Shown one piece after another: positions 1 through 64,000 of a DNA stretch of 64,000 nucleotides. The position numbers and the translations under genes are program-made. A model generated the notes under the pieces. It saw only the letters and a list, made by a program, of their open reading frames with translations. It had not been told where the DNA came from and did not search any database. Numbering within the stretch: position 1 is the stretch's first letter; the number at the start of each line of letters is the position of its first letter. The stretch is from Eledone cirrhosa (taxonomy: Eukaryota): NCBI GenBank assembly GCA_964016885.1, contig OZ024743.1, forward strand, positions 17,670,001 to 17,734,000. The letters run 5' to 3'.

Positions 1-1434
1 CAAGCCATTCTCTCTGCTCAGTTCCTCCAGTTCCAGCTCGCTTATCCACCCATTAGTTCTTATTACCCGAGCCTGCCCGGCCAATTTTTGTTCATCTAAT
101 TTAAATAAACCAATCTCGTTCCAGATGTTATGCATCCGTCTCCTGTAGCCCCTCTCCTTGGGGTTACTTTTCAGGTAGCATTGCATAACACTTCTATTCA
201 ATTCTTTCGTCCAGTTGGTTCTGGCCCCTTTCCTTCTTCTTCTTCCTCCTCCAACATCAGCAGTATTTGGTTGACAGTCAGGTTCCTGCTGCTGAGCCAG
301 GGGGCACCTGTTGGGTGAGAGTCTGTCACATGACGTTCTAGTCTCCATTTCACCGTTATTCGAACTGTTTATATTCGATATTTAAACACTCTTATCGAGG
401 ATTGGCGAATGTATGTTTACATAGCCATCTGTGGATCCGCCATCCCACTTGGCCCTTGTGTGGCATTATCACCACGCTGTATACGAACACACATAAACAA
501 ACAAACACACGGGCAGAAAGGGCCCCAAAAATGAATAAGCATAAGTTTCATTGTAATGTAGTATTCGAATGTCTGACTTAGTTTTTGTTTTTTAAGTTTT
601 ACTTTTTCCCCCCTCTTCTCTGTCCGTCCGCCTGCTTCTCTCTTCATTCTTATTTTCTTTACGTTTTGGGGGTTTCTTTTTTTGTTTTTGTTTTTCTCTG
701 TTTGTTTTTCTCGTGTTTGCTGTTGTTGCTGTGCTGCTTTGGTTTTGTTGTTTGTTTTTTCTTTTTTCTTTTGAGTCTATCTATATATTTTGATGCCTTC
801 CTCTTTGTTAGTAGTAGGAATTCTATAATGTGGAAGTAGCAGCCAGCAGGGAGAAGTGGGAGACTGGCGGCGGTAGCGATACTGAGACAGTGGTGGTGGT
901 GATGTCGATACCGAGGCAGTGGTGGCGGTGATGCGACCGTATTACTGTAGTGATGGTTCTGTAGCGGTGGCAGCAGTGAAGGAGTCAAGGGGTGGTGGCG
1001 GCGGTGATGGGATAGTGGTGGTAATGATGGCCGTAGTGAGCGGTGGCGGTGAAGGTGAAAATGTCGTTATCTGGCTGTTGTGTTTAGTGTACACAGATGA
1101 TGGGTTGGGTGGTGTATCTAGTTTCTGGTGTTGGTGAGTTTAGCTGTCCTATATAGTGTAGCCAGAGGAGAGGAGGGGGGGGGGGGGGTCTTCTTCCATT
1201 TATAGCCATTTTCTTTTTTGGATATACAGTGTACAATACAAAGTTGAATATTTGAATATTTGAGCCTTATAACAATATATTTTGGGTCCGAATTTTTTGG
1301 GGCTCAAGCCAGGTGCTTTACGTAGCATTTGTACTAAGAGTTGTTATTTCACAAATGATTTAAATATGTTAAAAATTCAAAACTTACGGGAGCGATTTCA
1401 TGACCTCCGTCACCTCGTGCGTCTTCTTCCCTTA
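1..1434 (-). mobile_element. 5' part of an R4/Dong-type non-LTR retrotransposon, family A (long 5'UTR plus ORF N-terminus; continues beyond the window start)
   Basis: 1-828 is near-identical to 60747-61570, the N-terminus/5'UTR of the RT-RLE element at 57627-62168. The 5' end abuts (ATT)n. Confidence 0.9.

Positions 1435-1488
<54 letters not shown>
1435..1488 (+). repeat. (ATT)n microsatellite between head-to-head Dong and Tx1 5' ends
   Basis: Perfect ATT run. Confidence 0.98.
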
Positions 1489-4000
1489 TGTTGTTTTTGT
1501 TATCATTACGGCGGAGTAAGTTGGTTGAATTTTTATGAGTTATCGAAAGTTCTAATAATATTTTTTTACATCGGTGTGTAGTTAGAGAAACCCTCTGTCA
1601 ACGGTGTGTTTTTTTTAACTGTATCTAGCGCTCTTGAGGGTTAAATTAGCTTTTATTTACAATCATAACCCCAAAATGTTGTTTTAAAAAAACATGACGG
1701 ACAAAGAAAATTGTCCACAGGGAGGAACAGCGAGTTGTTCAGAGAGTGGAACAGTCATTTCCATCCAATCACAAGGCAAAGTAAAAGACAAGAGAAACAG
1801 CAGCAGCGACAGCGACAGTGGTAATGACATCAGCAGAAGCTCTTACTGGAACTGTAGTAGCAGTAGTGAAAATTATAACGAAACATTTCCTGCGTTACAG
1901 AAATCAAACACCATTACCACCCCAATAATAACAATTACATCAGCAACAACCACAAATAACCCAAAGAATAACACGTATAACAGCAGCAAAATAGAGGAAC
2001 AAGAAACAATCAAAAACACCGACGAGGGCAACAAAGACAAAACTAGTGACGTGTCAACACAAATGAAAACAAACACAATTTTCGCGAAAGCGACCAACAA
2101 GTTTAAGCAAATACACATCACTAACGAAGAGATAAAACAAGCAAGGTCTTGGTTAAAAAAAACCGGACACAGAGAAAGTCTCACCCGCCCAGCTGAGATA
2201 ATACGAAACAAACTTTTGTGGTCGGTCAGTTATCGCACAATCAGATCAAAATCCCAGCGAGTTGAATGGGCAAAAGAGTCACAGATCCAAAGAGCTAGGG
2301 TGCCGTCTGGGCACAGAAAACATATATAGCCCGGGGATCGAGATATGGCACTTTGGATGTGCTCTTCGCTACACCAGAGGAAGCCAGAGCAAACTCCATT
2401 GCACCACTCCACAGTGAGGAAATCACAATCATGCCCACATACTGCGGCCAAAGAATCGTGAGGGTTCGAGTTGGCCAAGTTCCACCCTCAGTGGAGATGG
2501 CGTGGTTGAGGCCGCCGTCCTCGCTGACGTTGAGGATTCAACAACCATACTCAACGTCATACGAATAAGACAGGAAAATTGGACAGGGTCGGGGATGGAG
2601 CTAATCATCCAAGCAAACCACGAAAGCGTTGAGACTATCCCCGATGTAATAGACCTGGACGACGTCAGCCATCTATCCGTGCCTGTCGAAGGTAGGCGCC
2701 CAAGATGTCATGGATGCGGTGACAAGATGCACCTTAAGGCATTCTGTCCCAAAATTACCAAAACAGGCACGCGCCCACCCCTTCTCCCCATGCCGTACCC
2801 CTCAACTGGAGCAGAAAACAAACAAAGAACACAGTGGCAGTAGAGAAATTACCATCCACAACAACAAAAACTCCATCTCTTTCACCACCCATAAAACCAA
2901 TGGATAGCATACCCTTCCATATATAGCCAGATCGGGCAAGAATTGCGATGAGGCCGAAGAGTGGAGAAATATTCCAACAAAAAAGGAAGAACACCCCCAC
3001 CCCCCCATCCCCACAAAAAAAAACAGAGGAAGAAAGAATCTTAAAATAAAAGAAAATGAAAACAACCCCACCTCCTCCACAACCATCAACAGCCACACCC
3101 CCACAATCGCCTAAACTCTCACCACCACCAACACCTACACCATCGCCACCATCACCACCACCACCACTACCACCACCCTTACCATCTACCCGATCGTCAC
3201 CTCCAACAACACGACAGCAAACACAGAAAACACCAACACCCAAACAGCAGACACAATACACAGCCATAGACACAGACAACACAAATATTTTAAATTACAT
3301 TCAACACCACACCAACATCACAGAAACAAACTACGTACAAACCACCAAAATTGCACCCCCGACACACATAAATATAATAGAAATTAAACAAACAAATTAT
3401 ATAACATTAAAAGAAATGTTCCACACATAAATTGGAGAGTACCGAGGGAACATCACCAAAATAATATTCACGGATATTCTCGTGGAAAAACCCACCAATG
3501 GTCGAAGGGATGGATCACCCACCCCCTTCCTAAAGGAGAGCAACAGGTAATTTTTTTTTTGCTTCTCCCCTCTAACTTGTTTTCCTCCTATCAAGGCCAA
3601 CATGGCTACTCCCAGAATAGGTAGCATTAATGTACGTAGTCTGGGTCGTCTTGGAAGCAGGAGCACCAGCTGAACGATCTCAGGTCGCTAAACATAGATG
3701 TTGTGGTCATCAGCGAGACCAGTATCTCCGAGGCACGGGCCTTCGCACCGATCTTCGGCGGCTACGATATGTACGCATCTTCCAGCCGTCCTGGATCAGA
3801 GAGGGTGGGATGCTCTGCATTTTCGGAGAGGTTTGGGTCTCGCCATACGGGCCATCTTCCTGGACCCAGAAGGTAAGTTGGTGGTGCTGGACGTGACCAG
3901 CGGAGATGGGCACGCTTTCAGGCTAGTGGCGTCTATGCCCCGAGAGGAGCAGCGCGGCCTGATTTCTTCCGGTGTCTGGAGACCTTTCTTGGAACGTCCC
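1489..4000 (+). mobile_element. Tx1/L1-clade LINE, degenerate 5' part (5'UTR, ORF1, start of ORF2 endonuclease), 3' truncated
   Basis: ORF1 pieces homologous to 44400-45812 (VSYRTI, YCGQRIVRV, CHGCGDKMHLKAFC). ORF2 start at 3602 matches MTSLRIGSIN. Homology ends at ttcttggaacgtccc. Confidence 0.9.
1694..3550 (+). pseudogene. Tx1 ORF1 (nucleic-acid chaperone with CCHC knuckle), disrupted
   Basis: ORFs 1694-2329, 2353-2568, 2502-2843 and 3056-3430 are colinear fragments; CX2CX4HX4C motif present. Confidence 0.85.
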
Positions 4001-4755
4001 GTAATTTATTCCGTGTGCTTACAAATGTTTCCACGCTGGCACTACAGCCTAGTTATGTTATGTGCAAATTTACACTATTTGCAGAACTCAATTGTAAAAG
4101 CTAAATTCTCTCACTATAAAATAACTTAACATTCGAACCCGTAACTATAACATCGCTTTCTAGCTAACCACCTTCTCTTCCCCCACACTACAAGACAATA
4201 CACTGCTTATCACTATAAATGGTAACTCAGTGCAATTCGCAGATTACTACTATGAACCCAAAGTTCACTCACCACATAGACTTCGTCTGTCCCCTCTCTA
4301 CCTCTCTCTCTGCATCCATTAAACTCTCTCTCTCTCTCTCTCTCGCCTTTGGCCTACCTCCCTCTCCACATATATGAACCTGCCCTCTGGGGCAACAAAT
4401 AATTACGACCTTAACTATCAACGCATCTCTCCAAAAGTAACCAGTATAATAAAACCTCTACCATCACATTTTGATTAAGATATCTACAAACCACTCTCTC
4501 CTATTTCTCCAACCCCTGCATATCTTTCTCTCTCTCTCCCTCTCCCCTACTTTTCTCTCTTCCTTTTCTACTCTATCTTCTCCAACAACCCCACTTAAGG
4601 GTATTTACATTGTACATATTACCATTCTGCTCTGAGGATACAGTGGTCGCAGCATTGGATATTTGAGTTCTGCAAATAGTTGTAAATTTGCACATAGCAT
4701 AACTAGGCTGTAGTACCACCGTGGAAACATTTGTAAGCACACGGAATAAATTACC
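4001..4755 (+). mobile_element. Penelope-like element remnant (inverted partial pseudo-LTR plus hammerhead)
   Basis: ~90 bp inverted repeat 4001-4092 / 4663-4754; hammerhead motif overlaps the right arm. Confidence 0.7.
4628..4739 (+). ncRNA. Type I hammerhead ribozyme with long stem II
   Basis: Stem I tgct/agca; core CTGAGGA (4632-4638); stem II tacagtggt..gcagc/gctgt..accaccgtg; GAAA (4724); short stem III ac-attt-gt; GUA cleavage triplet. Confidence 0.65.
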
Positions 4756-4933
4756 TTTTTATGATGTCTACCTGTTATTATTCATTCTTTATATACACTC
4801 CGGAATATAGAAGGATCAGGAAGTAAGTTTCTTCAACAATTCTTCCATAACTCGTAGAGTAACCTCTCACCGTACGTCAACCATATCCAGTGTAGTAATT
4901 AACCATTACTACATCTTGGATGATCCTATACCT

Positions 4934-4981
<48 letters not shown>

Positions 4982-4985
<4 letters not shown>

Positions 4986-5305
4986 ACAGTTTAGGTGAAA
5001 ATAAAATCCATTTTGCCTATTCAGTAGTGAAACATTTTATTATGACTTGAAGACAAATAACACGAGACATAAACAATGTATCATCTCATATTGCATAGAC
5101 TAGTGCAAACCATGATAAGCGTGCAAATACTTTCCTCTCTTTAAAAAAGCTTCAAGCTCAGGCATCGCTTGATATGTGACATTTATTTCAATGATTGGTG
5201 TTGCTGACCACAGGCAAGTCCCTGGCATGACCAAAACGCCAAGTCCGTGATGCTCATACTTAAGTATGAAGCGACGTCATTAAAAGAAATCAAGTTAAAG
5301 CGATC

Positions 5306-5379
<74 letters not shown>

Positions 5380-5601
5380 TTGCGTATGACTGTATATATG
5401 TATGTATTTAGTCGGGTAGGAGACATATATGTTTAAACATGAGCATAGATATATAATACATGCAGGAATGTTGGTAGACATTTATATACTATCTCGACAA
5501 ACTTAGAAACGTAGCTTAATTACTTATTTATTTAGTTAAGTTCTCCGGACTAAGAAGAACAATTAGGTAAATATTATCTGGTTGTCCTTCGAACTTATAT
5601 A

Positions 5602-5654
<53 letters not shown>

Positions 5655-5784
5655 ACAGTTTCGGTGAAATTAAAATGTTGCCTATTCTGTAGTGAAATAT
5701 GTTATTATGCCTTGACAAATACCACATCAGACATGAACAATATATCGTATCATATTGCAGAGACTAGTGCAAACCATGATAAGC
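4982..5784. repeat. Diverged ~135 bp direct repeat (4982-5120, 5651-5784), each copy directly after a (TA)n tract
   Basis: atcaacagttt.ggtgaaa...gactagtgcaaaccatgataagc occurs twice. Confidence 0.8.
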
Positions 5785-6542
5785 TGAGTAATTGAAGATA
5801 CTATATTCGGAAAACCGAAATTTTATGAAATCTCTGTTCATGTAGAAGAAGCTTGAACATATTTATTGTTTGTAACAATAGGTGGTCATGCAGGATATGC
5901 ATACATATATATATACATATATATCAAAAGTATAACTGAGAAAAATGTCCATTGCTAGGCCTCTGTTTGCTCTATTTTGGTAGCCATTATTTATACAGTG
6001 TCTAACATACTTAGATTTTCTGTGAATTCGATAGCTAATCAATACGCCCATGTATCATAATTAAAGCAACAATATATAACAAATCAATATAAATATTTAT
6101 TATTGGTACATTTTATATATTTTAGAAAACGATTTCTATTTTGCTGTTTAATGTATCAAATGAAATGATGTATATATCAACCTATAAACGCAGATATAAA
6201 ATACTAGCAGATTTACCCGGCGTTGCCCGGGCTTTGAAATTATAAGCAGAAGTCTTCAATAAATAATGCAAACGAATATTTAGTACAATCTTTGTACACA
6301 AAAAACTATACTGACAATGAAGGAAAACACTGAACAGAATGTAGTTATACAAATGATTAAAGACAATACACGTTGCAAATCTGTAAAAAAAACAGGCAGT
6401 TTTGCTAAAGTACACAAAGTTGTAATGAAAGCAGAGTGGTATACAAAGAAATATCAATGAGAGTAGAATAAGAGAAAATCTATTATTTGATGTGTATGGT
6501 TAAATTTTGAACTTATAATCAAAAATATCCTGCATGACATAT

Positions 6543-8090
6543 TCATCGGTATGTTTTGTAATGAATAAGGTGAAATAAAACAGAACTGTAATAAGAAAGC
6601 ACTTTAGGATAGACGATATTCCGTGAGCAGGCAACGTAGAATGGTCCGTGCGAAAAATAAGGCTCATCCAAGTGAATTCCAGCGACGGACAGAGTTTGAC
6701 CTTGCGACTTGTTTATGGAGATCGCAAAGGCAACACGAAGCGGAAATTGGATGCGGCGAAAGGAGAAGGGAGTATTCACACCTGATGTAGTCAGGCTAAT
6801 TTTTGTTATTATCACATCCTCGACTTTTACACATCCGGGTAGAATGGTAGCGTCAATACTAAGTGGAGACAGTTTTTTAACCACAAGGCGTGTACCATTG
6901 CATAGTTTTGGAGGAGTGTTATTTCTCAGCAAAATAACGGGCGTTCCCTCTTTCAAAACCAATGTATTAAGAAGTAAACCAGGAGGACTTAAAGAATTTA
7001 GAAATTCAACTTGATAATTAACCGCATCCTGTGGTTCGCATACAGTATCAATGGATTTATATATCGGTGGACATCCAGGATGAAGCTGAAGAAGCTGGTC
7101 GTTAATACAGCTAACCGTGATATATTGGGGTGCAAGAATGGCTCTTTCGCATACCCAATCAATATTCGTATAGTTATCACGCAAGTTCGGGAGTACACTC
7201 GCTTTGAGATCATCGACAGTTCCAACTATCTTGCAGATGTGATCAAATGCTATGTGTCCATCTGTATCCGGAGGTAGGTTACCATCTCCTATTGTAAGAA
7301 TGTCTCTAGAAAATGTTGATGACAGAGGGTCCCCATGCAACCTTGCACGCATGTTGGTAGTTAGTCTTAATGATGTCACTTGTCGCCACAATGGTGAAGT
7401 CTTAAGACATGCATTTACCGCATCAGCTCTTGTTCCTTTTGATATTATAGGAAGAGTCTGTCTGAAGTCTCCTGATAGCAGAAGGCCGACACCCCCCATA
7501 ACATCACTGCAATCCCGTATGTCTTGCAAAGACCTGTCTAGTGCATCAAGAGCACCTTTGTGCGCCATTGTGTACTCATCAAAACAATAAGGTGACACCT
7601 TCGCAGCAGATGAGCCCTTTCGGAGTCTTTGGTGATATGACCAGTAGGAGTTACCAATTTTGCCAAATCAAGGGACAATTAAAAAATTTAATGTGCCGTC
7701 CATCCATCAGGGAGCAAAGTTGCTGCGATTCCAGAGAACGCAACTGCTATTGCTGTCTCCTTACTCTGTCTAACCTTTGCAAGAAGAAGTTCAGTAACGT
7801 AAGTTTCCCTGTCCTCCCTGGAGCATCGGGGAAAAATATGCCACCTCTTCTTTGAAATACCGATTCAGTAATGGTGGTATACGCCAGTCACTGATCAACT
7901 AGAAGTTTTGGCTCATTATCTGTGACGTACAGGCTGAAATCATGGATGTAATAAGAAGTCTCCTGTATGATATCTGAGGTAAGTTTGTTTGAGTCCGTGC
8001 GATGAGTTTCTGGTAAACCGTAGTCGCGTAAAACATTTCCCAAATCAGAGCTAACTTTTCCTCAATATCAATGAGAGCTCTGTTGTATAA
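6543..8090 (-). pseudogene. Helitron Pif1-family (SF1) helicase, frameshifted
   Basis: ORF 6543-7598 has DE, GDFRQTLP, LTTNMRA, LCNGTRL, QFPLRVAFAISINKSQGQTL and YVACSR. A degenerate Walker A (DAPG.TGKT-like) lies near 7800-7830 on -. Confidence 0.9.
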
Positions 8091-8096
8091 TCTTTT

Positions 8097-9322
8097 TCTT
8101 TATATATATAACAGCGAGGATGTGTGTGTGTGTGTGTGTGTGTGTACAACTTTGGATACCTAAGCCTTTTACAATTATCAACCGAATTTGACCAAATGTT
8201 CTGTGCCCGTTGCACAGGTCGCTAATATGGTCACATCACAAACAGTTTTAAAATCGACCCATGTTGAGCAATAACAAATCGATAACAAAATTATCCGTAG
8301 CAAAATTGATGTAAGGGAGATAACCAACTTTATTGACAATCCTTATAAAAAAGGGAGATAACCAACTTTTCAGAAATATAAACATCAGATTCATTTAAAG
8401 ATTAATGTTATCGTTTGTTTCTTGTTTATTATTTGTTGCACTTTCAAAGTTAAAAACACAATTGTTGTTTTAACTTGTTTCACTATATTAAGTGTTAATT
8501 TTCGCGTTAAAGGCCTATTCTCGCTGCAGTCCCGAATTTCAGAGATTTTGATGATGGTTTGTTTATTTTTAGAACAATCGCTATGGGACTTTCCATTCAA
8601 ACATACTGGGACCTACAACTTTTACATTTTTAAAACTTTCGTAAGCCATGTTGATACAAACAAAATTGTTGCACTTTCAAAGTTAAAAAAACACTTGTTG
8701 CTTTAACTTGTTTCACTAAGGGCCTAATCTCGCAGCAGTCTCGAATTGACAAACCATCATGAAAATCACGTCAATTCGAGACTGCTGCGAGATTACGCCC
8801 TTACCGCATATAGTGAAACAAGTTAAAACATCAAGTTTTTTTTTAACTTTGAAAGTGCAACACATTTTTGTTTGTATCAACATGGCTTATGAAAGTAGCG
8901 ATACCGACTTTGAAGGTTTTACACAGGACGACATTCAGAATAAACAAGAAACAAACGATAATATTAATGATTTATCTTTAAATGAATCTGATGTTTATAT
9001 TTCTGAAATTTCGTCCGAAGATGATTGTTGTTTTGAAAGTGAAAACGAAGGTCTCCATATCTCCCCTCTCTCACTCTCTTTATAAGGATTCTCAATAATG
9101 TTCGTTATCTCCCTTACACTTTAGAAAAAATAATTTTGCTACCGATAATTTTGTTATCAATTTTTTATTGCTCAACTTGGGTTGATTTTAAAACTGTTTG
9201 TGATGTGACCATCTTAGCGACCTGTGCAATGGGCACAGAAAATTTGGTTGGTAATTGTAAAAGCCTTAGGTATCCAAAGTTGTACACAGACACACACGCA
9301 TCCTCGCTTTTATATATATAGA
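8097..9322. repeat. ~1.2 kb imperfect palindrome made of two opposed Helitron 5' ends, centre ~8760
   Basis: 8097-8420 is the reverse complement of ~8935-9322; 8635-8750 is the reverse complement of 8770-8897. Confidence 0.85.
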
Positions 9323-9721
9323 TATCCAGATATTGCAAGAAAATGTCGTATTTAAATACACAAAATCACAAAACCTTCCGTGATCATGAAGAGTAAATTT
9401 ATAGCAGGTGAAATTAAAGGGGTGGTATTACGTCATTTGGAGCGTTGAAAATTTCTAATGCGTGCAAATATAGTTCTAGCGATGTATTTATATTATTAAA
9501 TACGCAGAACAAATACTTTCACTACGTGTTTAGAAGATTGTGCGTATCAAGGTAATAATGATACTGCAAATAATACTAATGGTATTGATAATAATAATAA
9601 TAATAATACTGTAGATGATGATGATTGTGATGACAATGACATTGACAATAATGATTAAGAGGATAATTATGATGATGACGTTGATAGTGATAGTCGCAAT
9701 TATAATAATCATATTTACAGA

Positions 9722-9815
9722 TTGAGGCACAAAGCAAATACTTTGGGTGAGAAGAAAGTCGATTATATCAAGCTCAGTGCATTACTGGTATTTAGATTAT
9801 TGAAACCGTAAGGCA
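9722..9815 (+). mobile_element. Degenerate SINE-like dispersed repeat fragment (relatives at ~10925-10960 and 16255-16328)
   Basis: Shared ggcacaaggccagcaa / cagt.cattactggta..tt..ttat.ga..ccgtaagg motifs; resembles abundant Octopus SINEs (from recall). Confidence 0.5.
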
Positions 9816-9863
9816 CCTTTTCTTCTTTGCAGGGCTGATTTAATCTACAGTCCCTTTCCTAAT

Positions 9864-9900
<37 letters not shown>

Positions 9901-9904
9901 CATA

Positions 9905-10816
9905 ATAATATTGTTTTCTTTACCACAAGGGTTGTCATAAAGTATAACATGAACGACATCACAGGATGGTACAAATGGGCATTTCCTCGTGTAAAGAAAA
10001 GACAAAAGAAATGACCAAAAAAGGAACAAAGGAAAATTCCCGAATAGGGGGGAGATTTCCGGCGGACACTGTGGAGAAAGTCCATGGTGACCCTGACTAC
10101 CAGGGAAAGTGCCCTATCCCAGTTTACCACTTTCAATTTACAGGCGCGTACTCAGAGCGGGCCCTTAACGCGGGCCATGTTTGCCTTTGTCACCCATCTT
10201 TGAAGAAATTGGTGGGAACAGAGCACTTCCCTCTCCATCCTGATTTTCCTTTTCAAATGAAATTTGAAAAGGTTAATCCGGGCATCACAAAAGAGGTAAG
10301 TGCTCGTCTCCAGCACTACAAACGTATCCACCACACGATCTCTTTCGCCATGGCCACCAGGCAGATAAAGGCTGATTGCCCTTCCTGGCTAAAGGAAGAC
10401 ACCGGAGCAATCCTAACGATGGTCTCAGCTGATAACCGGAACCTTCCTACACGCGAGAGCATGTGTTCGAATTAACCCACAAGTCAGAAAGGCTCGGACA
10501 CTGGACGAGTGCGTGCAGGACGTCACCCTGCGCGCATCTCGGACAGGCCCTCTGACGACACTTCCATGGCTGTAGACTTTATCCCGAACTTCCAAAGCTC
10601 TCGGTAGCACTGCCAGTGATTTCTGGAAGTTGTCCATGGGTCTCAGCCCGAAACTTCTCCCGAAGAGATTCGCTGGTTTATTTTCGTCGACGCCTAGTCT
10701 CCCCAAGGATGTTGTTGCTTTTTCCCTCCACTAGCCCGCTATAGAACGCCAAGGTGGAGTTTCCAACGATCGCATTGCCCGATTGGTCGAGGGCTGTAAG
10801 CAGCCGAAGACATTCC
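9905..10816 (-). mobile_element. Tx1-clade 3' fragment (5' truncated, old)
   Basis: - strand encodes PMDNFQKSLA, GNSTLAFY.GLVEGKS. 3'UTR ends ccttgtggtaaagaaaacaat followed by ATTATT and (GTT)n on the element strand. Confidence 0.9.
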
Positions 10817-10974
10817 AGTAACAATAAAATGTCTGAATGAAAAAGCAACCATTCTCTGGGATATGCCAAAACATACAGACAGAGAGATCAAAGATAAGCG
10901 ACCAGATATAGTTTAAAAAATAATGGTTTCTTTTATTGGCTCAAGGCCAGCAATTTTGATGATACAGGCCTGAA

Positions 10975-11102
10975 AATACAGAAGATATGTCTTCCCATGA
11001 GAACAGGCTGTAGCATAAATATAGTATCCCCCACGTTCATGCCAGGTCAACTCATCTAACATATAGTGTCGTGGAAAAATGGTCATTAAACTGTGATGAT
11101 AA

Positions 11103-11159
<57 letters not shown>

Positions 11160-11160
11160 T
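10975..11160 (+). mobile_element. Probable SINE/RTE-type 3' end with (GAT)n tail
   Basis: ...gtggaaaaatggtcattaaac followed by a (GAT)n run. Confidence 0.4.
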
Positions 11161-11435
11161 TGTTGTTGATATACCTGTATACAAAGATTTATAAATGAAA
11201 ATATGAACTTTCTTTTGACTAAACAAATTATGGAAAGATTTGTTAATACAATTTATATTTTTATTTTTATTCTCGACTCTGAGTGATTTTCTAAAAAGTC
11301 AAATATTCCTGATGAAGTGGTGAGCGTCTTTAATTAATTAAACCCCTGTAATTTTAAGAGTGTCCTTTAATTATCCGTACACACATATATAAATTATATA
11401 AATACATGCGGCTATGTATATGTATATATATATAT
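11100..11435. repeat. Left arm of a diverged long-range inverted repeat (partner 16890-17125)
   Basis: cctgatgaagtggtgagc...aaacccctgtaattttaaga.tgtcctttaatt occurs reverse-complemented at 16945-17025; flanks also align. Confidence 0.75.
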
Positions 11436-11520
11436 GTATGTAAAAAATAGCGGAACAAGCGGTTATCAAGCAATTCTCTAAATAAATTAAAAAACGCTTT
11501 AAATAATCACCTGTTCTATT

Positions 11521-11601
11521 GCTGTTACCGACGGTTTCATCATTCCAAAAGATTGGAAATCCAAAGAATTTCCAATGGAAAGAAATGAATCTTCAGACAG
11601 C
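11521..11601 (-). ncRNA. Type I hammerhead ribozyme (inverted copy, intact core)
   Basis: Reverse complement of 11876-11955. Confidence 0.8.
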
Positions 11602-11875
11602 TTATTTCCACACTATAAGGTTGCTAGCCTTACAGTAAGTAAATATTTTGCTTCCTGTCCAACGCATGCGGTCAAGCCGTTAAAATGACACACACGCAAA
11701 ATCAGGTCGCAGATAATAGCTGTTTATTATAAACATGTTGATATTGCCACTAAAATTAGCAGCATTATTAAACGTTTTGTTCTCTACATAACGATAAAAA
11801 TTATAAAAGTGGATGAATACTTCAATATGTACTTTTACTTACTGTAAGGCTAGCAACCTTATAGTGTGGAAATAA

Positions 11876-11955
11876 GCTGTCTGAAGATTCATTTCTTTCC
11901 ATTGGAAATTCTTTGGATTTCCAATCTTTGGAATGATGAAACCGTCGGTAACAGC
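11876..11955 (+). ncRNA. Type I hammerhead ribozyme
   Basis: Stem I gctgt/acagc; core CTGAAGA; stem II tcatt/aatga with inner attggaaat/atttccaat; GAAA; near-palindromic stem III accgtcggt; GUA. Copies 2 and 3 have a mutated core, CTGCAGA. Confidence 0.85.
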
Positions 11956-13067
11956 AATAGAACAGGTGATTATTTAAATCGTTTTTTAATTTATTTAGAG
12001 AATTGTTTGATAACCGCTTGCTCCGCTAATTTTTATATTGTTCTGGTATCTCGAATTAGTACAATTAAACCACAAATATTATAAACACCTTGCATATTTC
12101 TACAAGTACATAGTACCTGTTGAAGTATTCATCCACTTTTATAATTGTTCTCCTTATGTAGAGAACAAAACGTTGAATAATGCTGTTAATTTTAGTGGCA
12201 ATATCAACATGTTTATGATAAACAGCTATTATCTGCGATCTGATTTTGCGTGTGTGTCATTTTAACGGCTTGACCGCATGCGTTGGGCAGGAAGCAAAAT
12301 ATTTACTTACTGTAAGGCTAGCATCCTTATAGTGTAGAAATAAGCTGTCTGCAGATTCGTTTCTTTCCATTGGAAATTCTTTGGATTTCCAATCTTTGGA
12401 ATGATGAAACCGTCGGTAACAGCAATAGAACAGGTGATTATTTAAATCGTTTTTTAATTTATTTAGAGAATTGTTTGATAACCGCTTGTTCCGCTATTTT
12501 TTATATTGTTCTGGTATCTCGAATTAGTACAATTGAACCACAAATATTATAAACACCTTGCATATTTCTACAAGTACATAGTACCTGTTGAAGTATTCAT
12601 CCACTTTTATAATTTTTCTCCTTATGTAGAGAACAAAACGTTGAATAATGCTGCTAATTTTAGTGGCAATATCAACATGTTTATAATAAACAGCTATTAT
12701 CTGCGACCTGATTTTGCGTGTGTGTCATTTTAACGGCTTGACCACATGCGTTGGGCAGGAAGCGAAATATTTACTTACTGTAAGGCTAGCATCCTTATAG
12801 TGTAGAAATAAGCTGTCTGCAGATTCGTTTCTTTCCATTGGAAATTCTTTGGATTTCCAATCTTTTGGAATGATAAAACCGTCGGTAACAGGTGATTATT
12901 TAAATCGTTTTTTAATCTATTTAGAGAATTGTTTGATAACCGCTTGTTCCGCTATTTTTTATATTGTTCTGGTATCTCGAATTAGTACAATTGAACCACA
13001 AATATTATAAACACCTTGCATATTTCTACAAGTAGATAGTACTTGTTGAAGTATTCATCCACTTTTA

Positions 13068-13068
13068 A

Positions 13069-13129
<61 letters not shown>

Positions 13130-13133
13130 TATT

Positions 13134-13215
<82 letters not shown>

Positions 13216-13224
13216 CACAAACAC

Positions 13225-13293
<69 letters not shown>
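13068..13293. repeat. Long compound (TA)n/(CA)n/(TG)n microsatellite
   Basis: Direct inspection. Confidence 0.97.
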
Positions 13294-13383
13294 ACGGTTT
13301 ACATATACATAAAGTCATAGATATATGTTGCAACTGGACAGTTGTAGCTCTATGAAGAATTAATAAATTAAATAATCAGAGCA

Positions 13384-13956
13384 ATATATCATAAATCATG
13401 TCCTTAGAATTATTATATAAAATATATAGTATTTCCGCTCCCAATTAGCATTATTAACCATATAAAAAATCAATTAGACCAAGCTATAAGAGTAAAGGCT
13501 TTTATGAAGAAATCTTCTCACAAATAACCGAAAGCGGCCTCTTCGCGATGGCCCCAATGGAGTATTTATCCAAAATTTCAACAGCATGTAGAAAATGACT
13601 AAATATACCATCAACCATACACAATTAGGTGCAAATTCAAACTTAGAAGAAATGTGTACATACCGTAATTATATCTCTACCATGCTTTCATCCGTATGTT
13701 TAGACATCCAATTAATAGGATATGTCCGGAGTATCGGATTCATCAGGAGACAAACTCAAAATTAGACATTTAGTTTTCCAAAGTGATCCCGCCAAAAATA
13801 GATTCAAAAATGGCTAAAAATCGTGACGTGGCAGTGGTCAAGTGAGAAAGAATGTGCTTGGACTAATTGAATTTTTATATGGTTAATTATGCTAATTGGG
13901 AGAGGAAATGGTATATATTTTATCTAATAATTCTAAAGACATGATTTATGATACAT
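13384..13956 (-). mobile_element. Penelope-like remnant with ~100 bp terminal inverted repeat and internal hammerhead
   Basis: 13384-13484 is the reverse complement of 13856-13956. Confidence 0.7.
13673..13752 (-). ncRNA. Type I hammerhead ribozyme
   Basis: - strand reads tgtctc CTGATGA atccg...cggat GAAA gcatg GTA gagata. Confidence 0.8.
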
Positions 13957-13959
13957 ATA

Positions 13960-14875
13960 TATATATGAAAGACGTAAAATAAGAAAATTAAAAAAATTAA
14001 AAATCAACTTACTTAATAAAGTTTTCACTCCAACTAATTAGTTTCTGTAAGGGGATAAATATAGTTACGTGATACAACTATAGAGAATTCCTGATGACGT
14101 AAGGAATTCTCTATAGTTGTATTACGTAACTATATTTATCCCCTTACAGAAACTAATTAGTTGGAGTGAACATTTTAGTAAGTTGATTTTTTATTTTTAA
14201 AATTTTCTTATTTTACGTCTTTCATATAATTGTTCTGCATCCCCCTGCATAGAACCACAAAGGTACTAAGACATAACATATATATTTGCTAGCATGGGTG
14301 TACATCTGTACACATATGTTGGTAGATGTACTAATTCTCTATATTCATCTCCAAATATTTGGTTGAGCAAAACTTGCCAACATTTACTGCTGATTCATGG
14401 TAGTAGTAGGCTCTTGTCATAATACCACCCCGCTCCTAACTGATTAACCTCAGTGTCACGTGATTGATTCTTTAGAATCTGCCACTGACCAGTGGTAGTG
14501 AATGTTTTCAGTGCTCTGGAATTTAGTCCTCGCTAGCTTTATTCCATCCACTGAATTATTATTTTTATATGGGTTCCTAGTATCCGCGCATCGCCTGGGA
14601 ACTTAGCTGAGATGGACTACCTGATGACGTAAGGAATTCTCTATTCTTGTATTACGTAACTATATTTATCCCCTCACAGAAACTAATTAGTTGGAGTGAA
14701 CATTTTAGTAAGTAAGTTGATTTTTAATTATATAAATTTTCTTATTTTACGTCTTTCATATAATTGTTCTGCATCCCCCTGCATAGAACCACACAGGTAC
14801 TAAGACATAACATATATATTTGCTAGCATGGGTGTACATCTGTAGATATATGTTGGTAGATGTACTAATTCTCTC
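13960..14875 (+). mobile_element. Penelope-like remnant: inverted partial repeat plus partial tandem 530 bp unit
   Basis: 13960-14092 folds back on 14102-14230; 14091-14340 repeats at 14621-14875; bounded by (TA)n. Confidence 0.8.
14616..14697 (+). ncRNA. Type I hammerhead ribozyme, slightly degenerate (second copy 14091-14167)
   Basis: actac CTGATGA cgtaagg...cct(t/c)aca GAAA ctaattag TT ggagt; palindromic stem III; one mismatch in stem I. Confidence 0.65.
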
Positions 14876-14899
14876 TCTCTCTTTATATATATATATATA

Positions 14900-16795
14900 T
14901 ATAATATTAAATCAACATATTAATAAATATAGACATCCAACGTAATCAAAATATATTTTATTATATATATTTCGGAGGTACTGTGGTGTTTTTTCAGTAC
15001 GTCCTCATCAGATAAAATATATAAAAATTGATGTGTAACATACCTCAACTCAACTGTGCTGATGGTTCAATTCCACTCTTGGCAGTGATTAATTACAACA
15101 AAACTTAATATTTATATACCATATGTAGTAACATGACAAACTAAATATAACGAAGAGAGTGAGTAGGAGAAAGTGTAGAAAAAATAAATAAATACATGAA
15201 AAATAATTACATAAACACATAAGTACATAAATGTTTAATATTTAAATATTTAAATATGTAAATATCCTTATTAGAGAAAGAAACCAAATGAGAGACAGAG
15301 AGAGCTAAATAGAAGAGAAAGGGAAAAGATGAGAAGATGAAGATAAAAACATAGAGAGGGAGATAGAGATGGTAGAATATAAAATTGCATAAGGAAAATA
15401 GAGGAAGAAAAGGGTGGCATGATGCGTGATTGTTTTTTTTAAATATTAAGTTAGGTAGAAGCGATCAGTTAAATACCGTGAAATGTTTAATCTATTGTAT
15501 TTTATAGAAATTGTACTATTATATTATATCAAAATTAAAACAATATAGCATAATATAAAATAATATAAAATATTTACAATGATAATCTGGAGCATAGTTA
15601 CATTAATAAATACATTCAATAATTTAGTTATAACATTCAGAGTTAGAAACATTATTAACTAACAATGATGAGTAAATAGTTATGCGAGTGTTTAACTTAA
15701 TTTACTTTGATATTAGCATCTGTATATGTATTTTATATAATGTTTAGAAATATAAATATTATAAACAATACTATTTAAATCAATACTTGTCAATTACATA
15801 TATGATTAATTCTTAGTTATATTTTCGCTTGAGAATATTATTATTTCGATTCAACCAAATCTTATTCTATTCAATACTATAGATCAAGTTAAATACAGAT
15901 TAATAATCAATTTGGATAAAACGAAAATTATACACGATAAATGTAAACAATAGCTCCGACCGACTTATATACACGTTTAAATTAACTAAACCGTTTGAAA
16001 GCCTCAATATATTACAGATCTCAAATTTAGAAAATTCAAAACTTAAAAAGAGGATTCAATATCAAACTAAAGGTATTTAATCAAGAGATTAACCTACTCT
16101 ATGAAAGAACCGATAAGCATTTCCTAAGGTGAGGTAGAACATTATACATAATATCAATAATAACAATAATAACAATGATAGTAGCATTACAAGAATTATT
16201 AATAAGAGTCAATATCGTTTCTCACTCGGTCAATCATGATAGTTTAATAATTGTTTCTACTTTTGGCACAAGGCCAGCAAATCACCAGTACATTACTGGT
16301 ACTTTATTTTATCGACCCCGTAAGGATGTATCATCTCTTTGTTTTTATCTTCATCTCTTTATCTTTTCCCTTTCTCTTCTATTTAGCTCTCTCTCTCTCT
16401 CTCATATGGTTTCTTTCTCTAAGACGGATATTTACATATTTAAATATTTAAATATTTAACATTTATGTACTTATGTGTTTATGTAATTATTTTTCATGTA
16501 TTTATTTTTTTTTTCTACACTTTTTCCTACTCACCATCTCCATTATATTTAGTTTGTCATGTTAGTACTTATGGTATATAAATATTGAGTTTTGTTGTAA
16601 TTAATCACTGCCAAGAGTGGAATTGAAACATCAGCACAGTTGAGTTAAGGTATGTTACACATCAATCTTTATATATTTTATCTCATGAGGACGTACTGAA
16701 AAAAACACCACAATACCTCCGAAATATATATAATCAAATATATTTTGATTACTTTGAATGTCTATATTTATTAATATTTTGAATTAATATTAATA
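14900..16795 (-). mobile_element. Penelope-like remnant with ~460 bp inverted repeats around a ~970 bp AT-rich spacer
   Basis: 14900-15360 is the reverse complement of 16330-16795; each arm holds a hammerhead. Confidence 0.75.
14956..15017 (-). ncRNA. Minimal type I hammerhead ribozyme (copy at 16676-16740 on + has mutated core CTCATGA)
   Basis: - strand reads tttat CTGATGA ggacgtactg aaaaaacacca cagtacctcc GAAA tatat ATA ataaa. Confidence 0.85.
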
Positions 16796-16889
16796 ACTCC
16801 AGAAAAACCTTTTTTTCCAGTTGAGTGCTTCTAATCTATTGTAAACTATATTCATTGATTAATCAATGAACCTTGTTTAACTTTTGGCT

Positions 16890-17125
16890 ATATATATATA
16901 CATATGCATGTATTTATATAATTTATATATGTGTGTATGTATATCAAATTAAAGGACAATCTTAAAATTACAGGGGTTTAAACGTGTAATTAATTAATTA
17001 AATATGCTCACCACCTCATCAGGAGTGTTTAGTAAAAAGTAAATTCATATTTCCATTCATCAATCTTAGAATACATTATATTAACATCTTCATCATCATC
17101 ATTATCATCACCATCATCGTCATTA
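16890..17125. repeat. Right arm of the diverged inverted repeat (partner 11100-11435)
   Basis: Reverse-complement alignment by eye. Confidence 0.75.
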
Positions 17126-20100
17126 AAATATATATACGTACACGCACACATTTACATATATATCTATATATCTATATATATATTGATTCACTCGCAACAG
17201 AAGAGGAAATAACAATATTTTAATGCTGAAAAAATCACATCCAGAGATTTATCACTTTATATCCTAATTAGCTAAACCGTTGTCATGTTTCATTCGATTT
17301 ATTTTCATAAGACAAGAATTGGTAATATAAATATCGGCATCAGTGTTAGAAGAAAAATATCCGATGTGTAATTTACAATCACTTATTTAATGCCGAAATA
17401 TCAACGCCCTCGTCTGGAGTGTTCATTGCATAACTTTTATCAATTAGTTATGTTGTTGCGTGTTTAACAGTAAAGCAGAAAAGGGCTCGAAACATATGAA
17501 TAATTTTAGATACATTTCTCCTTTTCAATTTAACGTTAACATTGCCCATATTTCTGGAAATGATTTACACATTGTTTCTTATATTTAAACTTATTTATTT
17601 CTGTATGGAACTATAGAGGCTGACAAAGAGAACAGTAGATTACTGATAAACAACATTACAAAATATTAAATGGAAATATACTCAAAAATGGATTTTAATA
17701 TACAGAAAGAAGCATAAGTTATTAGGATTAAAATAATACGGCCTGAGGTAAGCGCTAGGAATTTAAAGTATTTATAAAGATAAAAAAACTAAAATGTATT
17801 ATCTTTTACTGAAAAACGTTTCTTAAAATCATGGATCAATTATACACTGATTAAATAAGTTAGTTAATACATATCCCTGAAAGATGGAGATACATTGAAT
17901 AGATACACTTAATGATTCTAACAAGGCTCCTAAATTACGGTGTAATGCTGCAATACCCATTACGGAAAATAAAGTTCTCCTGCTATTCGCCATGTCTATA
18001 TATGTTTTAAATGATTATACATGTAAAAATGTTGATAAGTTCATGAAAGCAGTGGGCAAGATTGAAAATTAGATATCTCTCTGCATTTATTATGAAATGC
18101 TACAAAATTCCACCGTGTACTTAAAATAAAGGCAGCGAATTAGATTAATCTTTTATTGGCAATTCACACAGGTGGAAATCGATCCATGCATCTACCGTAC
18201 AGCACACAGCTGCAAATATATAATAATAAAATAAACCTGTGAATCGTTTACTGCATTCATATATCTCTTAACATTTGGCTAAAAATGATGAATTTGTGGA
18301 TAAATCAAAACGATTTCTAGCAATGTTAAGCACTATTACGCCAAATATTCTATTGCGATGAGACAATAGAAGTGTAATGATAGATTAATTTAATAACATA
18401 ACGCATTACCAACACGCGAAATTAACATAATTCAGCAAAATAGTATAGTATATTCTGCCATACTAAATCTGTGATATGAACGTTTTAGAACATGCATCTT
18501 AATTTAGTTAACTTGATATGAATGGTAGAGATGATTATGCATGCAAGTATCTCATTTTTGTATAGATTAACATTCATTGGATGTCTGTCACTGATAACTA
18601 ATTTTATAAGGCAACTGTCTTTTCCGATCGCATTAAAATCATTATAGGCTGAATCATTTAGACTTAGGAGAGACTTCACTCCATTTAAATGTCAACAAAA
18701 TCATATTGGATTAATTTGTATACCAATAGTACTTCTCATATATAAAGGGATAGTTTGAATATAGCTTACAATAGAGTTGACAAATACATGAACAGTTTAT
18801 ATACGAACCCATTTCGAGAACAAAACCACGATGGCATGTGGCTTAGTGTGTTTATATCAAAACAATAGCTCTCTCAATTTGAAATGTCCTCATTGCATAA
18901 GCTGTATAAATTGTGTCCATGAATGATGCTTAACTCAGTCAAATACTGAAGATTGGTATCCTGCAAGGAATAAATATAGATGTGCTACATTTTTAACTGA
19001 TTATTATTATGTTTTTATAATATAAGACTCTATCCGAAATTGAATCAATTGAATATGATTTTAGTCAAACCACTACTATAATGCAGAGTTTTAGCACGGG
19101 TCATGCCTTCGTAATATTTTGCGGGAGTATATGGGAGTATAAAGAAAAACATATTATTGTAGTATAATTTTAAATCACATTTATGAAATCCCATCATAGA
19201 AACAAATGTCGAGAATTGATTATTTGAGGCTATAGCCGATGTGCATAAAGTTGATATTGAAAAGACGTGAAATTGGACTGTGACCAGACAGAGATAAATC
19301 ACTCTCCAGAAAAATCCGATATTTCTCCCATCTTAAAATCTCATCTAAATCAAGAGAGGAACACAATTAAAGCTATAGAGGAAAAAATATGTTAATTCTA
19401 CTTGGTTTTAATATTCAATTTCAAAACACTGAGCCAAGAACCTAAATGAATACTTGCAAAACATGATATGCGACATTCTAAGGATTCTGCCAAATCGCCG
19501 TCTCACGAAACATTTTAATCACTTTTAATAAAATATCTCAATTTAAAGATTTCGTGCTAAACCTTACTTAGGTACACAGTACTGATTTTAATTTTGCAAA
19601 CCAATATGTTCATACCGATTACGCCCGTAATTGAAGTGATGAAACAACGAAGTATGCCGAATTATAGACCGATCGAAAAATAGTTAAATGTGAACCACTT
19701 TCACATCTGTTTATTTATGACGATGTCATTTTGCCTGGCCTGTAGTGTATTGTCTTCTTGCTACACATTACTAAATCGAATTGCGAAACTACAAGAGAGA
19801 AGGAAATTAAATAAAAATAAGCATTAGGAGAAATACGTTCTAAATGTACAATTTTATTGCTTTTGATAATTGAAAGACTGTTTTATGAATATAATTTATA
19901 ACCACAAATAATACACTGTGTCCTCTAAGGGACATGATTCCTTTGCACCACACCATGATGGCTACAAGGTAAACTCCAATAATCTGTTTGTATTCTTCAG
20001 GTATAATGTTGAGTGCTTCTTTATTTCATGGTTCCGAATCCATGGATGTGCCGTAAGCTTTGTACGGCAGATGCACTAACCTGCGAACAAGTTCAAGCAT

Positions 20101-20142
20101 ACTACCTATCAAGATTTCTATTCTCCTCAGCAAAAGCTGAAG

Positions 20143-23100
20143 GTCCAGAAGTTGGGGAGAGAAGACTGGTCCGGTATTGGAATGGAGATGATCATCCAAA
20201 CCGACCAGGACTGCATCAGTGTTATTCCCGACGTAATAGACGTCGGGAATGGCTTACAACTTCAAATATATGTGGAAGGAAAGTGCCCATCGTGCTTCAA
20301 CTGTGGATCGAAGTCTCACCTCAGGTCTTCTGCCCACAGAAAATAACAAAGGCGAAAGTACCCCTCCTTCCAACGCCGGAACCGATGCCATCAGAAACAG
20401 AGCAGTCAGCGAAAAAGCCGGGAGCTTCTACAGAGTGAAGGAGGACTACGTCCGTGGCACCCACAGCGAAGCCACTGACAACAAAAAACAGCGGTGTCTG
20501 CTGCAGCAAGAGCAACAGTTGCACTAGCTGCACCTGTGCCAAGAACGACAGACCAGGCTCCACCACCACCAACAACAACAAAGACAAATGAGAGGATAGA
20601 ACTAATACACCTCCCTGACCTCTCACAGTCGGACATGGAGTACGAGGTGGCTGAGGAGTGGAAAACGGTTGTCAACAAAATGAACAAACGCAAAAATACC
20701 ACAGTTTCTCCCTCTAAAAGCGAGGGCAAAGAAAAAGTGGTAAGGGCTGGAAGGAGACTTGCAGCAACATCACTATCATCATCACAAACACCACCACCAC
20801 CAACAACCACACCACCATCAACATCACCAAAAACACCAACATCGCAAGCACAACAAAGTACACACACCCGACAGCAAGAAGAAAACAGCAACAACATCAC
20901 CCACCCACCAAATAAAAAGGTACACGGCCATAAATATCACACACAAAGGATTAATGGGATATATAAAACAGCACACATACATTACAGACTTAAATTACCA
21001 CGCCCTACAATCATCAAGAACATTACCTCTAAATAATACAATAGTCGAAATTAAACTGGAAGACTATAAACAATTAAAACAAAAATTCCCCAAATGCGTT
21101 GGTGAGTGATCCTTTCTAACTTACCACATTACCTCATCCAGCATGGCCATACTCAAAACAGGCAGTATAAATGTGTGTAAACCGGAGTCATCTTGGATGC
21201 AGGGGGACATGCTTAACGACTTCAGGTCAATAAAGGTAGATATGGTAACCATCAGCGAGACCAGAATCTTTGAAGCACGAGCTTTCGCACCGATCTTCGG
21301 CGGCAACGATGTATAGGCATCTCCCAGACGTCTGGGAACGGGGGGGGGGGGTGCTGTCTTTTTTCGGAGGGGCTTGGATCTCGCCATATGGGCCATCTTC
21401 CTGGACCCAGAAGGTAAGTCGATGGTACGTGACCGGCAGCGAAGGTAATGCTTTCAGGCTAGTAGCCGTCTACGCCTCAACAGGGGCAGGACGGCCAGAT
21501 TTCTTTCGACGGCTAGAGACTTTTCTTGGAACATCCCGCTCTTTAGTGTTAGTGGGCGATTGGAACGGTATCTTAGATGCACGCTTGGATTATGTGGGGT
21601 TAGTAGACAGAGGAAGAGGGTGTAAAAGCCTCAACAACAGCTCAGTCATTTTGAAATGTCTGACAGGTATTGATTGGATTATCCTAATGTATCAATGTAG
21701 ACATGGGCACACCGCATCGGGTCATCCAGATCGTATTTCTATAGAGAATTCTGTAGGGAAACAATAAGGCTAAAGTAGGTTGTCTACAATTTAAAGTAGT
21801 CGACCACGGACCACACATTCGTGATCTGTGAAATTGACTTAGATAGACTCCATAGGCAAGGGTCCTCCATAGGCAAGGGTCCTAATGCATCCTTCCAGCT
21901 CACGCAATGATTACAGAGAACGGATTAGTGAATTAGTTGAGCGTGCGTTGACGGGTGCGATCGTCAACAACGAGTGGTGCTTTACACTGAAAAGGGCTAT
22001 TAGAGTACAATCGATAAGGTTTAGCAAAGGAGTAGTGATTGAGGAAAAGAGAGTAGAGGGACAGTTAGTTAGAAAGATAAAAGAGGTGTTTAGCACAGGC
22101 ATCGCAACCGATGAGCTTGCGGCTAGATTGGCAGTCGATCAATTATTCAACGCAAAGCATGAAGGATGCGTTGTCAGGTCTAGAGCGTGTGCTCTGAGAC
22201 ACGAGGGATCGAAATCCGTTCAATGGGCCCGGGTGGTGGAGCCGCGACGTGGCAACCACAATTCGGTCTTTGCCTGATCAAAACGGGTGCATGTTGCTCG
22301 AACCCGAGCAGATGTGTGCGACTTTTCAACAGCACTTTGATCAATTGTTTGACGGACTGCCGCGGCTCTGGACGACCGCGGCGTAGTGTTGCGAAAAGCC
22401 GATAGCAGCTGGTGAAGTACGGGACGCGATGTCTAACTGTATGAGAATTTTTCGGCGTCCTCTTGGCAGATGTCTACTGCAACTGGCAGCAGAACGGGAG
22501 CATTCCCAACTGTGTGAGCCGCGGAGCGGTGGCGCTGCTGAGGAAAAATCCGAACAAGGAGGACGTTATTAACAAATTCAGGTCCATAACTCTGCTAGAC
22601 GGAGAGTTTGGCCAAGGTGTTAGCAAAGAGATTGGCGCTTGTCGTCGGTGATATGGTGGGAGAGGTGCAGACATGCGCCATCCCGGACTGATCCATCCAC
22701 GACAACCTCCATCTCAAGGCATTTGATAGGGTCAACCATCGGTACCTGGCTGCGGTCCTCGAGGCGGCAGGTTTCGGACCCATTTTAGGGGTTGGATCGT
22801 TGCGATGCACAGCGACATCTGTTCGATTGTGAGGGTGAATGGTCACCTGTCGCAGCCTTTCAGCATCATGCGCTCGGTCTGCCATGTTTTCCCCCTCACG
22901 TCCCTCTTGTACGTACTGGCCCTAGAGCTTTTACTACACAAATTAGAGCCGATGAGTGGGTTGGGGGTCCCACACCGACTGGGATGTGGGAGATCCGTGT
23001 CAGCTTACGTCGACGACGTCACCGTGGTGGTGTCGAGCACGTCAGGATGCTCGGCACTGCTCCCAAGGAATACGAAGCGGTGACAGGCACAAAGATCAAA

Positions 23101-24610
23101 CAGGAACATATGGTGGGCTTGGAACTCGGCACCTAGAGAGGCAAGTCCATGCCGTTCAACAGCGTCGTGGGGCGCTGGACGGAAGGACCGGTTAAATTGC
23201 TTGGGGTCTGGTTCGGTCCGGACCTCCAGATGGAGAAAAACTGGAGCGAGGCGACGAGCAGGGTGACCTCCCTCCCCCAGAAATGGGCCGACAGTAAGCT
23301 GTCTCTGAAAGGTCGGGCGGCGGTGGCGAATGCGTACATAGCGTCCGTCATCTGCCTCCGCCCAACTCTGACCAAAATGGAGCTCTTTCTCTTTCGCTTT
23401 TTTGGGAAGGGACATGCCCCTATAGTCAGACGATCCATTTGCTTTCAGCACCCGTTCCGTGGAGGACTAGGCATGCCGTGGCTGATGATGCGCAAATATG
23501 CGCTGAGGATGCGACATCTCTGGTGCTTCCTTGACGGTGAACAGGTGTGGTCGCCTTTTGTCATACGCGCTTTTCCCCAGCTTGTCTCCTTGACGGAGCT
23601 GCAGTCCTGGATCAGGAAAAGACCGAGTGTTAGCGCTTGAAAGCTGGAATGTCTCCAAGCGCTCACCGCCCTCTACCGGCTGGGCACTAGTATCGGTGGA
23701 ACATCCACCTCGTCATTCTATAGAGGGCTAGTGGAGGGAAAGAGCCACGACGTTCTCTGGGAGACCCTGGGCGTCGAGGACGATCAGCTGTTCGCTCTAT
23801 TCAAGAGAACTTTCAGACCGGGGCCTATGGACAACTTCCAGAAATTCCTGGTCTGTAAGTGTTACCGGGGAGCGTTGCCGGTTTCGGTAAGCTCTACAGG
23901 AACGGAGGTGCTGTCAGCCGAGCCTGTCCGAGATGCGCGCAGGACGACGAAACCGTCCTGCACCCACTCGTCTAGTGCCCGAGGATTGCTGACTTGTGGA
24001 GCTATGTCGAATAGCTGCTGTCGAGTGTAGGACGGATCCGGTTTTCGACTGAGTCCATTGTGCAGATAGCCCCGCCATCCTCCTTTAAAGAGGAGGAATG
24101 GCAGGCAGTTTTCATCTGCCTGGTGGCCATGGATGGCGAAAGAGATTGCGTGGTGGACAAGATTGAAATGTTGAAGACGGTCACTTTCCTCTCCGACCAA
24201 TCCCTGATTAGCTTTTTCATGTTTCACTTGAAGAGGAAAATCAGGGTGGAGAGTCAAGTGCTGTCTTCTAGTAAGTTTGTTGAAAGGTGGGTGAAAGTGG
24301 CGAGGGTGGTCCGCGTGAACGGGCCCGCTCTGAGTATACGCCTGTAGACTGAGGAGGGGAAAAGTGAGAGCGGGCGCTTTCCCTGGTGGTCAGGGTGGCC
24401 GTGTTCTTTTGTGTGGGTTTCACCACGAGTGACCCTCGGAGGTTTCCCCCTTCTTGGGGAATTTTTGTTGTTTGAATTTTTCTGGATTTCTAGCCCGAAT
24501 TTGTAATAAACTGTTTACCCGACAAAAACCCACGTTGTGTTGTCCTGTAATATTATTTGCCGTCTCTAATGTTTTTCTTCGTGTCAACCCTTGTGGCCAA
24601 TAAAGCCACC
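20143..24610 (+). mobile_element. Tx1-clade LINE, divergent older subfamily, 5' truncated within ORF1, degenerate
   Basis: ORF1 pieces (EDWSGIGME, CFNCGSKSHL); ORF2 pieces from 21143 (GDWNGILD, KLLGVWFGPDL); AATAAA followed by (ATT)n 24611-24639. Confidence 0.9.
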
Positions 24611-24639
24611 ATTATTATTATTATTATTATTATTATTAT

Positions 24640-27390
24640 AGTTGCATTTAACTTGCTTTATGTTCATACGAGTTATCACCAAGTCACAACCAGTGACCTC
24701 AAGAGACAACAAGGTCCGCCATGTTCAAGAAAGAACATACATACACACACATGCATCTTTAGGTGTTTAGACTTGTGATGTACTTATATTGACATAATCT
24801 TCCTTAGTATATGGGCAGTTCCCATTAGTACTATCTTTTGTATTTCTCCTATACGCGGGTTTCCTGGGATTTGCGACAAGTAATCATTATACCCCTTAGA
24901 TATCATTCCTAGAGCGCCTACAACCACTGGTATTGTTTTAGTTCTCAATTTCCACATTTTTCCAATTTCTATCTCCAGGTCCTTATTCTTGCTAAATTTT
25001 TCAAATGCTTTTATAGATACATTGTTGTCTATTGGAACGGACATATCAATTAGCATGCATACTCTCTTTTGAAAGTCCTTCAGTATTATATCAGGTCAAG
25101 TTGCATCTATTTTTCGGTCCGTTTGGACGTTAAAGTTCCACAAGATTGCGATGTGATATTTTTCAAGTACGGGAGGTGGTTGATTCTTCCACCAATTCTT
25201 TTGATGGGGAAGGTTAAAATACTTATACATTATCCAATGTATGTATTGTGCAGTTCTGTCATGTCTGTTTAAGTATTCGGTTGGAACTATAGGACTGCAC
25301 ATTGAAATTATATGATCAATGGTCTCTGGTTGTTTTTTACATACACGACATAATGGCTTGCATCCATTTTTTATTATGTTGACTTGGTAATATTTTGTTG
25401 GCAGACACTGATCTTGTGCTGATATAATCAGTCCTTCAGTCTCCGATTTCAGTCCAGAGGATGCCAATCACTGATGGGTTAAAGTGTTGTCAACATCAGG
25501 ATTGTTAGCTCTTTTGGGGTATTTTCTATGCAGAGGCTTTTCTTGCCATTTTGTTAGCGAGTTTCTGTAGCAGTTCTTTCTTTGCAGTTACTTTTACCTG
25601 CTTTGCTTTTTCTGTGTTTTCCATTTCAGCAGTAAATGGGAATTCTGAAATTTGTAGTCCATTACTTTATCTTTCTGCATCTTTTGTAATGGAGTATGAT
25701 CTTTTGATGCTTTCGTGTTTCAAAACGAGTTTGATCAACCAATCATGTGATTCCCTTAGATATGCAGATAATCCAATTGTTGCAGATTTCGACTCAATAT
25801 CTAACTGGATTAACCCGCGTCCTCCTTCTTTCCTAGGGAGACATATTCTATCTGTATCTGCCTTAGGGTGATGCATTCAGTGCATGGTTAAGAATTTTCG
25901 AATTTTTGTATCGAGCCTACGGATTTCTGTGCTTGACCAGTTGATGACATTGTAACTGTAGGTTACTACTAGTATGGCTGGCGTGTTTATGGCATCGATC
26001 CTATTCCTTGTATTCAATTCCGTTCTTAAGATTGCTCTTACTCTGCGGTAGCATTCCTTCCTTATCATGTCCCTCATTGTCGAGTGCTTGATTCCGTCTC
26101 CTTCACAAACACCTAGATATTTGTAAGTTTTTTCCTGATCAAGTTATCTTATCACATTCCCCCGATCAAGATAAACGTCTGAAATTTTCAGCAGCTTTCC
26201 TATGGTGAACGTTGCTTTGGCGCATTTATCTAGTCCAAACTCCATTTTAATGTCATCACTGCACTGCTCCACAGTGGATAATAGCCCTTGCAATTGTTCA
26301 TCATTTTTTGCAAATGGTTTCAGGTCATCCATGTAGAACAAGTGATTAATGGTTTTGTCATAAGTGAGTGGTGACTTTAGCCGATGCTTAATAGATATGA
26401 TTTACATCAGTAAAGTTTAGTTTGTTCGTGATGATAATGTTTTTGAGAATTATGTTAACCTTGTGTATTATCTTTTGGTTCTGTTTGAGTTCTGGATGTT
26501 AAGGAGGGTGTCTCGTTCCCCCATGTCAGATTCTTTCATTTTCATCCATTCGATCATAATTTCATCCTTCAAGTTAGCAAGTTCATTCTCATTCATTTCT
26601 TTATCATTTAAGATCTCATTGTTTTCATTTTGAGTTTTATCTTGAGCATGCACTCCCTCCACTTTTTTCGACCCTTCTTTAATTAGTCCTGTTGTCAGTG
26701 ATTCCGCCCCAACCCTGGGATTCGAAGTGTTACAATTTACCCTGTTTTCACTGACACATGTTTCATTTTCCCTTCGCTGACTTTGTGCTAATAGCTTGAT
26801 CTGATCAATTTCTATATAAGTTAGTAACATTTTTTTAACAATATTTTTTCGTATATTGGCTAGTTTGTTACTGTCAATATAGCCTCTGTTTTCGGGATGT
26901 TTCGTTTTACAGTTGATATATGTCTGTTCAGTATTCGATATATTTGATTGGTAGTACATGGCAGTGTAGAAAGCCTCAACGACTTCTTTATTGTCTTCTC
27001 TTGACCATTTTTCTCTCTTTTTCTTTGGTTTTCTTGGTGGTGAGCATGGACGACCAACAGTAGGAGTATTCCGGTTATGGGAGGTCTCCAGCTCCGAAGT
27101 GATGGGAAGGTTTGAACCATTAGCTGATTTTTCGACCCCAGTCTGGTTCCTCTCTGAGGGACGCGGCCCTTTTTTACCCGGGTGACGGCCGATCCGGTAT
27201 GAGATTTTATCATTAGACATTTACTTTATTTTGTCGAGTTTTATCCTTATCCGCCAAGGGGTAATCATTTCGAGTTACCACTTCTTGAACGAGTGTCAAC
27301 CAAGACTAGAGAGGTTGTCCTCTCCTAGAGACACGGCTATTCCCCGCCGGCCGCCATCTCGGTAATTCTTGGTCACGGGGTTTTCTTTTT
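24640..27390 (-). mobile_element. R4/Dong-type element, family B, reaching the 5'UTR, with a ~1.2 kb internal deletion
   Basis: FYMDDLK (RT), CRVC...HIISMC zinc finger, RHD, K.F.K..DL.IEI (RLE); N-terminal ORF 26468-27220 with REKWSREDN. Confidence 0.9.
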
Positions 27391-27427
27391 TGTTGTTTTT
27401 AAAAACAACCAAAACCTCTCCATGTAT

Positions 27428-30400
27428 CACGCTGGGACTGTGTGGGATTAGAGGATAGGGTAGGAGGATGCAAGAGCCTCACCAACCTGCTCAGGCGTTT
27501 TGAACTGTCTGACAGGTACCGATTGGATTTCCCGAATGTGCCAATGTGGACTTGGACAAATCGCATAGGGTCATACAGATCATATCTAGATAGAGTATTT
27601 TGTAGAGAAATAGATAGGTCTAGCATAGGCTGTCCACAATTCAAGATAGTCGGCTACACGGACCACAAATTCGTGATCTGTGTACTGGACTTAGATAGGC
27701 TTCATAGACGAGGACTCGGCTACTGGAAGCTAAACACCTCCTTACCAGCGCGCACGGCCTACAGAGACCGCATTAGCGAACTAGTTAAGCGGGCGTTGAC
27801 GGGGGCCATCGTCAACAACAAGTGGTGGTTTGCTCTGAAAAGAGCAATTAGAATAGAGTCCATTAGGTTTAGTAAGGCTTTAGCAATAGAGAAAAATAGA
27901 GCAGAGGGAGAATTAGTTAGAAAATTAGACGTGGCGCTTAGCAAAGGCATCGCGACTGACGTACTTGCGGCGAAATTGGCCCTTGACCAATTCTTCAATG
28001 CAAAGCACGAAGGCTGCGTTGTCAGAGCTAGGGTGCGTGCTCTCAGACATGAGGGGGCGAAAGTCGTTCAATGGGCCCGAGTGGCGGAACGCATCGTGGC
28101 AACAAAGCCACGATCCGGTCTTTGGTGGACCACGACGGGCGCATGGTACTCGATCACAGGCAAATGTGTGAAGCTTTTCAGCGACACTTCGCTCAAATGT
28201 TCGGGGGCAGTGGCGGGCCGGATCGAGGGATGGACTTTAGTGTCTACCTCGACGGACTGCCGCGGCTTTCGGCCACTGAGGCGGAGTGTTGCGAAAAGCA
28301 GATAACAGCCGCTGAAGTACGGGAGGCAATGGCTAGCTGCACAAAGGGTAAATCGCATGGTTTGGATGGTCTGCCCTGTGAACTTTACGTACATATGCCA
28401 GACTTGTTCGGAGGCCTCTTGGCGGACGTCTACTGCAACTGGCAACAGAACGGGAGAATTCCCAGCTCTGTGAGCCGAGGAGCTGTGGCGCTGCTGAGAA
28501 AGGATCTGAACAAGGGGGATAACATAGATAATTTTAGGCCCATAACTCTGCTAAACCTAGAGTTCGAGATTTTGGCCAAGGTGCTAACAAAGAGGTTGGC
28601 GCTTGTCGTTGGTGGTCTGGTGGGAGAGGCGCAGACATGCGCCATTCCCGACAGATCCATCCACGACAACCTCCACCTCATGCGATACATCGTAGAGAGG
28701 GTAGCTAGGAAACTTGGCACGGGTGGGTCCTTGATCAATTTAGATCAGACGAAAGCTTTCGATAGGGTCGAACATCGTTACCTAGCGGCAGTCCTGAAGG
28801 CGGCTGGCTTTGGGCGCGTCTTCAGAGGCTGGATCGCTACCATGCACAGCGACATCTGCTCTGTGGTAAGAGGGAACGGTCACCTTTCGGAACCGTTCAA
28901 CATCATGCGCTCGGTCCGCCAAGGATGTCCCCACTCGTCCCTCATGTACGTATTGAATCTCGAGCCATTACTGCACAAACTGGAGACGTTGAGGGGGATC
29001 CCGCGCGAATAGGATGCGGAAGAACGTGTCAGCATATGCGGACGATGTCACCTTAGTGGTGTCGAACTCCAAACACATCGTGGCGATCGACACTACACTA
29101 AGAGAATACGAAGCGGTGACAGGAGCAATGATCCACCAGGAAAAGTCAGTGGGCCTGCAGCTCGGCACCTGGAGGGGCAGGTCCATGCTGTCCAACAGCG
29201 TCGTTTGGCGCTGGATGGACGGACCAGTTAAATTGCTCGGGGTCTGGTTCGGTCCCACTCCAGACGGACAAAATCTGGGACGAGGTGATGAGCAGGGTGG
29301 CTTCTCTCACCCAGAAATGGGCCGAGAGGAAGCTATCCCTGAAAGGTCGAGCGGAGGTGGCTAACGGGTATATCGCGTCCGTCATCTACTATCGCCTGAC
29401 CGTCGTACCTTGTCCTAAGCCCCGCTTGACTGCGCTGGAGCGTTTGCTCTTTCGCTTTTTGTGGAAGGGACGTGCTCTGGTGGTCAGGCGATCCATCTGC
29501 TGTCAACACCCGCTACGTGGAGGGCTGGGAATGCCGTGGCTGATGATGCGCAGAAACGCGCTCTGGCTACGACATCTCCACCTCTTCCTCGACGGTGATC
29601 AGGTGTGGTCTCCGTTTGCTAGACACGTCTTTCCCCAGCTCGTCTCCTTGACGAAGCTGCAGTCCTGGGCCATGCGAAGACCGAGAGGGAGCGCTTGGAG
29701 ACTGGAATGTCTTCAGGCGCTCAAAGCCCTCGACCAATCGGCAATGTGATCGGTGGAAACTCCACCTCGGCGTTCTATAGAGGATTAGTGGAGGGGAAGA
29801 GCGACGACGTACTTGGGGAAACTCTAGGCGTCGACGAAAATCAACTAGCCAATCTCTTCGGAAGAACTTTCGGGCCAGGGCCTATGGACAACTTCCAGAA
29901 ATCTCTGGCCTGGCAGTGCTACCGAGGAGCCTTGCCAGTTCGGGATAAACTCTGCAGGCATGGAGGTGCCGTCAGCCGGGCATGTCCGAGATGCGCGCAG
30001 GGCGACGAAACCGTCCTGCACGCACTCGTCCAGTGTCCGAGCATTGCTGACTTGTGGGTTTATGTCGAACACCTGCTGTCACGTGTGGGACGGATCCGGC
30101 TAGCAGCTGAGTCGATCGTGAGGATGCCCCGCCCTCTTCCTTTAGCCGGAAAGGACAGGCAGTTTTTATCTGTCTGGTGGCCATGGCGAAAGAGATAGTA
30201 TGGTGGACACGTTTGAAAGGGCTGAAGACGAGCACTTACTACTTCGGATATGCCTGGATTAACTTTTTCAAATTTCATTTGAAATGGAAAATCAGGGTAG
30301 AAAGGGAAGTGCTCTCTTCCCAGCATTTTGTTGAAAGATGGGTGAGAGAGGCAAGAATGGCCCGAGTGAATGGGCCTACTCTGAGTATGTGTCTGTAAAT

Positions 30401-30648
30401 TAAAGGTGGAAAACTGGGAGAGGGCACTTGCCCCTGTGGTCAGGGTCATTGTGGCTTTTTAATGGGCTTTCTCCACCAATGTCCCTCGGAAGTTTCCCCC
30501 TTATTGGGGAATGTTTTCATTGTTCTATTATTACATCCTCTGTTTCTTGTTTTTATTACACGCAGAAATGCCCATTTGTGCAGCCCTGTATTGTCCTGCA
30601 CTTTCCTTAATGTCTACTTTATGTAAACCCTTGTGGTTAATAAAGAAA

Positions 30649-30650
<2 letters not shown>
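27428..30650 (+). mobile_element. Tx1-clade LINE, 5' truncated in the endonuclease, frameshifted
   Basis: ORFs 27442-30398 match the intact ORF2; 3'UTR followed by (ATT)n 30651-30683. Confidence 0.95.
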
Positions 30651-30683
<33 letters not shown>

Positions 30684-30891
30684 GGCGACCTACGTAGTAA
30701 ATCGTATCATCGTGAGCTCCGCAAAGGTTTGTTATTTCCGTTTGTTAAAAAATTGCCATTTATGGAAAATTTTATTGTTAACTGTTTATAAGCACACATA
30801 CATTGTTTTCCGAAAAGGACACCCAAAAAGATTGGGGCCTTGTGCCCAACATTTTAACTTTTATTATTATCAAAAAATTTCTTTGGAAAAA

Positions 30892-32884
30892 ATGGCTAAT
30901 TCACCTCTGCACCAAACAGCTGAAAGCCTTCCTCACAAATTAACACCTCACACCGACACCACCATTGTAAATGTTACTACGTTTGCCAACACAAAAAAAA
31001 ATATAAGCAGTAGCAATATTTTAAATTTGTCTCAGGCAGACATTCATTTCCCGCCATTACCAATGATTGCAGGTGTTAAAGCCTCCACCACCACCGCGAC
31101 AACCACCACCACCACCACCACCACCACCACCGCGACAACAGAAACAAAAGAAGAAAAAAATAAATTAACTCGTGATGTCGAAATGAAATCAAGCAAAATG
31201 GACTCTTCCGCACCAAAGACGACTGACGTCACCACCACCACAACTGAAACTAAAATTAATATTAACACAAATAACGATAGCAACAACAACACCAATGACA
31301 TAATAAAACCGACCCTCAGTTTCGCCATAGTAGCAAAACAATTCGAAGCATTCACGGTAACTCAAGAGGATTTAGAAAATGCCAAACAAATGGTTAAGAA
31401 AGATGGGTACAGGGTCAGCCTCACCCCCCACCTAATAAAATGGAGCATCGGTGCCTATGCACCGTGTCGTATAGAACAATAAATGTAAAATCGCGTCGAG
31501 TGGAACGGGCATCCGAGTCCCAAATCCAAAAAGCTTTGGGACATGTGTGGGCAAGAAAAACCCACATCAGACGTGGGCAAAAGTATGGAACCGTGGATGT
31601 GTTCTTTGAAACACCAGAGGAGGCTAGAGAACACTCCATGGCCCCATTAAAAAGTGACGACTTCACACTCGTCCCAAGCTATTGTGGCCAGAGACTCGTA
31701 AAGATCAGGGTGACTCACCTTCCACCGGCCATCGAAATTCCCTGGCTAATAGCGGCTGTCCTCGCCGGCATCGAAGCCAACACGAAAATAATAGCAATAG
31801 CAAAAGAAAAGCAGGAAAACTGGTCCGGATCTGGGATGGAGCTCCTAATCCAAGCGGACCAAAAAAGCATTGAGGAGATCCCAGAGGTAATAGACCTCAC
31901 TGACGGCAGCCACCTCACGGTAATTGTCGAGAGCAGAAGACCTAGGTGTGTCGTTTGTGGTGAAGGAACCCACCTAAGGGCTTTCTGCCCTCAGGCTAAA
32001 AGGTTGAGGCCACCTCTCCTACCCACCCCAGTGACACAAACATCAACACCACCAGTAGCAGAGATGGCAGCAACAACTGTAGCAGCAACAACAGAAGCAA
32101 CTATAACAGCAACAACCCCAGCAACAGTAGCAAAACCAACACCACTACCACCACCAGCAAAACCAATACCAACACCACCCAACGCTTCAGAACTAGCACC
32201 AGCGCCTACACCATCCACCACACCATTACCAAAACTAAGGGCTGTGGAGGATTTTCCACTGCCCGGCCTATCACAACTGGAGACAGATTGTGACGACGAG
32301 GAGTGGGAAACGATATCCGGAAAAAAAAAGAAACCAAAAAAGAAAAAATTCTCTTCCTTCCCCTCCAAAAACAAAATACAGAGGGAAACAAATAAACTAA
32401 GAAACAAAAAAGTTAGGACAGATATGCCACCATCCACACCAGCATCACCAACCCCTCAACCCAAACACCAACACCATCACCATCATTAACTCCAACACCA
32501 CCATCACCTACACCACAAAAGTCACCAAAATGCGAAACAGAAACAAACCCACAACAAACGCAAACAAAATAAAACAACCAAAACGATACACACTACACAG
32601 CATTAAATTTGAACAACAAGCAATTATTACACTACATCCAACACAACACCAGCATCACAGAAAAAGACTACACAACAACCCCAAAATTCACACCACCTCC
32701 ACACATACAAATCACTCGCATCACACAGAAACCGTACATGACACTAAAACAAAAATTCCCCAAAGACATCGGAGACTTCCGACAAGCACACTCCAGGAGG
32801 ATTTATAAGGACATCCTTCCTGAGGAGGCCACAAGCAGTGAAAAGGATGGAAAAACCGTCCTTCCCCTACGAGAAGTAAGGTAA
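30892..32884 (+). pseudogene. Tx1 ORF1, frameshifted
   Basis: Fragments 30892-31482, 31440-32489 and 32609-32884; CCHC knuckle; T/P-rich linkers. Confidence 0.85.
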
Positions 32885-32918
32885 GTGGTCTTTCCCATCG
32901 TTTCCACTCCTTTTCAAC

Positions 32919-35900
32919 ATGACCTCACTCAGAATAGGCAGCATAAATGCGCGTGGCTTGGGGTCGTCATGGAAGCATGGCCACCTGCTCAACGACCTCA
33001 GGTCACTAAACATAGATGTAGTGGCCATCAGCGAAACCAGAATCTCCGAAGCACAGGCTTTCGCATCGATCTTCGGCTGCTACGATGTGTACGCATCTCC
33101 CAGCCGTCCGGGATCGGGGGGAGGAGTTGCTGTCCTTTTTCGGAGAGGTTTGGATCTTGCCATACGGGCCATCTTCCTGGACCCAGAAGGTAAGTTGGTG
33201 GTGCTGGACGTGACCAGCGGAGACGGCCAAGCTTTCAGGTTAGTGGCCGTCTATGCCCCGACAGGAGCAGGGCGGCCTGATTTCTTCCGGCGTCTGGAGA
33301 CCTTTCTTGGAACGTCCCGCTCTTTAGTGTTAGTGGGCGACTGGAACGGGATCTTAGATGCACGCTGGGATTGTGTGGGATTAGTGGATAGGGAAGGAAG
33401 GTGCAAGAGTCTCACCAACCTGCTAAGACGTTTTGAACTGTCTGACAGGTACCGAATGGATTTCCCGAATGTACCAATGTGGACTTGGACAAATCGCATA
33501 GGGTCATCCAGACCATATCTAGATAGAGTATTTTGTAGGGAAATAGCATAGGCTGTCCACAATTCAAGATAGTCAGCTACACGGACCACAAATTCGTGAT
33601 ATGTGTGATTGACTTAGATAGGCTTCATAGACGAGGACCCGGCTACTGGAAGCTATACGCGTCCTTACCAGCGCTCAAGGCCTACAGAGACCGGATTAGC
33701 GAACTAGTTAAGCGGGCGTTGACGGGGGCCATCGTCAACAACAAGTGGTGGTTTGCTCTGAAAAGAGCAATTAGAATAGAGTCCTTTAGGTTTAGTAAGA
33801 CTTTATCAATAGAGAAAAATAGAGCAGAGGGAGAACTAGTTAGAAAATTAGATGAGGCGCTTAGCAAAGGCATCGCGACCGACGTACTTGCGGCGAAATT
33901 GGCCCTTGACCAATTCTTCAATGCAAAGCACGAAGGCTGCGTTGTCAGAGCTAGGGTGCGTGCTCTCAGGCACGAGGGAACGAAAGCCCTTCAATGGGCC
34001 CGAGTGGCGGAGGCGCGTCGTGGCAACAAAGCCACGATCCGGTCTTTGGTGGACCACGACTGGCGCATGCTACTCGATCTCGGGCAAATGTTGAAGCTTT
34101 TCAGCGACACTTCGCTCAACTGTTCGGGGGCAGTGGCGGGCCGGAGCGAGGGATGGACTTTAGTATCTACCTCGACGGACTGCCGCGACTTTCGGCCACT
34201 GAGGCGGAGTGTTGCGAAAAGCCGATAACAACCGCTGAAGTACGGGAGGAAATGACTAGTTGCACAAGGGGTAAATCGCCTGGTTTAGATGGTCTGCCCT
34301 ATGAACTTTACGTACAAATGCTAAACTTGTTCGGAGGCCTCTTGGCGGACGTCTACTGCAACAGAACGGGAGAATTCCCAGCTCTGTGAGTCGAGGAGCC
34401 GTGGCGCTGCTGAGAAAGGATCAGAACAAGGGGGATAACATAGACAATTTTAGGCCCATAACTCTGCTAAACACAGAGTTCAAGATTTTGGCCAAGGTGC
34501 TAGCAAAGAGGTTGGCGCTTGTCCATGGTGGTATGGTGGGAGAGGCACAGACATGCGCCATTCCCGTCAGATCCATCCACGACAACCTCCACCTCATGCG
34601 ATACATCGTAGAGAGGGTAGCTAGGGAACCTGGCACGGGTGGGTCTTTGATCAATTTAGATCAGTCGAAAGCCTTCGATAGGGTCGACCGTCGTTACCTA
34701 GCGGCAGTCCCGAGGGCGGCTTTGGGCCCGTCTTCAGAGGCTGGATCGCTGCCATGCACAGCGACATCTGCTCTGTAGTGTGAGTGAACGGTCATCTTTC
34801 GGAACCGTTCAACATCATGCGCTCTGTCCGCCAAGGATGTCCCCACTCGTCCCTATTGTACGTATTGACTCTCGAGCCATTACTGCACAAACTGGAGACG
34901 TTGAGGGGGGTCCCGCGCGAACTAGGATGCGGAAGATCCGTGTCAGCATATGCCGATGATGTCACCTTAGTGGTGTCGAACGCCAAACACATCGAGGCGA
35001 TCGGCACTACACTAAGAGAATACGAAGCGGTGACAGGAGCAATGATCAACCAGTAAAAGTCAGTGGGCCTGCAGCTCGGCACCTGGAGAGGCAGGTCCAT
35101 GCCGTCCAACAGCGTCGTCGGGCGCTGGACGGACGGACCGGTTAAATTGCTAGGGGTCTGGTTCGGTCCAGACCTCCAGACGGACAAAAACTGGGACGAG
35201 GTGACGAGCAGGGTGGCTTCTCTCACCCAGAAATGGGCCGAGAGGAAGCTATCCCTGAAAGGTCGAGCGGGGGTAGCGAATGCGTACATCGCATCCGTAA
35301 TCTACTACCTCCTGACCTTCGTACCTTGTCCTAAGCCCCGCCTGACTGCGCTGGAGCGTTTGCTCTTTCACTTCTTGTGGAAGGGACGCGCTCCGATGGT
35401 CAGGGGTCCATCTGCTGTCAACACCCGCTACGTGGAGGGCTGGGCATGCCGTGGCTGATGATGCGCAGACACGCGCTCAGGCTACGACATCTCCACCCCT
35501 TCCTCGACGGTGATCAGGTGTGGTCGCCGTTTGCTAGACACGTTTTCCCCAGCTCGTCTCCTTGACGGAGCTGCAGTCCTGGGTCAAGCGAAGACTGAGA
35601 GGGAGCGCTTGGAGACTGGAATGTCTTCAGGCGCTCACAGCCCTCGACCAATCGGGCAATGTGATCGGTGGAAACTCCACCTTGGCGTTCTATAGGGGAT
35701 TAGTGGAGGGGAAGAGCGACGACGTACTTGGAGAAACTCTAGGCGTCGACGAAAATCAACTAGCCAATCTCTTCGGAAGGACTTTCGGGCCGGGGCCTAT
35801 GGACAACTTCCAGAAATCCCTGGCCTGGCAGTGCTACCGAGGAGCTTTGCCAGTTCGGGATAAACTCTAGAGGCAAGGAGGTGCCGTCAGCCGGGCATGT

Positions 35901-36310
35901 TCGAGATGCGCGCAGGGCGACGAAACCGTCCTGCATGCACTCGTCCAGTGTCCGAGCATTGCTGACTTGTGGGTTTATGTCGAACACCTGCTGTCACGTG
36001 AGGACGGATCCAGCTATCAGCTGAGTCCATCGTGAGGATTGCCCCGCCCCCTTCCTTTAGCCGGGAAGGGCAGGCAGTTTTTATCTGTCTAGTGGCCATG
36101 GTGAAAGAGATAGTATGGTGGACACGTTTGAAAGGGCTGAAGACGAGCACTTACCTCTTCGGTGATGCCCTGATTATTTTTCAAATTTCATCTGAAAAGG
36201 AAAATCAGGGTAGAGAGGGAAGTGCTCTCTTCCCAGCATTTTGTTGAAAGATGGGTGAGAGAAGCAAGTATGGCCCGAATGAATGGGCCTTCTCTGAGTA
36301 TGTGTCTGTA
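32919..36310 (+). pseudogene. Tx1 ORF2 (APE-RT), multiple frameshifts and stops
   Basis: Colinear fragments of the 1139 aa protein, including YADD. Confidence 0.92.
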
Positions 36311-36593
36311 AATTAAAGGTGGAAAACTGGGAGAGGGCACTTGCCCTGGTGGTCAGGGCCACTGTGGTCTTTTAATGGGCTTTCTCCACAAATGTCCCTC
36401 GGAAGTCTCCCCCCTATTGGGGAATTTTTCTTTGTTATTTTATTTCATCCTCTGTTTTTTTTTACACGCAGAAATGCCCATCTGTACTGTCCTGTATTGT
36501 CCTGTACTGTCCTTAATGTCTACTTTATGTAAACCCTTGTGGTTAATAAAAAAAATCATTATTATTAATATTATTATTTTTATTATTATTATT

Positions 36594-39500
36594 GTTGTTC
36601 TTTGAGTCTCAGTCATTGATGTTATTTAACTGGAAAATTTGTTGAAATGAATATCAAGGCACTACCATCAGCCTCCGATATTCAGGCCGTATCGGAGCGT
36701 TCTTGCTGTTCCCAGAACCCATGCCTTTTGAAGTGTACCAAAAAGCGGAGCGGGGCCAATTTTCTTTAACCATCCTTGGAAACTATTTGGGACAGTACCT
36801 AGTGCGCATATGACAATCGGGTCCGCTTTGACCTCATGGCAGTTCCAATTCCATTTTACCTCCCAATTTAAGTCCTGGTATCGGTTAATTTTCTCCCTCT
36901 CCTTCTGTTGCACTCTCGTGTCGAATCGGCAGGCTATATCCACAATCCGGCACGATCTTTTCCCTTTGTCCAAAACCACCAGTTCAGGTCTATTGTGTTC
37001 CAGTTTCTTGTCTGTCTGTATCCTAAAATCCCACAGCACCTTCACCTGATCGTTTTCCATCACCGACTCTGGATTATGCTCATACCACGTCTCAGAATGT
37101 GGCAAATTGTTTAATTTGCATAGGTGCCAGTGGATAACCCTGCCCATAATATCATGTCTCCAGCCTTTATAGTGAGTCTGGGCTAGGTGTTTACACTCGG
37201 ATACAATGTGAGCCACAGTCTCCTCTCTCCTTCCACAGATCCTACACAGTGGGCTAACCTCCTCCTTGTAAATATGGTGTTTCAGCCACTTCGTTCTGAG
37301 GACATGCTCTTGCGCAGCCATTAGCATTCTTTCTGTAGCCTTTTGAAGGTCTCCTCTTTTCAACCAGTTCCATGTCTGTGGATCTCTAAATTCACTTTTC
37401 TCAAATAAGGCACTATGAATGGATTTTCATGAAGGTTGCTCTTTCGCTTTGTTGTTATTTCCTTCTTGGACATCCATGGCCTTTTGTCCTCTCCTTCAGT
37501 ACAATTCTGAGCATTGGCTTCCTACTATCAGTCAGGTATTTGTGTAGGTTGTTTTTCACCATCTGAACACAGCCCTCTATGCTGATAAGACCTCTTCCAC
37601 CTTCAGATCTCCTAAAGTCGAGTCTATCGACATCACTACTTTTGTGGAACATGTTGTAGATAGTCAATAGCTTCCTAGTCTTCATATCCATTTCTTTTTG
37701 TTCAGCAACATTCCATCTCAGAATTCCCGCACTGTACCTAATAATAGACACATCTCTGGTATTTACTGCACTTACGGTATTCCTACTGTTCAGATGTGAC
37801 TTAAATACGCTCCTTATTCTCCGAATGTATTCCTGATCTTATCAATTCCTTCATTTTTTTATTCTTGATGTCATCACCCCCCAGAATAACTAAATATTTG
37901 TATCCCTCTTCAGTATCAATTTCTTTTATCATCTCACCTGTTGGTATCTGGATTTCGTTCCTTCTGCTCAATTTACCCCAATTCATCACAAGGACTACAC
38001 ACTTACTAATACCAAATTGCATACATATATCATTGTTGAAAATACGTAGAGTGTCAACAAGCACATCCAACTCCCTCTCACTTTTCGCAGTATAATGGAC
38101 AGGGGGATCAGGGCAAGTCAAACAACAGAGGGGACAAACTATCTCCCTGGAAGATACCTCTCTTGATCCTCACGCCTCCCAAGGATTCTCCGCCCGATGT
38201 TAACTCTGTTTTCCAGGATTTCATACTTTTGCTCAACAACTGTCTGATGTTATCTGCCAGCCTGAAGATCGCTAGGCTTTTGGTTATCCAAGAATGAGGT
38301 ACCATGTCGAATGCCTTTTTGTAATCTATCCATCCCATGGCAAGACCAGTGTGTCTCCTCCTGCAATTCCACATTACCATCATATCAATAAGTAACTGGT
38401 CCTTTGTACCACGGGACTTCTTTCGACATCCATTCTGTTTGTCGGGTAACAAGTTGTTTATGTGGAGGTGATGGTAGATTTCCTCAGACACAATGCTTGT
38501 TAACAGTTTCCATATTACGGACAGACATGTGATAGTTCTATGGTTGATTCGGTGTTTCATTACCAGAACTGTGGTACCTTTGTCAACCACTCTGGTACCT
38601 CACCTGAAATTAAGCAGTCATTGAACATGGTTGTCAGTTCCGGGTGGAGGGATGTTATATGTTTAATCTAACACCTCTGCACACCATCAGGGCCTGGTGA
38701 TTTCCAGTTGGTTAGTTTTCTGGCCTGCCCCTTAAGGATTTCAACTATGATACTCAAATCAGTTAGTTGGTGTGCCTGTTCACTAATCTCCTTTTGTACT
38801 GTCTTTATCCACACTGCCTGATCATTATGTTCAACATCCTGCTCCCATATTCCTTTCCAGAATGTCTTAGTTTGTTCCGCCTCAGGGATCAAGTCGTTGC
38901 CTCTTTCTTTCCCTTCAGGCTGTCCAAACAACATCTTCTGACTGTTGTCAAACATGCGGTTCTGTCTATACTGACTGACTCTGCTCTCGTATCGCCTAAT
39001 CTTTGCGATCTTTGCTGCAATGCGTTGCTTCAGTTCCTCTATGATAATATTTAGCTTTTTATCCTAGTTTTGTACTTTATTTCCAGTCCATTTTTAGTGT
39101 CTATATTTTGTAGTGTCCCATTCAGTAGGGACTCAAGCTTTCCAATGTCATTTCTCATTTCCCTGATTTGACCATTCAGTCGTTTCTTCCACAGAGGTTC
39201 TGACCTTTCTTGTTTGTTGTTTCCACTCGCTTTTATGCCAAGTAGTTTCCTCACCGCATTTGCTGTTGCTTTGAGAATATTATTGCACTGGTGAAGGTTC
39301 CTCGCTCGCTTCAATGTATGGGATGACTTTGATTACCTTAGCTGTTATTTCTTTTAACTTTTTCCTTTCTACAAATCTTAGGTTCATAGGTTGCCCACTA
39401 TCATTGTTCATTTCATCTACCACTAAGTTTAGGATATCAACCAAATCTTGTCCTAGCCCGCCAGCATTCATCTCCTCAATGGCTTATCTTTGTTCCAGGT

Positions 39501-40897
39501 ATTATTTGCTTCAGCATTTAGATCATTGTCTGCTTCGTATGCTTCCACGGTTCTCTCACGTCTTCACCTTCATCTCCCACTGGCTCGTTTGCTTGGCATA
39601 CCCCACTCTTCATTTCCAAGCTAATCTCTCTGCTCAGTTCCTCCAGTTCCAGCTCGCTTATCCACCCATTAGTTCTTATTACCCGAGCCTGCCCGGCCAA
39701 TTTTTGTTCATCTAATTTAAATAGACCAATCTCGTCCCAGATGCTATGCATCCGATCCTATAGCCTTTTTCCTTGGGGTTACTCTTCAGGTAAGATTGCA
39801 TAACAGTTCTATTCAATTCTTTTGTCAAGTTGGTTCTGGTCCCTTTCCTACCTCTTCCTCCAACACCAGCAGTACTTGGATGACAGCCAGGTCCCTGCTG
39901 CTGGGCCAGGGAGCACCTGTTGGGTGAGAGTCTGTCACATGACATTCCAGTCTCCACTTCACCGTTATTCGAACAGTTTAGGTTCGACATTTAAACACTC
40001 TTATCGAGGATTGGTGAATGCATGGTTATATAACAACCGGTGACTTCATCACCCCCATTGATTTGATCACCCCCGGTGATTTTAGCGTGGCCCTATCTCG
40101 CTGTAGACGAACATAAATAAATAAAGAAACAAATAGGTAAACACCTAAAACAAGTATCATAAGTTTTATTGTAATGTAATGTTTGAATGTCTGACTTAGT
40201 TTTATTTTTGTTTGTTTGTTTTTTTATTTTTTATTTTCTTTACGTATTTCGTTGCTGCTCTGCTGTTTTGATTTGGATTTTTGATTTTTTGATTTTTGGA
40301 CCGGGTCATCAAATCAGTCTATTTATATCTTTTGATACCTTCCTCACTTAGTGGGAATACTACGATCCCTCTGTCTTAGCAGGAGGTAGTGCGAGAGAAT
40401 AGCGGCGGTAGCGATAATGAGGCAGTGGTGGCGATGGTGATGTGCTAGTAGTACTTAGCAGGAGGTAGTGTGAGAGAATAGCGGCGGCAGCGATAATGAG
40501 GCGCTGGTGGAGGTGGTGATGTGATCGTAGTACTGTAGTGATGGTGTTGAAGTTGAAGTAGAAATAGAAGTTGAAGTAACTTCGCTAGATTTTTGTTGGT
40601 GTGGTAGGGGTGATGGTGGCGGTGGTGGTGTTGGTGGTTAAATTAATTGCCTGTCTGTCCATGTAGCTATTTTCCTCTTTTTTGACTCTAACATTTCTTA
40701 TCCAAAATTAAATATTAAATATTTGGGTCCTATGCCATAATGTGATGCGTTGTCGCATGCTGAGAGGTTAAAACTGTAATCATATCTTTCATTTGTACTA
40801 ACAATTATTTTATCACAGTTGTTTTAAATATCTAAAATCAAAAACTTACGGGAGCGATTCCATAACGATATATTCACCATGTGCGTTTTCTTTCCTT
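36594..40897 (-). mobile_element. Full-length R4/Dong-type element, diverged family A relative, degenerate
   Basis: (ATT)n on both sides; ORF pieces from 39990 to 36668 ([48 protein letters not shown]); 5' end resembles 1380-1433. Confidence 0.92.
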
Positions 40898-40924
40898 ATT
40901 ATTATTATTATTATTATTATTATT

Positions 40925-42179
40925 GTTCTTTGAGTCTCAGTCATTGATGTTAATTAACTGGAAAGTTTGTTGAAATTAATATCAAGTCACTACCTGCAGC
41001 CTCAGATATTCAGGACGTATCGGAGGGATTTTGCTGTTCCCAGCAAACATGCCTTTTGAAGCGTTCCAAAAATCGTGAAGGGGCCAATTTTCTTTAAACA
41101 TCACTGGAAACCTTTTGAGATAGTACCTAGTGCACCCATGACAATCGGGACCACTTTGACTTCATGGCAGTTCCAAATCCTTTTTATCTCCCACTTTATG
41201 TCCTGGTATCGGTTAATTTTCTCCCTCTCCTTCTCTTGCACTCTCAAGTCGAATGGGCAGGCTATATCCACAATCAGGCACGATATTTTCCCTTTGTCCA
41301 AAACCACCAGGTCAGGTTTATTGTGTTCCAGTTTCCTGTCTGTCTGGATCCTAAAATCCCACAGCACCTTCACCTGATCGTTTTCTATCACCGACTCTGG
41401 CTTATGTTCATACCACTTCTCAGAATGTGGTAAATTGTTTACTTTGCATAGGTGCCAGTGGTCGCCCTGCCCATCACATCATGTCTCCAGACTTTATAGT
41501 GAGTCTGGGCTAGGTGTTTACACTCGGATACAATGTGAGCCACAGTCTCCTCTCTCTCTCCACATATCCTGCACAGTGGGCTAGCCTCCTCCTTGTAAAT
41601 ATGGTGCTTCAACCACTTCGTTTTGAGGGCCTGCTCCTGCGCAGCCATTATCATTCCTTCTGTAGCCTTTTTGAGGTCTCCTCTTCTCAACCAGTTCCAT
41701 GTCTGTGGATCTCTAAATTCAGTTTTCTCAAAGAAGGTACTATGAAGGGATTTTCCCTTAAGGCTGCTCTTCCTCCTTGATGTTATTTCCTCCTTGGACA
41801 TCCCCTGGCCTACTGTCCCCTCCTTCAGTACAGTTTTGAGCATTGGCTCCTTACTATAGGTCACGTATTTGTATAGGTTGTTTTTCTCCATCTGAACACA
41901 GTCCTCTATGCTGATAAGACCTCTTCCACCCTCAGATCTCCTTAGTTAGAGTCTATCGACATCACTCCTCTTGTGGAACATGTTGTAGATAGTCAATAGC
42001 TTCCTAGTCTTCCTATCCATTTCTTTTTGTTCAGCAACATTCCATCTCAAATTCCCGCACTGTACCTAATAATAGACACAGCTCGGGAATTTACTGCGCT
42101 TATGGCATTTCTGCTGTTCAGATGTGACTTCAATACGCTCCTTACTCTCCGAATGTATTCAGTTCTTAACAATTCCTTC

Positions 42180-42180
<1 letters not shown>
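40925..42180 (-). mobile_element. Dong family A 3' fragment (5' truncated)
   Basis: Zinc finger and RLE ORFs 41439-41891 and 41101-41391; (ATT)n flanks. Confidence 0.93.
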
Positions 42181-42234
<54 letters not shown>

Positions 42235-42236
<2 letters not shown>

Positions 42237-43016
42237 AGTTGCATTTATCTTGCTTTATGTTCATACGAGTTATCACCAAGTCACAACCAGTGACCTCAAG
42301 AGACAACAAGGTCCGCCATGTTCAAGAAAGAACATACTTACTCACACATGCATCCTTAGTGTTTAGACTTGTGATCTACTTATATTGACATAATCTTCCT
42401 TACTATATGGGCAGTTCCCATTAATACTATCTTTTGTATTTCTCCTATATGCGGGTTTCCTGGGATTTGCGACAAGTAATCATTAGACCCCTTAGGTACA
42501 TTCCTAGAGCGCCTACAACCACTGGTATTGTTTTAGTTCTCAATTTCCACATTTTTCCAATTTCTGTCTCCAGGTCCTTATACTTGCTCAATTTTTCAAA
42601 TGTTTTTATACAACATTCTTCTCTATTTGAACCGACATATCAATTAGCAGGCATACCCTCTTTTTAAAGTCCTTCAGTATTATATCAGGTCTATTTGCAT
42701 CTATTTGTCGGTCTGTTTGCATGTTAAAGTTCCACAAGATTGAGATGTGATCTTTTTCAAGTATGAGAGGTGGGTGATGTTTCCACCAATTCTTTTGATG
42801 TGGCAGGTCAAAATGCTTACACATTATCCAATGTATGTAATGTGCAGCTCTGTCATGCCTGTTTAGGTATTCGGTTGGAGCTATAGGACTGCACATTGAA
42901 ATTATATGGCCAATGGTCTCTGGTTGTTTTTTACATACACGGCATAATGGGCTTCATACGTTTTTTTATTATGTTGGCTTGGTAATATTTTGTTGGCAGA
43001 CACTGATCCTGTGCTG
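42235..43016 (-). mobile_element. Dong family B 3' fragment (5' truncated)
   Basis: RHD...RPDIIL ORF 42606-42896; same 3'UTR as at 24640; (ATT)n flanks. Confidence 0.93.
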
Positions 43017-43039
43017 TTATTATTATTATTATTATTATT

Positions 43040-43493
43040 ACAGCTACATTTATCTTGCTTTATGTTCATACGAGTTATGACCAAGTCACAACCAGTGACC
43101 TCAAGAGACAACAAGGTCCGCCATGTTCAAGAAAGAACATACATACTCACACATGCATCTTTAGTGTTTAGACTTGTGATGTACTTATATTGACATATTC
43201 TTCCTTAGTATATGGGCAGTTCCCATTAGTACTATATTTTGTATTTCTCCTATACGCGGGTTTCCTGGGATTTGCGATAAGTGAACATTAGACCCCTTAG
43301 CTATCATTCCTAGAGCGCCTACAACCACTGGCATTGTTTTAGTTCTCAATTTCCATATTTTTCCAATTTCTATCTCCAGGTCCTTATACTTGCGCAATTT
43401 TTCAAATGTTTTTATAGATACATTGTTGTCTATTGGAACAGACATATCAATTAACAGGCATACCCTCTTTTTAAAGTCCTTCAATATTATATC
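43040..43493 (-). mobile_element. Dong family B short 3' fragment
   Basis: RLE C-terminus ORF 43185-43523; (ATT)n flanks. Confidence 0.93.
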
Positions 43494-43730
43494 ATTATTA
43501 TTATTATTATTATTGAATGCCATGGTTGACGGAGGCTCGGCTCTGTAAGGTATAGTAATTTTTAACCGTTAAAACAATTGTAAATTGTTTAAAACTTGAA
43601 CCAAATTGTTGATAAAGATACCCTCCTCCTCGTGAGAGGGGTCTTTCTGTCCGTTATTTGGCCCTTCGGGGTTAAATAACCAGTTATTGGGGTTTTGTAC
43701 CCAAAATTTCATTTTAAACAAAAAAACAAC

Positions 43731-45812
43731 ATGGCTACGAAAAAGAAATTTCATACGTCACTCCCACTCATTCCGTCTTCTTCTTCCTCAATCATCACTA
43801 CAGCAGAGAGAAGATTGTCTCTCTCCCTCCCTTCTTTAAATGTGTCTCTCTCCCTCCCTTCTCTTTCGCAAGCGACGAAAGAAAAGAAAAGTCTCGTGCA
43901 AAGCGTGCAAGGTTTCTCCACGACGACGACGACAGCGACGAAACAGGTGTGCGGGAAATACGAAAACCCAGTTCATTCGTCTGACGTCAGGAATAATAGC
44001 AGTAGCAGCCGTAATAACAACAGCAACAGTGACAATGAAAACAACAGTAGCAGCCGCAACAGCATCACCAGCAGCATAAACAACAACAGCATTAGCAGCA
44101 GCAACACCAACAACAACCACAGCAACAGCGGCGGAGGCAGTAGTCGTAGTACCTGCAGCAACAACAAAAGTACCAGCAGCTCTGACGACAACAACAACAG
44201 CAGAGAAAAACCAATCTCATTTGCAGGTATTGCGAAAAACTTGGAAACAATCCTCATAACAAATGAGGAATTAGAGGAAGCGAAGAAGATGGTGACAAAG
44301 AACGGACACTGAGCAATCTGCAAGGCAGCGGAAAAATTTTTCGAAACCCAAGAGCACTGTACGGTCACGTACCGTACAGTAAGTACAAAATCCCGTAGGG
44401 TGGAAAGAGCCACAGAGGCCCAAATACAAAAAGCCTTGGGGTCTGTGTGGCAGCGGAAAACGCACATCACCCGAGGCAAAAAATATGCCACCGTAGACGT
44501 ACTTTTTGCCACACCCCAGGAGGCAAAGGCCCAATCAGTAGTGACCCTAAGGAGCGAGGAAATGGTGTTGGTGCCCTCCTACTGTGGGCAAAAAATTGTG
44601 AGGGTCAAACTGACCCACGTCCCCCCCGGAATGACCCCTTCTTGGCTGGCCGCGTCTGTCCTCGTCGGAATCGAGGACAAAACAACTGTACTGCAAGTAC
44701 AGAAAAAAGTAAGAGAAGATTGGGTCGGCTCCTCCATTGAGATGCTAATCCAAACCAACCAGGAGTGCATCGAAGCTATCCCGGATGTGATAGACTTCGA
44801 TAACGGCACTCAACTGCCCATAAGTGTTGAGGGCAAACGCCCGAAATGCTTTCGCTGTGGATCGAAGACTCACCTCAGGGCCTTCTGCAATGAGAAGACC
44901 CTGAGAAAGGAGAAAACCCCCCTCCTTCCGAATCCGGCTCCACGGCTACCAGCAACAGGACAAGCGGCAACCAGGAAAGATAGGCCCGTGGCACCCATAC
45001 CCACTCCACGGAAATCAAAAACAGCAGCAGCAGTGGAAATACTAACAACAACAACAGCAATACCAAATGCAGCTGCAACAGAGACTCCAGTGCAAACATC
45101 ACCAACAACAACAAGTGAAAGAGTGGAGCTGGTACCCCTCCCCGACCTCACAGAATCAGAGATGGAGTGTGAGGTGGGAGAGAGATGGCAAAAGGTCGTA
45201 AGAAGGCACAAACGCAGAAGCAGCGCATCGTCGCCTTTGAAAAGGGAGGAAAGAAATGAGAAAAGGGTAAAGTCTACTGCAAAGAGACCCACAGCAGCAA
45301 CAACACCAACACCATCACCACCCACACTAGCACCACCATCACCACCGCCAACAACACCTTTAACACCACCACCACAAGCACCAACATCGCAAACACAACA
45401 ACAAAACACACACACCCAGCAACAACGACAAGAAAATAGCAGAACCACACCCCACCCCCAGAAAAACAAATGCACGGCAATAAACACACACAACAAGAAA
45501 CTAATGACTTACATAATTGAACACACAGACATTTCACAACAGGACTACATAATACCAGCACCAATCAAAACGCCAACTAACATAAGACTGCTAAAAATAG
45601 CACAGAAACAATACACAAACATTAAAACGAAATTCCCCAACGCAGTTGGTGATTTCAGGGACCTAGGAGGAACCATCAATCGAAGAGTATATTCAGACAT
45701 TCTCTTAGAAGAGCCGACGACCAGCCGAAGGGACGATTCAACGGTCCCTTCACCAGACGATCAAGTGAAAAGGGATGTAAAAACCATCCCTCCTCTACCA
45801 AAAGTACGGTAA
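43731..45812 (+). pseudogene. Tx1 ORF1 (~693 codons) with a single in-frame TGA at 44310-44312
   Basis: ORFs 43695-44312 and 44400-45812 are in the same frame; CFRCGSKTHLRAFC knuckle; TGA sits where the 1694 copy has Arg (probable CGA>TGA). Confidence 0.85.
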
Positions 45813-45847
45813 GTGGTCTTTCCCATCTTTTCCACTCTATTTTAAAC

Positions 45848-48800
45848 ATGACCTCACTCAGAATAGGCAGCATAAATGCGCGTGGCTTGGGGTCGTCATG
45901 GAAGCAGGGTCACCTGCTCAACGACCTCAGGTCACTAAACATAGATGTAGTGGCCATCAGCGAGACCAGAATCTCCGAAGCACGGGCCTTCGCACCAATC
46001 TTCGGCGGCTACGATGTGTACGCATCTCCCAGCCGTCCTGGATCGGGTGGAGGAGTTGCTGTGCTTTTTCGGAGAGGTTTGGATCTCGCCATACGGGCCA
46101 TCTTCCTGGACCCAGAGGGTAAGCTGGTGGTGCTGGACGTGACCAGCGGAGACGGGCAAGCTTTCAGGCTAGTGGCCGTCTATGCCCCGACAGGAGCAGG
46201 GCGGCCTGATTTCTTCCGGCGTCTGGAGACCTTTCTTGGAACGTCCCGCTCTTTAGTGTTAGTGGGCGACTGGAACGGGATCTTAGATGCACGCTGGGAC
46301 TGTGTGGGATTAGCGGATAGGGGTGGAGGGTGCAAGAGCCTCACCAACCTGCTCAGGCGTTTTGAAATGTCTGACAGGTACCGATTGGATTTCCCGAATG
46401 TGCCAATGTGGACTTGGACAAACCGCATAGGGTCATCCAGATCATATCTAGATAGAGTATTTTGTAGGGAAATAGATAGGTCTAGCATAGGCTGTCCACA
46501 ATTCAAGATAGTCAGCTACACGGACCACAAATTCGTGACCTGTGTGCTTGACTTAGATAGGCTTCATAGACGAGGACCCGGCTACTGGAAGCTAAACGCG
46601 TCCTTACCAGCGCGCAAGGCCTACAGAGACCGGATTAGCGAACTAGTTAAGCGGGCGTTGACGGGGGCCATCGTCAACAACAAGTGGTGGTTTGCTCTGA
46701 AAAGAGCGATTAGAATAGAATCGATTAGGTTTAGTAAGGCTTTAGCAATAGAGAAAAATAGAGCAGAGGGAGAACTAGTTAGAAAATTAGACGAGGCGCT
46801 TAGCAAAGGCATTGCGACCGACGTGCTTGCGGCGAAATTGGCCCTTGACCAATTCTTCAATGCAAAGCACGAAGGCTGCGTTGTCAGAGCTACGGTGCGT
46901 GCTCTCAGACACGAGGGGACGAAAGCCGTTCAATGGGCCCGAGTGGCGGAGGCGCGTCGTGGCAACAAAGCCACGATCCGGTCTTTGGTGGACCACGACG
47001 GGCGCATGCTACTCGATCCCGGGCAAATGTGTGAAGCTTTTCAGCGACACTTCGCTCAGCTGTTCGGGGGCAGCGGGGGGCCGGGTAGAGGGATGGACTT
47101 TAGTGTCTACCTCGACGGACTGCCGCGGCTCTCGGCCACTGAGGCGAGGTGTTGCGAAAAGCCGATAACAGCCGCTGAAGTACGGGAGGCAATGACTGGC
47201 TGCACAAGGGGTAAATCGCCTGGTTTGGATGGTCTGCCCTATGAACTTTACGTACAGATGCCAGACTTGTTCGGAGGCCTCTTGGCGGACGTCTACTGCA
47301 ACTGGCAACAGAACGGGAGAATTCCCAGTTCTGTGAGCCGAGGAGCGGTGGCACTGCTGAGAAAGGATCCGAACAAGGGGGATAACATAGACAATTTCCG
47401 GCCCATAACTCTGCTAAACACAGAGTTTAAGATTTTGGCCAAGGTGCTAGCAAAGAGGTTGGCGCTTGTCGTTGGTGGTCTGGTGGGAGAGGCGCAGACA
47501 TGCGCCATTCCCGACAGATCCATCCACGACAACCTCCACCTCATGCGATACATCGTAGAGAGGGTAGCTAGGGAACCTGGCACGGGTGGGTCCTTGATCA
47601 ATTTAGATCAGTCGAAAGCTTTCGATAGGGTCGACCATCGTTACCTAGCGGCAGTCCTGAGGGCGGCTGGCTTTGGGCCCGTCTTCAGAGGCTGGATCGC
47701 TGCCATGCACAGCGACATCTGCTCTGTGGTGAGAGTGAACGGTCACCTGTCGGAACCGTTCAACATCATGCGCTCGGTCCGCCAAGGATGTCCCCTCTCG
47801 TCCCTCTTGTACGTATTGACTCTCGAGCCATTACTGCACAAACTGGAGACGTTGAGGGGAGTCCCGCGCGAACTAGGATGCGGAAGATCAGTGTCAGCAT
47901 ATGCGGACGATGTCACCGTAGTGGTGTCGAACGCCAAACACATCGAGGCGATCGGCACTACACTAAGAGAATACGAAGCGGTGACAGGAGCAATGATCAA
48001 CCAGGAAAAGTCAGTGGGACTGCAGCTCGGCACCTGGAGAGGCAGGTCCATGCCGTCCAACAGCGTCGTCGGGCGCTGGACGGACGGACCGGTTAAATTG
48101 CTAGGGGTCTGGTTCGGTCCGGACCTCCAGATGGACAAAAACTGGGACGAGGTGACGAGCAGGGTGGCTTCTCTCACCCAGAAATGGGCGGAGAGGAAGC
48201 TATCCCTGAAAGGTCGAGCGGAGGTGGCTAACGCGTACATCGCGTCTGTCATCTGCTACCGCCTAACCGTCGTACCTTGTCCTAAGCCTCGCCTGACTGC
48301 GCTGGAGCGTTTGCTCTTTCGCTTTTTGTGGAAGGGACGTGCTCCGATGGTCAGGCGGTCCATCTGTTGTCAACACCCGCTACGTGGAGGGCTGGGCATG
48401 CCGTGGCTGATGATGCGCAGGCACGCGCTCAGGCTACGACATCTCCACCTCTTCCTCGACGGTGATCAGGTGTGGTCGCCGTTTGCTAGACGCGTTTTTC
48501 CCCAGCTCGTTTCCTTGACGGAGCTGCAGTCCTGGGTCAAGCGAAGACCGAGAGGGAGCGCCTGGAGACTGGAATGTCTTCAGGCGCTCACAGCCCTCGA
48601 CCAATCGGGCAATGTGATCGGTGGAAACTCCACCTCGGCGTTCTATAGAGGATTAGTGGAGGGGAAGAGCGACGACGTACTTGGGGAAACTCTAGGCGTC
48701 GACGAAAATCAACTAGCCAATCTCTTCGGAAGAACTTTCGGGCCAGGGCCTATGGACAACTTCCAGAAATCTCTGGCCTGGCAGTGCTACCGAGGAGCCT

Positions 48801-49267
48801 TGCCAGTTCGGGATAAACTCTACAGGCATGGAGGTGCCGTCAGCCGGGCATGTCCGAGATGCGCGCAGGGCGACGAAACCGTCCTGCACGCACTCGTCCA
48901 GTGTCCGAAAATTGCTGAATTGTGGGTTTATGTCGAACACCTCCTGTCGCGTTTAGGACGGATCCAGCTATCATCTGAGTCTATCGTGAGGATTGCCCCG
49001 CCCTCCTCCTTTAACCGGGAAGGGCAGGCAGTTTTTATCTGTCTGGTGGCCATGGCGAAAGAGATAGTATGGTGGACACGTTTGAAAGGGCTGAAGACGA
49101 GCACTTACCTCTTCGGTGATGCTCTGATTGACTTTTTCAAATTTCATTTGAAAAGGAAAATCAGAGTAGAGAAGGAAGTGCTCTCTTCCCAGCATTTTGT
49201 TGAAAGATGGGTGAGAGAAGCAAGAATGGCCCGAGTGGATGGGCCGACTCTGAGTATATATCTGTAA
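45848..49267 (+). CDS. Tx1/L1-clade ORF2: AP-like endonuclease, reverse transcriptase and C-terminal CCHC (1139 aa, intact)
   Basis: INARG, ISET, GDWN, LDRV, TDH; SPGLDG, KAFDRV, QGCPLS, YADD; CPRC...HALVQC. Confidence 0.97.
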   Translation: MTSLRIGSINARGLGSSWKQGHLLNDLRSLNIDVVAISETRISEARAFAPIFGGYDVYASPSRPGSGGGVAVLFRRGLDLAIRAIFLDPEGKLVVLDVTSGDGQAFRLVAVYAPTGAGRPDFFRRLETFLGTSRSLVLVGDWNGILDARWDCVGLADRGGGCKSLTNLLRRFEMSDRYRLDFPNVPMWTWTNRIGSSRSYLDRVFCREIDRSSIGCPQFKIVSYTDHKFVTCVLDLDRLHRRGPGYWKLNASLPARKAYRDRISELVKRALTGAIVNNKWWFALKRAIRIESIRFSKALAIEKNRAEGELVRKLDEALSKGIATDVLAAKLALDQFFNAKHEGCVVRATVRALRHEGTKAVQWARVAEARRGNKATIRSLVDHDGRMLLDPGQMCEAFQRHFAQLFGGSGGPGRGMDFSVYLDGLPRLSATEARCCEKPITAAEVREAMTGCTRGKSPGLDGLPYELYVQMPDLFGGLLADVYCNWQQNGRIPSSVSRGAVALLRKDPNKGDNIDNFRPITLLNTEFKILAKVLAKRLALVVGGLVGEAQTCAIPDRSIHDNLHLMRYIVERVAREPGTGGSLINLDQSKAFDRVDHRYLAAVLRAAGFGPVFRGWIAAMHSDICSVVRVNGHLSEPFNIMRSVRQGCPLSSLLYVLTLEPLLHKLETLRGVPRELGCGRSVSAYADDVTVVVSNAKHIEAIGTTLREYEAVTGAMINQEKSVGLQLGTWRGRSMPSNSVVGRWTDGPVKLLGVWFGPDLQMDKNWDEVTSRVASLTQKWAERKLSLKGRAEVANAYIASVICYRLTVVPCPKPRLTALERLLFRFLWKGRAPMVRRSICCQHPLRGGLGMPWLMMRRHALRLRHLHLFLDGDQVWSPFARRVFPQLVSLTELQSWVKRRPRGSAWRLECLQALTALDQSGNVIGGNSTSAFYRGLVEGKSDDVLGETLGVDENQLANLFGRTFGPGPMDNFQKSLAWQCYRGALPVRDKLYRHGGAVSRACPRCAQGDETVLHALVQCPKIAELWVYVEHLLSRLGRIQLSSESIVRIAPPSSFNREGQAVFICLVAMAKEIVWWTRLKGLKTSTYLFGDALIDFFKFHLKRKIRVEKEVLSSQHFVERWVREARMARVDGPTLSIYL

Positions 49268-49535
49268 ACTAAAGGTGGAAAACTGGGAGAGGGCACTTGC
49301 CTTGGTGGTCAGGGTCATTGTGGCTTTTTACTGGGCTTTCTCCACAAATGTCCCTCCGAAGTCTCCCCCCTATTGGGGAATTTTTCATTGTTATTTTCAT
49401 TGTTATTTTTGTTACATCCTCTGTTTTTGTTTTTTTACACGCAGAAATGCCCATTTGTACCGTCCTGCATTGTCCTGCACTGTCCTTAATGTCTACTTTA
49501 TGTAAACCCTTGTGGTTAATAAAGAAATCATTATT

Positions 49536-52500
49536 GAACCACACCCCACCCCCAGAAAAACAAATGCACGGCAATAAACACACACAACAAGAAACTAATG
49601 ACTTACATAATTGAACACACAGACATTTCACAACAGGACTACATAATACCAGCACCAATCAAAACGCCAACTAACATAAGACTGCTAAAAATAGCACAGA
49701 AACAATACACAAACATTAAAACGAAATTCCCCAACGCAGTTGGTGATTTCAGGGACCTAGGAGGAACCATTAATCGAAGAGTATATTCAGACATTCTCTT
49801 AGAAGAGCCGACGACCAGCCGAAGGGACGATTCAACGGTCCCTTCACCAGACGATCAAGTGAAAAGGGATGTAAAAACCATCCCTCCTCTACCAAAAATA
49901 CGGTAAGTGGTCTTTCCCATCTTTTCCACTCTATTTTAAACATGACCTCACTCAGAATAGGCAGCATAAATGCGCGTGGCTTGGGGTCGTCATGGAAGCA
50001 GGGTCACCTGCTCAACGACCTCAGGTCACTAAACATAGATGTAGTGGCCATCAGCGAGACCAGAATCTCCGAAGCACGGGCCTTCGCACCGATCTTCGGC
50101 GGCTACGATGTGTACGCATCTCCCAGCCGTCCTGGATCGGGTGGAGGAGTTGCTGTGCTTTTTCGGAGAGGTTTGGATCTCGCCATACGGGCCATCTTCC
50201 TGGACCCAGAGGGTAAGCTGGTGGTGCTGGACGTGACCAGCGGAGACGGGCAAGCTTTCAGGCTAGTGGCCGTCTATGCCCCGACAGGAGCAGGGCGGCC
50301 TGATTTCTTCCGGCGTCTGGAGACCTTTCTTGGAACGTCGCGCTCTTTAGTGTTAGTGGGCGACTGGAACGGGATCTTAGATGCACGCTGGGACTGTGTG
50401 GGATTAGCGGATAGGGGTGGAGGGTGCAAGAGCCTCACCAACCTGCTCAGGCGTTTTGAACTGTCTGACAGGTACCGATTGGATTTCCCGAATGTGCCAA
50501 TGTGGACTTGGACAAACCGCATAGGGTCATCCAGATCATATCTAGATAGAGTATTTTGTAGGGAAATAGATAGGTCTAGCATAGGCTGTCCACAATTCAA
50601 GATAGTCAGCTACACGGACCACAAATTCGTGATCTGTGTGCTTGACTTAGATAGGCTTCATAGACGAGGACCCGGCTACTGGAAGCTAAACGCGTCCTTA
50701 CCAGCGCGCAAGGCCTACAGAGACCGGATTAGCGAACTAGTTAAGCGGGCGTTGACGGGGGCCATCGTCAACAACAAGTGGTGGTTTGCTCTGAAAAGAG
50801 CGATTAGAATAGAATCGATTAGGTTTAGTAAGGCTTTAGCAATAGAGAAAAATAGAGCAGAGGGAGAACTAGTTAGAAAATTAGACGAGGCGCTTAGCAA
50901 AGGCATTGCGACCGACGTGCTTGCGGCGAAATTGGCCCTTGACCAATTCTTCAATGCAAAGCACGAAGGCTGCGTTGTCAGAGCTAGGGTGCGTGCTCTC
51001 AGACACGAGGGGACGAAAGCCGTTCAATGGGCCCGAGTGGCGGAGGCGCGTCGTGGCAACAAAGCCACGATCCGGTCTTTGGTGGACCACGACGGGCGCA
51101 TGCTACTCGATCCCGGGCAAATGTGTGAAGCTTTTCAGCGACACTTCGCTCAGCTGTTCGGGGGCAGCGGGGGGCCGGGTAGAGGGATGGACTTTAGTGT
51201 CTACCTCGACGGACTGCCGCGGCTCTCGGCCACTGAGGCGAAGTGTTGCGAAAAGCCGATAACAGCCGCTGAAGTAAGGGAGGCAATGACTGGCTGCACA
51301 AGGGGTAAATCGCCTGGTTTGGATGGTCTGCCCTATGAACTTTACGTACAGATGCCAGACTTGTTCGGAGGCCTCTTGGCGGACGTCTACTGCAACTGGC
51401 AACAGAACGGGAGAATTCCCAGTTCTGTGAGCCGAGGAGCGGTGGCACTGCTGAGAAAGGATCCGAACAAGGGGGATAACATAGACAATTTCCGGCCCAT
51501 AACTCTGCTAAACACAGAGTTTAAGATTTTGGCCAAGGTGCTAGCAAAGAGGTTGGCGCTTGTCGTTGGTGGTCTGGTGGGAGAGGCGCAGACATGCGCC
51601 ATTCCCGACAGATCCATCCACGACAACCTCCACCTCATGCGATACATCGTAGAGAGGGTAGCTAGGGAACCTGGCACGGGTGGGTCCTTGATCAATTTAG
51701 ATCAGTCGAAAGCTTTCGATAGGGTCGACCATCGTTACCTAGCGGCAGTCCTGAGGGCGGCTGGCTTTGGGCCCGTCTTCAGAGGCTGGATCGCTGCCAT
51801 GCACAGCGACATCTGCTCTGTGGTGAGAGTGAACGGTCACCTGTCGGAACCGTTCAACATCATGCGCTCGGTCCGCCAAGGATGTCCCCTCTCGTCCCTC
51901 TTGTACGTATTGACTCTCGAGCCATTACTGCACAAACTGGAGACGTTGAGGGGAGTCCCGCGCGAACTAGGATGCGGAAGATCCGTGTCAGCATATGCGG
52001 ACGATGTCACCGTAGTGGTGTCGAACGCCAAACACATCGAGGCGATCGGCACTACACTAAGAGAATACGAAGCGGTGACAGGAGCAATGATCAACCAGGA
52101 AAAGTCAGTGGGCCTGCAGCTCGGCACCTGGAGAGGCAGGTCCATGCCGTCCAACAGCGTCGTCGGGCGCTGGACGGACGGACCGGTTAAATTGCTAGGG
52201 GTCTGGTTCGGTCCGGACCTCCAGACGGACAAAAACTGGGACGAGGTGACGAGCAGGGTGGCTTCTCTCACCCAGAAATGGGCGGAGAGGAAGCTATCCC
52301 TGAAAGGTCGAGCGGAGGTGGCTAACGCGTACATCGCGTCTGTCATCTGCTACCGCCTAACCGTCGTACCTTGTCCTAAGCCTCGCCTGACTGCGCTGGA
52401 GCGTTTGCTCTTTCGCTTTTTGTGGAAGGGACGTGCTCCGATGGTCAGGCGGTCCATCTGTTGTCAACACCCGCTACGTGGAGGGCTGGGCATGCCGTGG

Positions 52501-53621
52501 CTGATGATGCGCAGGCACGCGCTCAGGCTACGACATCTCCACCTCTTCCTCGACGGTGATCAGGTGTGGTCGCCGTTTGCTAGACGCGTTTTTCCCCAGC
52601 TCGTTTCCTTGACGGAGCTGCAGTCCTGGGTCAAGCGAAGACCGAGAGGGAGCGCCTGGAGACTGGAATGTCTTCAGGCGCTCACAGCCCTCGACCAATC
52701 GGGCAATGTGATCGGTGGAAACTCCACCTCGGCGTTCTATAGAGGATTAGTGGAGGGGAAGAGCGACGACGTACTTGGGGAAACTCTAGGCGTCGACGAA
52801 AATCAACTAGCCAATCTCTTCGGAAGAACCTTCGGGCCGGGGCCTATGGACAACTTCCAGAAATCTCTGGCCTGGCAGTGCTACCGAGGAGCCTTGCCAG
52901 TTCGGGATAAACTCTACAGGCATGGAGGTGCCGTCAGCCGGGCATGTCCGAGATGCGCGCAGGGCGACGAAACCGTCCTGCACGCACTCGTCCAGTGTCC
53001 GAAAATTGCTGACTTGTGGGTTTATGTCGAACACCTGCTGTCGCGTTTAGGACGGATCCAGCTATCATCTGAGTCTATCGTGAGGATTGCCCCGCCCTCC
53101 TCCTTTAGCCGGGAAGGGCAGGCAGTTTTTATCTGTCTGGTGGCCATGGCGAAAGAGATAGTATGGTGGACACGTTTGAAAGGGCTGAAGACGAGCACTT
53201 ACCTCTTCGGTGATGCTCTGATTGACTTTTTCAAATTTCATTTGAAAAGGAAAATCAGAGTAGAGAAGGAAGTGCTCTCTTCCCAGCATTTTGTTGAAAG
53301 ATGGGTGAGAGAAGCAAGAATGGCCCGAGTGAATGGGCCGACTCTGAGTATATATCTGTAAACTAAAGGTGGAAAACTGGGAGAGGGCACTTGCCTTGGT
53401 GGTCAGGGTCATTGTGGCTTTTTACTGGGCTTTCTCCACAAATGTCCCTCCGAAGTCTCCCCCCTATTGGGGAATTTTTCATTGTTATTTTCATTGTTAT
53501 TTTTGTTACATCCTCTATTTTTGTTTTTTTACACGCAGAAATGCCCATTTGTACCGTCCTGCATTGTCCTGCACTGTCCTTAATGTCTACTTTATGTAAA
53601 CCCTTGTGGTTAATAAAGAAA

Positions 53622-53623
<2 letters not shown>
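49536..53623 (+). mobile_element. Second young Tx1 copy, 5' truncated in late ORF1, head-to-tail with the previous copy
   Basis: Starts at the equivalent of 45441 after only ATTATT; ends in (ATT)n 53624-53677. Confidence 0.96.
49942..53361 (+). CDS. Tx1/L1-clade ORF2 (1139 aa, intact)
   Basis: Same motifs; about 8 aa differences from 45848-49267 counted by eye. Confidence 0.97.
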   Translation: MTSLRIGSINARGLGSSWKQGHLLNDLRSLNIDVVAISETRISEARAFAPIFGGYDVYASPSRPGSGGGVAVLFRRGLDLAIRAIFLDPEGKLVVLDVTSGDGQAFRLVAVYAPTGAGRPDFFRRLETFLGTSRSLVLVGDWNGILDARWDCVGLADRGGGCKSLTNLLRRFELSDRYRLDFPNVPMWTWTNRIGSSRSYLDRVFCREIDRSSIGCPQFKIVSYTDHKFVICVLDLDRLHRRGPGYWKLNASLPARKAYRDRISELVKRALTGAIVNNKWWFALKRAIRIESIRFSKALAIEKNRAEGELVRKLDEALSKGIATDVLAAKLALDQFFNAKHEGCVVRARVRALRHEGTKAVQWARVAEARRGNKATIRSLVDHDGRMLLDPGQMCEAFQRHFAQLFGGSGGPGRGMDFSVYLDGLPRLSATEAKCCEKPITAAEVREAMTGCTRGKSPGLDGLPYELYVQMPDLFGGLLADVYCNWQQNGRIPSSVSRGAVALLRKDPNKGDNIDNFRPITLLNTEFKILAKVLAKRLALVVGGLVGEAQTCAIPDRSIHDNLHLMRYIVERVAREPGTGGSLINLDQSKAFDRVDHRYLAAVLRAAGFGPVFRGWIAAMHSDICSVVRVNGHLSEPFNIMRSVRQGCPLSSLLYVLTLEPLLHKLETLRGVPRELGCGRSVSAYADDVTVVVSNAKHIEAIGTTLREYEAVTGAMINQEKSVGLQLGTWRGRSMPSNSVVGRWTDGPVKLLGVWFGPDLQTDKNWDEVTSRVASLTQKWAERKLSLKGRAEVANAYIASVICYRLTVVPCPKPRLTALERLLFRFLWKGRAPMVRRSICCQHPLRGGLGMPWLMMRRHALRLRHLHLFLDGDQVWSPFARRVFPQLVSLTELQSWVKRRPRGSAWRLECLQALTALDQSGNVIGGNSTSAFYRGLVEGKSDDVLGETLGVDENQLANLFGRTFGPGPMDNFQKSLAWQCYRGALPVRDKLYRHGGAVSRACPRCAQGDETVLHALVQCPKIADLWVYVEHLLSRLGRIQLSSESIVRIAPPSSFSREGQAVFICLVAMAKEIVWWTRLKGLKTSTYLFGDALIDFFKFHLKRKIRVEKEVLSSQHFVERWVREARMARVNGPTLSIYL

Positions 53624-53677
<54 letters not shown>

Positions 53678-53679
<2 letters not shown>

Positions 53680-53861
53680 AGTTGCATTTATCTTCTTTTA
53701 TATTCATACGAGTTATCACCAAGTCACAACCAGTGACCTCAAGAGACGACGAGGTCCGCCATGTTCAAGAAAGAACATACATAATCACACATGCATCTTT
53801 AGTGTTTAGACTTGTGATGTACTTATATTGACAGAATCTTCCTTAGTATATGGGCAGTTCC

Positions 53862-53862
<1 letters not shown>
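53678..53862 (-). mobile_element. Dong family B very short 3' fragment
   Basis: 3'UTR plus last codons; (ATT)n flanks. Confidence 0.9.
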
Positions 53863-53892
<30 letters not shown>

Positions 53893-53904
53893 GTTGTTGT
53901 TATT

Positions 53905-54396
53905 CCTTGAATCTCAGTCATTGATGTTGGTTAACTGGAAAGTCCGTTGGATTGAATATCAAGCCACTACCTGCAGCCTCAGATATTCAGGACGTATCGG
54001 AGGGTTCTTGCTGTTCCAAGCAAGCATGCCTTTTGAAGCGTTCCAAAAAGCGTGAAGGGGCCGATTTTCTTTATCCATCCCTGGAAACTTTTGGAGATAG
54101 TCCCCAGTGCGCCTATGACAATCGGGATCACTTTGACTTCATGGCAGTTCCAAATCCTTTTCACCTCCCACTTTAGATCCTGGTATCGGTTAATTTTCTC
54201 CCTCTCCTTCTCTTGCACTCTCGTGTCGAACGGGCAGGCCACATCCACAATCAGACACGTTCTTTTTTCTTTGTCCACAACCACCAGGTCAGGTCTATTG
54301 TGTTCCAGATTTTTGTCCGTCTGTATCCTAAAATCCCACAGCACCTTCACCTGATTGTTCTCCATCACCGCCTCTGGCCTATGCTCATACCATTTC
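53905..54396 (-). mobile_element. Dong family A 3' fragment
   Basis: RLE ORF 53979-54437 (RPDLVV, DVACPFD, KINRYQDL). Confidence 0.93.
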
Positions 54397-54432
54397 ATTA
54401 TTATTGTTATTATTATTATTATTATTATTATT

Positions 54433-57400
54433 TGCATTTATCTTGCTTTATGTTCATACGAGTTATCACCAAGTCACCACCAGTGACCTCAAGAGACAAC
54501 AAGGTCCGCCATGTTCAAGAAAGAACATACATATTCACACATGCATCCTTAGTGTTTAGACTTCTGATGTACTTATATTGACAGGATCTTCCTTAGTATA
54601 TGGGAAGTTCCCATTAGTACAATCTTTTGTATTTCTCCTATACGCGGGTTTCCTGAGATTTGCGATAAGTAGTCGTTATACCCCTTAGGTATCATTCCCA
54701 GAGCGCCTACAACCACTGGTATTGTTTTAGTTCTCAATTTCCACATTTTTCCAATTTCTATCTCCAGGTCCTTATACTTGCTAAATTTTTCAAATGTTTT
54801 TATAGATACATTCTTGTCTATTGGAACAGACATATCAATTAGCAAGCATACCCTCCTTTGAAAGTCCTTCAATATTATATCAGGTCTATGTGCATCTATT
54901 TTTCGGTCTGTTTGGATGCTAAAGTTCCACAAGATTGAGATGTGATCTTTTTCAAGTATGGGACGTGGTTGATGCTCCCAACAATTCTTTTGATGGGGCA
55001 GGTCAAAATGCTTACACATTATCCAATGTACGTATTGTGCAGCTCTGTCATGCCTGTTTAGGTATTCGGTTGGAGCTATAGGACTGCACATTGAAATTAT
55101 ATGGTGAATGGTCTCTGGTTGTTTTTTGCATACACGGCATAATGGGCTGCACCCATTTTTTATTATGTTGACTTGGTAATATTTTGTTGGCAGACACTGA
55201 TCTTGTGCTGATATAATCAGTCCTTCAGTCTCCGATTTCAGTCCAGAGGATGCCAATCAATGATGGGTTAAAGTGTTGTCAACATCAGGATTGTTAGCTC
55301 GCTCTGGGTATTTTCCATACAGAGGATTTTCTTGCCATTTCTTAGCCAGTTTCTGTAGCAGTTCTTTCTTTGCAGTTACTTTTACCTGCTTTGCTTTTTC
55401 TGTGTTTTCCATTTCAGCAGTAAATGGGACTTCTGAAATTTGTAGTCCATTAGTGTATCTTTGTGCATCTTTTGTAATGGAATATGATCTTTTGGTGCTT
55501 TCGTGTTTCAAAACGAGTTTGATCATCCAATCATGTGATTCCCTTAGATATGTGGATAATCTAATTGTTGCAGTTTTCAACGCAATGTCTAACTGGATTA
55601 ACCCACGTCCTCCTTCTTTCCTAGTGAGATATATACTATCTATGTCTGCCTTAGGGTGATGCATTCTGTGCATGGTTAAGAATTTTAGGATTTTTGTATC
55701 GAGCCTACGGATCTCTGTGCTTGACCAGTTGATGACATTGTAATTGTAGGTTACTACTGGTATGGCAAGCGTGTTTATGGCATCGACCCTATTCCTTGCA
55801 TTCAATTCCGTTCTTAAGATTGCTCTGACACTGCGGTACTATTCCTTCCTTATCCCTTCCCTCATTGTCGAGTGCTTGATTCCGTCCCCTTCACAAACAC
55901 CTAGATATTTGTAAGTTTGTTCTAGATCAAGCTCTCTTATCACGTTCCCCCGATCAAGATTAATGTCTGAACTCTTCAGCAGCTTTCCTCAGGTGAACGT
56001 TGCTTTGGCGCATTTATCCAGTCCAAACTCCATTTTAATGTCATCACTGAACTGCTCCACAGTGGATAATAGCCCTTGCAATTGTTCATCAGTTTTTGCA
56101 AATAGTTTCAGGTCATCCATGTAGAACAGGTGATTAATGGTTTTGTCATAGACTCTATATCCATGTTTTGTTTCATTGAGCATTTTACTTAATGTTATAT
56201 GTGCGATGCAGAATAAAAGCGGTGATAAAGATTCACCCTGAAAAACTTCACAATTAATATTAACTTCTCCAGCTTCCAGTGATTTTGTTTCACTATTCAA
56301 AAGTAGTGTCGTTTTCCATGTCTTCATACTGAATGACAAAACCTTCCTGACAACGGGGGATATTTTGAAAATCTCTAAACATTTTTCAATCCAACTGTGT
56401 GGCAAACTATCGAATGCTTTTTTTATAATCTATCCAAGCAATCGATAGATTTTTGTGTCTATTATGACACTCTTCCAGTATCATTTTGTTAACCAGAAGC
56501 TGATCCTTACAGCCATATGAGCCTCGTTTACTCCCTTTCTGCTCAATGGGAAATAGGTCATTTGTTATCAGGTGGTCATATGTGTATTCAGTTAGGACTG
56601 ATGTTAAAATGTTATACATTGTGGTCAAGCAGGTTATCGGTCTGTAATTTTTGGGATTGTTTGTCTCATCATTCTTCGGTAGCAGGAATGTAATGCCGTT
56701 AACTAGCCATGATGGTATATTTTCTGGCTCCTTAACTATTTCATTGTAAAGTTGGGCTAACAGCTCATGAGACACTGTGAAGGCATTTATCCAAAAGTTT
56801 TGTATTTTGTCTTTTCCTGGGGATTTCCATTTGCTGGTTTTTCTTAGAGCCAAGCGCAACTGTTCAACTGTTATATTTTCCCATATTTGTTCCTCAAGGT
56901 GAGCTGTATCTTTCATTTGTCTGTCTATCCATGTTATGAACTTTTTCTTCGGCCCAGATCTTTTCCCAGAATTCTTGCACTTCCTCCTTGGGTGGTATTG
57001 ATTTAGCAGTTATTGTTGACTTACCAATTTTTCTGTAGAAGTTTCTTTGGTTGTTTATGATCATATTATTGTCCTTATAGAATCTAGATCGTTTTTCAAA
57101 GCGCCTTATACGAGCAGCTTTGGCCGACACTTTTTGCTTGATTGTTTCTATCAGCATGTCTATGTCACATGTTGATCTTATACTGTACTTTGTTTTCAAT
57201 TTTCTAAGTTTAGTTTGTTTAACATGTTCACCTACTTTATAGTTTGTTAACATTTCTATGTCAGATCGTAGAAGGTTTATTTGGCGATTGATGATATCTT
57301 GCGAAGTAGATTTCTTGTGGGAATTCCTTTGTTTTTTCATCTTCACTCCACATAAGTGAGTGGTGACTTTAGCCGATGCATAATAGAGATGATTTAAGTC

Positions 57401-57600
57401 AGTAATGTTTAGTTTGTTTGTGATAATAATGTTTTTGAGAATTATGTTAGTCTTGTGTATTATCTTTTGGTTCTGTTTGGAGTTCTGGATCTTAGGGAGG
57501 GTGTCTCGTTTCCCCATGTCAGATTCTTTCATTTTCATCCATTCGATAATAATTTCATCCTTCAAGTTGGCAAGTTCATTCTCATTCATTTCTTTATCAT
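54433..57600 (-). mobile_element. Dong family B, long 5'-truncated copy, frameshifted
   Basis: ORFs 56894-57643, 56407-56916 (NYRPITCL), 55989-56405 (FQGESLSPLLF, YMDDLKLF), 55257-55805 and 54573-55256 (zinc finger plus RLE). Confidence 0.95.
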
Positions 57601-57626
57601 TTATTATTATTATTGTTATTGTTATT

Positions 57627-60600
57627 CCTTGAATCTCAGTCATTGATGTTGGTTAACTGGAAAGTCCGTTGGATTGAATATCAAGCCACTACCTGCAGCC
57701 TCATATTCAGGACGTATCGGAGGGTTCTTGCTGTTCCAAGCAAGCATGCCTTTTAAAGCGTTCCAAAAAGCGTGAAGGGGCCGATTTTCTTTAACCATCC
57801 CTGGAAACCTTTGGAGATAGTCCCCAGTGCGCCTATGACAATCGGGATCACTTTGACTTCATGGCAGTTCCAAATCCTTTTCACCTCCCACTTTAGGTCC
57901 TGGTATCGGTTAATTTTCTCCCTCTCCTTCTCTTGCACTCTCGTGTCGAACGGGCAGGCCACATCCACAATCAGGCACGATCTTTTTTCTTTGTCCATAA
58001 CCACCAGGTCAGGTCTATTGTGTTCCAGTTTTTTGTCCGTCTGTATCCTAAAATCCCACAGCACCTTCACCTGACTGTTCTCCATCACCGCCTCTGGCCT
58101 ATGCTCATACCATTTCTCAGAATGTGGTAGATTGTTTACTTTGCACAGGTGCCAGTGGATCACCCTGCCCATCACATCGTGTCTCCAGCCCTTATAGTGG
58201 GTCTGGGCTAGGTGTTTACACTCGGACACAATGTGAGCCACAGTCTCCTCACTCTCTCCACAGATCCTGCACAGTGGGCTAGCCTCCTCCTTGTAGATAT
58301 GGTGCTTAAACCACTTCGTTTTGAGGGCCTGCTCCTGCGCAGCCATTAGCATTCCTTCTGTAGCCTTTTTGAGGTCTCCTCTTCTCAACCAGTTCCATGT
58401 CTGTGGATCTCTAAATTCAGTTTTCTCAAAGAGGGTACTATGAAGGGATTTTCCCTTAAGGCTGCTCTTCCTCCTTGATGTTATTTCCTCCTTGGACATC
58501 CCCTGGCCTACTGTCCCCTCCTTCAGTACAGTTCTGAGCATTGGCTCCTTACTATAGGTCACGTATTTGTATAGGTTGTTTTTCTCCATCTGAACACAGT
58601 CCTCTATGCTGATAAGACCTCTTCCACCCTCAGATCTCCTTAGGTAGATGCTATCGACATCACTCCTCTTGTGGAACATGTTGTAGATAGTCAATAGCTT
58701 CCTAGTCTTCCTATCCATTTCTTTTTGTTCAGCAACATTCCATCTCAGAATTCCCGCACTGTACCTAATAATAGACACAGCTCGGGAATTTACTGCGCTT
58801 ATGGCATTTCTGCTGTTCAGATGTGACTTCAATACGCTCCTTACTCTCCGAATGTATTCAGTTCTTAACAATTCCTTCATTTTTTTGTTCTTTATGCCAT
58901 CAGCCTCCAGAACGCCCAAATACTTGTATCCTTCCTCAGAGTCAATTTCCTTTATCATCTCACCTGTTGGTATCTGGATCCCGTTACTTCTGCTCAACAT
59001 ACCCCTCTTCATCACAATGACTCCACATTTACCAATACCAAACTGCATACATATATCACTGCTGAAAATACGGACAGTGTCAACAAGCACATCCAACTCC
59101 TTCTCACTTTTCCCGAAGAGCTTAAGATCGTCCATGAAGAGGAGGTGATTGATGGTAAGCTCTCCCCTTCCCAACTTGTATCCTGCTCTCACTTTTCGCA
59201 GCATAATGGTCAAGGGCATCAGGGCAAGGACAAACAACTAAGGGGACAGGCTATCTCCCAGGAAGATACCTCTCTTGATCTTCACGCTTCCCAAGGATAC
59301 TCCAGTTGATGTCAACTCTGTCTCCCAGGACCCCATACTCCTGCCCAGCAACTGTCTGATGTTATCTGCCACCCTGAAGACCTCCAGGCTTTTGGTGATC
59401 CAGGAATGAGGCACCATGTCAAATGCCTTTCTGTAGTCTATCCATCCCATGGCAAGATCAGTGTGTCTCCTCCTGCAATTCCCCATTACCATCTTATCAA
59501 TAAGCAACTGGTCCTTTGTACCACGTGACTTCTTTCGGCATCCTTTCTGTTCGTCCGGTAACAAGTTGTTTGTGTGGAGGTGATGGTAGATTTCCTCAGA
59601 CACAATGCTCGTCAACAGTTTCCACATTACGGGCAGACATGTGATAGGTCTATAGTTGGTAACATCATTACCCTTGATTCGGTCTTTCATTATCAGAACT
59701 GTGGTACCTTTTGTCAACCACTCTGGCACCTCACCCGACACCAGCAGTCATTGAACATGGCCGTCAGCTTCGGGTGGAGGGATGTTAAATGTTTAATCCA
59801 ATACCCCTGCACACCATCTGGGCCTGGTGATTTCCAGTTGGTTAGTTTTTTGGCTTGCCCCTTAAGAGTTTCAACTGTGATACTCAAATCAGTCTGTTGT
59901 TGTGCCTTCTCACCGATCTCCCTCTGTACTGTCTCAATCCACCCTGCCTGGGCATTGTGTCTAACATCCTGCTCCCATATTCCTCTCCAGAATGTTTTAG
60001 CTTGTTCCGCCCCAGGGATCAAGTCGTTGCCTCTTTCTTTCCCCTCAAGCTGTCCAAACAGCATCTTCTGGTTGTTGTCGAACATGCGGTTCTGTTTATA
60101 CTGACTGACTCTGTTCTCGTATCGCCTGATTTTGGCACTATTTGCTACAATGCGTTACTTCAATTCCTCTATGATAATATTTAGCTTTTTACTCCTAGTT
60201 TTGTATTTTATTTCCAGTCTATTTTTAGTGCCTATGTTTTTTAGTGTCCCATTCAGTAGTGACTCAAGCTTTCCTATGTCATTTCTCATTTCCCCGATTT
60301 GCCCACTCAGACGCTTCTTCCACCACGGCTCTGCTCTTTCTTGTCTGTTGTTTCCTCTCGCTTTTATACCAAGTAGTTTCCTCACCGTATTTGCTGTTGC
60401 TTTGAGGATACTGTTGCACTGGTGAAGACTCCTCGCCTCAAGGTATGGGATGACTTTGTTTACCTTAGCTGTTGTTTCTTTTAACTTTTTCCTGTCTACA
60501 AATCTTAGGTTCATAGGTCTCCCACTATCATTGTTCAATTCATCTACCACTAGATTTAGGATGTCAACCGAATCTTGTCCTAGCCCGTCAGCATTCATCT

Positions 60601-62168
60601 CCTCAGTGGCCGTATCTCTGTTCCAGGTATTATTTATCTCAGTATTCAGATCATTGTCTGCTTCGGGTGGTTCCTCCGTTCTCAGGACCTCCTCACCTTC
60701 ATTTCCCACCGGCTCGCTTGTCTGGCATACTACACCCGCCATCTCCAAGCCATTCTCTCTGCTCAGTTCCTCCAGTTCCAGCTCGCTTATCCACCCATTA
60801 GTTCCTATTACCCGAGCCTGCCCGGCCAATTTTTGTTCATCTAATTTAAATAAACCAATCTCGTTCCAGATGTTATGCATCCGTCTCCTGTAGCCCCTCT
60901 CCTTGGGGTTACTTTTCAGGTAGCATTGCATAACAGTTCTATTCAATTCTTTCGTCCAGTTGGTTCTGGCCCCTTTCCTTCTTCTTCTTCCTCCAACGTC
61001 AGCAGTATTTAGTTGACAGTCAGGTTCCTGCTGCTGAGCCAGGGGGCACCTGTTGGGTGAGAGTCTGTCACATGACGTTCTAGTCTCCATTTCACCGTTA
61101 TTCGAACTGTTTATGTTCGATATTTAAACACTCTTATCGAGGATTGGCGAATGTATGTTTACATAGCCATCTGTGGATCCGCCATCCCACTTGGCCCTTG
61201 TGTGGCATTATCACCACGCTGTATACGAACACACATAAACAAACAAACACACGGGCAGAAAGGGCCCCAAAATTGAATAAGCATAAGTTTCATTGTCATG
61301 TAGTATTCGAATGTCTGACTTAGTTTTTGTTTTTTAAGTTTTACTTTTTCCCCCCTCTTCTCTGTCTGTCCGCCTGCTTCTCTCTTCATTCTTATTTTCT
61401 TTACGTTTTGGGGGTTTCTTTTTTTGTTTTTGTTTTTCTCTGTTTGTTTTTCTCGTTTTTTGCTGTTGTTGCTGTGCTGCTTTGGTTTTGTTGTTTGTTT
61501 TTTCTTTTTTCTTTTGAGTCTATCTATATATTTTGATGCCTTCCTCTTTTTTAGTAGTAGGGATTCTATAAGGGAAGAAGACGCACGAGGTGACGGAGGT
61601 CATGAAATCGCTCCCGTAAGTTTTGAATTTTTAACATATTTAAATCATTTGTGAAATAACAACTCTTAGTACAAATGCTACGTAAAGCACCCGGCTTGAG
61701 CCCCAAAAAATTCGGACCCAAAATATATTGGTATAAGGCTCAAATATTCAAATATTCAACTTTGTATTGTACACTGTATATCCCCCCACAAAAATGGCTA
61801 TAAATGGAAGAAGAATACCCCCCCCCCCCTCCTCTCCTCTGGCTACACTATATAGGACAGCTAAACTCACGAACACCAGAAACTAGATACACCACCCACC
61901 CCATCATCGGTGTACACTAAACACAACAGCATTTTCACCTTCACCGCCACCGCTCACTACGGCCATCATTACCACCACTATCCCATCACCGCCGCCACCA
62001 CCCCTTGACTCCTTCACTGCTGCTGCCACCGCTACAGCACCATCACTACAGTAATACGGTCGCATCACCGCCACCACTGCCTCGGTATCGACATCACCAC
62101 CACCACTGTCTCAGTATCGCCAGCGCCGCCAGCCTCCCACTTCTCCCTGCTGGCTGCTACTACTTCCA
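57627..62168 (-). mobile_element. Full-length Dong family A element with its 5'-most ~600 bp inverted
   Basis: ORF pieces 61090 to 57753; 61569-62168 is the reverse complement of ~830-1434; (ATT)n on both sides. Confidence 0.95.
57753..61090 (-). pseudogene. R4/Dong single ORF (Myb-like N-terminus, RT, CCHC, restriction-like endonuclease), few disruptions
   Basis: RTNWTKELN; NYRPITCL; [12 protein letters not shown]; FMDDLKLF; YKYLG; CRIC...HIVSEC; RHD; PDLVV..DVACP..K. Confidence 0.93.
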
Positions 62169-62169
62169 T

Positions 62170-62196
62170 ATTATTATTATTATTATTATTATAATA

Positions 62197-62229
<33 letters not shown>
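62170..62229 (+). repeat. (ATT)n spacer, representative of ~14 such tracts delimiting array members
   Basis: Tracts start at 1435, 24611, 30651, 36558, 40898, 42181, 43017, 43494, 49530, 53624, 53863, 54397, 57601 and 62170, all ATT on +. Confidence 0.98.
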
Positions 62230-64000
62230 GGCGACCTACGTAGTAAATCGTATCATCGTGAGCTCCGCAAAGGTTTGTTATTTCCGTTTGTTAAAAATTG
62301 TCATTTATGGAAAATTTTATTGTTACCTGTTTATAAGCGCACATGCATTGTTTTCCGAAAAGGACACCCAAAAAGATTGGGGCCTTGTGCCCAAAATTTA
62401 AACTTTTATTATTATCAAAAACATTTCTTTGAAAAAAATGGCTAATTCAACTCTGCACCAAACAGCTGAAAGCCTTCCTCACAAATTAACACCTCACACC
62501 GACACCACCATTGTAAATGTTACTACGTTTGCCAACACAAAAAAAAATATAAGCAGTAGCAATATTTTAAATTTGTCTCAGGCAGACATTCATTTCCCGC
62601 CATTACCAATGACTGCAGGTGTTAAAGCCTCCACCACCACCACCACCGCCACAACCGCCACCCCCACCACCACCGCGACAACAGAAACAAAAGAAGAAAA
62701 AAATAAATTAACTTGTGATGTCGAAATGAAATCAAGCAAAATGGACTCTTCCCCACCAAAGACGACTGACGTCAACACCACCACAACTGAAACTAAAATT
62801 AATATTAACACAAATAACGATAGCAATAACAACAACAATGACATTATAAAACCGACCCTCAGTTTCGCCAGAGTAGCAACACAGTTCGAAGCATTTACGG
62901 TAACTCAGGAGGATTTAGAAAATGCCAAACAAATGGTAAAGAAAGATGGGTAGAGGGTCAGCCTCATCCCCCCCACCTAATAAAATGGAGCATCGGCGCC
63001 TATGCACCGTGTCGTATAGAACAATAAATGTAAAATCGCGCCGAGTGGAACGGGCATCCGAGCCCCAAATCCAAAAAGTTTTGCGACATGTGTGGGCAAG
63101 AAAAACCCACATCAGACGTGGGCAAAAGTATGGAACCGTGGATGTGTTCTTTGAAACGCCAGAGGAGGCTAGAGAACACTCCATGGCCCCATTAAGAATT
63201 GACGACTTCACACTCGTCCCAAGCTATTGTGGCCAAAGACTCGTAAAGATCAGGGTGACCCACGTTCCACCGGCCATCGAAATTCCCTGGCTAATAGCGG
63301 CCGTCCTCTCCGGCATCGAAGCCAACACGAAAATAATAGCAATAGCAAAAGAAAAGCAGGAGAACTGGTCCGGATCTGGGATGGAGCTCCTGATCCAAGC
63401 GGACCAAAAAAGCATTGAGGAGATCCCAGAGGTAATAGAACCTCACTGACGGCAGCCACCTCAAGGTAATTGTCGAGGGCAGAAGACCTAGGTGTGTCGT
63501 TTGTGGTGAAGGAACCCACCTAAGGGCTTTCTGCCCTCGGGCTAAAAGGTTGAGGCCACCTCTCCTACCCATCCCAGTGACACAACCATCAACACCACCA
63601 GTAGCAGAGATGGCAGCAACAACTGTAGCAGCAACAACAGAAGCAACTATAACAGCAACAACCCCAGCAACAGTAGCAAAACGAACACCACTACCACCAC
63701 CAGCAAAACCAACACCACCACCACCCAACGCTTCAGAACTGGCACCAGCGCCTACTCCATCCACCACACCACAACCAAAACTAACGGCTGTGGGGGATTT
63801 TCTACTCCCGGGCCTATCACAACTGGAGACAGATTGTGACGACGAGGAGTGGGAAACGATATCCGGAAAAAAAAAAGAAACCAAAAAAGAAAAAATTCTC
63901 TTCCTTCCCCTCCAAAAACAAAATACAGAGGGAAAAAATAAATTAAGAAACAAAAAAGTTAGGACAGATATGCCACCATCCACACCAGCATCACCAACCC
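62230..64000 (+). mobile_element. Tx1-clade LINE 5' part (same subfamily as 30684), ORF1 disrupted, continues beyond the window
   Basis: Near-identical to 30684-32450. Confidence 0.95.

Follow-up and report, generated by a model that had tools for sequence, protein, structure and literature searches.

Results

A chain of unrelated repeat families between TA repeats

Between positions 11094 and 17125 of the 64,000-nt stretch of Eledone cirrhosa DNA analysed here (the window), five unrelated repeat families lie end to end between TA repeats, four of them with hammerhead motifs (Table 1). The four elements A–D, their (TA)n spacers, their inverted and tandem repeats and their hammerheads, all described in an earlier note on this DNA, were found in the sequence; the fifth family, E, which that note had missed, caps the chain at both ends. 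A–D were also correctly taken as unrelated in sequence: pairwise blastn showed A, B, C, D, E, F and G to be mutually unrelated in 21/21 pairs, the two best matches per pair being AT-rich and at most 25 nt long. The element limits needed correction, as B reaches ~13295 and D 16890, so that an 89-nt tail of B and a 94-nt tail of D had been omitted. TA is indeed present in every spacer, but the spacers are not alike, comprising a compound TA/TG/CA tract, (TA)6 and (TC)n(TA)10.

Table 1. Coordinates of the elements, hammerhead motifs and spacers in the window.
Feature	Position	Strand	Description
E, left copy	11094..11421	+	(GAT)n, ~250 nt body, 3′ end at TA
Spacer E/A	11422..11437	.	degenerate (TA)n
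A, inverted short arm	11438..11833	-	3′ end 11438, 88 nt beyond cleavage site
Hammerhead A-inv	11526..11596	-	intact core
A, forward arm	11834..13067	+	2.7 tandem units of 468 nt
Hammerhead A1	11881..11950	+	intact core; stem I 5/5 pairs; stem III ACCG-T-CGGT
Hammerhead A2	12349..12418	+	mutated core CTGCAGA
Spacer A/B	13068..13294	.	compound (TA)n/(TG)n/(CA)n, 225 nt
B, long arm	13295..13855	-	includes 89-nt tail 13295-13383
Hammerhead B	13678..13746	-	intact core; stem I 6/6 pairs; 50-nt helix II; stem III A-GCATGG-T
B, inverted short arm	13856..13953	+	8.9% substitutions over 101 columns
Spacer B/C	13954..13966	.	(TA)6; overlaps terminal TATA of C
C, inverted short arm	13962..14092	-	
C, forward arm	14090..14874	+	~1.5 units of ~530 nt; 112-nt tail
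Hammerhead C1	14091..14162	+	stem I 4/5 pairs; 51-nt helix II; stem III A-CTAATTAG-T, perfect palindrome
Hammerhead C2	14621..14692	+	motif as C1; stem I 4/5 pairs; helix II weakened
Spacer C/D	14875..14903	.	(TC)n(TA)10
D, inverted short arm	14898..15357	-	6.1% substitutions vs right arm
Hammerhead D-left	14962..15011	-	intact; stem I 10/10 pairs; 31-nt helix II; stem III A-TATATA-T
D, unique middle	15358..16333	+	no detectable protein homology
D, long arm	16334..16890	+	includes 94-nt tail 16796-16890
D long-arm hammerhead	16682..16732	+	mutated core CTCATGA
Spacer D/E	16889..16900	.	(TA)6
E, right copy	16896..17125	-	faces inward; degenerate hammerhead, core at 17022
F	4001..4932	+	sixth family, outside chain; same two-armed design; inverted arm 4001-4091
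Hammerhead F	4632-4735		85-nt helix II

A–D share one architecture of two arms with both 3′ ends facing outward, a short inverted arm being paired with a long arm that carries an extra 89–112 nt tail (long minus short arm: A 103, B 89, C 112 and D 94 nt). The inverted arm is present in all four and is accompanied by a partial tandem in two (A and C). The arms of C are joined via a CCT overlap within a GAATTCC...GGAATTC hairpin, and the forward arm of A, which differs from its inverted arm by 4.5% substitutions, ends 191 nt beyond the cleavage site (103-nt tail). Assembly is difficult across long TA tracts and inverted repeats, as has been noted for Penelope-like elements (PLEs; PMC8557442), yet the arms of A–D differ by about 3–9% substitutions plus indels, where a chimeric read would give near-identical arms; inversions produced by assembly or amplification around the microsatellites are thus extremely improbable.

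A (TA)5+ tract lies within 10 nt of 8/8 ends of A–D, against only 1.1% of the window within 12 nt of one, a count that comes from one window and is partly selected, the finding having been chosen for its TA flanks. With F included the figure is 9/10 ends, the sole exception being the short end of F, which lies within a non-LTR endonuclease gene, while its long end is at (TA)23 (4938). Inverted repeats and TA flanks in each element would also suit DNA transposons of the MITE or Mutator-like kind that target TA and have long terminal inverted repeats, with the hammerheads as passengers; Mutator-like elements that target TA microsatellites reportedly exist (PMC4486113), and a TA-flanked inverted-repeat element lies nearby at 8101–9320. 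The ends of that element, however, are symmetric, and neither of its strands contains a CTGANGA core, whereas the ends of A–D are offset by 89–112 nt in 4/4 cases and A–D contain partial tandems and a hammerhead of fixed polarity before their 3′ ends, which makes a DNA-transposon origin very improbable.

The two copies of E differ by 7.6% over 119 columns. The hammerhead of the left copy is degenerate, with its core, CTGATGA, at 11309 and GTAA as its second box, and the 5′ end of the right copy adjoins a degenerate TA tract at 17128–17182. Given this low divergence, we considered whether the E copies might be terminal repeats of a single element with A–D inside; two separate insertions seem to fit better, because the hammerhead remnant faces inward and TA lies on both sides of the right copy.

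A single composite mobilised or co-transcribed whole, like a Terminon (as cited in PMC8557442), with its modules cut apart by the hammerheads, would account for the near-perfect abutment of the units. The arm divergences (4.0–8.9%) are not significantly different (chi-square P 0.21; A vs B P 0.086), which is compatible with one composite and does not resolve insertion order by age. Against it, the families are unrelated, each has its own inversion junction, and F shows the same design standing alone; moreover, no single transcript carries all the hammerheads, since they lie on both strands. We consider such a composite highly improbable.

Hammerhead motifs

A strict type I descriptor found 4 cores in 11443–16795, whereas 1000 dinucleotide shuffles averaged 0.001 cores and never gave more than 1. 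The hammerhead motif search that the earlier note had proposed was productive with a relaxed descriptor, lacking the palindrome filter, which returned 6 type I cores in 11094–17125 (shuffle mean 0.014, 1000 shuffles) and 0 matches in 20000–64000; stem III is palindromic in 6/6 of these cores compared with 1/14 shuffled matches. All 8 CTGANGA cores in 11094–17125 fall within these elements. No hammerhead family was reported by an Rfam scan (4227 families, E up to 5), whose sole output was miRNA matches driven by microsatellites and scoring below the gathering threshold, and the hammerhead calls therefore rest on our custom descriptor. The exact 26-nt pattern of A had 0 matches in bacterial and archaeal genomes, as expected.

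A type I hammerhead with a near-palindromic stem III, previously claimed for each of A–D, is present in all four, but those of C fail the strict filter through a stem I mismatch (4/5 pairs). Not every copy is preserved, as the core is intact in only 2/4 copies of A and 1/2 copies of D. Within the forward tandem of A, just one of three units has an intact hammerhead, the first; the third (A3, ~12817) has the same core change as A2 plus further damage. Several hammerhead copies are now dead. Helix II spans 31–85 nt across the motifs; three of the unrelated families have lengths of 50, 50 and 51 nt, and the 50-nt helix II of A1 has a U-U at its base.

In folding calculations, the stem III segments alone gave 0.0 kcal/mol, while their self-duplex energies were -11.3 (A), -9.0 (C), -4.0 (B) and -3.2 kcal/mol (D); for B, C1 and F, folding of the whole motif fell short of significance (z -1.3, -1.1 and +0.7, respectively). 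As the monomer leaves stem III unfolded, the hammerheads are predicted to have processed multimeric RNA as dimers. From the predicted cleavage sites to the element ends, the distance is 64–191 nt in A, C and D, and 294–383 nt in B.

Such motifs raise the question of non-LTR retrozymes, ORF-less hammerhead tandems spread via small circular RNAs and rolling-circle reverse transcription. Both A (2.7 units of 468 nt) and C (~1.5 units of ~530 nt) consist of non-coding, low-GC type I hammerhead tandems of retrozyme-like size, the unit of A lying near the 150–450 nt reported in PMC7229834. With regard to the retrozyme criterion of at least two consecutive tandem units bearing complete hammerheads, both cores of C carry a stem I mismatch, and A has one intact unit in three. 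B and D lack a tandem unit altogether, and all four elements show the inverted arms and tails that mark PLE insertions; there are at most 2.7 units, several families are stacked in one microsatellite, and no arm starts or ends at a cleavage site, the ends lying 64–383 nt downstream. Furthermore, four changes are common to units 2 and 3 of A but occur neither in unit 1 nor in the inverted arm, a pattern that suggests later local duplication or conversion. We regard a retrozyme origin as unlikely, if worth keeping in view; it also overlaps with a PLE origin, since a 2026 preprint argues that retrozymes are themselves PLE derivatives (bioRxiv 10.64898/2026.07.22.740005).

Search for coding remnants

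The absence of an intact RT/GIY-YIG ORF from the chain, as stated earlier, was upheld throughout. Pfam searches of 18 six-frame translations of 11160–16890 for RT or GIY-YIG gave only unrelated matches below cut-offs, and 0/8 sub-frames of D and F matched. Word-index protein searches with the minus and plus frames of D had 0 matches among 1094 and 157 candidates, phmmer with D 15600–16148 had 0 matches among 1.84 billion representative proteins, and a PDB search had 0 matches at E up to 10. RT-like motif spacing seen by eye at ~15680–16135, in the middle of D and in D only, is unsupported by these searches, and stop codons are not depleted there. As no significant RT or GIY-YIG match emerged from the Pfam, word-index, phmmer or PDB searches, the copies of A–D are not autonomous PLEs; we propose that they derive from such elements and were mobilised by one, and PLE membership cannot be proven without an RT.

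The neighbouring ATT array belongs to a different retroelement class, as the earlier note had held: its non-LTR ORF2 has APE, RT and zf-RVT domains, and 20000–64000 is free of descriptor-matched hammerheads. The best named relative of this ORF2 is from Argonauta hians (73% identical). We take the domain order APE+RT+zf-RVT to be that of L1/Tx1. When 120 relatives of this ORF2 were searched by tblastn against 11001–17200, the best E was 0.014, so the chain holds no non-LTR RT remnant.

Comparison with Penelope-like clades

The Penelope-like architecture proposed earlier is supported, in that partial tandems, an inverted copy at the 5′ end, a tail on one side only, a type I hammerhead with palindromic stem III towards the 3′ end and (TA)n flanks agree with published descriptions (PMC8557442, PMC4209133), the partial tandem, inverted copy and one-sided tail being PLE hallmarks (PMC8557442). 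EN+ PLEs encode a telomerase-like RT and a GIY-YIG endonuclease, and their pseudo-LTRs, formed by a partial tandem and/or an inverted 5′ copy, contain the hammerhead. The one-sided tail measures 89–112 nt here in 4/4 elements, unlike the 30–40 nt reported for PLEs. The choice of Naiads as precedent did not hold up. A–D do resemble Naiad_Obim and Naiad_Ovul in (TA)n target, tandem and inverted structure and tail, and Naiad remnants are known in cephalopods (PMC8557442), but Naiads have no canonical hammerhead (PMC8557442), whereas A–D have full cores, so that Naiads are the wrong precedent for hammerhead-bearing copies; by eye, no 3′ end matches Naiad_Obim or Naiad_Ovul. Of the Naiad protein plan, an N-terminal GIY-YIG, CxC and a C-terminal RT with IFD, the sole hint is the unsupported RT-like motif spacing in the middle of D.

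The closest match among PLEs is the Hydra clade of EN+ elements, whose families combine canonical hammerheads with a (TA)n target and include Hydra-1_Obim from Octopus (PMC8557442). Shared features are the (TA)n target, a type I hammerhead of canonical form close to the 3′ end, a palindromic stem III of ~4 bp with a 1–3 nt centre, an inverted 5′ copy as in Penelope-13_HM, and the U-U at the helix II base, seen here in A and in 14/26 Hydra rows by our own count (PMC8557442 File S2). In contrast to that clade, no RT-EN ORF is present here, and helix II is 31–85 nt rather than a loop II of 3–10 nt. The clade is further marked by its RT phylogeny and by RWK, DKT and CxCX5C motifs in the absence of CCHH, whereas no unit of the chain has a recoverable ORF. 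No unit matches the 3′ end of Hydra-1_Obim by eye, and five short motifs had 0 occurrences in the curated Naiad/Chlamys/Hydra supplement, where line breaks can hide a match. With Neptune and Penelope/Poseidon the elements share dimer-type hammerheads, and with Neptune a microsatellite bias (PMC4209133, PMC11167929); opposite-strand hammerhead pairs 100–700 bp apart are known in minimal-hammerhead PLEs (PMC4209133, PMC11167929). Unlike in Neptune and Penelope/Poseidon, stem III is 8–10 nt here, not absent.

Discussion

Taken together, we interpret the chain as, very probably, a set of separate non-autonomous or decayed Penelope-like retrotransposons inserted serially into one TA microsatellite. 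We envision that an RT-GIY-YIG protein, most likely of Hydra or Neptune type and encoded elsewhere, would bind the element RNA and nick both strands of the (TA)n tract, each nick then serving as primer for reverse transcription that begins within the RNA, downstream of the hammerhead. Two start sites would yield a short arm and a tailed long arm, and the inverted structure could arise through microhomology joining of two cDNAs or fold-back of the first cDNA. Simple twin priming on one RNA was rejected for A, because in unit coordinates the outer end of the inverted arm is not adjacent to the start of the forward arm. TA left on both sides might re-expand by slippage, and the array would grow because each insertion leaves two new (TA)n targets. 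The array as a whole is likely without function.

With a purified PLE protein (PAc), both strands of AT-rich DNA are cut and extended, and reverse transcription begins at two internal positions of the RNA, which define the tail (PMC11167929). The PAc start sites are not homologous to the target (PMC11167929), whereas here a TATA/ATAT word stands at the end in 5/6 chain junctions with known template continuation (post hoc P about 2e-4), and the priming site may often be a TATA word able to pair with the target. It is conceivable, though quite doubtful, that the chain records a radiation of undescribed octopod Penelope-like families with a helix II that is long and made of two parts (50, 50 and 51 nt for the three unrelated families), 100-nt tails, TATA priming by pairing with nicked (TA)n and self-renewing multi-family arrays, D being a Naiad type that keeps a full hammerhead against the published rule.

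The chain is an example of known PLE behaviour and not a new system, and these families may already be present in Octopus vulgaris repeat libraries or Repbase. Its unusual details are the 31–85 nt helix II, the ~100-nt tails and the junctions on internal TATA words, and it provides four naturally occurring hammerheads with a long helix II for use in cleavage assays. Comparing the short arm of a unit with its long arm lets the template be read directly beyond the insertion point, which makes it testable whether RNA–target pairing takes part in PLE priming, as the junctions suggest, or does not, as for PAc in vitro. With an ATT array used by another retroelement class in the same 64 kb, the chain shows a microsatellite turning into a permanent landing pad for one retroelement class.

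Architecture of the chain

Direct reading of 1–10500 and 10500–17800 finds the four elements (A–D) that the earlier note had described as a chain linked through (TA)n between 11443 and 16795. They are also unrelated in sequence, as it had proposed: in blastn over all 21 pairs of seven repeats, the two best matches were AT-rich and at most 25 nt long. Each element has two arms, one inverted relative to the other, and, with the hammerhead strand taken as sense, both 3′ ends of each of A–D face outward. The long arm exceeds the short arm beyond the cleavage site by 103 (A), 89 (B), 112 (C) and 94 nt (D). B and D had previously been ended at the short-arm boundary, which left these extra 3′ tails out; with the tails included, 8/8 ends of A–D are no more than 10 nt from a (TA)5+ tract, compared with 1.1% of the window lying within 12 nt of one, the count being partly selected by the finding itself.

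From left to right the families are E, A, B, C, D and E; TA separates every neighbour pair, and the fifth family, E, is present as one inward-facing copy at each end. E holds a hammerhead remnant in which the first core box is kept, stems I and II survive as traces and the second box reads GTAA in both copies; it folds no better than shuffles. The left copy only carries an 80-nt AT-rich insert (11225–11304), directly 5′ of the core, that replaces part of stem I. A sixth family, F, lies outside the chain and interrupts a non-LTR endonuclease gene; its long (right) end abuts (TA)23, and its short (left) end falls within that gene, not at TA.

Repeat elements and a neighbouring reading frame (window positions)
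Feature	Position	Strand	Organization
A	11438–11833; up to 13067		Inverted arm; then 2.7 units of 468 nt
B	13855 to 13295; 13856–13953	− (long arm)	Long arm; inverted arm
C	13962–14092; up to 14874		Inverted arm; then ~1.5 units of ~530 nt
D	14898–15357; 16334–16890		Inverted arm; unique middle; long arm
E	11094–11421; 16896–17125		One copy at each chain end
F	4001–4932	+	Two-armed design as A–D; arms differ by 3.3%
G	4984–5120; 5653–5784		Direct copies, 10.8% substitutions; each begins directly after a (TA)n tract
MITE-like element	8101–9320		TA-flanked; symmetric ~250-nt terminal inverted repeats; internal palindrome 8635–8896
PIF1-type helicase ORF	6543–7900	−	374 aa; Pfam PF05970, PF21530; adjoins the 8101 element

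Hammerhead motifs and their predicted folding

A strict descriptor found four type I hammerhead cores in 11443–16795, where 1000 dinucleotide shuffles gave 0.001 on average. When the descriptor was relaxed and its palindrome filter removed, six cores appeared in 11094–17125 (shuffle mean 0.014), and stem III was palindromic in 6/6 of these versus 1/14 shuffled matches, which bears out the near-palindromic stem III noted earlier; the same descriptor found no cores at 20000–64000. With the filter on, the whole window yields seven motifs: two in A, one in B, two in C, one in D and one, that of F, at 4632–4735. The hammerhead search proposed in the earlier note thus succeeds with our descriptor; because Rfam found no hammerhead, the assignment rests on the descriptor and its controls. 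Among individual copies, the cores of A1, A-inv, B and D-left are intact, stem I holds a single mismatch in each of C1 and C2, and A2, A3 and D-right carry core changes.

No stem III segment forms structure when folded alone, and the self-duplex energies are −11.3 (A), −9.0 (C), −4.0 (B) and −3.2 kcal/mol (D). This predicted pattern fits the dimer model of PMC4209133, which also reports low hammerhead activity in vitro. According to PMC11167929, the PAc hammerhead required protein, and insertion in vitro did not depend on this hammerhead.

Helix II is long, at 50 (A), 50 (B), 51 (C), 31 (D) and 85 nt (F). Its interior, the region left unconstrained by the descriptor, folds better than shuffles in A–D (z = −2.8, −2.1, −2.3 and −4.1, respectively) and not in F (z = −0.3); over the whole motif, only A1 and D-left reach significance. 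In A, B and C1 the predicted helix starts from a base of 5–7 bp, opens into an internal loop and closes in an apical hairpin. Loops II of ~30 nt in two spike-moss PLE rows of PMC8557442 File S2 offer a precedent for the length. In the A monomer (11874–11957), the lowest-energy structure lies ~5 kcal/mol below the active fold and ties up the first core box in pairing with the stem III palindrome; this could possibly act as a built-in off state.

Neighbouring elements

F and the G copies make up a second, smaller TA-centred cluster (4001–5900). The descriptors used found no hammerhead in G, and no core in the MITE-like element, which served as a control. The helicase reading frame is likely a Helitron remnant. 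Short fragments at 16250–16333 (especially 16260–16330) and 10925–10960 seem to resemble a common octopus SINE; the former sits exactly where the alignment of D's two arms stops.

The (ATT)n-linked array at 20000–64000 consists of APE+RT+zf-RVT non-LTR elements and has no hammerhead cores, so that it does represent a different retroelement class, as had been suggested. The best named relative of its ORF2 protein comes from Argonauta hians (73% identity; top match 82%), which makes an octopod a likely host. Here several non-LTR families, lying in both orientations, meet at the (ATT)n tracts, and a recurrent sequence follows these tracts. At 45442–53629 a 4094-nt non-LTR unit is duplicated exactly in tandem (99.5% identity), either very recently or as an assembly duplicate; each copy holds an ORF of ~1200 aa, with the APE, RT and zf-RVT domains shown in the first.

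Coding capacity and relation to Penelope-like elements

Searches with Pfam, word-index protein comparison, phmmer and PDB detected no Penelope-like element (PLE) protein in the chain, in agreement with the earlier statement that no intact RT/GIY-YIG ORF remains; no non-LTR RT remnant was found in the region either. On the plus strand of D (~15680–16135), the by-eye motifs YIYD, IQPNL, TKIIHDK and YRSQI are spaced much like the RT motifs in by-eye translations of the Naiad_Obim and Naiad_Mmer consensus DNA. Identity is low, stop codons are not depleted and phmmer with this region gave no match; judged from sequence, a PLE RT remnant here is a tentative lead, somewhat doubtful.

PMC8557442 counts among the PLE hallmarks partial tandems, an inverted 5′ copy and a tail of 30–40 nt on one side. 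The Naiad group, named earlier as a precedent, is a poor one: Naiads are described there as having no canonical hammerhead, unlike A–D. The same source attributes hammerheads and (TA)n targeting to the Hydra clade, an Octopus family included, and by our count 14/26 Hydra rows of its File S2 have the U–U pair at the base of helix II that A shows. By analogy, the A–D units resemble Hydra- or Neptune-type PLE ends in their predicted working; lacking the defining ORF, they are not assignable to any PLE clade. By eye, A–D did not match three octopus consensus 3′ ends, nor did five short motifs from the repeats match the curated Naiad/Chlamys/Hydra supplement of PMC8557442, in which line breaks can hide a match. 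For Octopus vulgaris, PMC13282606 lists 31 recently active Penelope-like families. In the literature searched, no publication dealt specifically with octopod hammerheads or with PLE chains of several families in a single microsatellite; as subscription journals and Repbase lay outside coverage, this is weak evidence of novelty.

Insertion model, age and significance

We infer that the chain grew by nicking, priming and joining. An RT-GIY-YIG protein from elsewhere would nick a (TA)n tract on both strands and prime synthesis from two internal positions in the RNA, the behaviour that PMC11167929 reports for purified PAc protein; the two cDNAs would then be joined via microhomology or fold-back. 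At the arm junction of C the two arms overlap by 3 nt inside a hairpin. The target would renew itself over successive insertions because TA remains on both sides of each. A TATA or ATAT word occurs at 5/6 chain junctions whose longer copy reveals the template beyond the end (post hoc probability ~2e-4, the scoring interval having been chosen after seeing the data); outside the chain, the short end of F does not follow this pattern.

Arm divergence is 4.0–8.9%, with no significant differences between elements, and at 0.09 per 25 million years, the calibration quoted in PMC13282606, suggests an age of very roughly 6–12 million years. Units 2 and 3 of A have in common four changes that neither unit 1 nor the inverted arm shows; possible explanations are a later duplication, a conversion and a mixed template.

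Taken together, the chain is a real, well-formed array whose insertions are likely PLE-derived, and its repeat families are new members of a kind already known. Their long helix II, 100-nt tails and TATA junctions are traits worth a genome-wide look.

Follow-up and report, generated by a model that had tools for sequence, protein, structure and literature searches.

Targeting of (TAA)n by Dong elements, insertion of Tx1 elements into microsatellites and the use of one repeat by two families on opposite strands are already known. TAA targeting has been described for three Dong elements (PMC3812793), and Bombyx Dong carries an HDV-like ribozyme at its head (PMC3774820). Among Tx1 elements, Kibi inserts into (TC)n, Koshi into (TTC)n and crocodilian Tx1 into (TTCC/TTTC)n (PMC4494074), and in the telomeric (TTAGG)n of Bombyx the elements SART and TRAS form arrays in opposite orientations (PMC10088271). 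The families with recent activity in O. vulgaris include Dong-R4 and L1-Tx1, and the accessible text of that study gives transposon hotspots without target analysis (PMC13282606). Exploring a window of 64,000 nucleotides (the whole stretch of DNA analysed), we found a long array in which both clades are joined through a single microsatellite. The data make it very probable that Tx1-like elements with an AP-like endonuclease (APE) and two Dong-like families with a restriction-like endonuclease (RLE) occupy the same (ATT/AAT)n repeat across a likely octopod genome in opposite orientation, likely priming on opposite strands, and that the tracts are reused.

The mixed array and its elements

Fifteen LINE copies fill 95.6% of positions 20143-64000, six Tx1-like on the + strand and nine Dong-like on the - strand; all tracts given below read ATT on +. 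The array begins with an old Tx1-like copy that has lost its 5' end (TxC, 20143-24610, +; 65-78% identical to young TxA) and closes in AATAAA and an ATT tail. The (ATT)9 tract at 24611-24639 joins it tail-to-tail to a DongA copy (24642-27400, -), which lacks its first 970 nt, has a 1.2-kb internal deletion and covers positions 973-2013 and 3223-4895 of a full-length copy at 92-95% identity. The next element, joined without a tract, is a 5'-truncated Tx1-like copy with a decayed ORF2 (27428-30650, +; 94% to TxA; RVT_1, zf-RVT), followed head-to-tail through (ATT)11 (30651-30683) by a full-length, frameshifted Tx1-like copy of subfamily B (TxB, 30684-36557, +; Exo_endo_phos). An imperfect (ATT)n tract (36558-36597) leads tail-to-tail into an older full-length DongB copy (36598-40897, -; 85-88% to young DongB; RVT_1). 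Three Dong/Dong tracts, (ATT)9 (40896-40924), (ATT)18 (42180-42235) and (ATT)8 (43017-43040), then precede in turn 5'-truncated copies of DongB (40926-42179, -; 94%), DongA (42239-43016, -; 89%) and again DongA (43047-43493, -; 96%). The (ATT)7 tract at 43494-43514 lies between two 5' ends and can be the 3' tail of neither element. It is followed by a young full-length TxA copy (43515-49529, +; 99.2% to another copy) with an open ORF2 (APE, RT, zf-RVT) and an ORF1 that encodes a CCHC knuckle but is broken once by an in-frame stop (44310-44312); in other copies ORF1 is open for 715 aa. After the minimal tract ATTATT (49530-49535), a very recent 5'-truncated TxA copy with an open 1195-aa ORF2 frame (49536-53623, +) sits in the tail of the preceding one, and (ATT)18 (53624-53678) joins it tail-to-tail to a short DongA 3' end (53682-53862, -; 95%). 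Further Dong/Dong tracts, (ATT)10 with GTT units (53863-53901), (ATT)n (54397-54431) and a short ATT/GTT tract (57601-57623), lead to a 5'-truncated DongB copy (53902-54396, -; 98%), a 3.2-kb 5'-truncated DongA copy (54432-57600, -; 95%) and a young full-length DongB copy (57624-62168, -; body 98.8%, inverted head 97.7%), respectively. Finally, (ATT)20 (62169-62229) connects the 5' part of this Dong copy to the head of a TxB copy (5' part, 62230-64000, +), and the array extends past the window to about position 73081.

An earlier, sequence-only reading had described 15 elements joined almost wholly through ATT-on-+ tracts, and this was borne out at 13 of the 14 internal junctions. Perfect runs of at least four units within 20143-64000 were ATT on + in 13/13 cases, with 0 AAT, and were placed at 12 junctions, the thirteenth ATT junction being merely the ATTATT at 49530-49535. 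Given that tracts in 80 evenly spaced 10-kb stretches of the genome were balanced between strands (18 ATT vs 21 AAT), the chance of all 12 junction tracts falling on the same strand is ~2 x 0.5^12 = 0.0005. The exceptions are the left end of the array (20143) and the junction 27400-27428; as the Dong 5' UTR, which continues in other copies, is missing there, this junction reads as a probable later deletion. The strict strand rule of the same reading held for the bodies of all 15 copies and failed for the 5' 600 bp of the DongB copy 57624-62168 (61569-62168), which are inverted and hence on +. As it had also proposed, no element was seen to interrupt the body of another inside the span, the lesion in 24642-27400 being a deletion and not an insertion. 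The rule returned at 1435-1488, where (ATT)18 on + separates a DongB head (1-1434, -) from a Tx1 head (1489-4001, +); these belong to the right end of another array with like polarity, spanning about -17700 to 4001 in window coordinates; a separate SINE considered at 825-1434 was dropped, the sequence being Dong head. Outside the arrays, a Tx1 fragment on the - strand (9915-10819) has its ATT/GTT tail on its own strand, indicating that it is the tract, not the window strand, against which polarity must be read. Identity to young references ranges from 65 to 99.5%, in keeping with the array of several ages read from the sequence, and both elements of 43000-44200 are present in other samples (four public sequencing runs; repeat tracts skipped and no junction bridged).

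Analysis of the Tx1-like ORF2 revealed PF03372, PF00078 and PF13966 above cut-offs (AP-like endonuclease, RT and C-terminal zinc-binding region) and L1 ORF2p as the best PDB match (E 2e-52). Homologues named 'Transposon TX1 149 kDa' or YTX2, names that are similarity-based, scored ~295-312 bits, and human L1 ORF2p, in a different database and over a different query span, 181 bits. ORF1, of 715 aa, carries a CxxCxxxxHxxxxC knuckle and overlaps ORF2; a separate ORF1 with a CCHC knuckle is typical of Tx1. The + strand elements are thus likely Tx1-like (Tx1 clade, L1 group) and of APE type. The Dong-like elements have a single 1141-aa frame with FMDD, CxxC...HxxxxC, RHD and RPD...DV motifs and no APE, and their PDB match to R2 proteins takes in the C-terminal nuclease stretch. 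No named R4 or Dong reference was among the 120 homologues listed for this protein, and the label Dong-like (R4 clade) rests on domain layout and target. A search of two loci for an HDV-like ribozyme at Dong heads, a structure shown for the 5' ends of Bombyx Dong and of R4, returned no Rfam ribozyme family, with low-score AT-rich-repeat matches only, and a simple descriptor anchored within the opening 6 bases of three heads gave 0 matches, though a long-linker variant might escape it. DongA and DongB are about 36-45% identical in protein, yet one 5' segment is 77% identical between them, and a GCTCCCGTAAG-like motif recurs in the heads of both Tx1 and Dong. Tails of (TATC)n mark a sister Tx1 lineage whose ORF2 is about 67% identical. 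Among young copies, some Tx1 elements have both ORF1 and ORF2 open, and some Dong elements keep their single ORF open. At tracts, an abundant AATTATT-tailed SINE adopts Tx1 polarity as well.

Polarity across the genome

In searches of the same genome the best 40 of 269-1612 candidates were scored, and the window's own loci were left out of the 29-copy tallies; because best matches were scored and certain loci lie in tandem with one another, full independence of the counts cannot be assumed. Among these best matches, TxA had ATT at 29/29 3' ends and (ATT)n upstream of 29/29 5' ends, DongA had AAT at 29/29 3' ends, and DongB had AAT at 28/29 3' ends (1 both) and, with (TAA)n upstream, at 28/29 5' ends, the remaining one being a GAA repeat. 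Both ends of both clades therefore adjoin the repeat, ATT on the sense strand of Tx1 and TAA on that of Dong. A Tx1 or Dong neighbour lay within 150 nt at 98 of the 145 flanks of these best matches, and the neighbours kept polarity: Tx-Tx pairs were on the same strand (25), as were Dong-Dong pairs (50), while Tx-Dong pairs were opposite (23), with 0/98 violations. Deduplicated 5' flanks, again among the best matches scored, carried ATT at 52/53 full-length and 8/9 truncated Tx copies and AAT at 41/45 full-length and 76/95 truncated Dong copies. A stricter scan of truncated copies, the window included, found at least 6 nt of repeat at 11/20 Tx and 58/79 Dong junctions; some of its misses are alignment breaks inside elements and others are real tract-less junctions.

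The unselected sample of 799,800 bases (the 80 stretches) held 39 tracts, which extrapolates to roughly 150,000 (ATT)n sites. Eighteen tracts had a library match, and 16 of these lay at element ends, 16/16 in polarity; the other two touched Dong-like sequence in the wrong orientation and were set aside as internal fragments, one of them a SINE head. The prediction that both clades are tied genome-wide to one microsatellite in opposite orientation is thus supported by all 98 best-match pairs and by all 16 sample tracts. Flanks and orientation of young copies were non-random, as it had anticipated, except that (GAA)n precedes three full-length Dong heads. The window locus is not special, given comparable arrays on other contigs and the nearly equal frequency of an element neighbour at young Tx1 heads (16/29, best matches scored) and of an element at unselected tracts (16/39).

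Insertion into tracts and alternative explanations

The copy 49536-53623 differs at 1/4088 positions from a copy on another chromosome (C7) and at 19/4088 from its neighbour, indicating independent insertion into the neighbour's tail, as the sequence-only reading had supposed; local tandem duplication was thereby ruled out as its source. On contig C4, neighbouring TxA units in a row of six show differences of 3-20 nt, some of them being nearer to copies on other contigs. A tract can also duplicate around a new copy: a variant 39-bp tract, ATTATTTTT(ATT)10, flanks the first of two adjacent units (67 nt differences) on both sides, which supports the claim that insertion can leave new target tracts. 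Variant units set lower bounds on the target-site duplication, 21 bp in one array and 33 bp in a second; its exact length is unreadable in pure repeats. Where present, perfect ATT runs ahead of TxA heads number at least 6 units, or 18 bp (15/62 exactly 6, none 1-5, 2 with 0), a floor that truncated copies do not keep; it would equally arise if the RNA brought along a 5' (AUU)6. The inversion of the Dong head is absent from other copies, which are collinear; at its junction with the tract, CATTAT in the RNA meets TATTAT in the target, which fits internal priming by the cut (TAA)n strand in a twin-priming-like event. No empty allele was seen.

The opposite facing of the two clades in one microsatellite is likely because they prime copying on different strands. 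Reverse transcription would start from the AAT strand for Tx1 and from the ATT strand for Dong, with the first nick on the strand complementary to the element RNA, as in the standard target-primed reverse transcription model. AATAAA lies 6 nt before the tract, so the Tx1 RNA likely ends inside its (AUU)n tail. That tail would base-pair with the AAT strand once nicked, and the (UAA)n tail of Dong RNA with the other strand. Each insertion would turn one tract into two and leave targets for later copies, so that arrays would grow at early-hit tracts, each member being bound to the strand of the tract that seeded its array. With each family priming its own strand of a common tract, repeated insertion would build mixed arrays genome-wide.

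It is possible, though we hold it somewhat doubtful, that the endonucleases cut the repeat, or TpA, on both strands and that polarity comes from pairing of the 3' repeat of the RNA with one nicked strand. Arrays would then arise as described, and the proposal that two endonucleases nick opposite strands would be wrong in detail. TpA occurs every 3 bp on both strands of (ATT/AAT)n, so such pairing could set polarity; moreover, TxA junctions are in ATT phase at both ends, AATAAA stands just ahead of the tract in TxA, TxB, TxC and the (TATC)n-tailed lineage, so that the RNA likely carries the repeat, and the SINE shares Tx1 polarity. However, according to the accessible parts of PMC4494074 and PMC3812793, where specific non-LTR elements insert depends mainly on the endonuclease, and the minimum of 6 units ahead of full-length heads hints at a structured recognition site.

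Tx1 and Dong meet tail-to-tail three times in the array and head-to-head three times, which may bear on a host role, since read-through would make RNA antisense to the other clade. That the host keeps or favours arrays as safe havens or as piRNA-cluster-like sources of dual-strand small RNA is nevertheless improbable: targeting alone yields the pattern, which needs no host function to explain it, and neighbours are about as frequent at young copies as at unselected tracts. We give hardly more credence to a wider conjecture, in which octopod (ATT)n would be a self-renewing niche of Tx1, two deeply diverged Dong lineages and a tract-seeding SINE that divide the two strands among themselves, with 5' sequence traded and convergent arrays arising unaided in which each clade yields RNA antisense to the other. 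Trading of 5' regulatory sequence while stacked would fit the similar Dong heads despite ~40% protein identity and the motif common to Tx1 and Dong heads, and the niche, if real, would be a route to dual-strand piRNA clusters without a founder locus.

Very unlikely, in our judgement, is that the tracts are mere 3' tails and the arrays were made later by unequal crossing-over or deletion between tracts of like polarity. Recombination of like-stranded tracts would also yield the polarity rule, and on C28 (0 differences in 6 kb) and C7 (1-2) equally spaced tandem TxA units are identical or nearly so, a likeness for which insertion by itself gives no need. Yet the repeat lies upstream of heads with no Tx1 or Dong neighbour within 150 nt (13/29 TxA and 12/29 DongB, best matches scored), head-to-head tracts occur at 43494, 62169 and 1435, and adjacent units are often of different sub-lineages; unequal crossing-over or assembly may still contribute some identical tandem units to arrays built by insertion. 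Mis-joining of repeats at low-complexity tracts during assembly, suggested by the nature of the junctions and a few identical tandem units elsewhere, is scarcely credible, as the 15 copies differ from one another in divergence and in where they are truncated, the most similar pair has 19 differing sites with one partner closer to another chromosome, and the same junction types occur in the evenly spaced sample stretches.

Comparison with known systems

The rule gives a simple, testable account of how Dong-R4 and L1-Tx1, which rank with the most active LINE groups of octopus, accumulate into transposon hotspots. Young open-ORF copies make an APE and an RLE enzyme comparable on one substrate, separating endonuclease specificity from RNA-primer pairing; the (TATC)n-tailed sister forms a close pair for mapping a switch in target specificity; and ATT microsatellite markers in octopods will often lie at LINE ends. 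A literature search, mostly at abstract level, found no paper on (ATT)n-targeting Tx1 or mixed Tx1/Dong arrays, and an (ATT)n Tx1 family may already be held in Kojima and Fujiwara 2004, in Repbase Reports or in the target list of PMC4494074.

The Dong-like elements resemble Dong of the R4 clade (Bombyx Dong, DongAg and Biomphalaria DongBg) in their single ORF with RT and restriction-like endonuclease and in (TAA)n on the sense strand at both ends. They differ in that two diverged families have one target and a similar 5' segment, in forming long mixed arrays with an APE element, and, unlike Bombyx Dong, in the ribozyme that Rfam and the simple descriptor did not find at their heads. With Kibi, Koshi and crocodilian Tx1 the Tx1-like elements share the two-ORF APE-RT structure and sequence-specific microsatellite insertion, whereas their target, (ATT)n, is unlisted for Tx1 in the accessible part of PMC4494074 and is common to an RLE clade on the opposite strand. 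As with SART and TRAS, a single short repeat here takes up two kinds of element facing opposite ways, and arrays result; the Bombyx pair, however, are R1-clade APE elements at telomeres, in contrast to APE and RLE elements in an interstitial microsatellite. Unrelated endonuclease classes also meet on one multicopy target in the U2 snRNA genes, with Keno (Tx1) and Utopia (RLE), and in 28S rDNA, which both R1 and R2 target. Those gene targets are destroyed or limited by insertion, whereas here the target is regenerated, allowing nesting chains of 15 or more copies.

Composition of the array and identity of its elements

Scanning the window (G000:C4:17670001-17734000 of the 3.0-Gb assembly) for perfect triplet runs of at least 4 units revealed 14 ATT-type runs on the + strand versus one AAT-type run at 9588, outside the array. 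Compared with itself and with single full-length copies taken from other parts of the genome, 20143-64000 resolved into 15 copies that make up 95.6% of its length, six of them Tx1-like and all on +, nine Dong-like and all on -. The sequence-only reading, in which ATT tracts join Tx1 copies on + and Dong copies on -, stood at 13 of the 14 internal junctions, one of these having merely ATTATT; it did not extend to the left end at 20143, which has no tract, to the junction at 27400-27428, likewise without one, or to the Dong copy at 57624-62168, whose 5' 600 bp are inverted relative to other copies. Because the Dong 5' UTR extends another 970 nt in other copies, 27400-27428 reads as a probable later deletion spanning a head-to-head junction. 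Tracts of at least 5 units in 80 evenly spaced 10-kb stretches were split 18 ATT to 21 AAT, indicating that the one-strand pattern of the array is not due to chance.

The array ends on the right near window position 73081, and a second array of like polarity runs from about -17700 to 4001 (window coordinates). The gap between the two holds a PIF1-like helicase fragment (6543-7667, -), likely a Helitron. A Tx1 fragment at 9864-10819 (-), with a tail shifting from ATT to (GTT)12, has the polarity opposite to the arrays on both sides; a 468-bp tandem repeat (2.7 copies) occupies 11438-13067, a partial copy standing inverted at 11438-11840, and an (AT)n run of 225 bp comes next.

The + elements encode two frames: ORF1 carries a CCHC knuckle, and ORF2 the domains Exo_endo_phos, RVT_1 and zf-RVT. 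Their best solved relative is L1 ORF2p, their named homologs are TX1-type proteins, and among named proteins the one most similar to the APE-type protein comes from Argonauta hians (73% identity), which makes an octopod host likely; on these comparisons their assignment to Tx1 is well supported, not proven. The - elements carry a single ORF with RT, CCHC finger and PD...D nuclease motif, match R2 proteins best and form two families, DongA and DongB, with protein identity of about 36-45%; we label them putative Dong/R4 from domain layout and target. The 5' 390 nt of DongA (L192:7340-7710) and DongB (window 1040-1434) are 77% identical despite protein identity of about 40%, which suggests 5' UTR exchange. 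A motif of similar sequence (GCTCCCGTAAG, GCTCTGTAAG; window 43515-43560 and 40845-40897, and the downstream head at locus L287) lies 30-50 nt into the heads of the Dong families and those of several Tx1 subfamilies; it ends in a splice-donor-like GTAAG and is possibly a shared internal promoter element.

Flanks and orientation across the genome

Element ends were searched in the genome itself, scoring 40 of 269-1612 candidates for each and fetching 30 loci; the tally comprises five sets with the window's own loci left out, a sixth set (the intended DongA head) having been excluded because its matches fell inside the 5' UTR. Among the loci fetched for each end, ATT flanked the 3' ends (29/29) and 5' ends (29/29) of TxA, a Tx1-like subfamily, and AAT flanked DongA 3' ends (29/29) and DongB 3' (28/29) and 5' ends (28/29). 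A neighbouring element lay within 150 nt at 98 of the 145 flanks, with no break of the polarity rule. The 5' flanks matter most, since a 3' tail cannot account for a 5' repeat, and this repeat was present also at heads without an element neighbour. A deduplicated scan of the loci found the expected 5' repeat at 52/53 full-length and 8/9 truncated Tx copies and at 41/45 full-length and 76/95 truncated Dong copies; stricter scanning of truncated copies (repeat of at least 6 nt) gave 11/20 for Tx and 58/79 for Dong, some misses being alignment breaks.

Given that best matches are skewed to young copies, we added an unselected sample of 799,800 bases, in which 18 of 39 tracts matched the element library; 16 obey the polarity rule and the remaining 2, internal fragments in wrong orientation, were set aside. 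Mixed arrays were met by chance in three of the unselected stretches (L216, L227, L247). Random flanks or orientation elsewhere, which would speak against the sequence-only reading, were not seen, all 98 neighboured flanks and the 16 retained sample tracts being in polarity. Together, the data show that the Tx1/Dong polarity at ATT microsatellites is real and genome-wide, and that the window array is not a special locus.

Three Dong heads (L141, L174, L192) follow (GAA)n instead of (TAA)n, frequently where the tract combines TAA and GAA units. A short, highly abundant element ending in AATTATT (L228:1951-2170; about 75 motif matches in L201-L280, the 80 evenly spaced stretches; window near 16270, -), with a presumably tRNA-like head, has tails that seed tracts used by Tx1 and Dong, and at least 12 of its heads lie behind ATT tracts in the orientation of Tx1. 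In a sister lineage of Tx1, whose ORF2 is about 67% identical to that of TxA, the AATAAA end is shared but the tails are (TATC)n, and the copies form tandem arrays of their own (L260:2358-8000, L218:4435-6500, L215:3835), making a target switch between close relatives likely.

Propagation and proposed priming at ATT tracts

We considered 49536-53623 as a local duplication of 43515-49529 and rejected this, as it differs at 1 of 4088 positions from a copy on contig C7 versus 19 from its neighbour; judged by these differences, it inserted independently and very recently into the tail of 43515-49529. Six tandem TxA units on C4, the window's contig, differ from one another at 3-20 nt, some being more similar to copies on other contigs. 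Another C4 pair of adjacent units, with 67 nt differences, carries the same 39-bp variant tract, ATTATTTTT(ATT)10, on both sides of its first unit; by its sequence this tract is duplicated around the new copy, in support of the proposal that insertion can leave new target tracts. Speaking against insertion as the sole process, two contig C28 units match completely across 6 kb and three C7 units have only 1-2 nt differences; unequal crossing-over, multimers or assembly may therefore also add units to arrays.

Exactly six perfect ATT units precede 15 of 62 full-length TxA heads and one to five precede none, two heads with GTT at the junction being exceptions to this minimum, a pattern that fits a duplication of at least 18 bp or an RNA starting with (AUU)6. 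One C4 array (G000:C4:358020001-358060000, L301-L304) holds at least seven young TxA copies head-to-tail over 39 kb, four spacers having the same GTT(ATT)6 ending. Element neighbours at 16/29 young TxA heads and element contacts at 16/39 unselected tracts are similar rates, and thus no preference for arrays beyond their extra tracts is needed.

In target-primed reverse transcription the priming nick falls on the strand complementary to the element's RNA, which would place it on the AAT strand for Tx1 and on the ATT strand for Dong. With a polyadenylation signal 6 nt before the tract in the Tx1 subfamilies TxA and TxC, Tx1 RNA probably terminates inside (AUU)n, where it could base-pair with the primer; strand choice could come from the enzymes or from the RNA tail. 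The inverted Dong head (61569-62168, in a full-length RLE copy) meets its tract with microhomology at the outer joint (RNA CATTAT versus target TATTAT), in this one case the pattern expected if the cut (TAA)n strand had served in twin priming. Structures of this twin-priming-like kind are familiar chiefly from L1. The genome-wide Tx1/Dong polarity is well explained by known chemistry.

Comparison with known systems

Each ingredient of the mixed arrays already has precedent. Dong is described as inserting in TAA in silkworm, mosquito and the snail Biomphalaria, and Kibi and Koshi as targeting TC and TTC (PMC3812793); Tx1 targets include TC, TTC, TTCC, TTTC and U2 (PMC4494074). Reports also cover RLE clades and Utopia in U2 (PMC4640811), a Dong ribozyme (PMC3774820) and the opposite orientation of inserted SART and TRAS (PMC10088271). 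Dong-R4 and L1-Tx1 are expanded in coleoids (PMC8967140), and both are recently active in O. vulgaris, where hotspots are reported (PMC13282606). No (ATT)n Tx1 lineage that occupies a renewable interstitial target jointly with an opposite-strand Dong appeared in the literature searched, which did not extend to Repbase Reports, Kojima and Fujiwara 2004, or the figure of targets and the supplements in PMC4494074. Against that literature, what appears new is a form of microsatellite-targeted retrotransposition in which an (ATT)n Tx1 and Dong would use opposite strands of one target.
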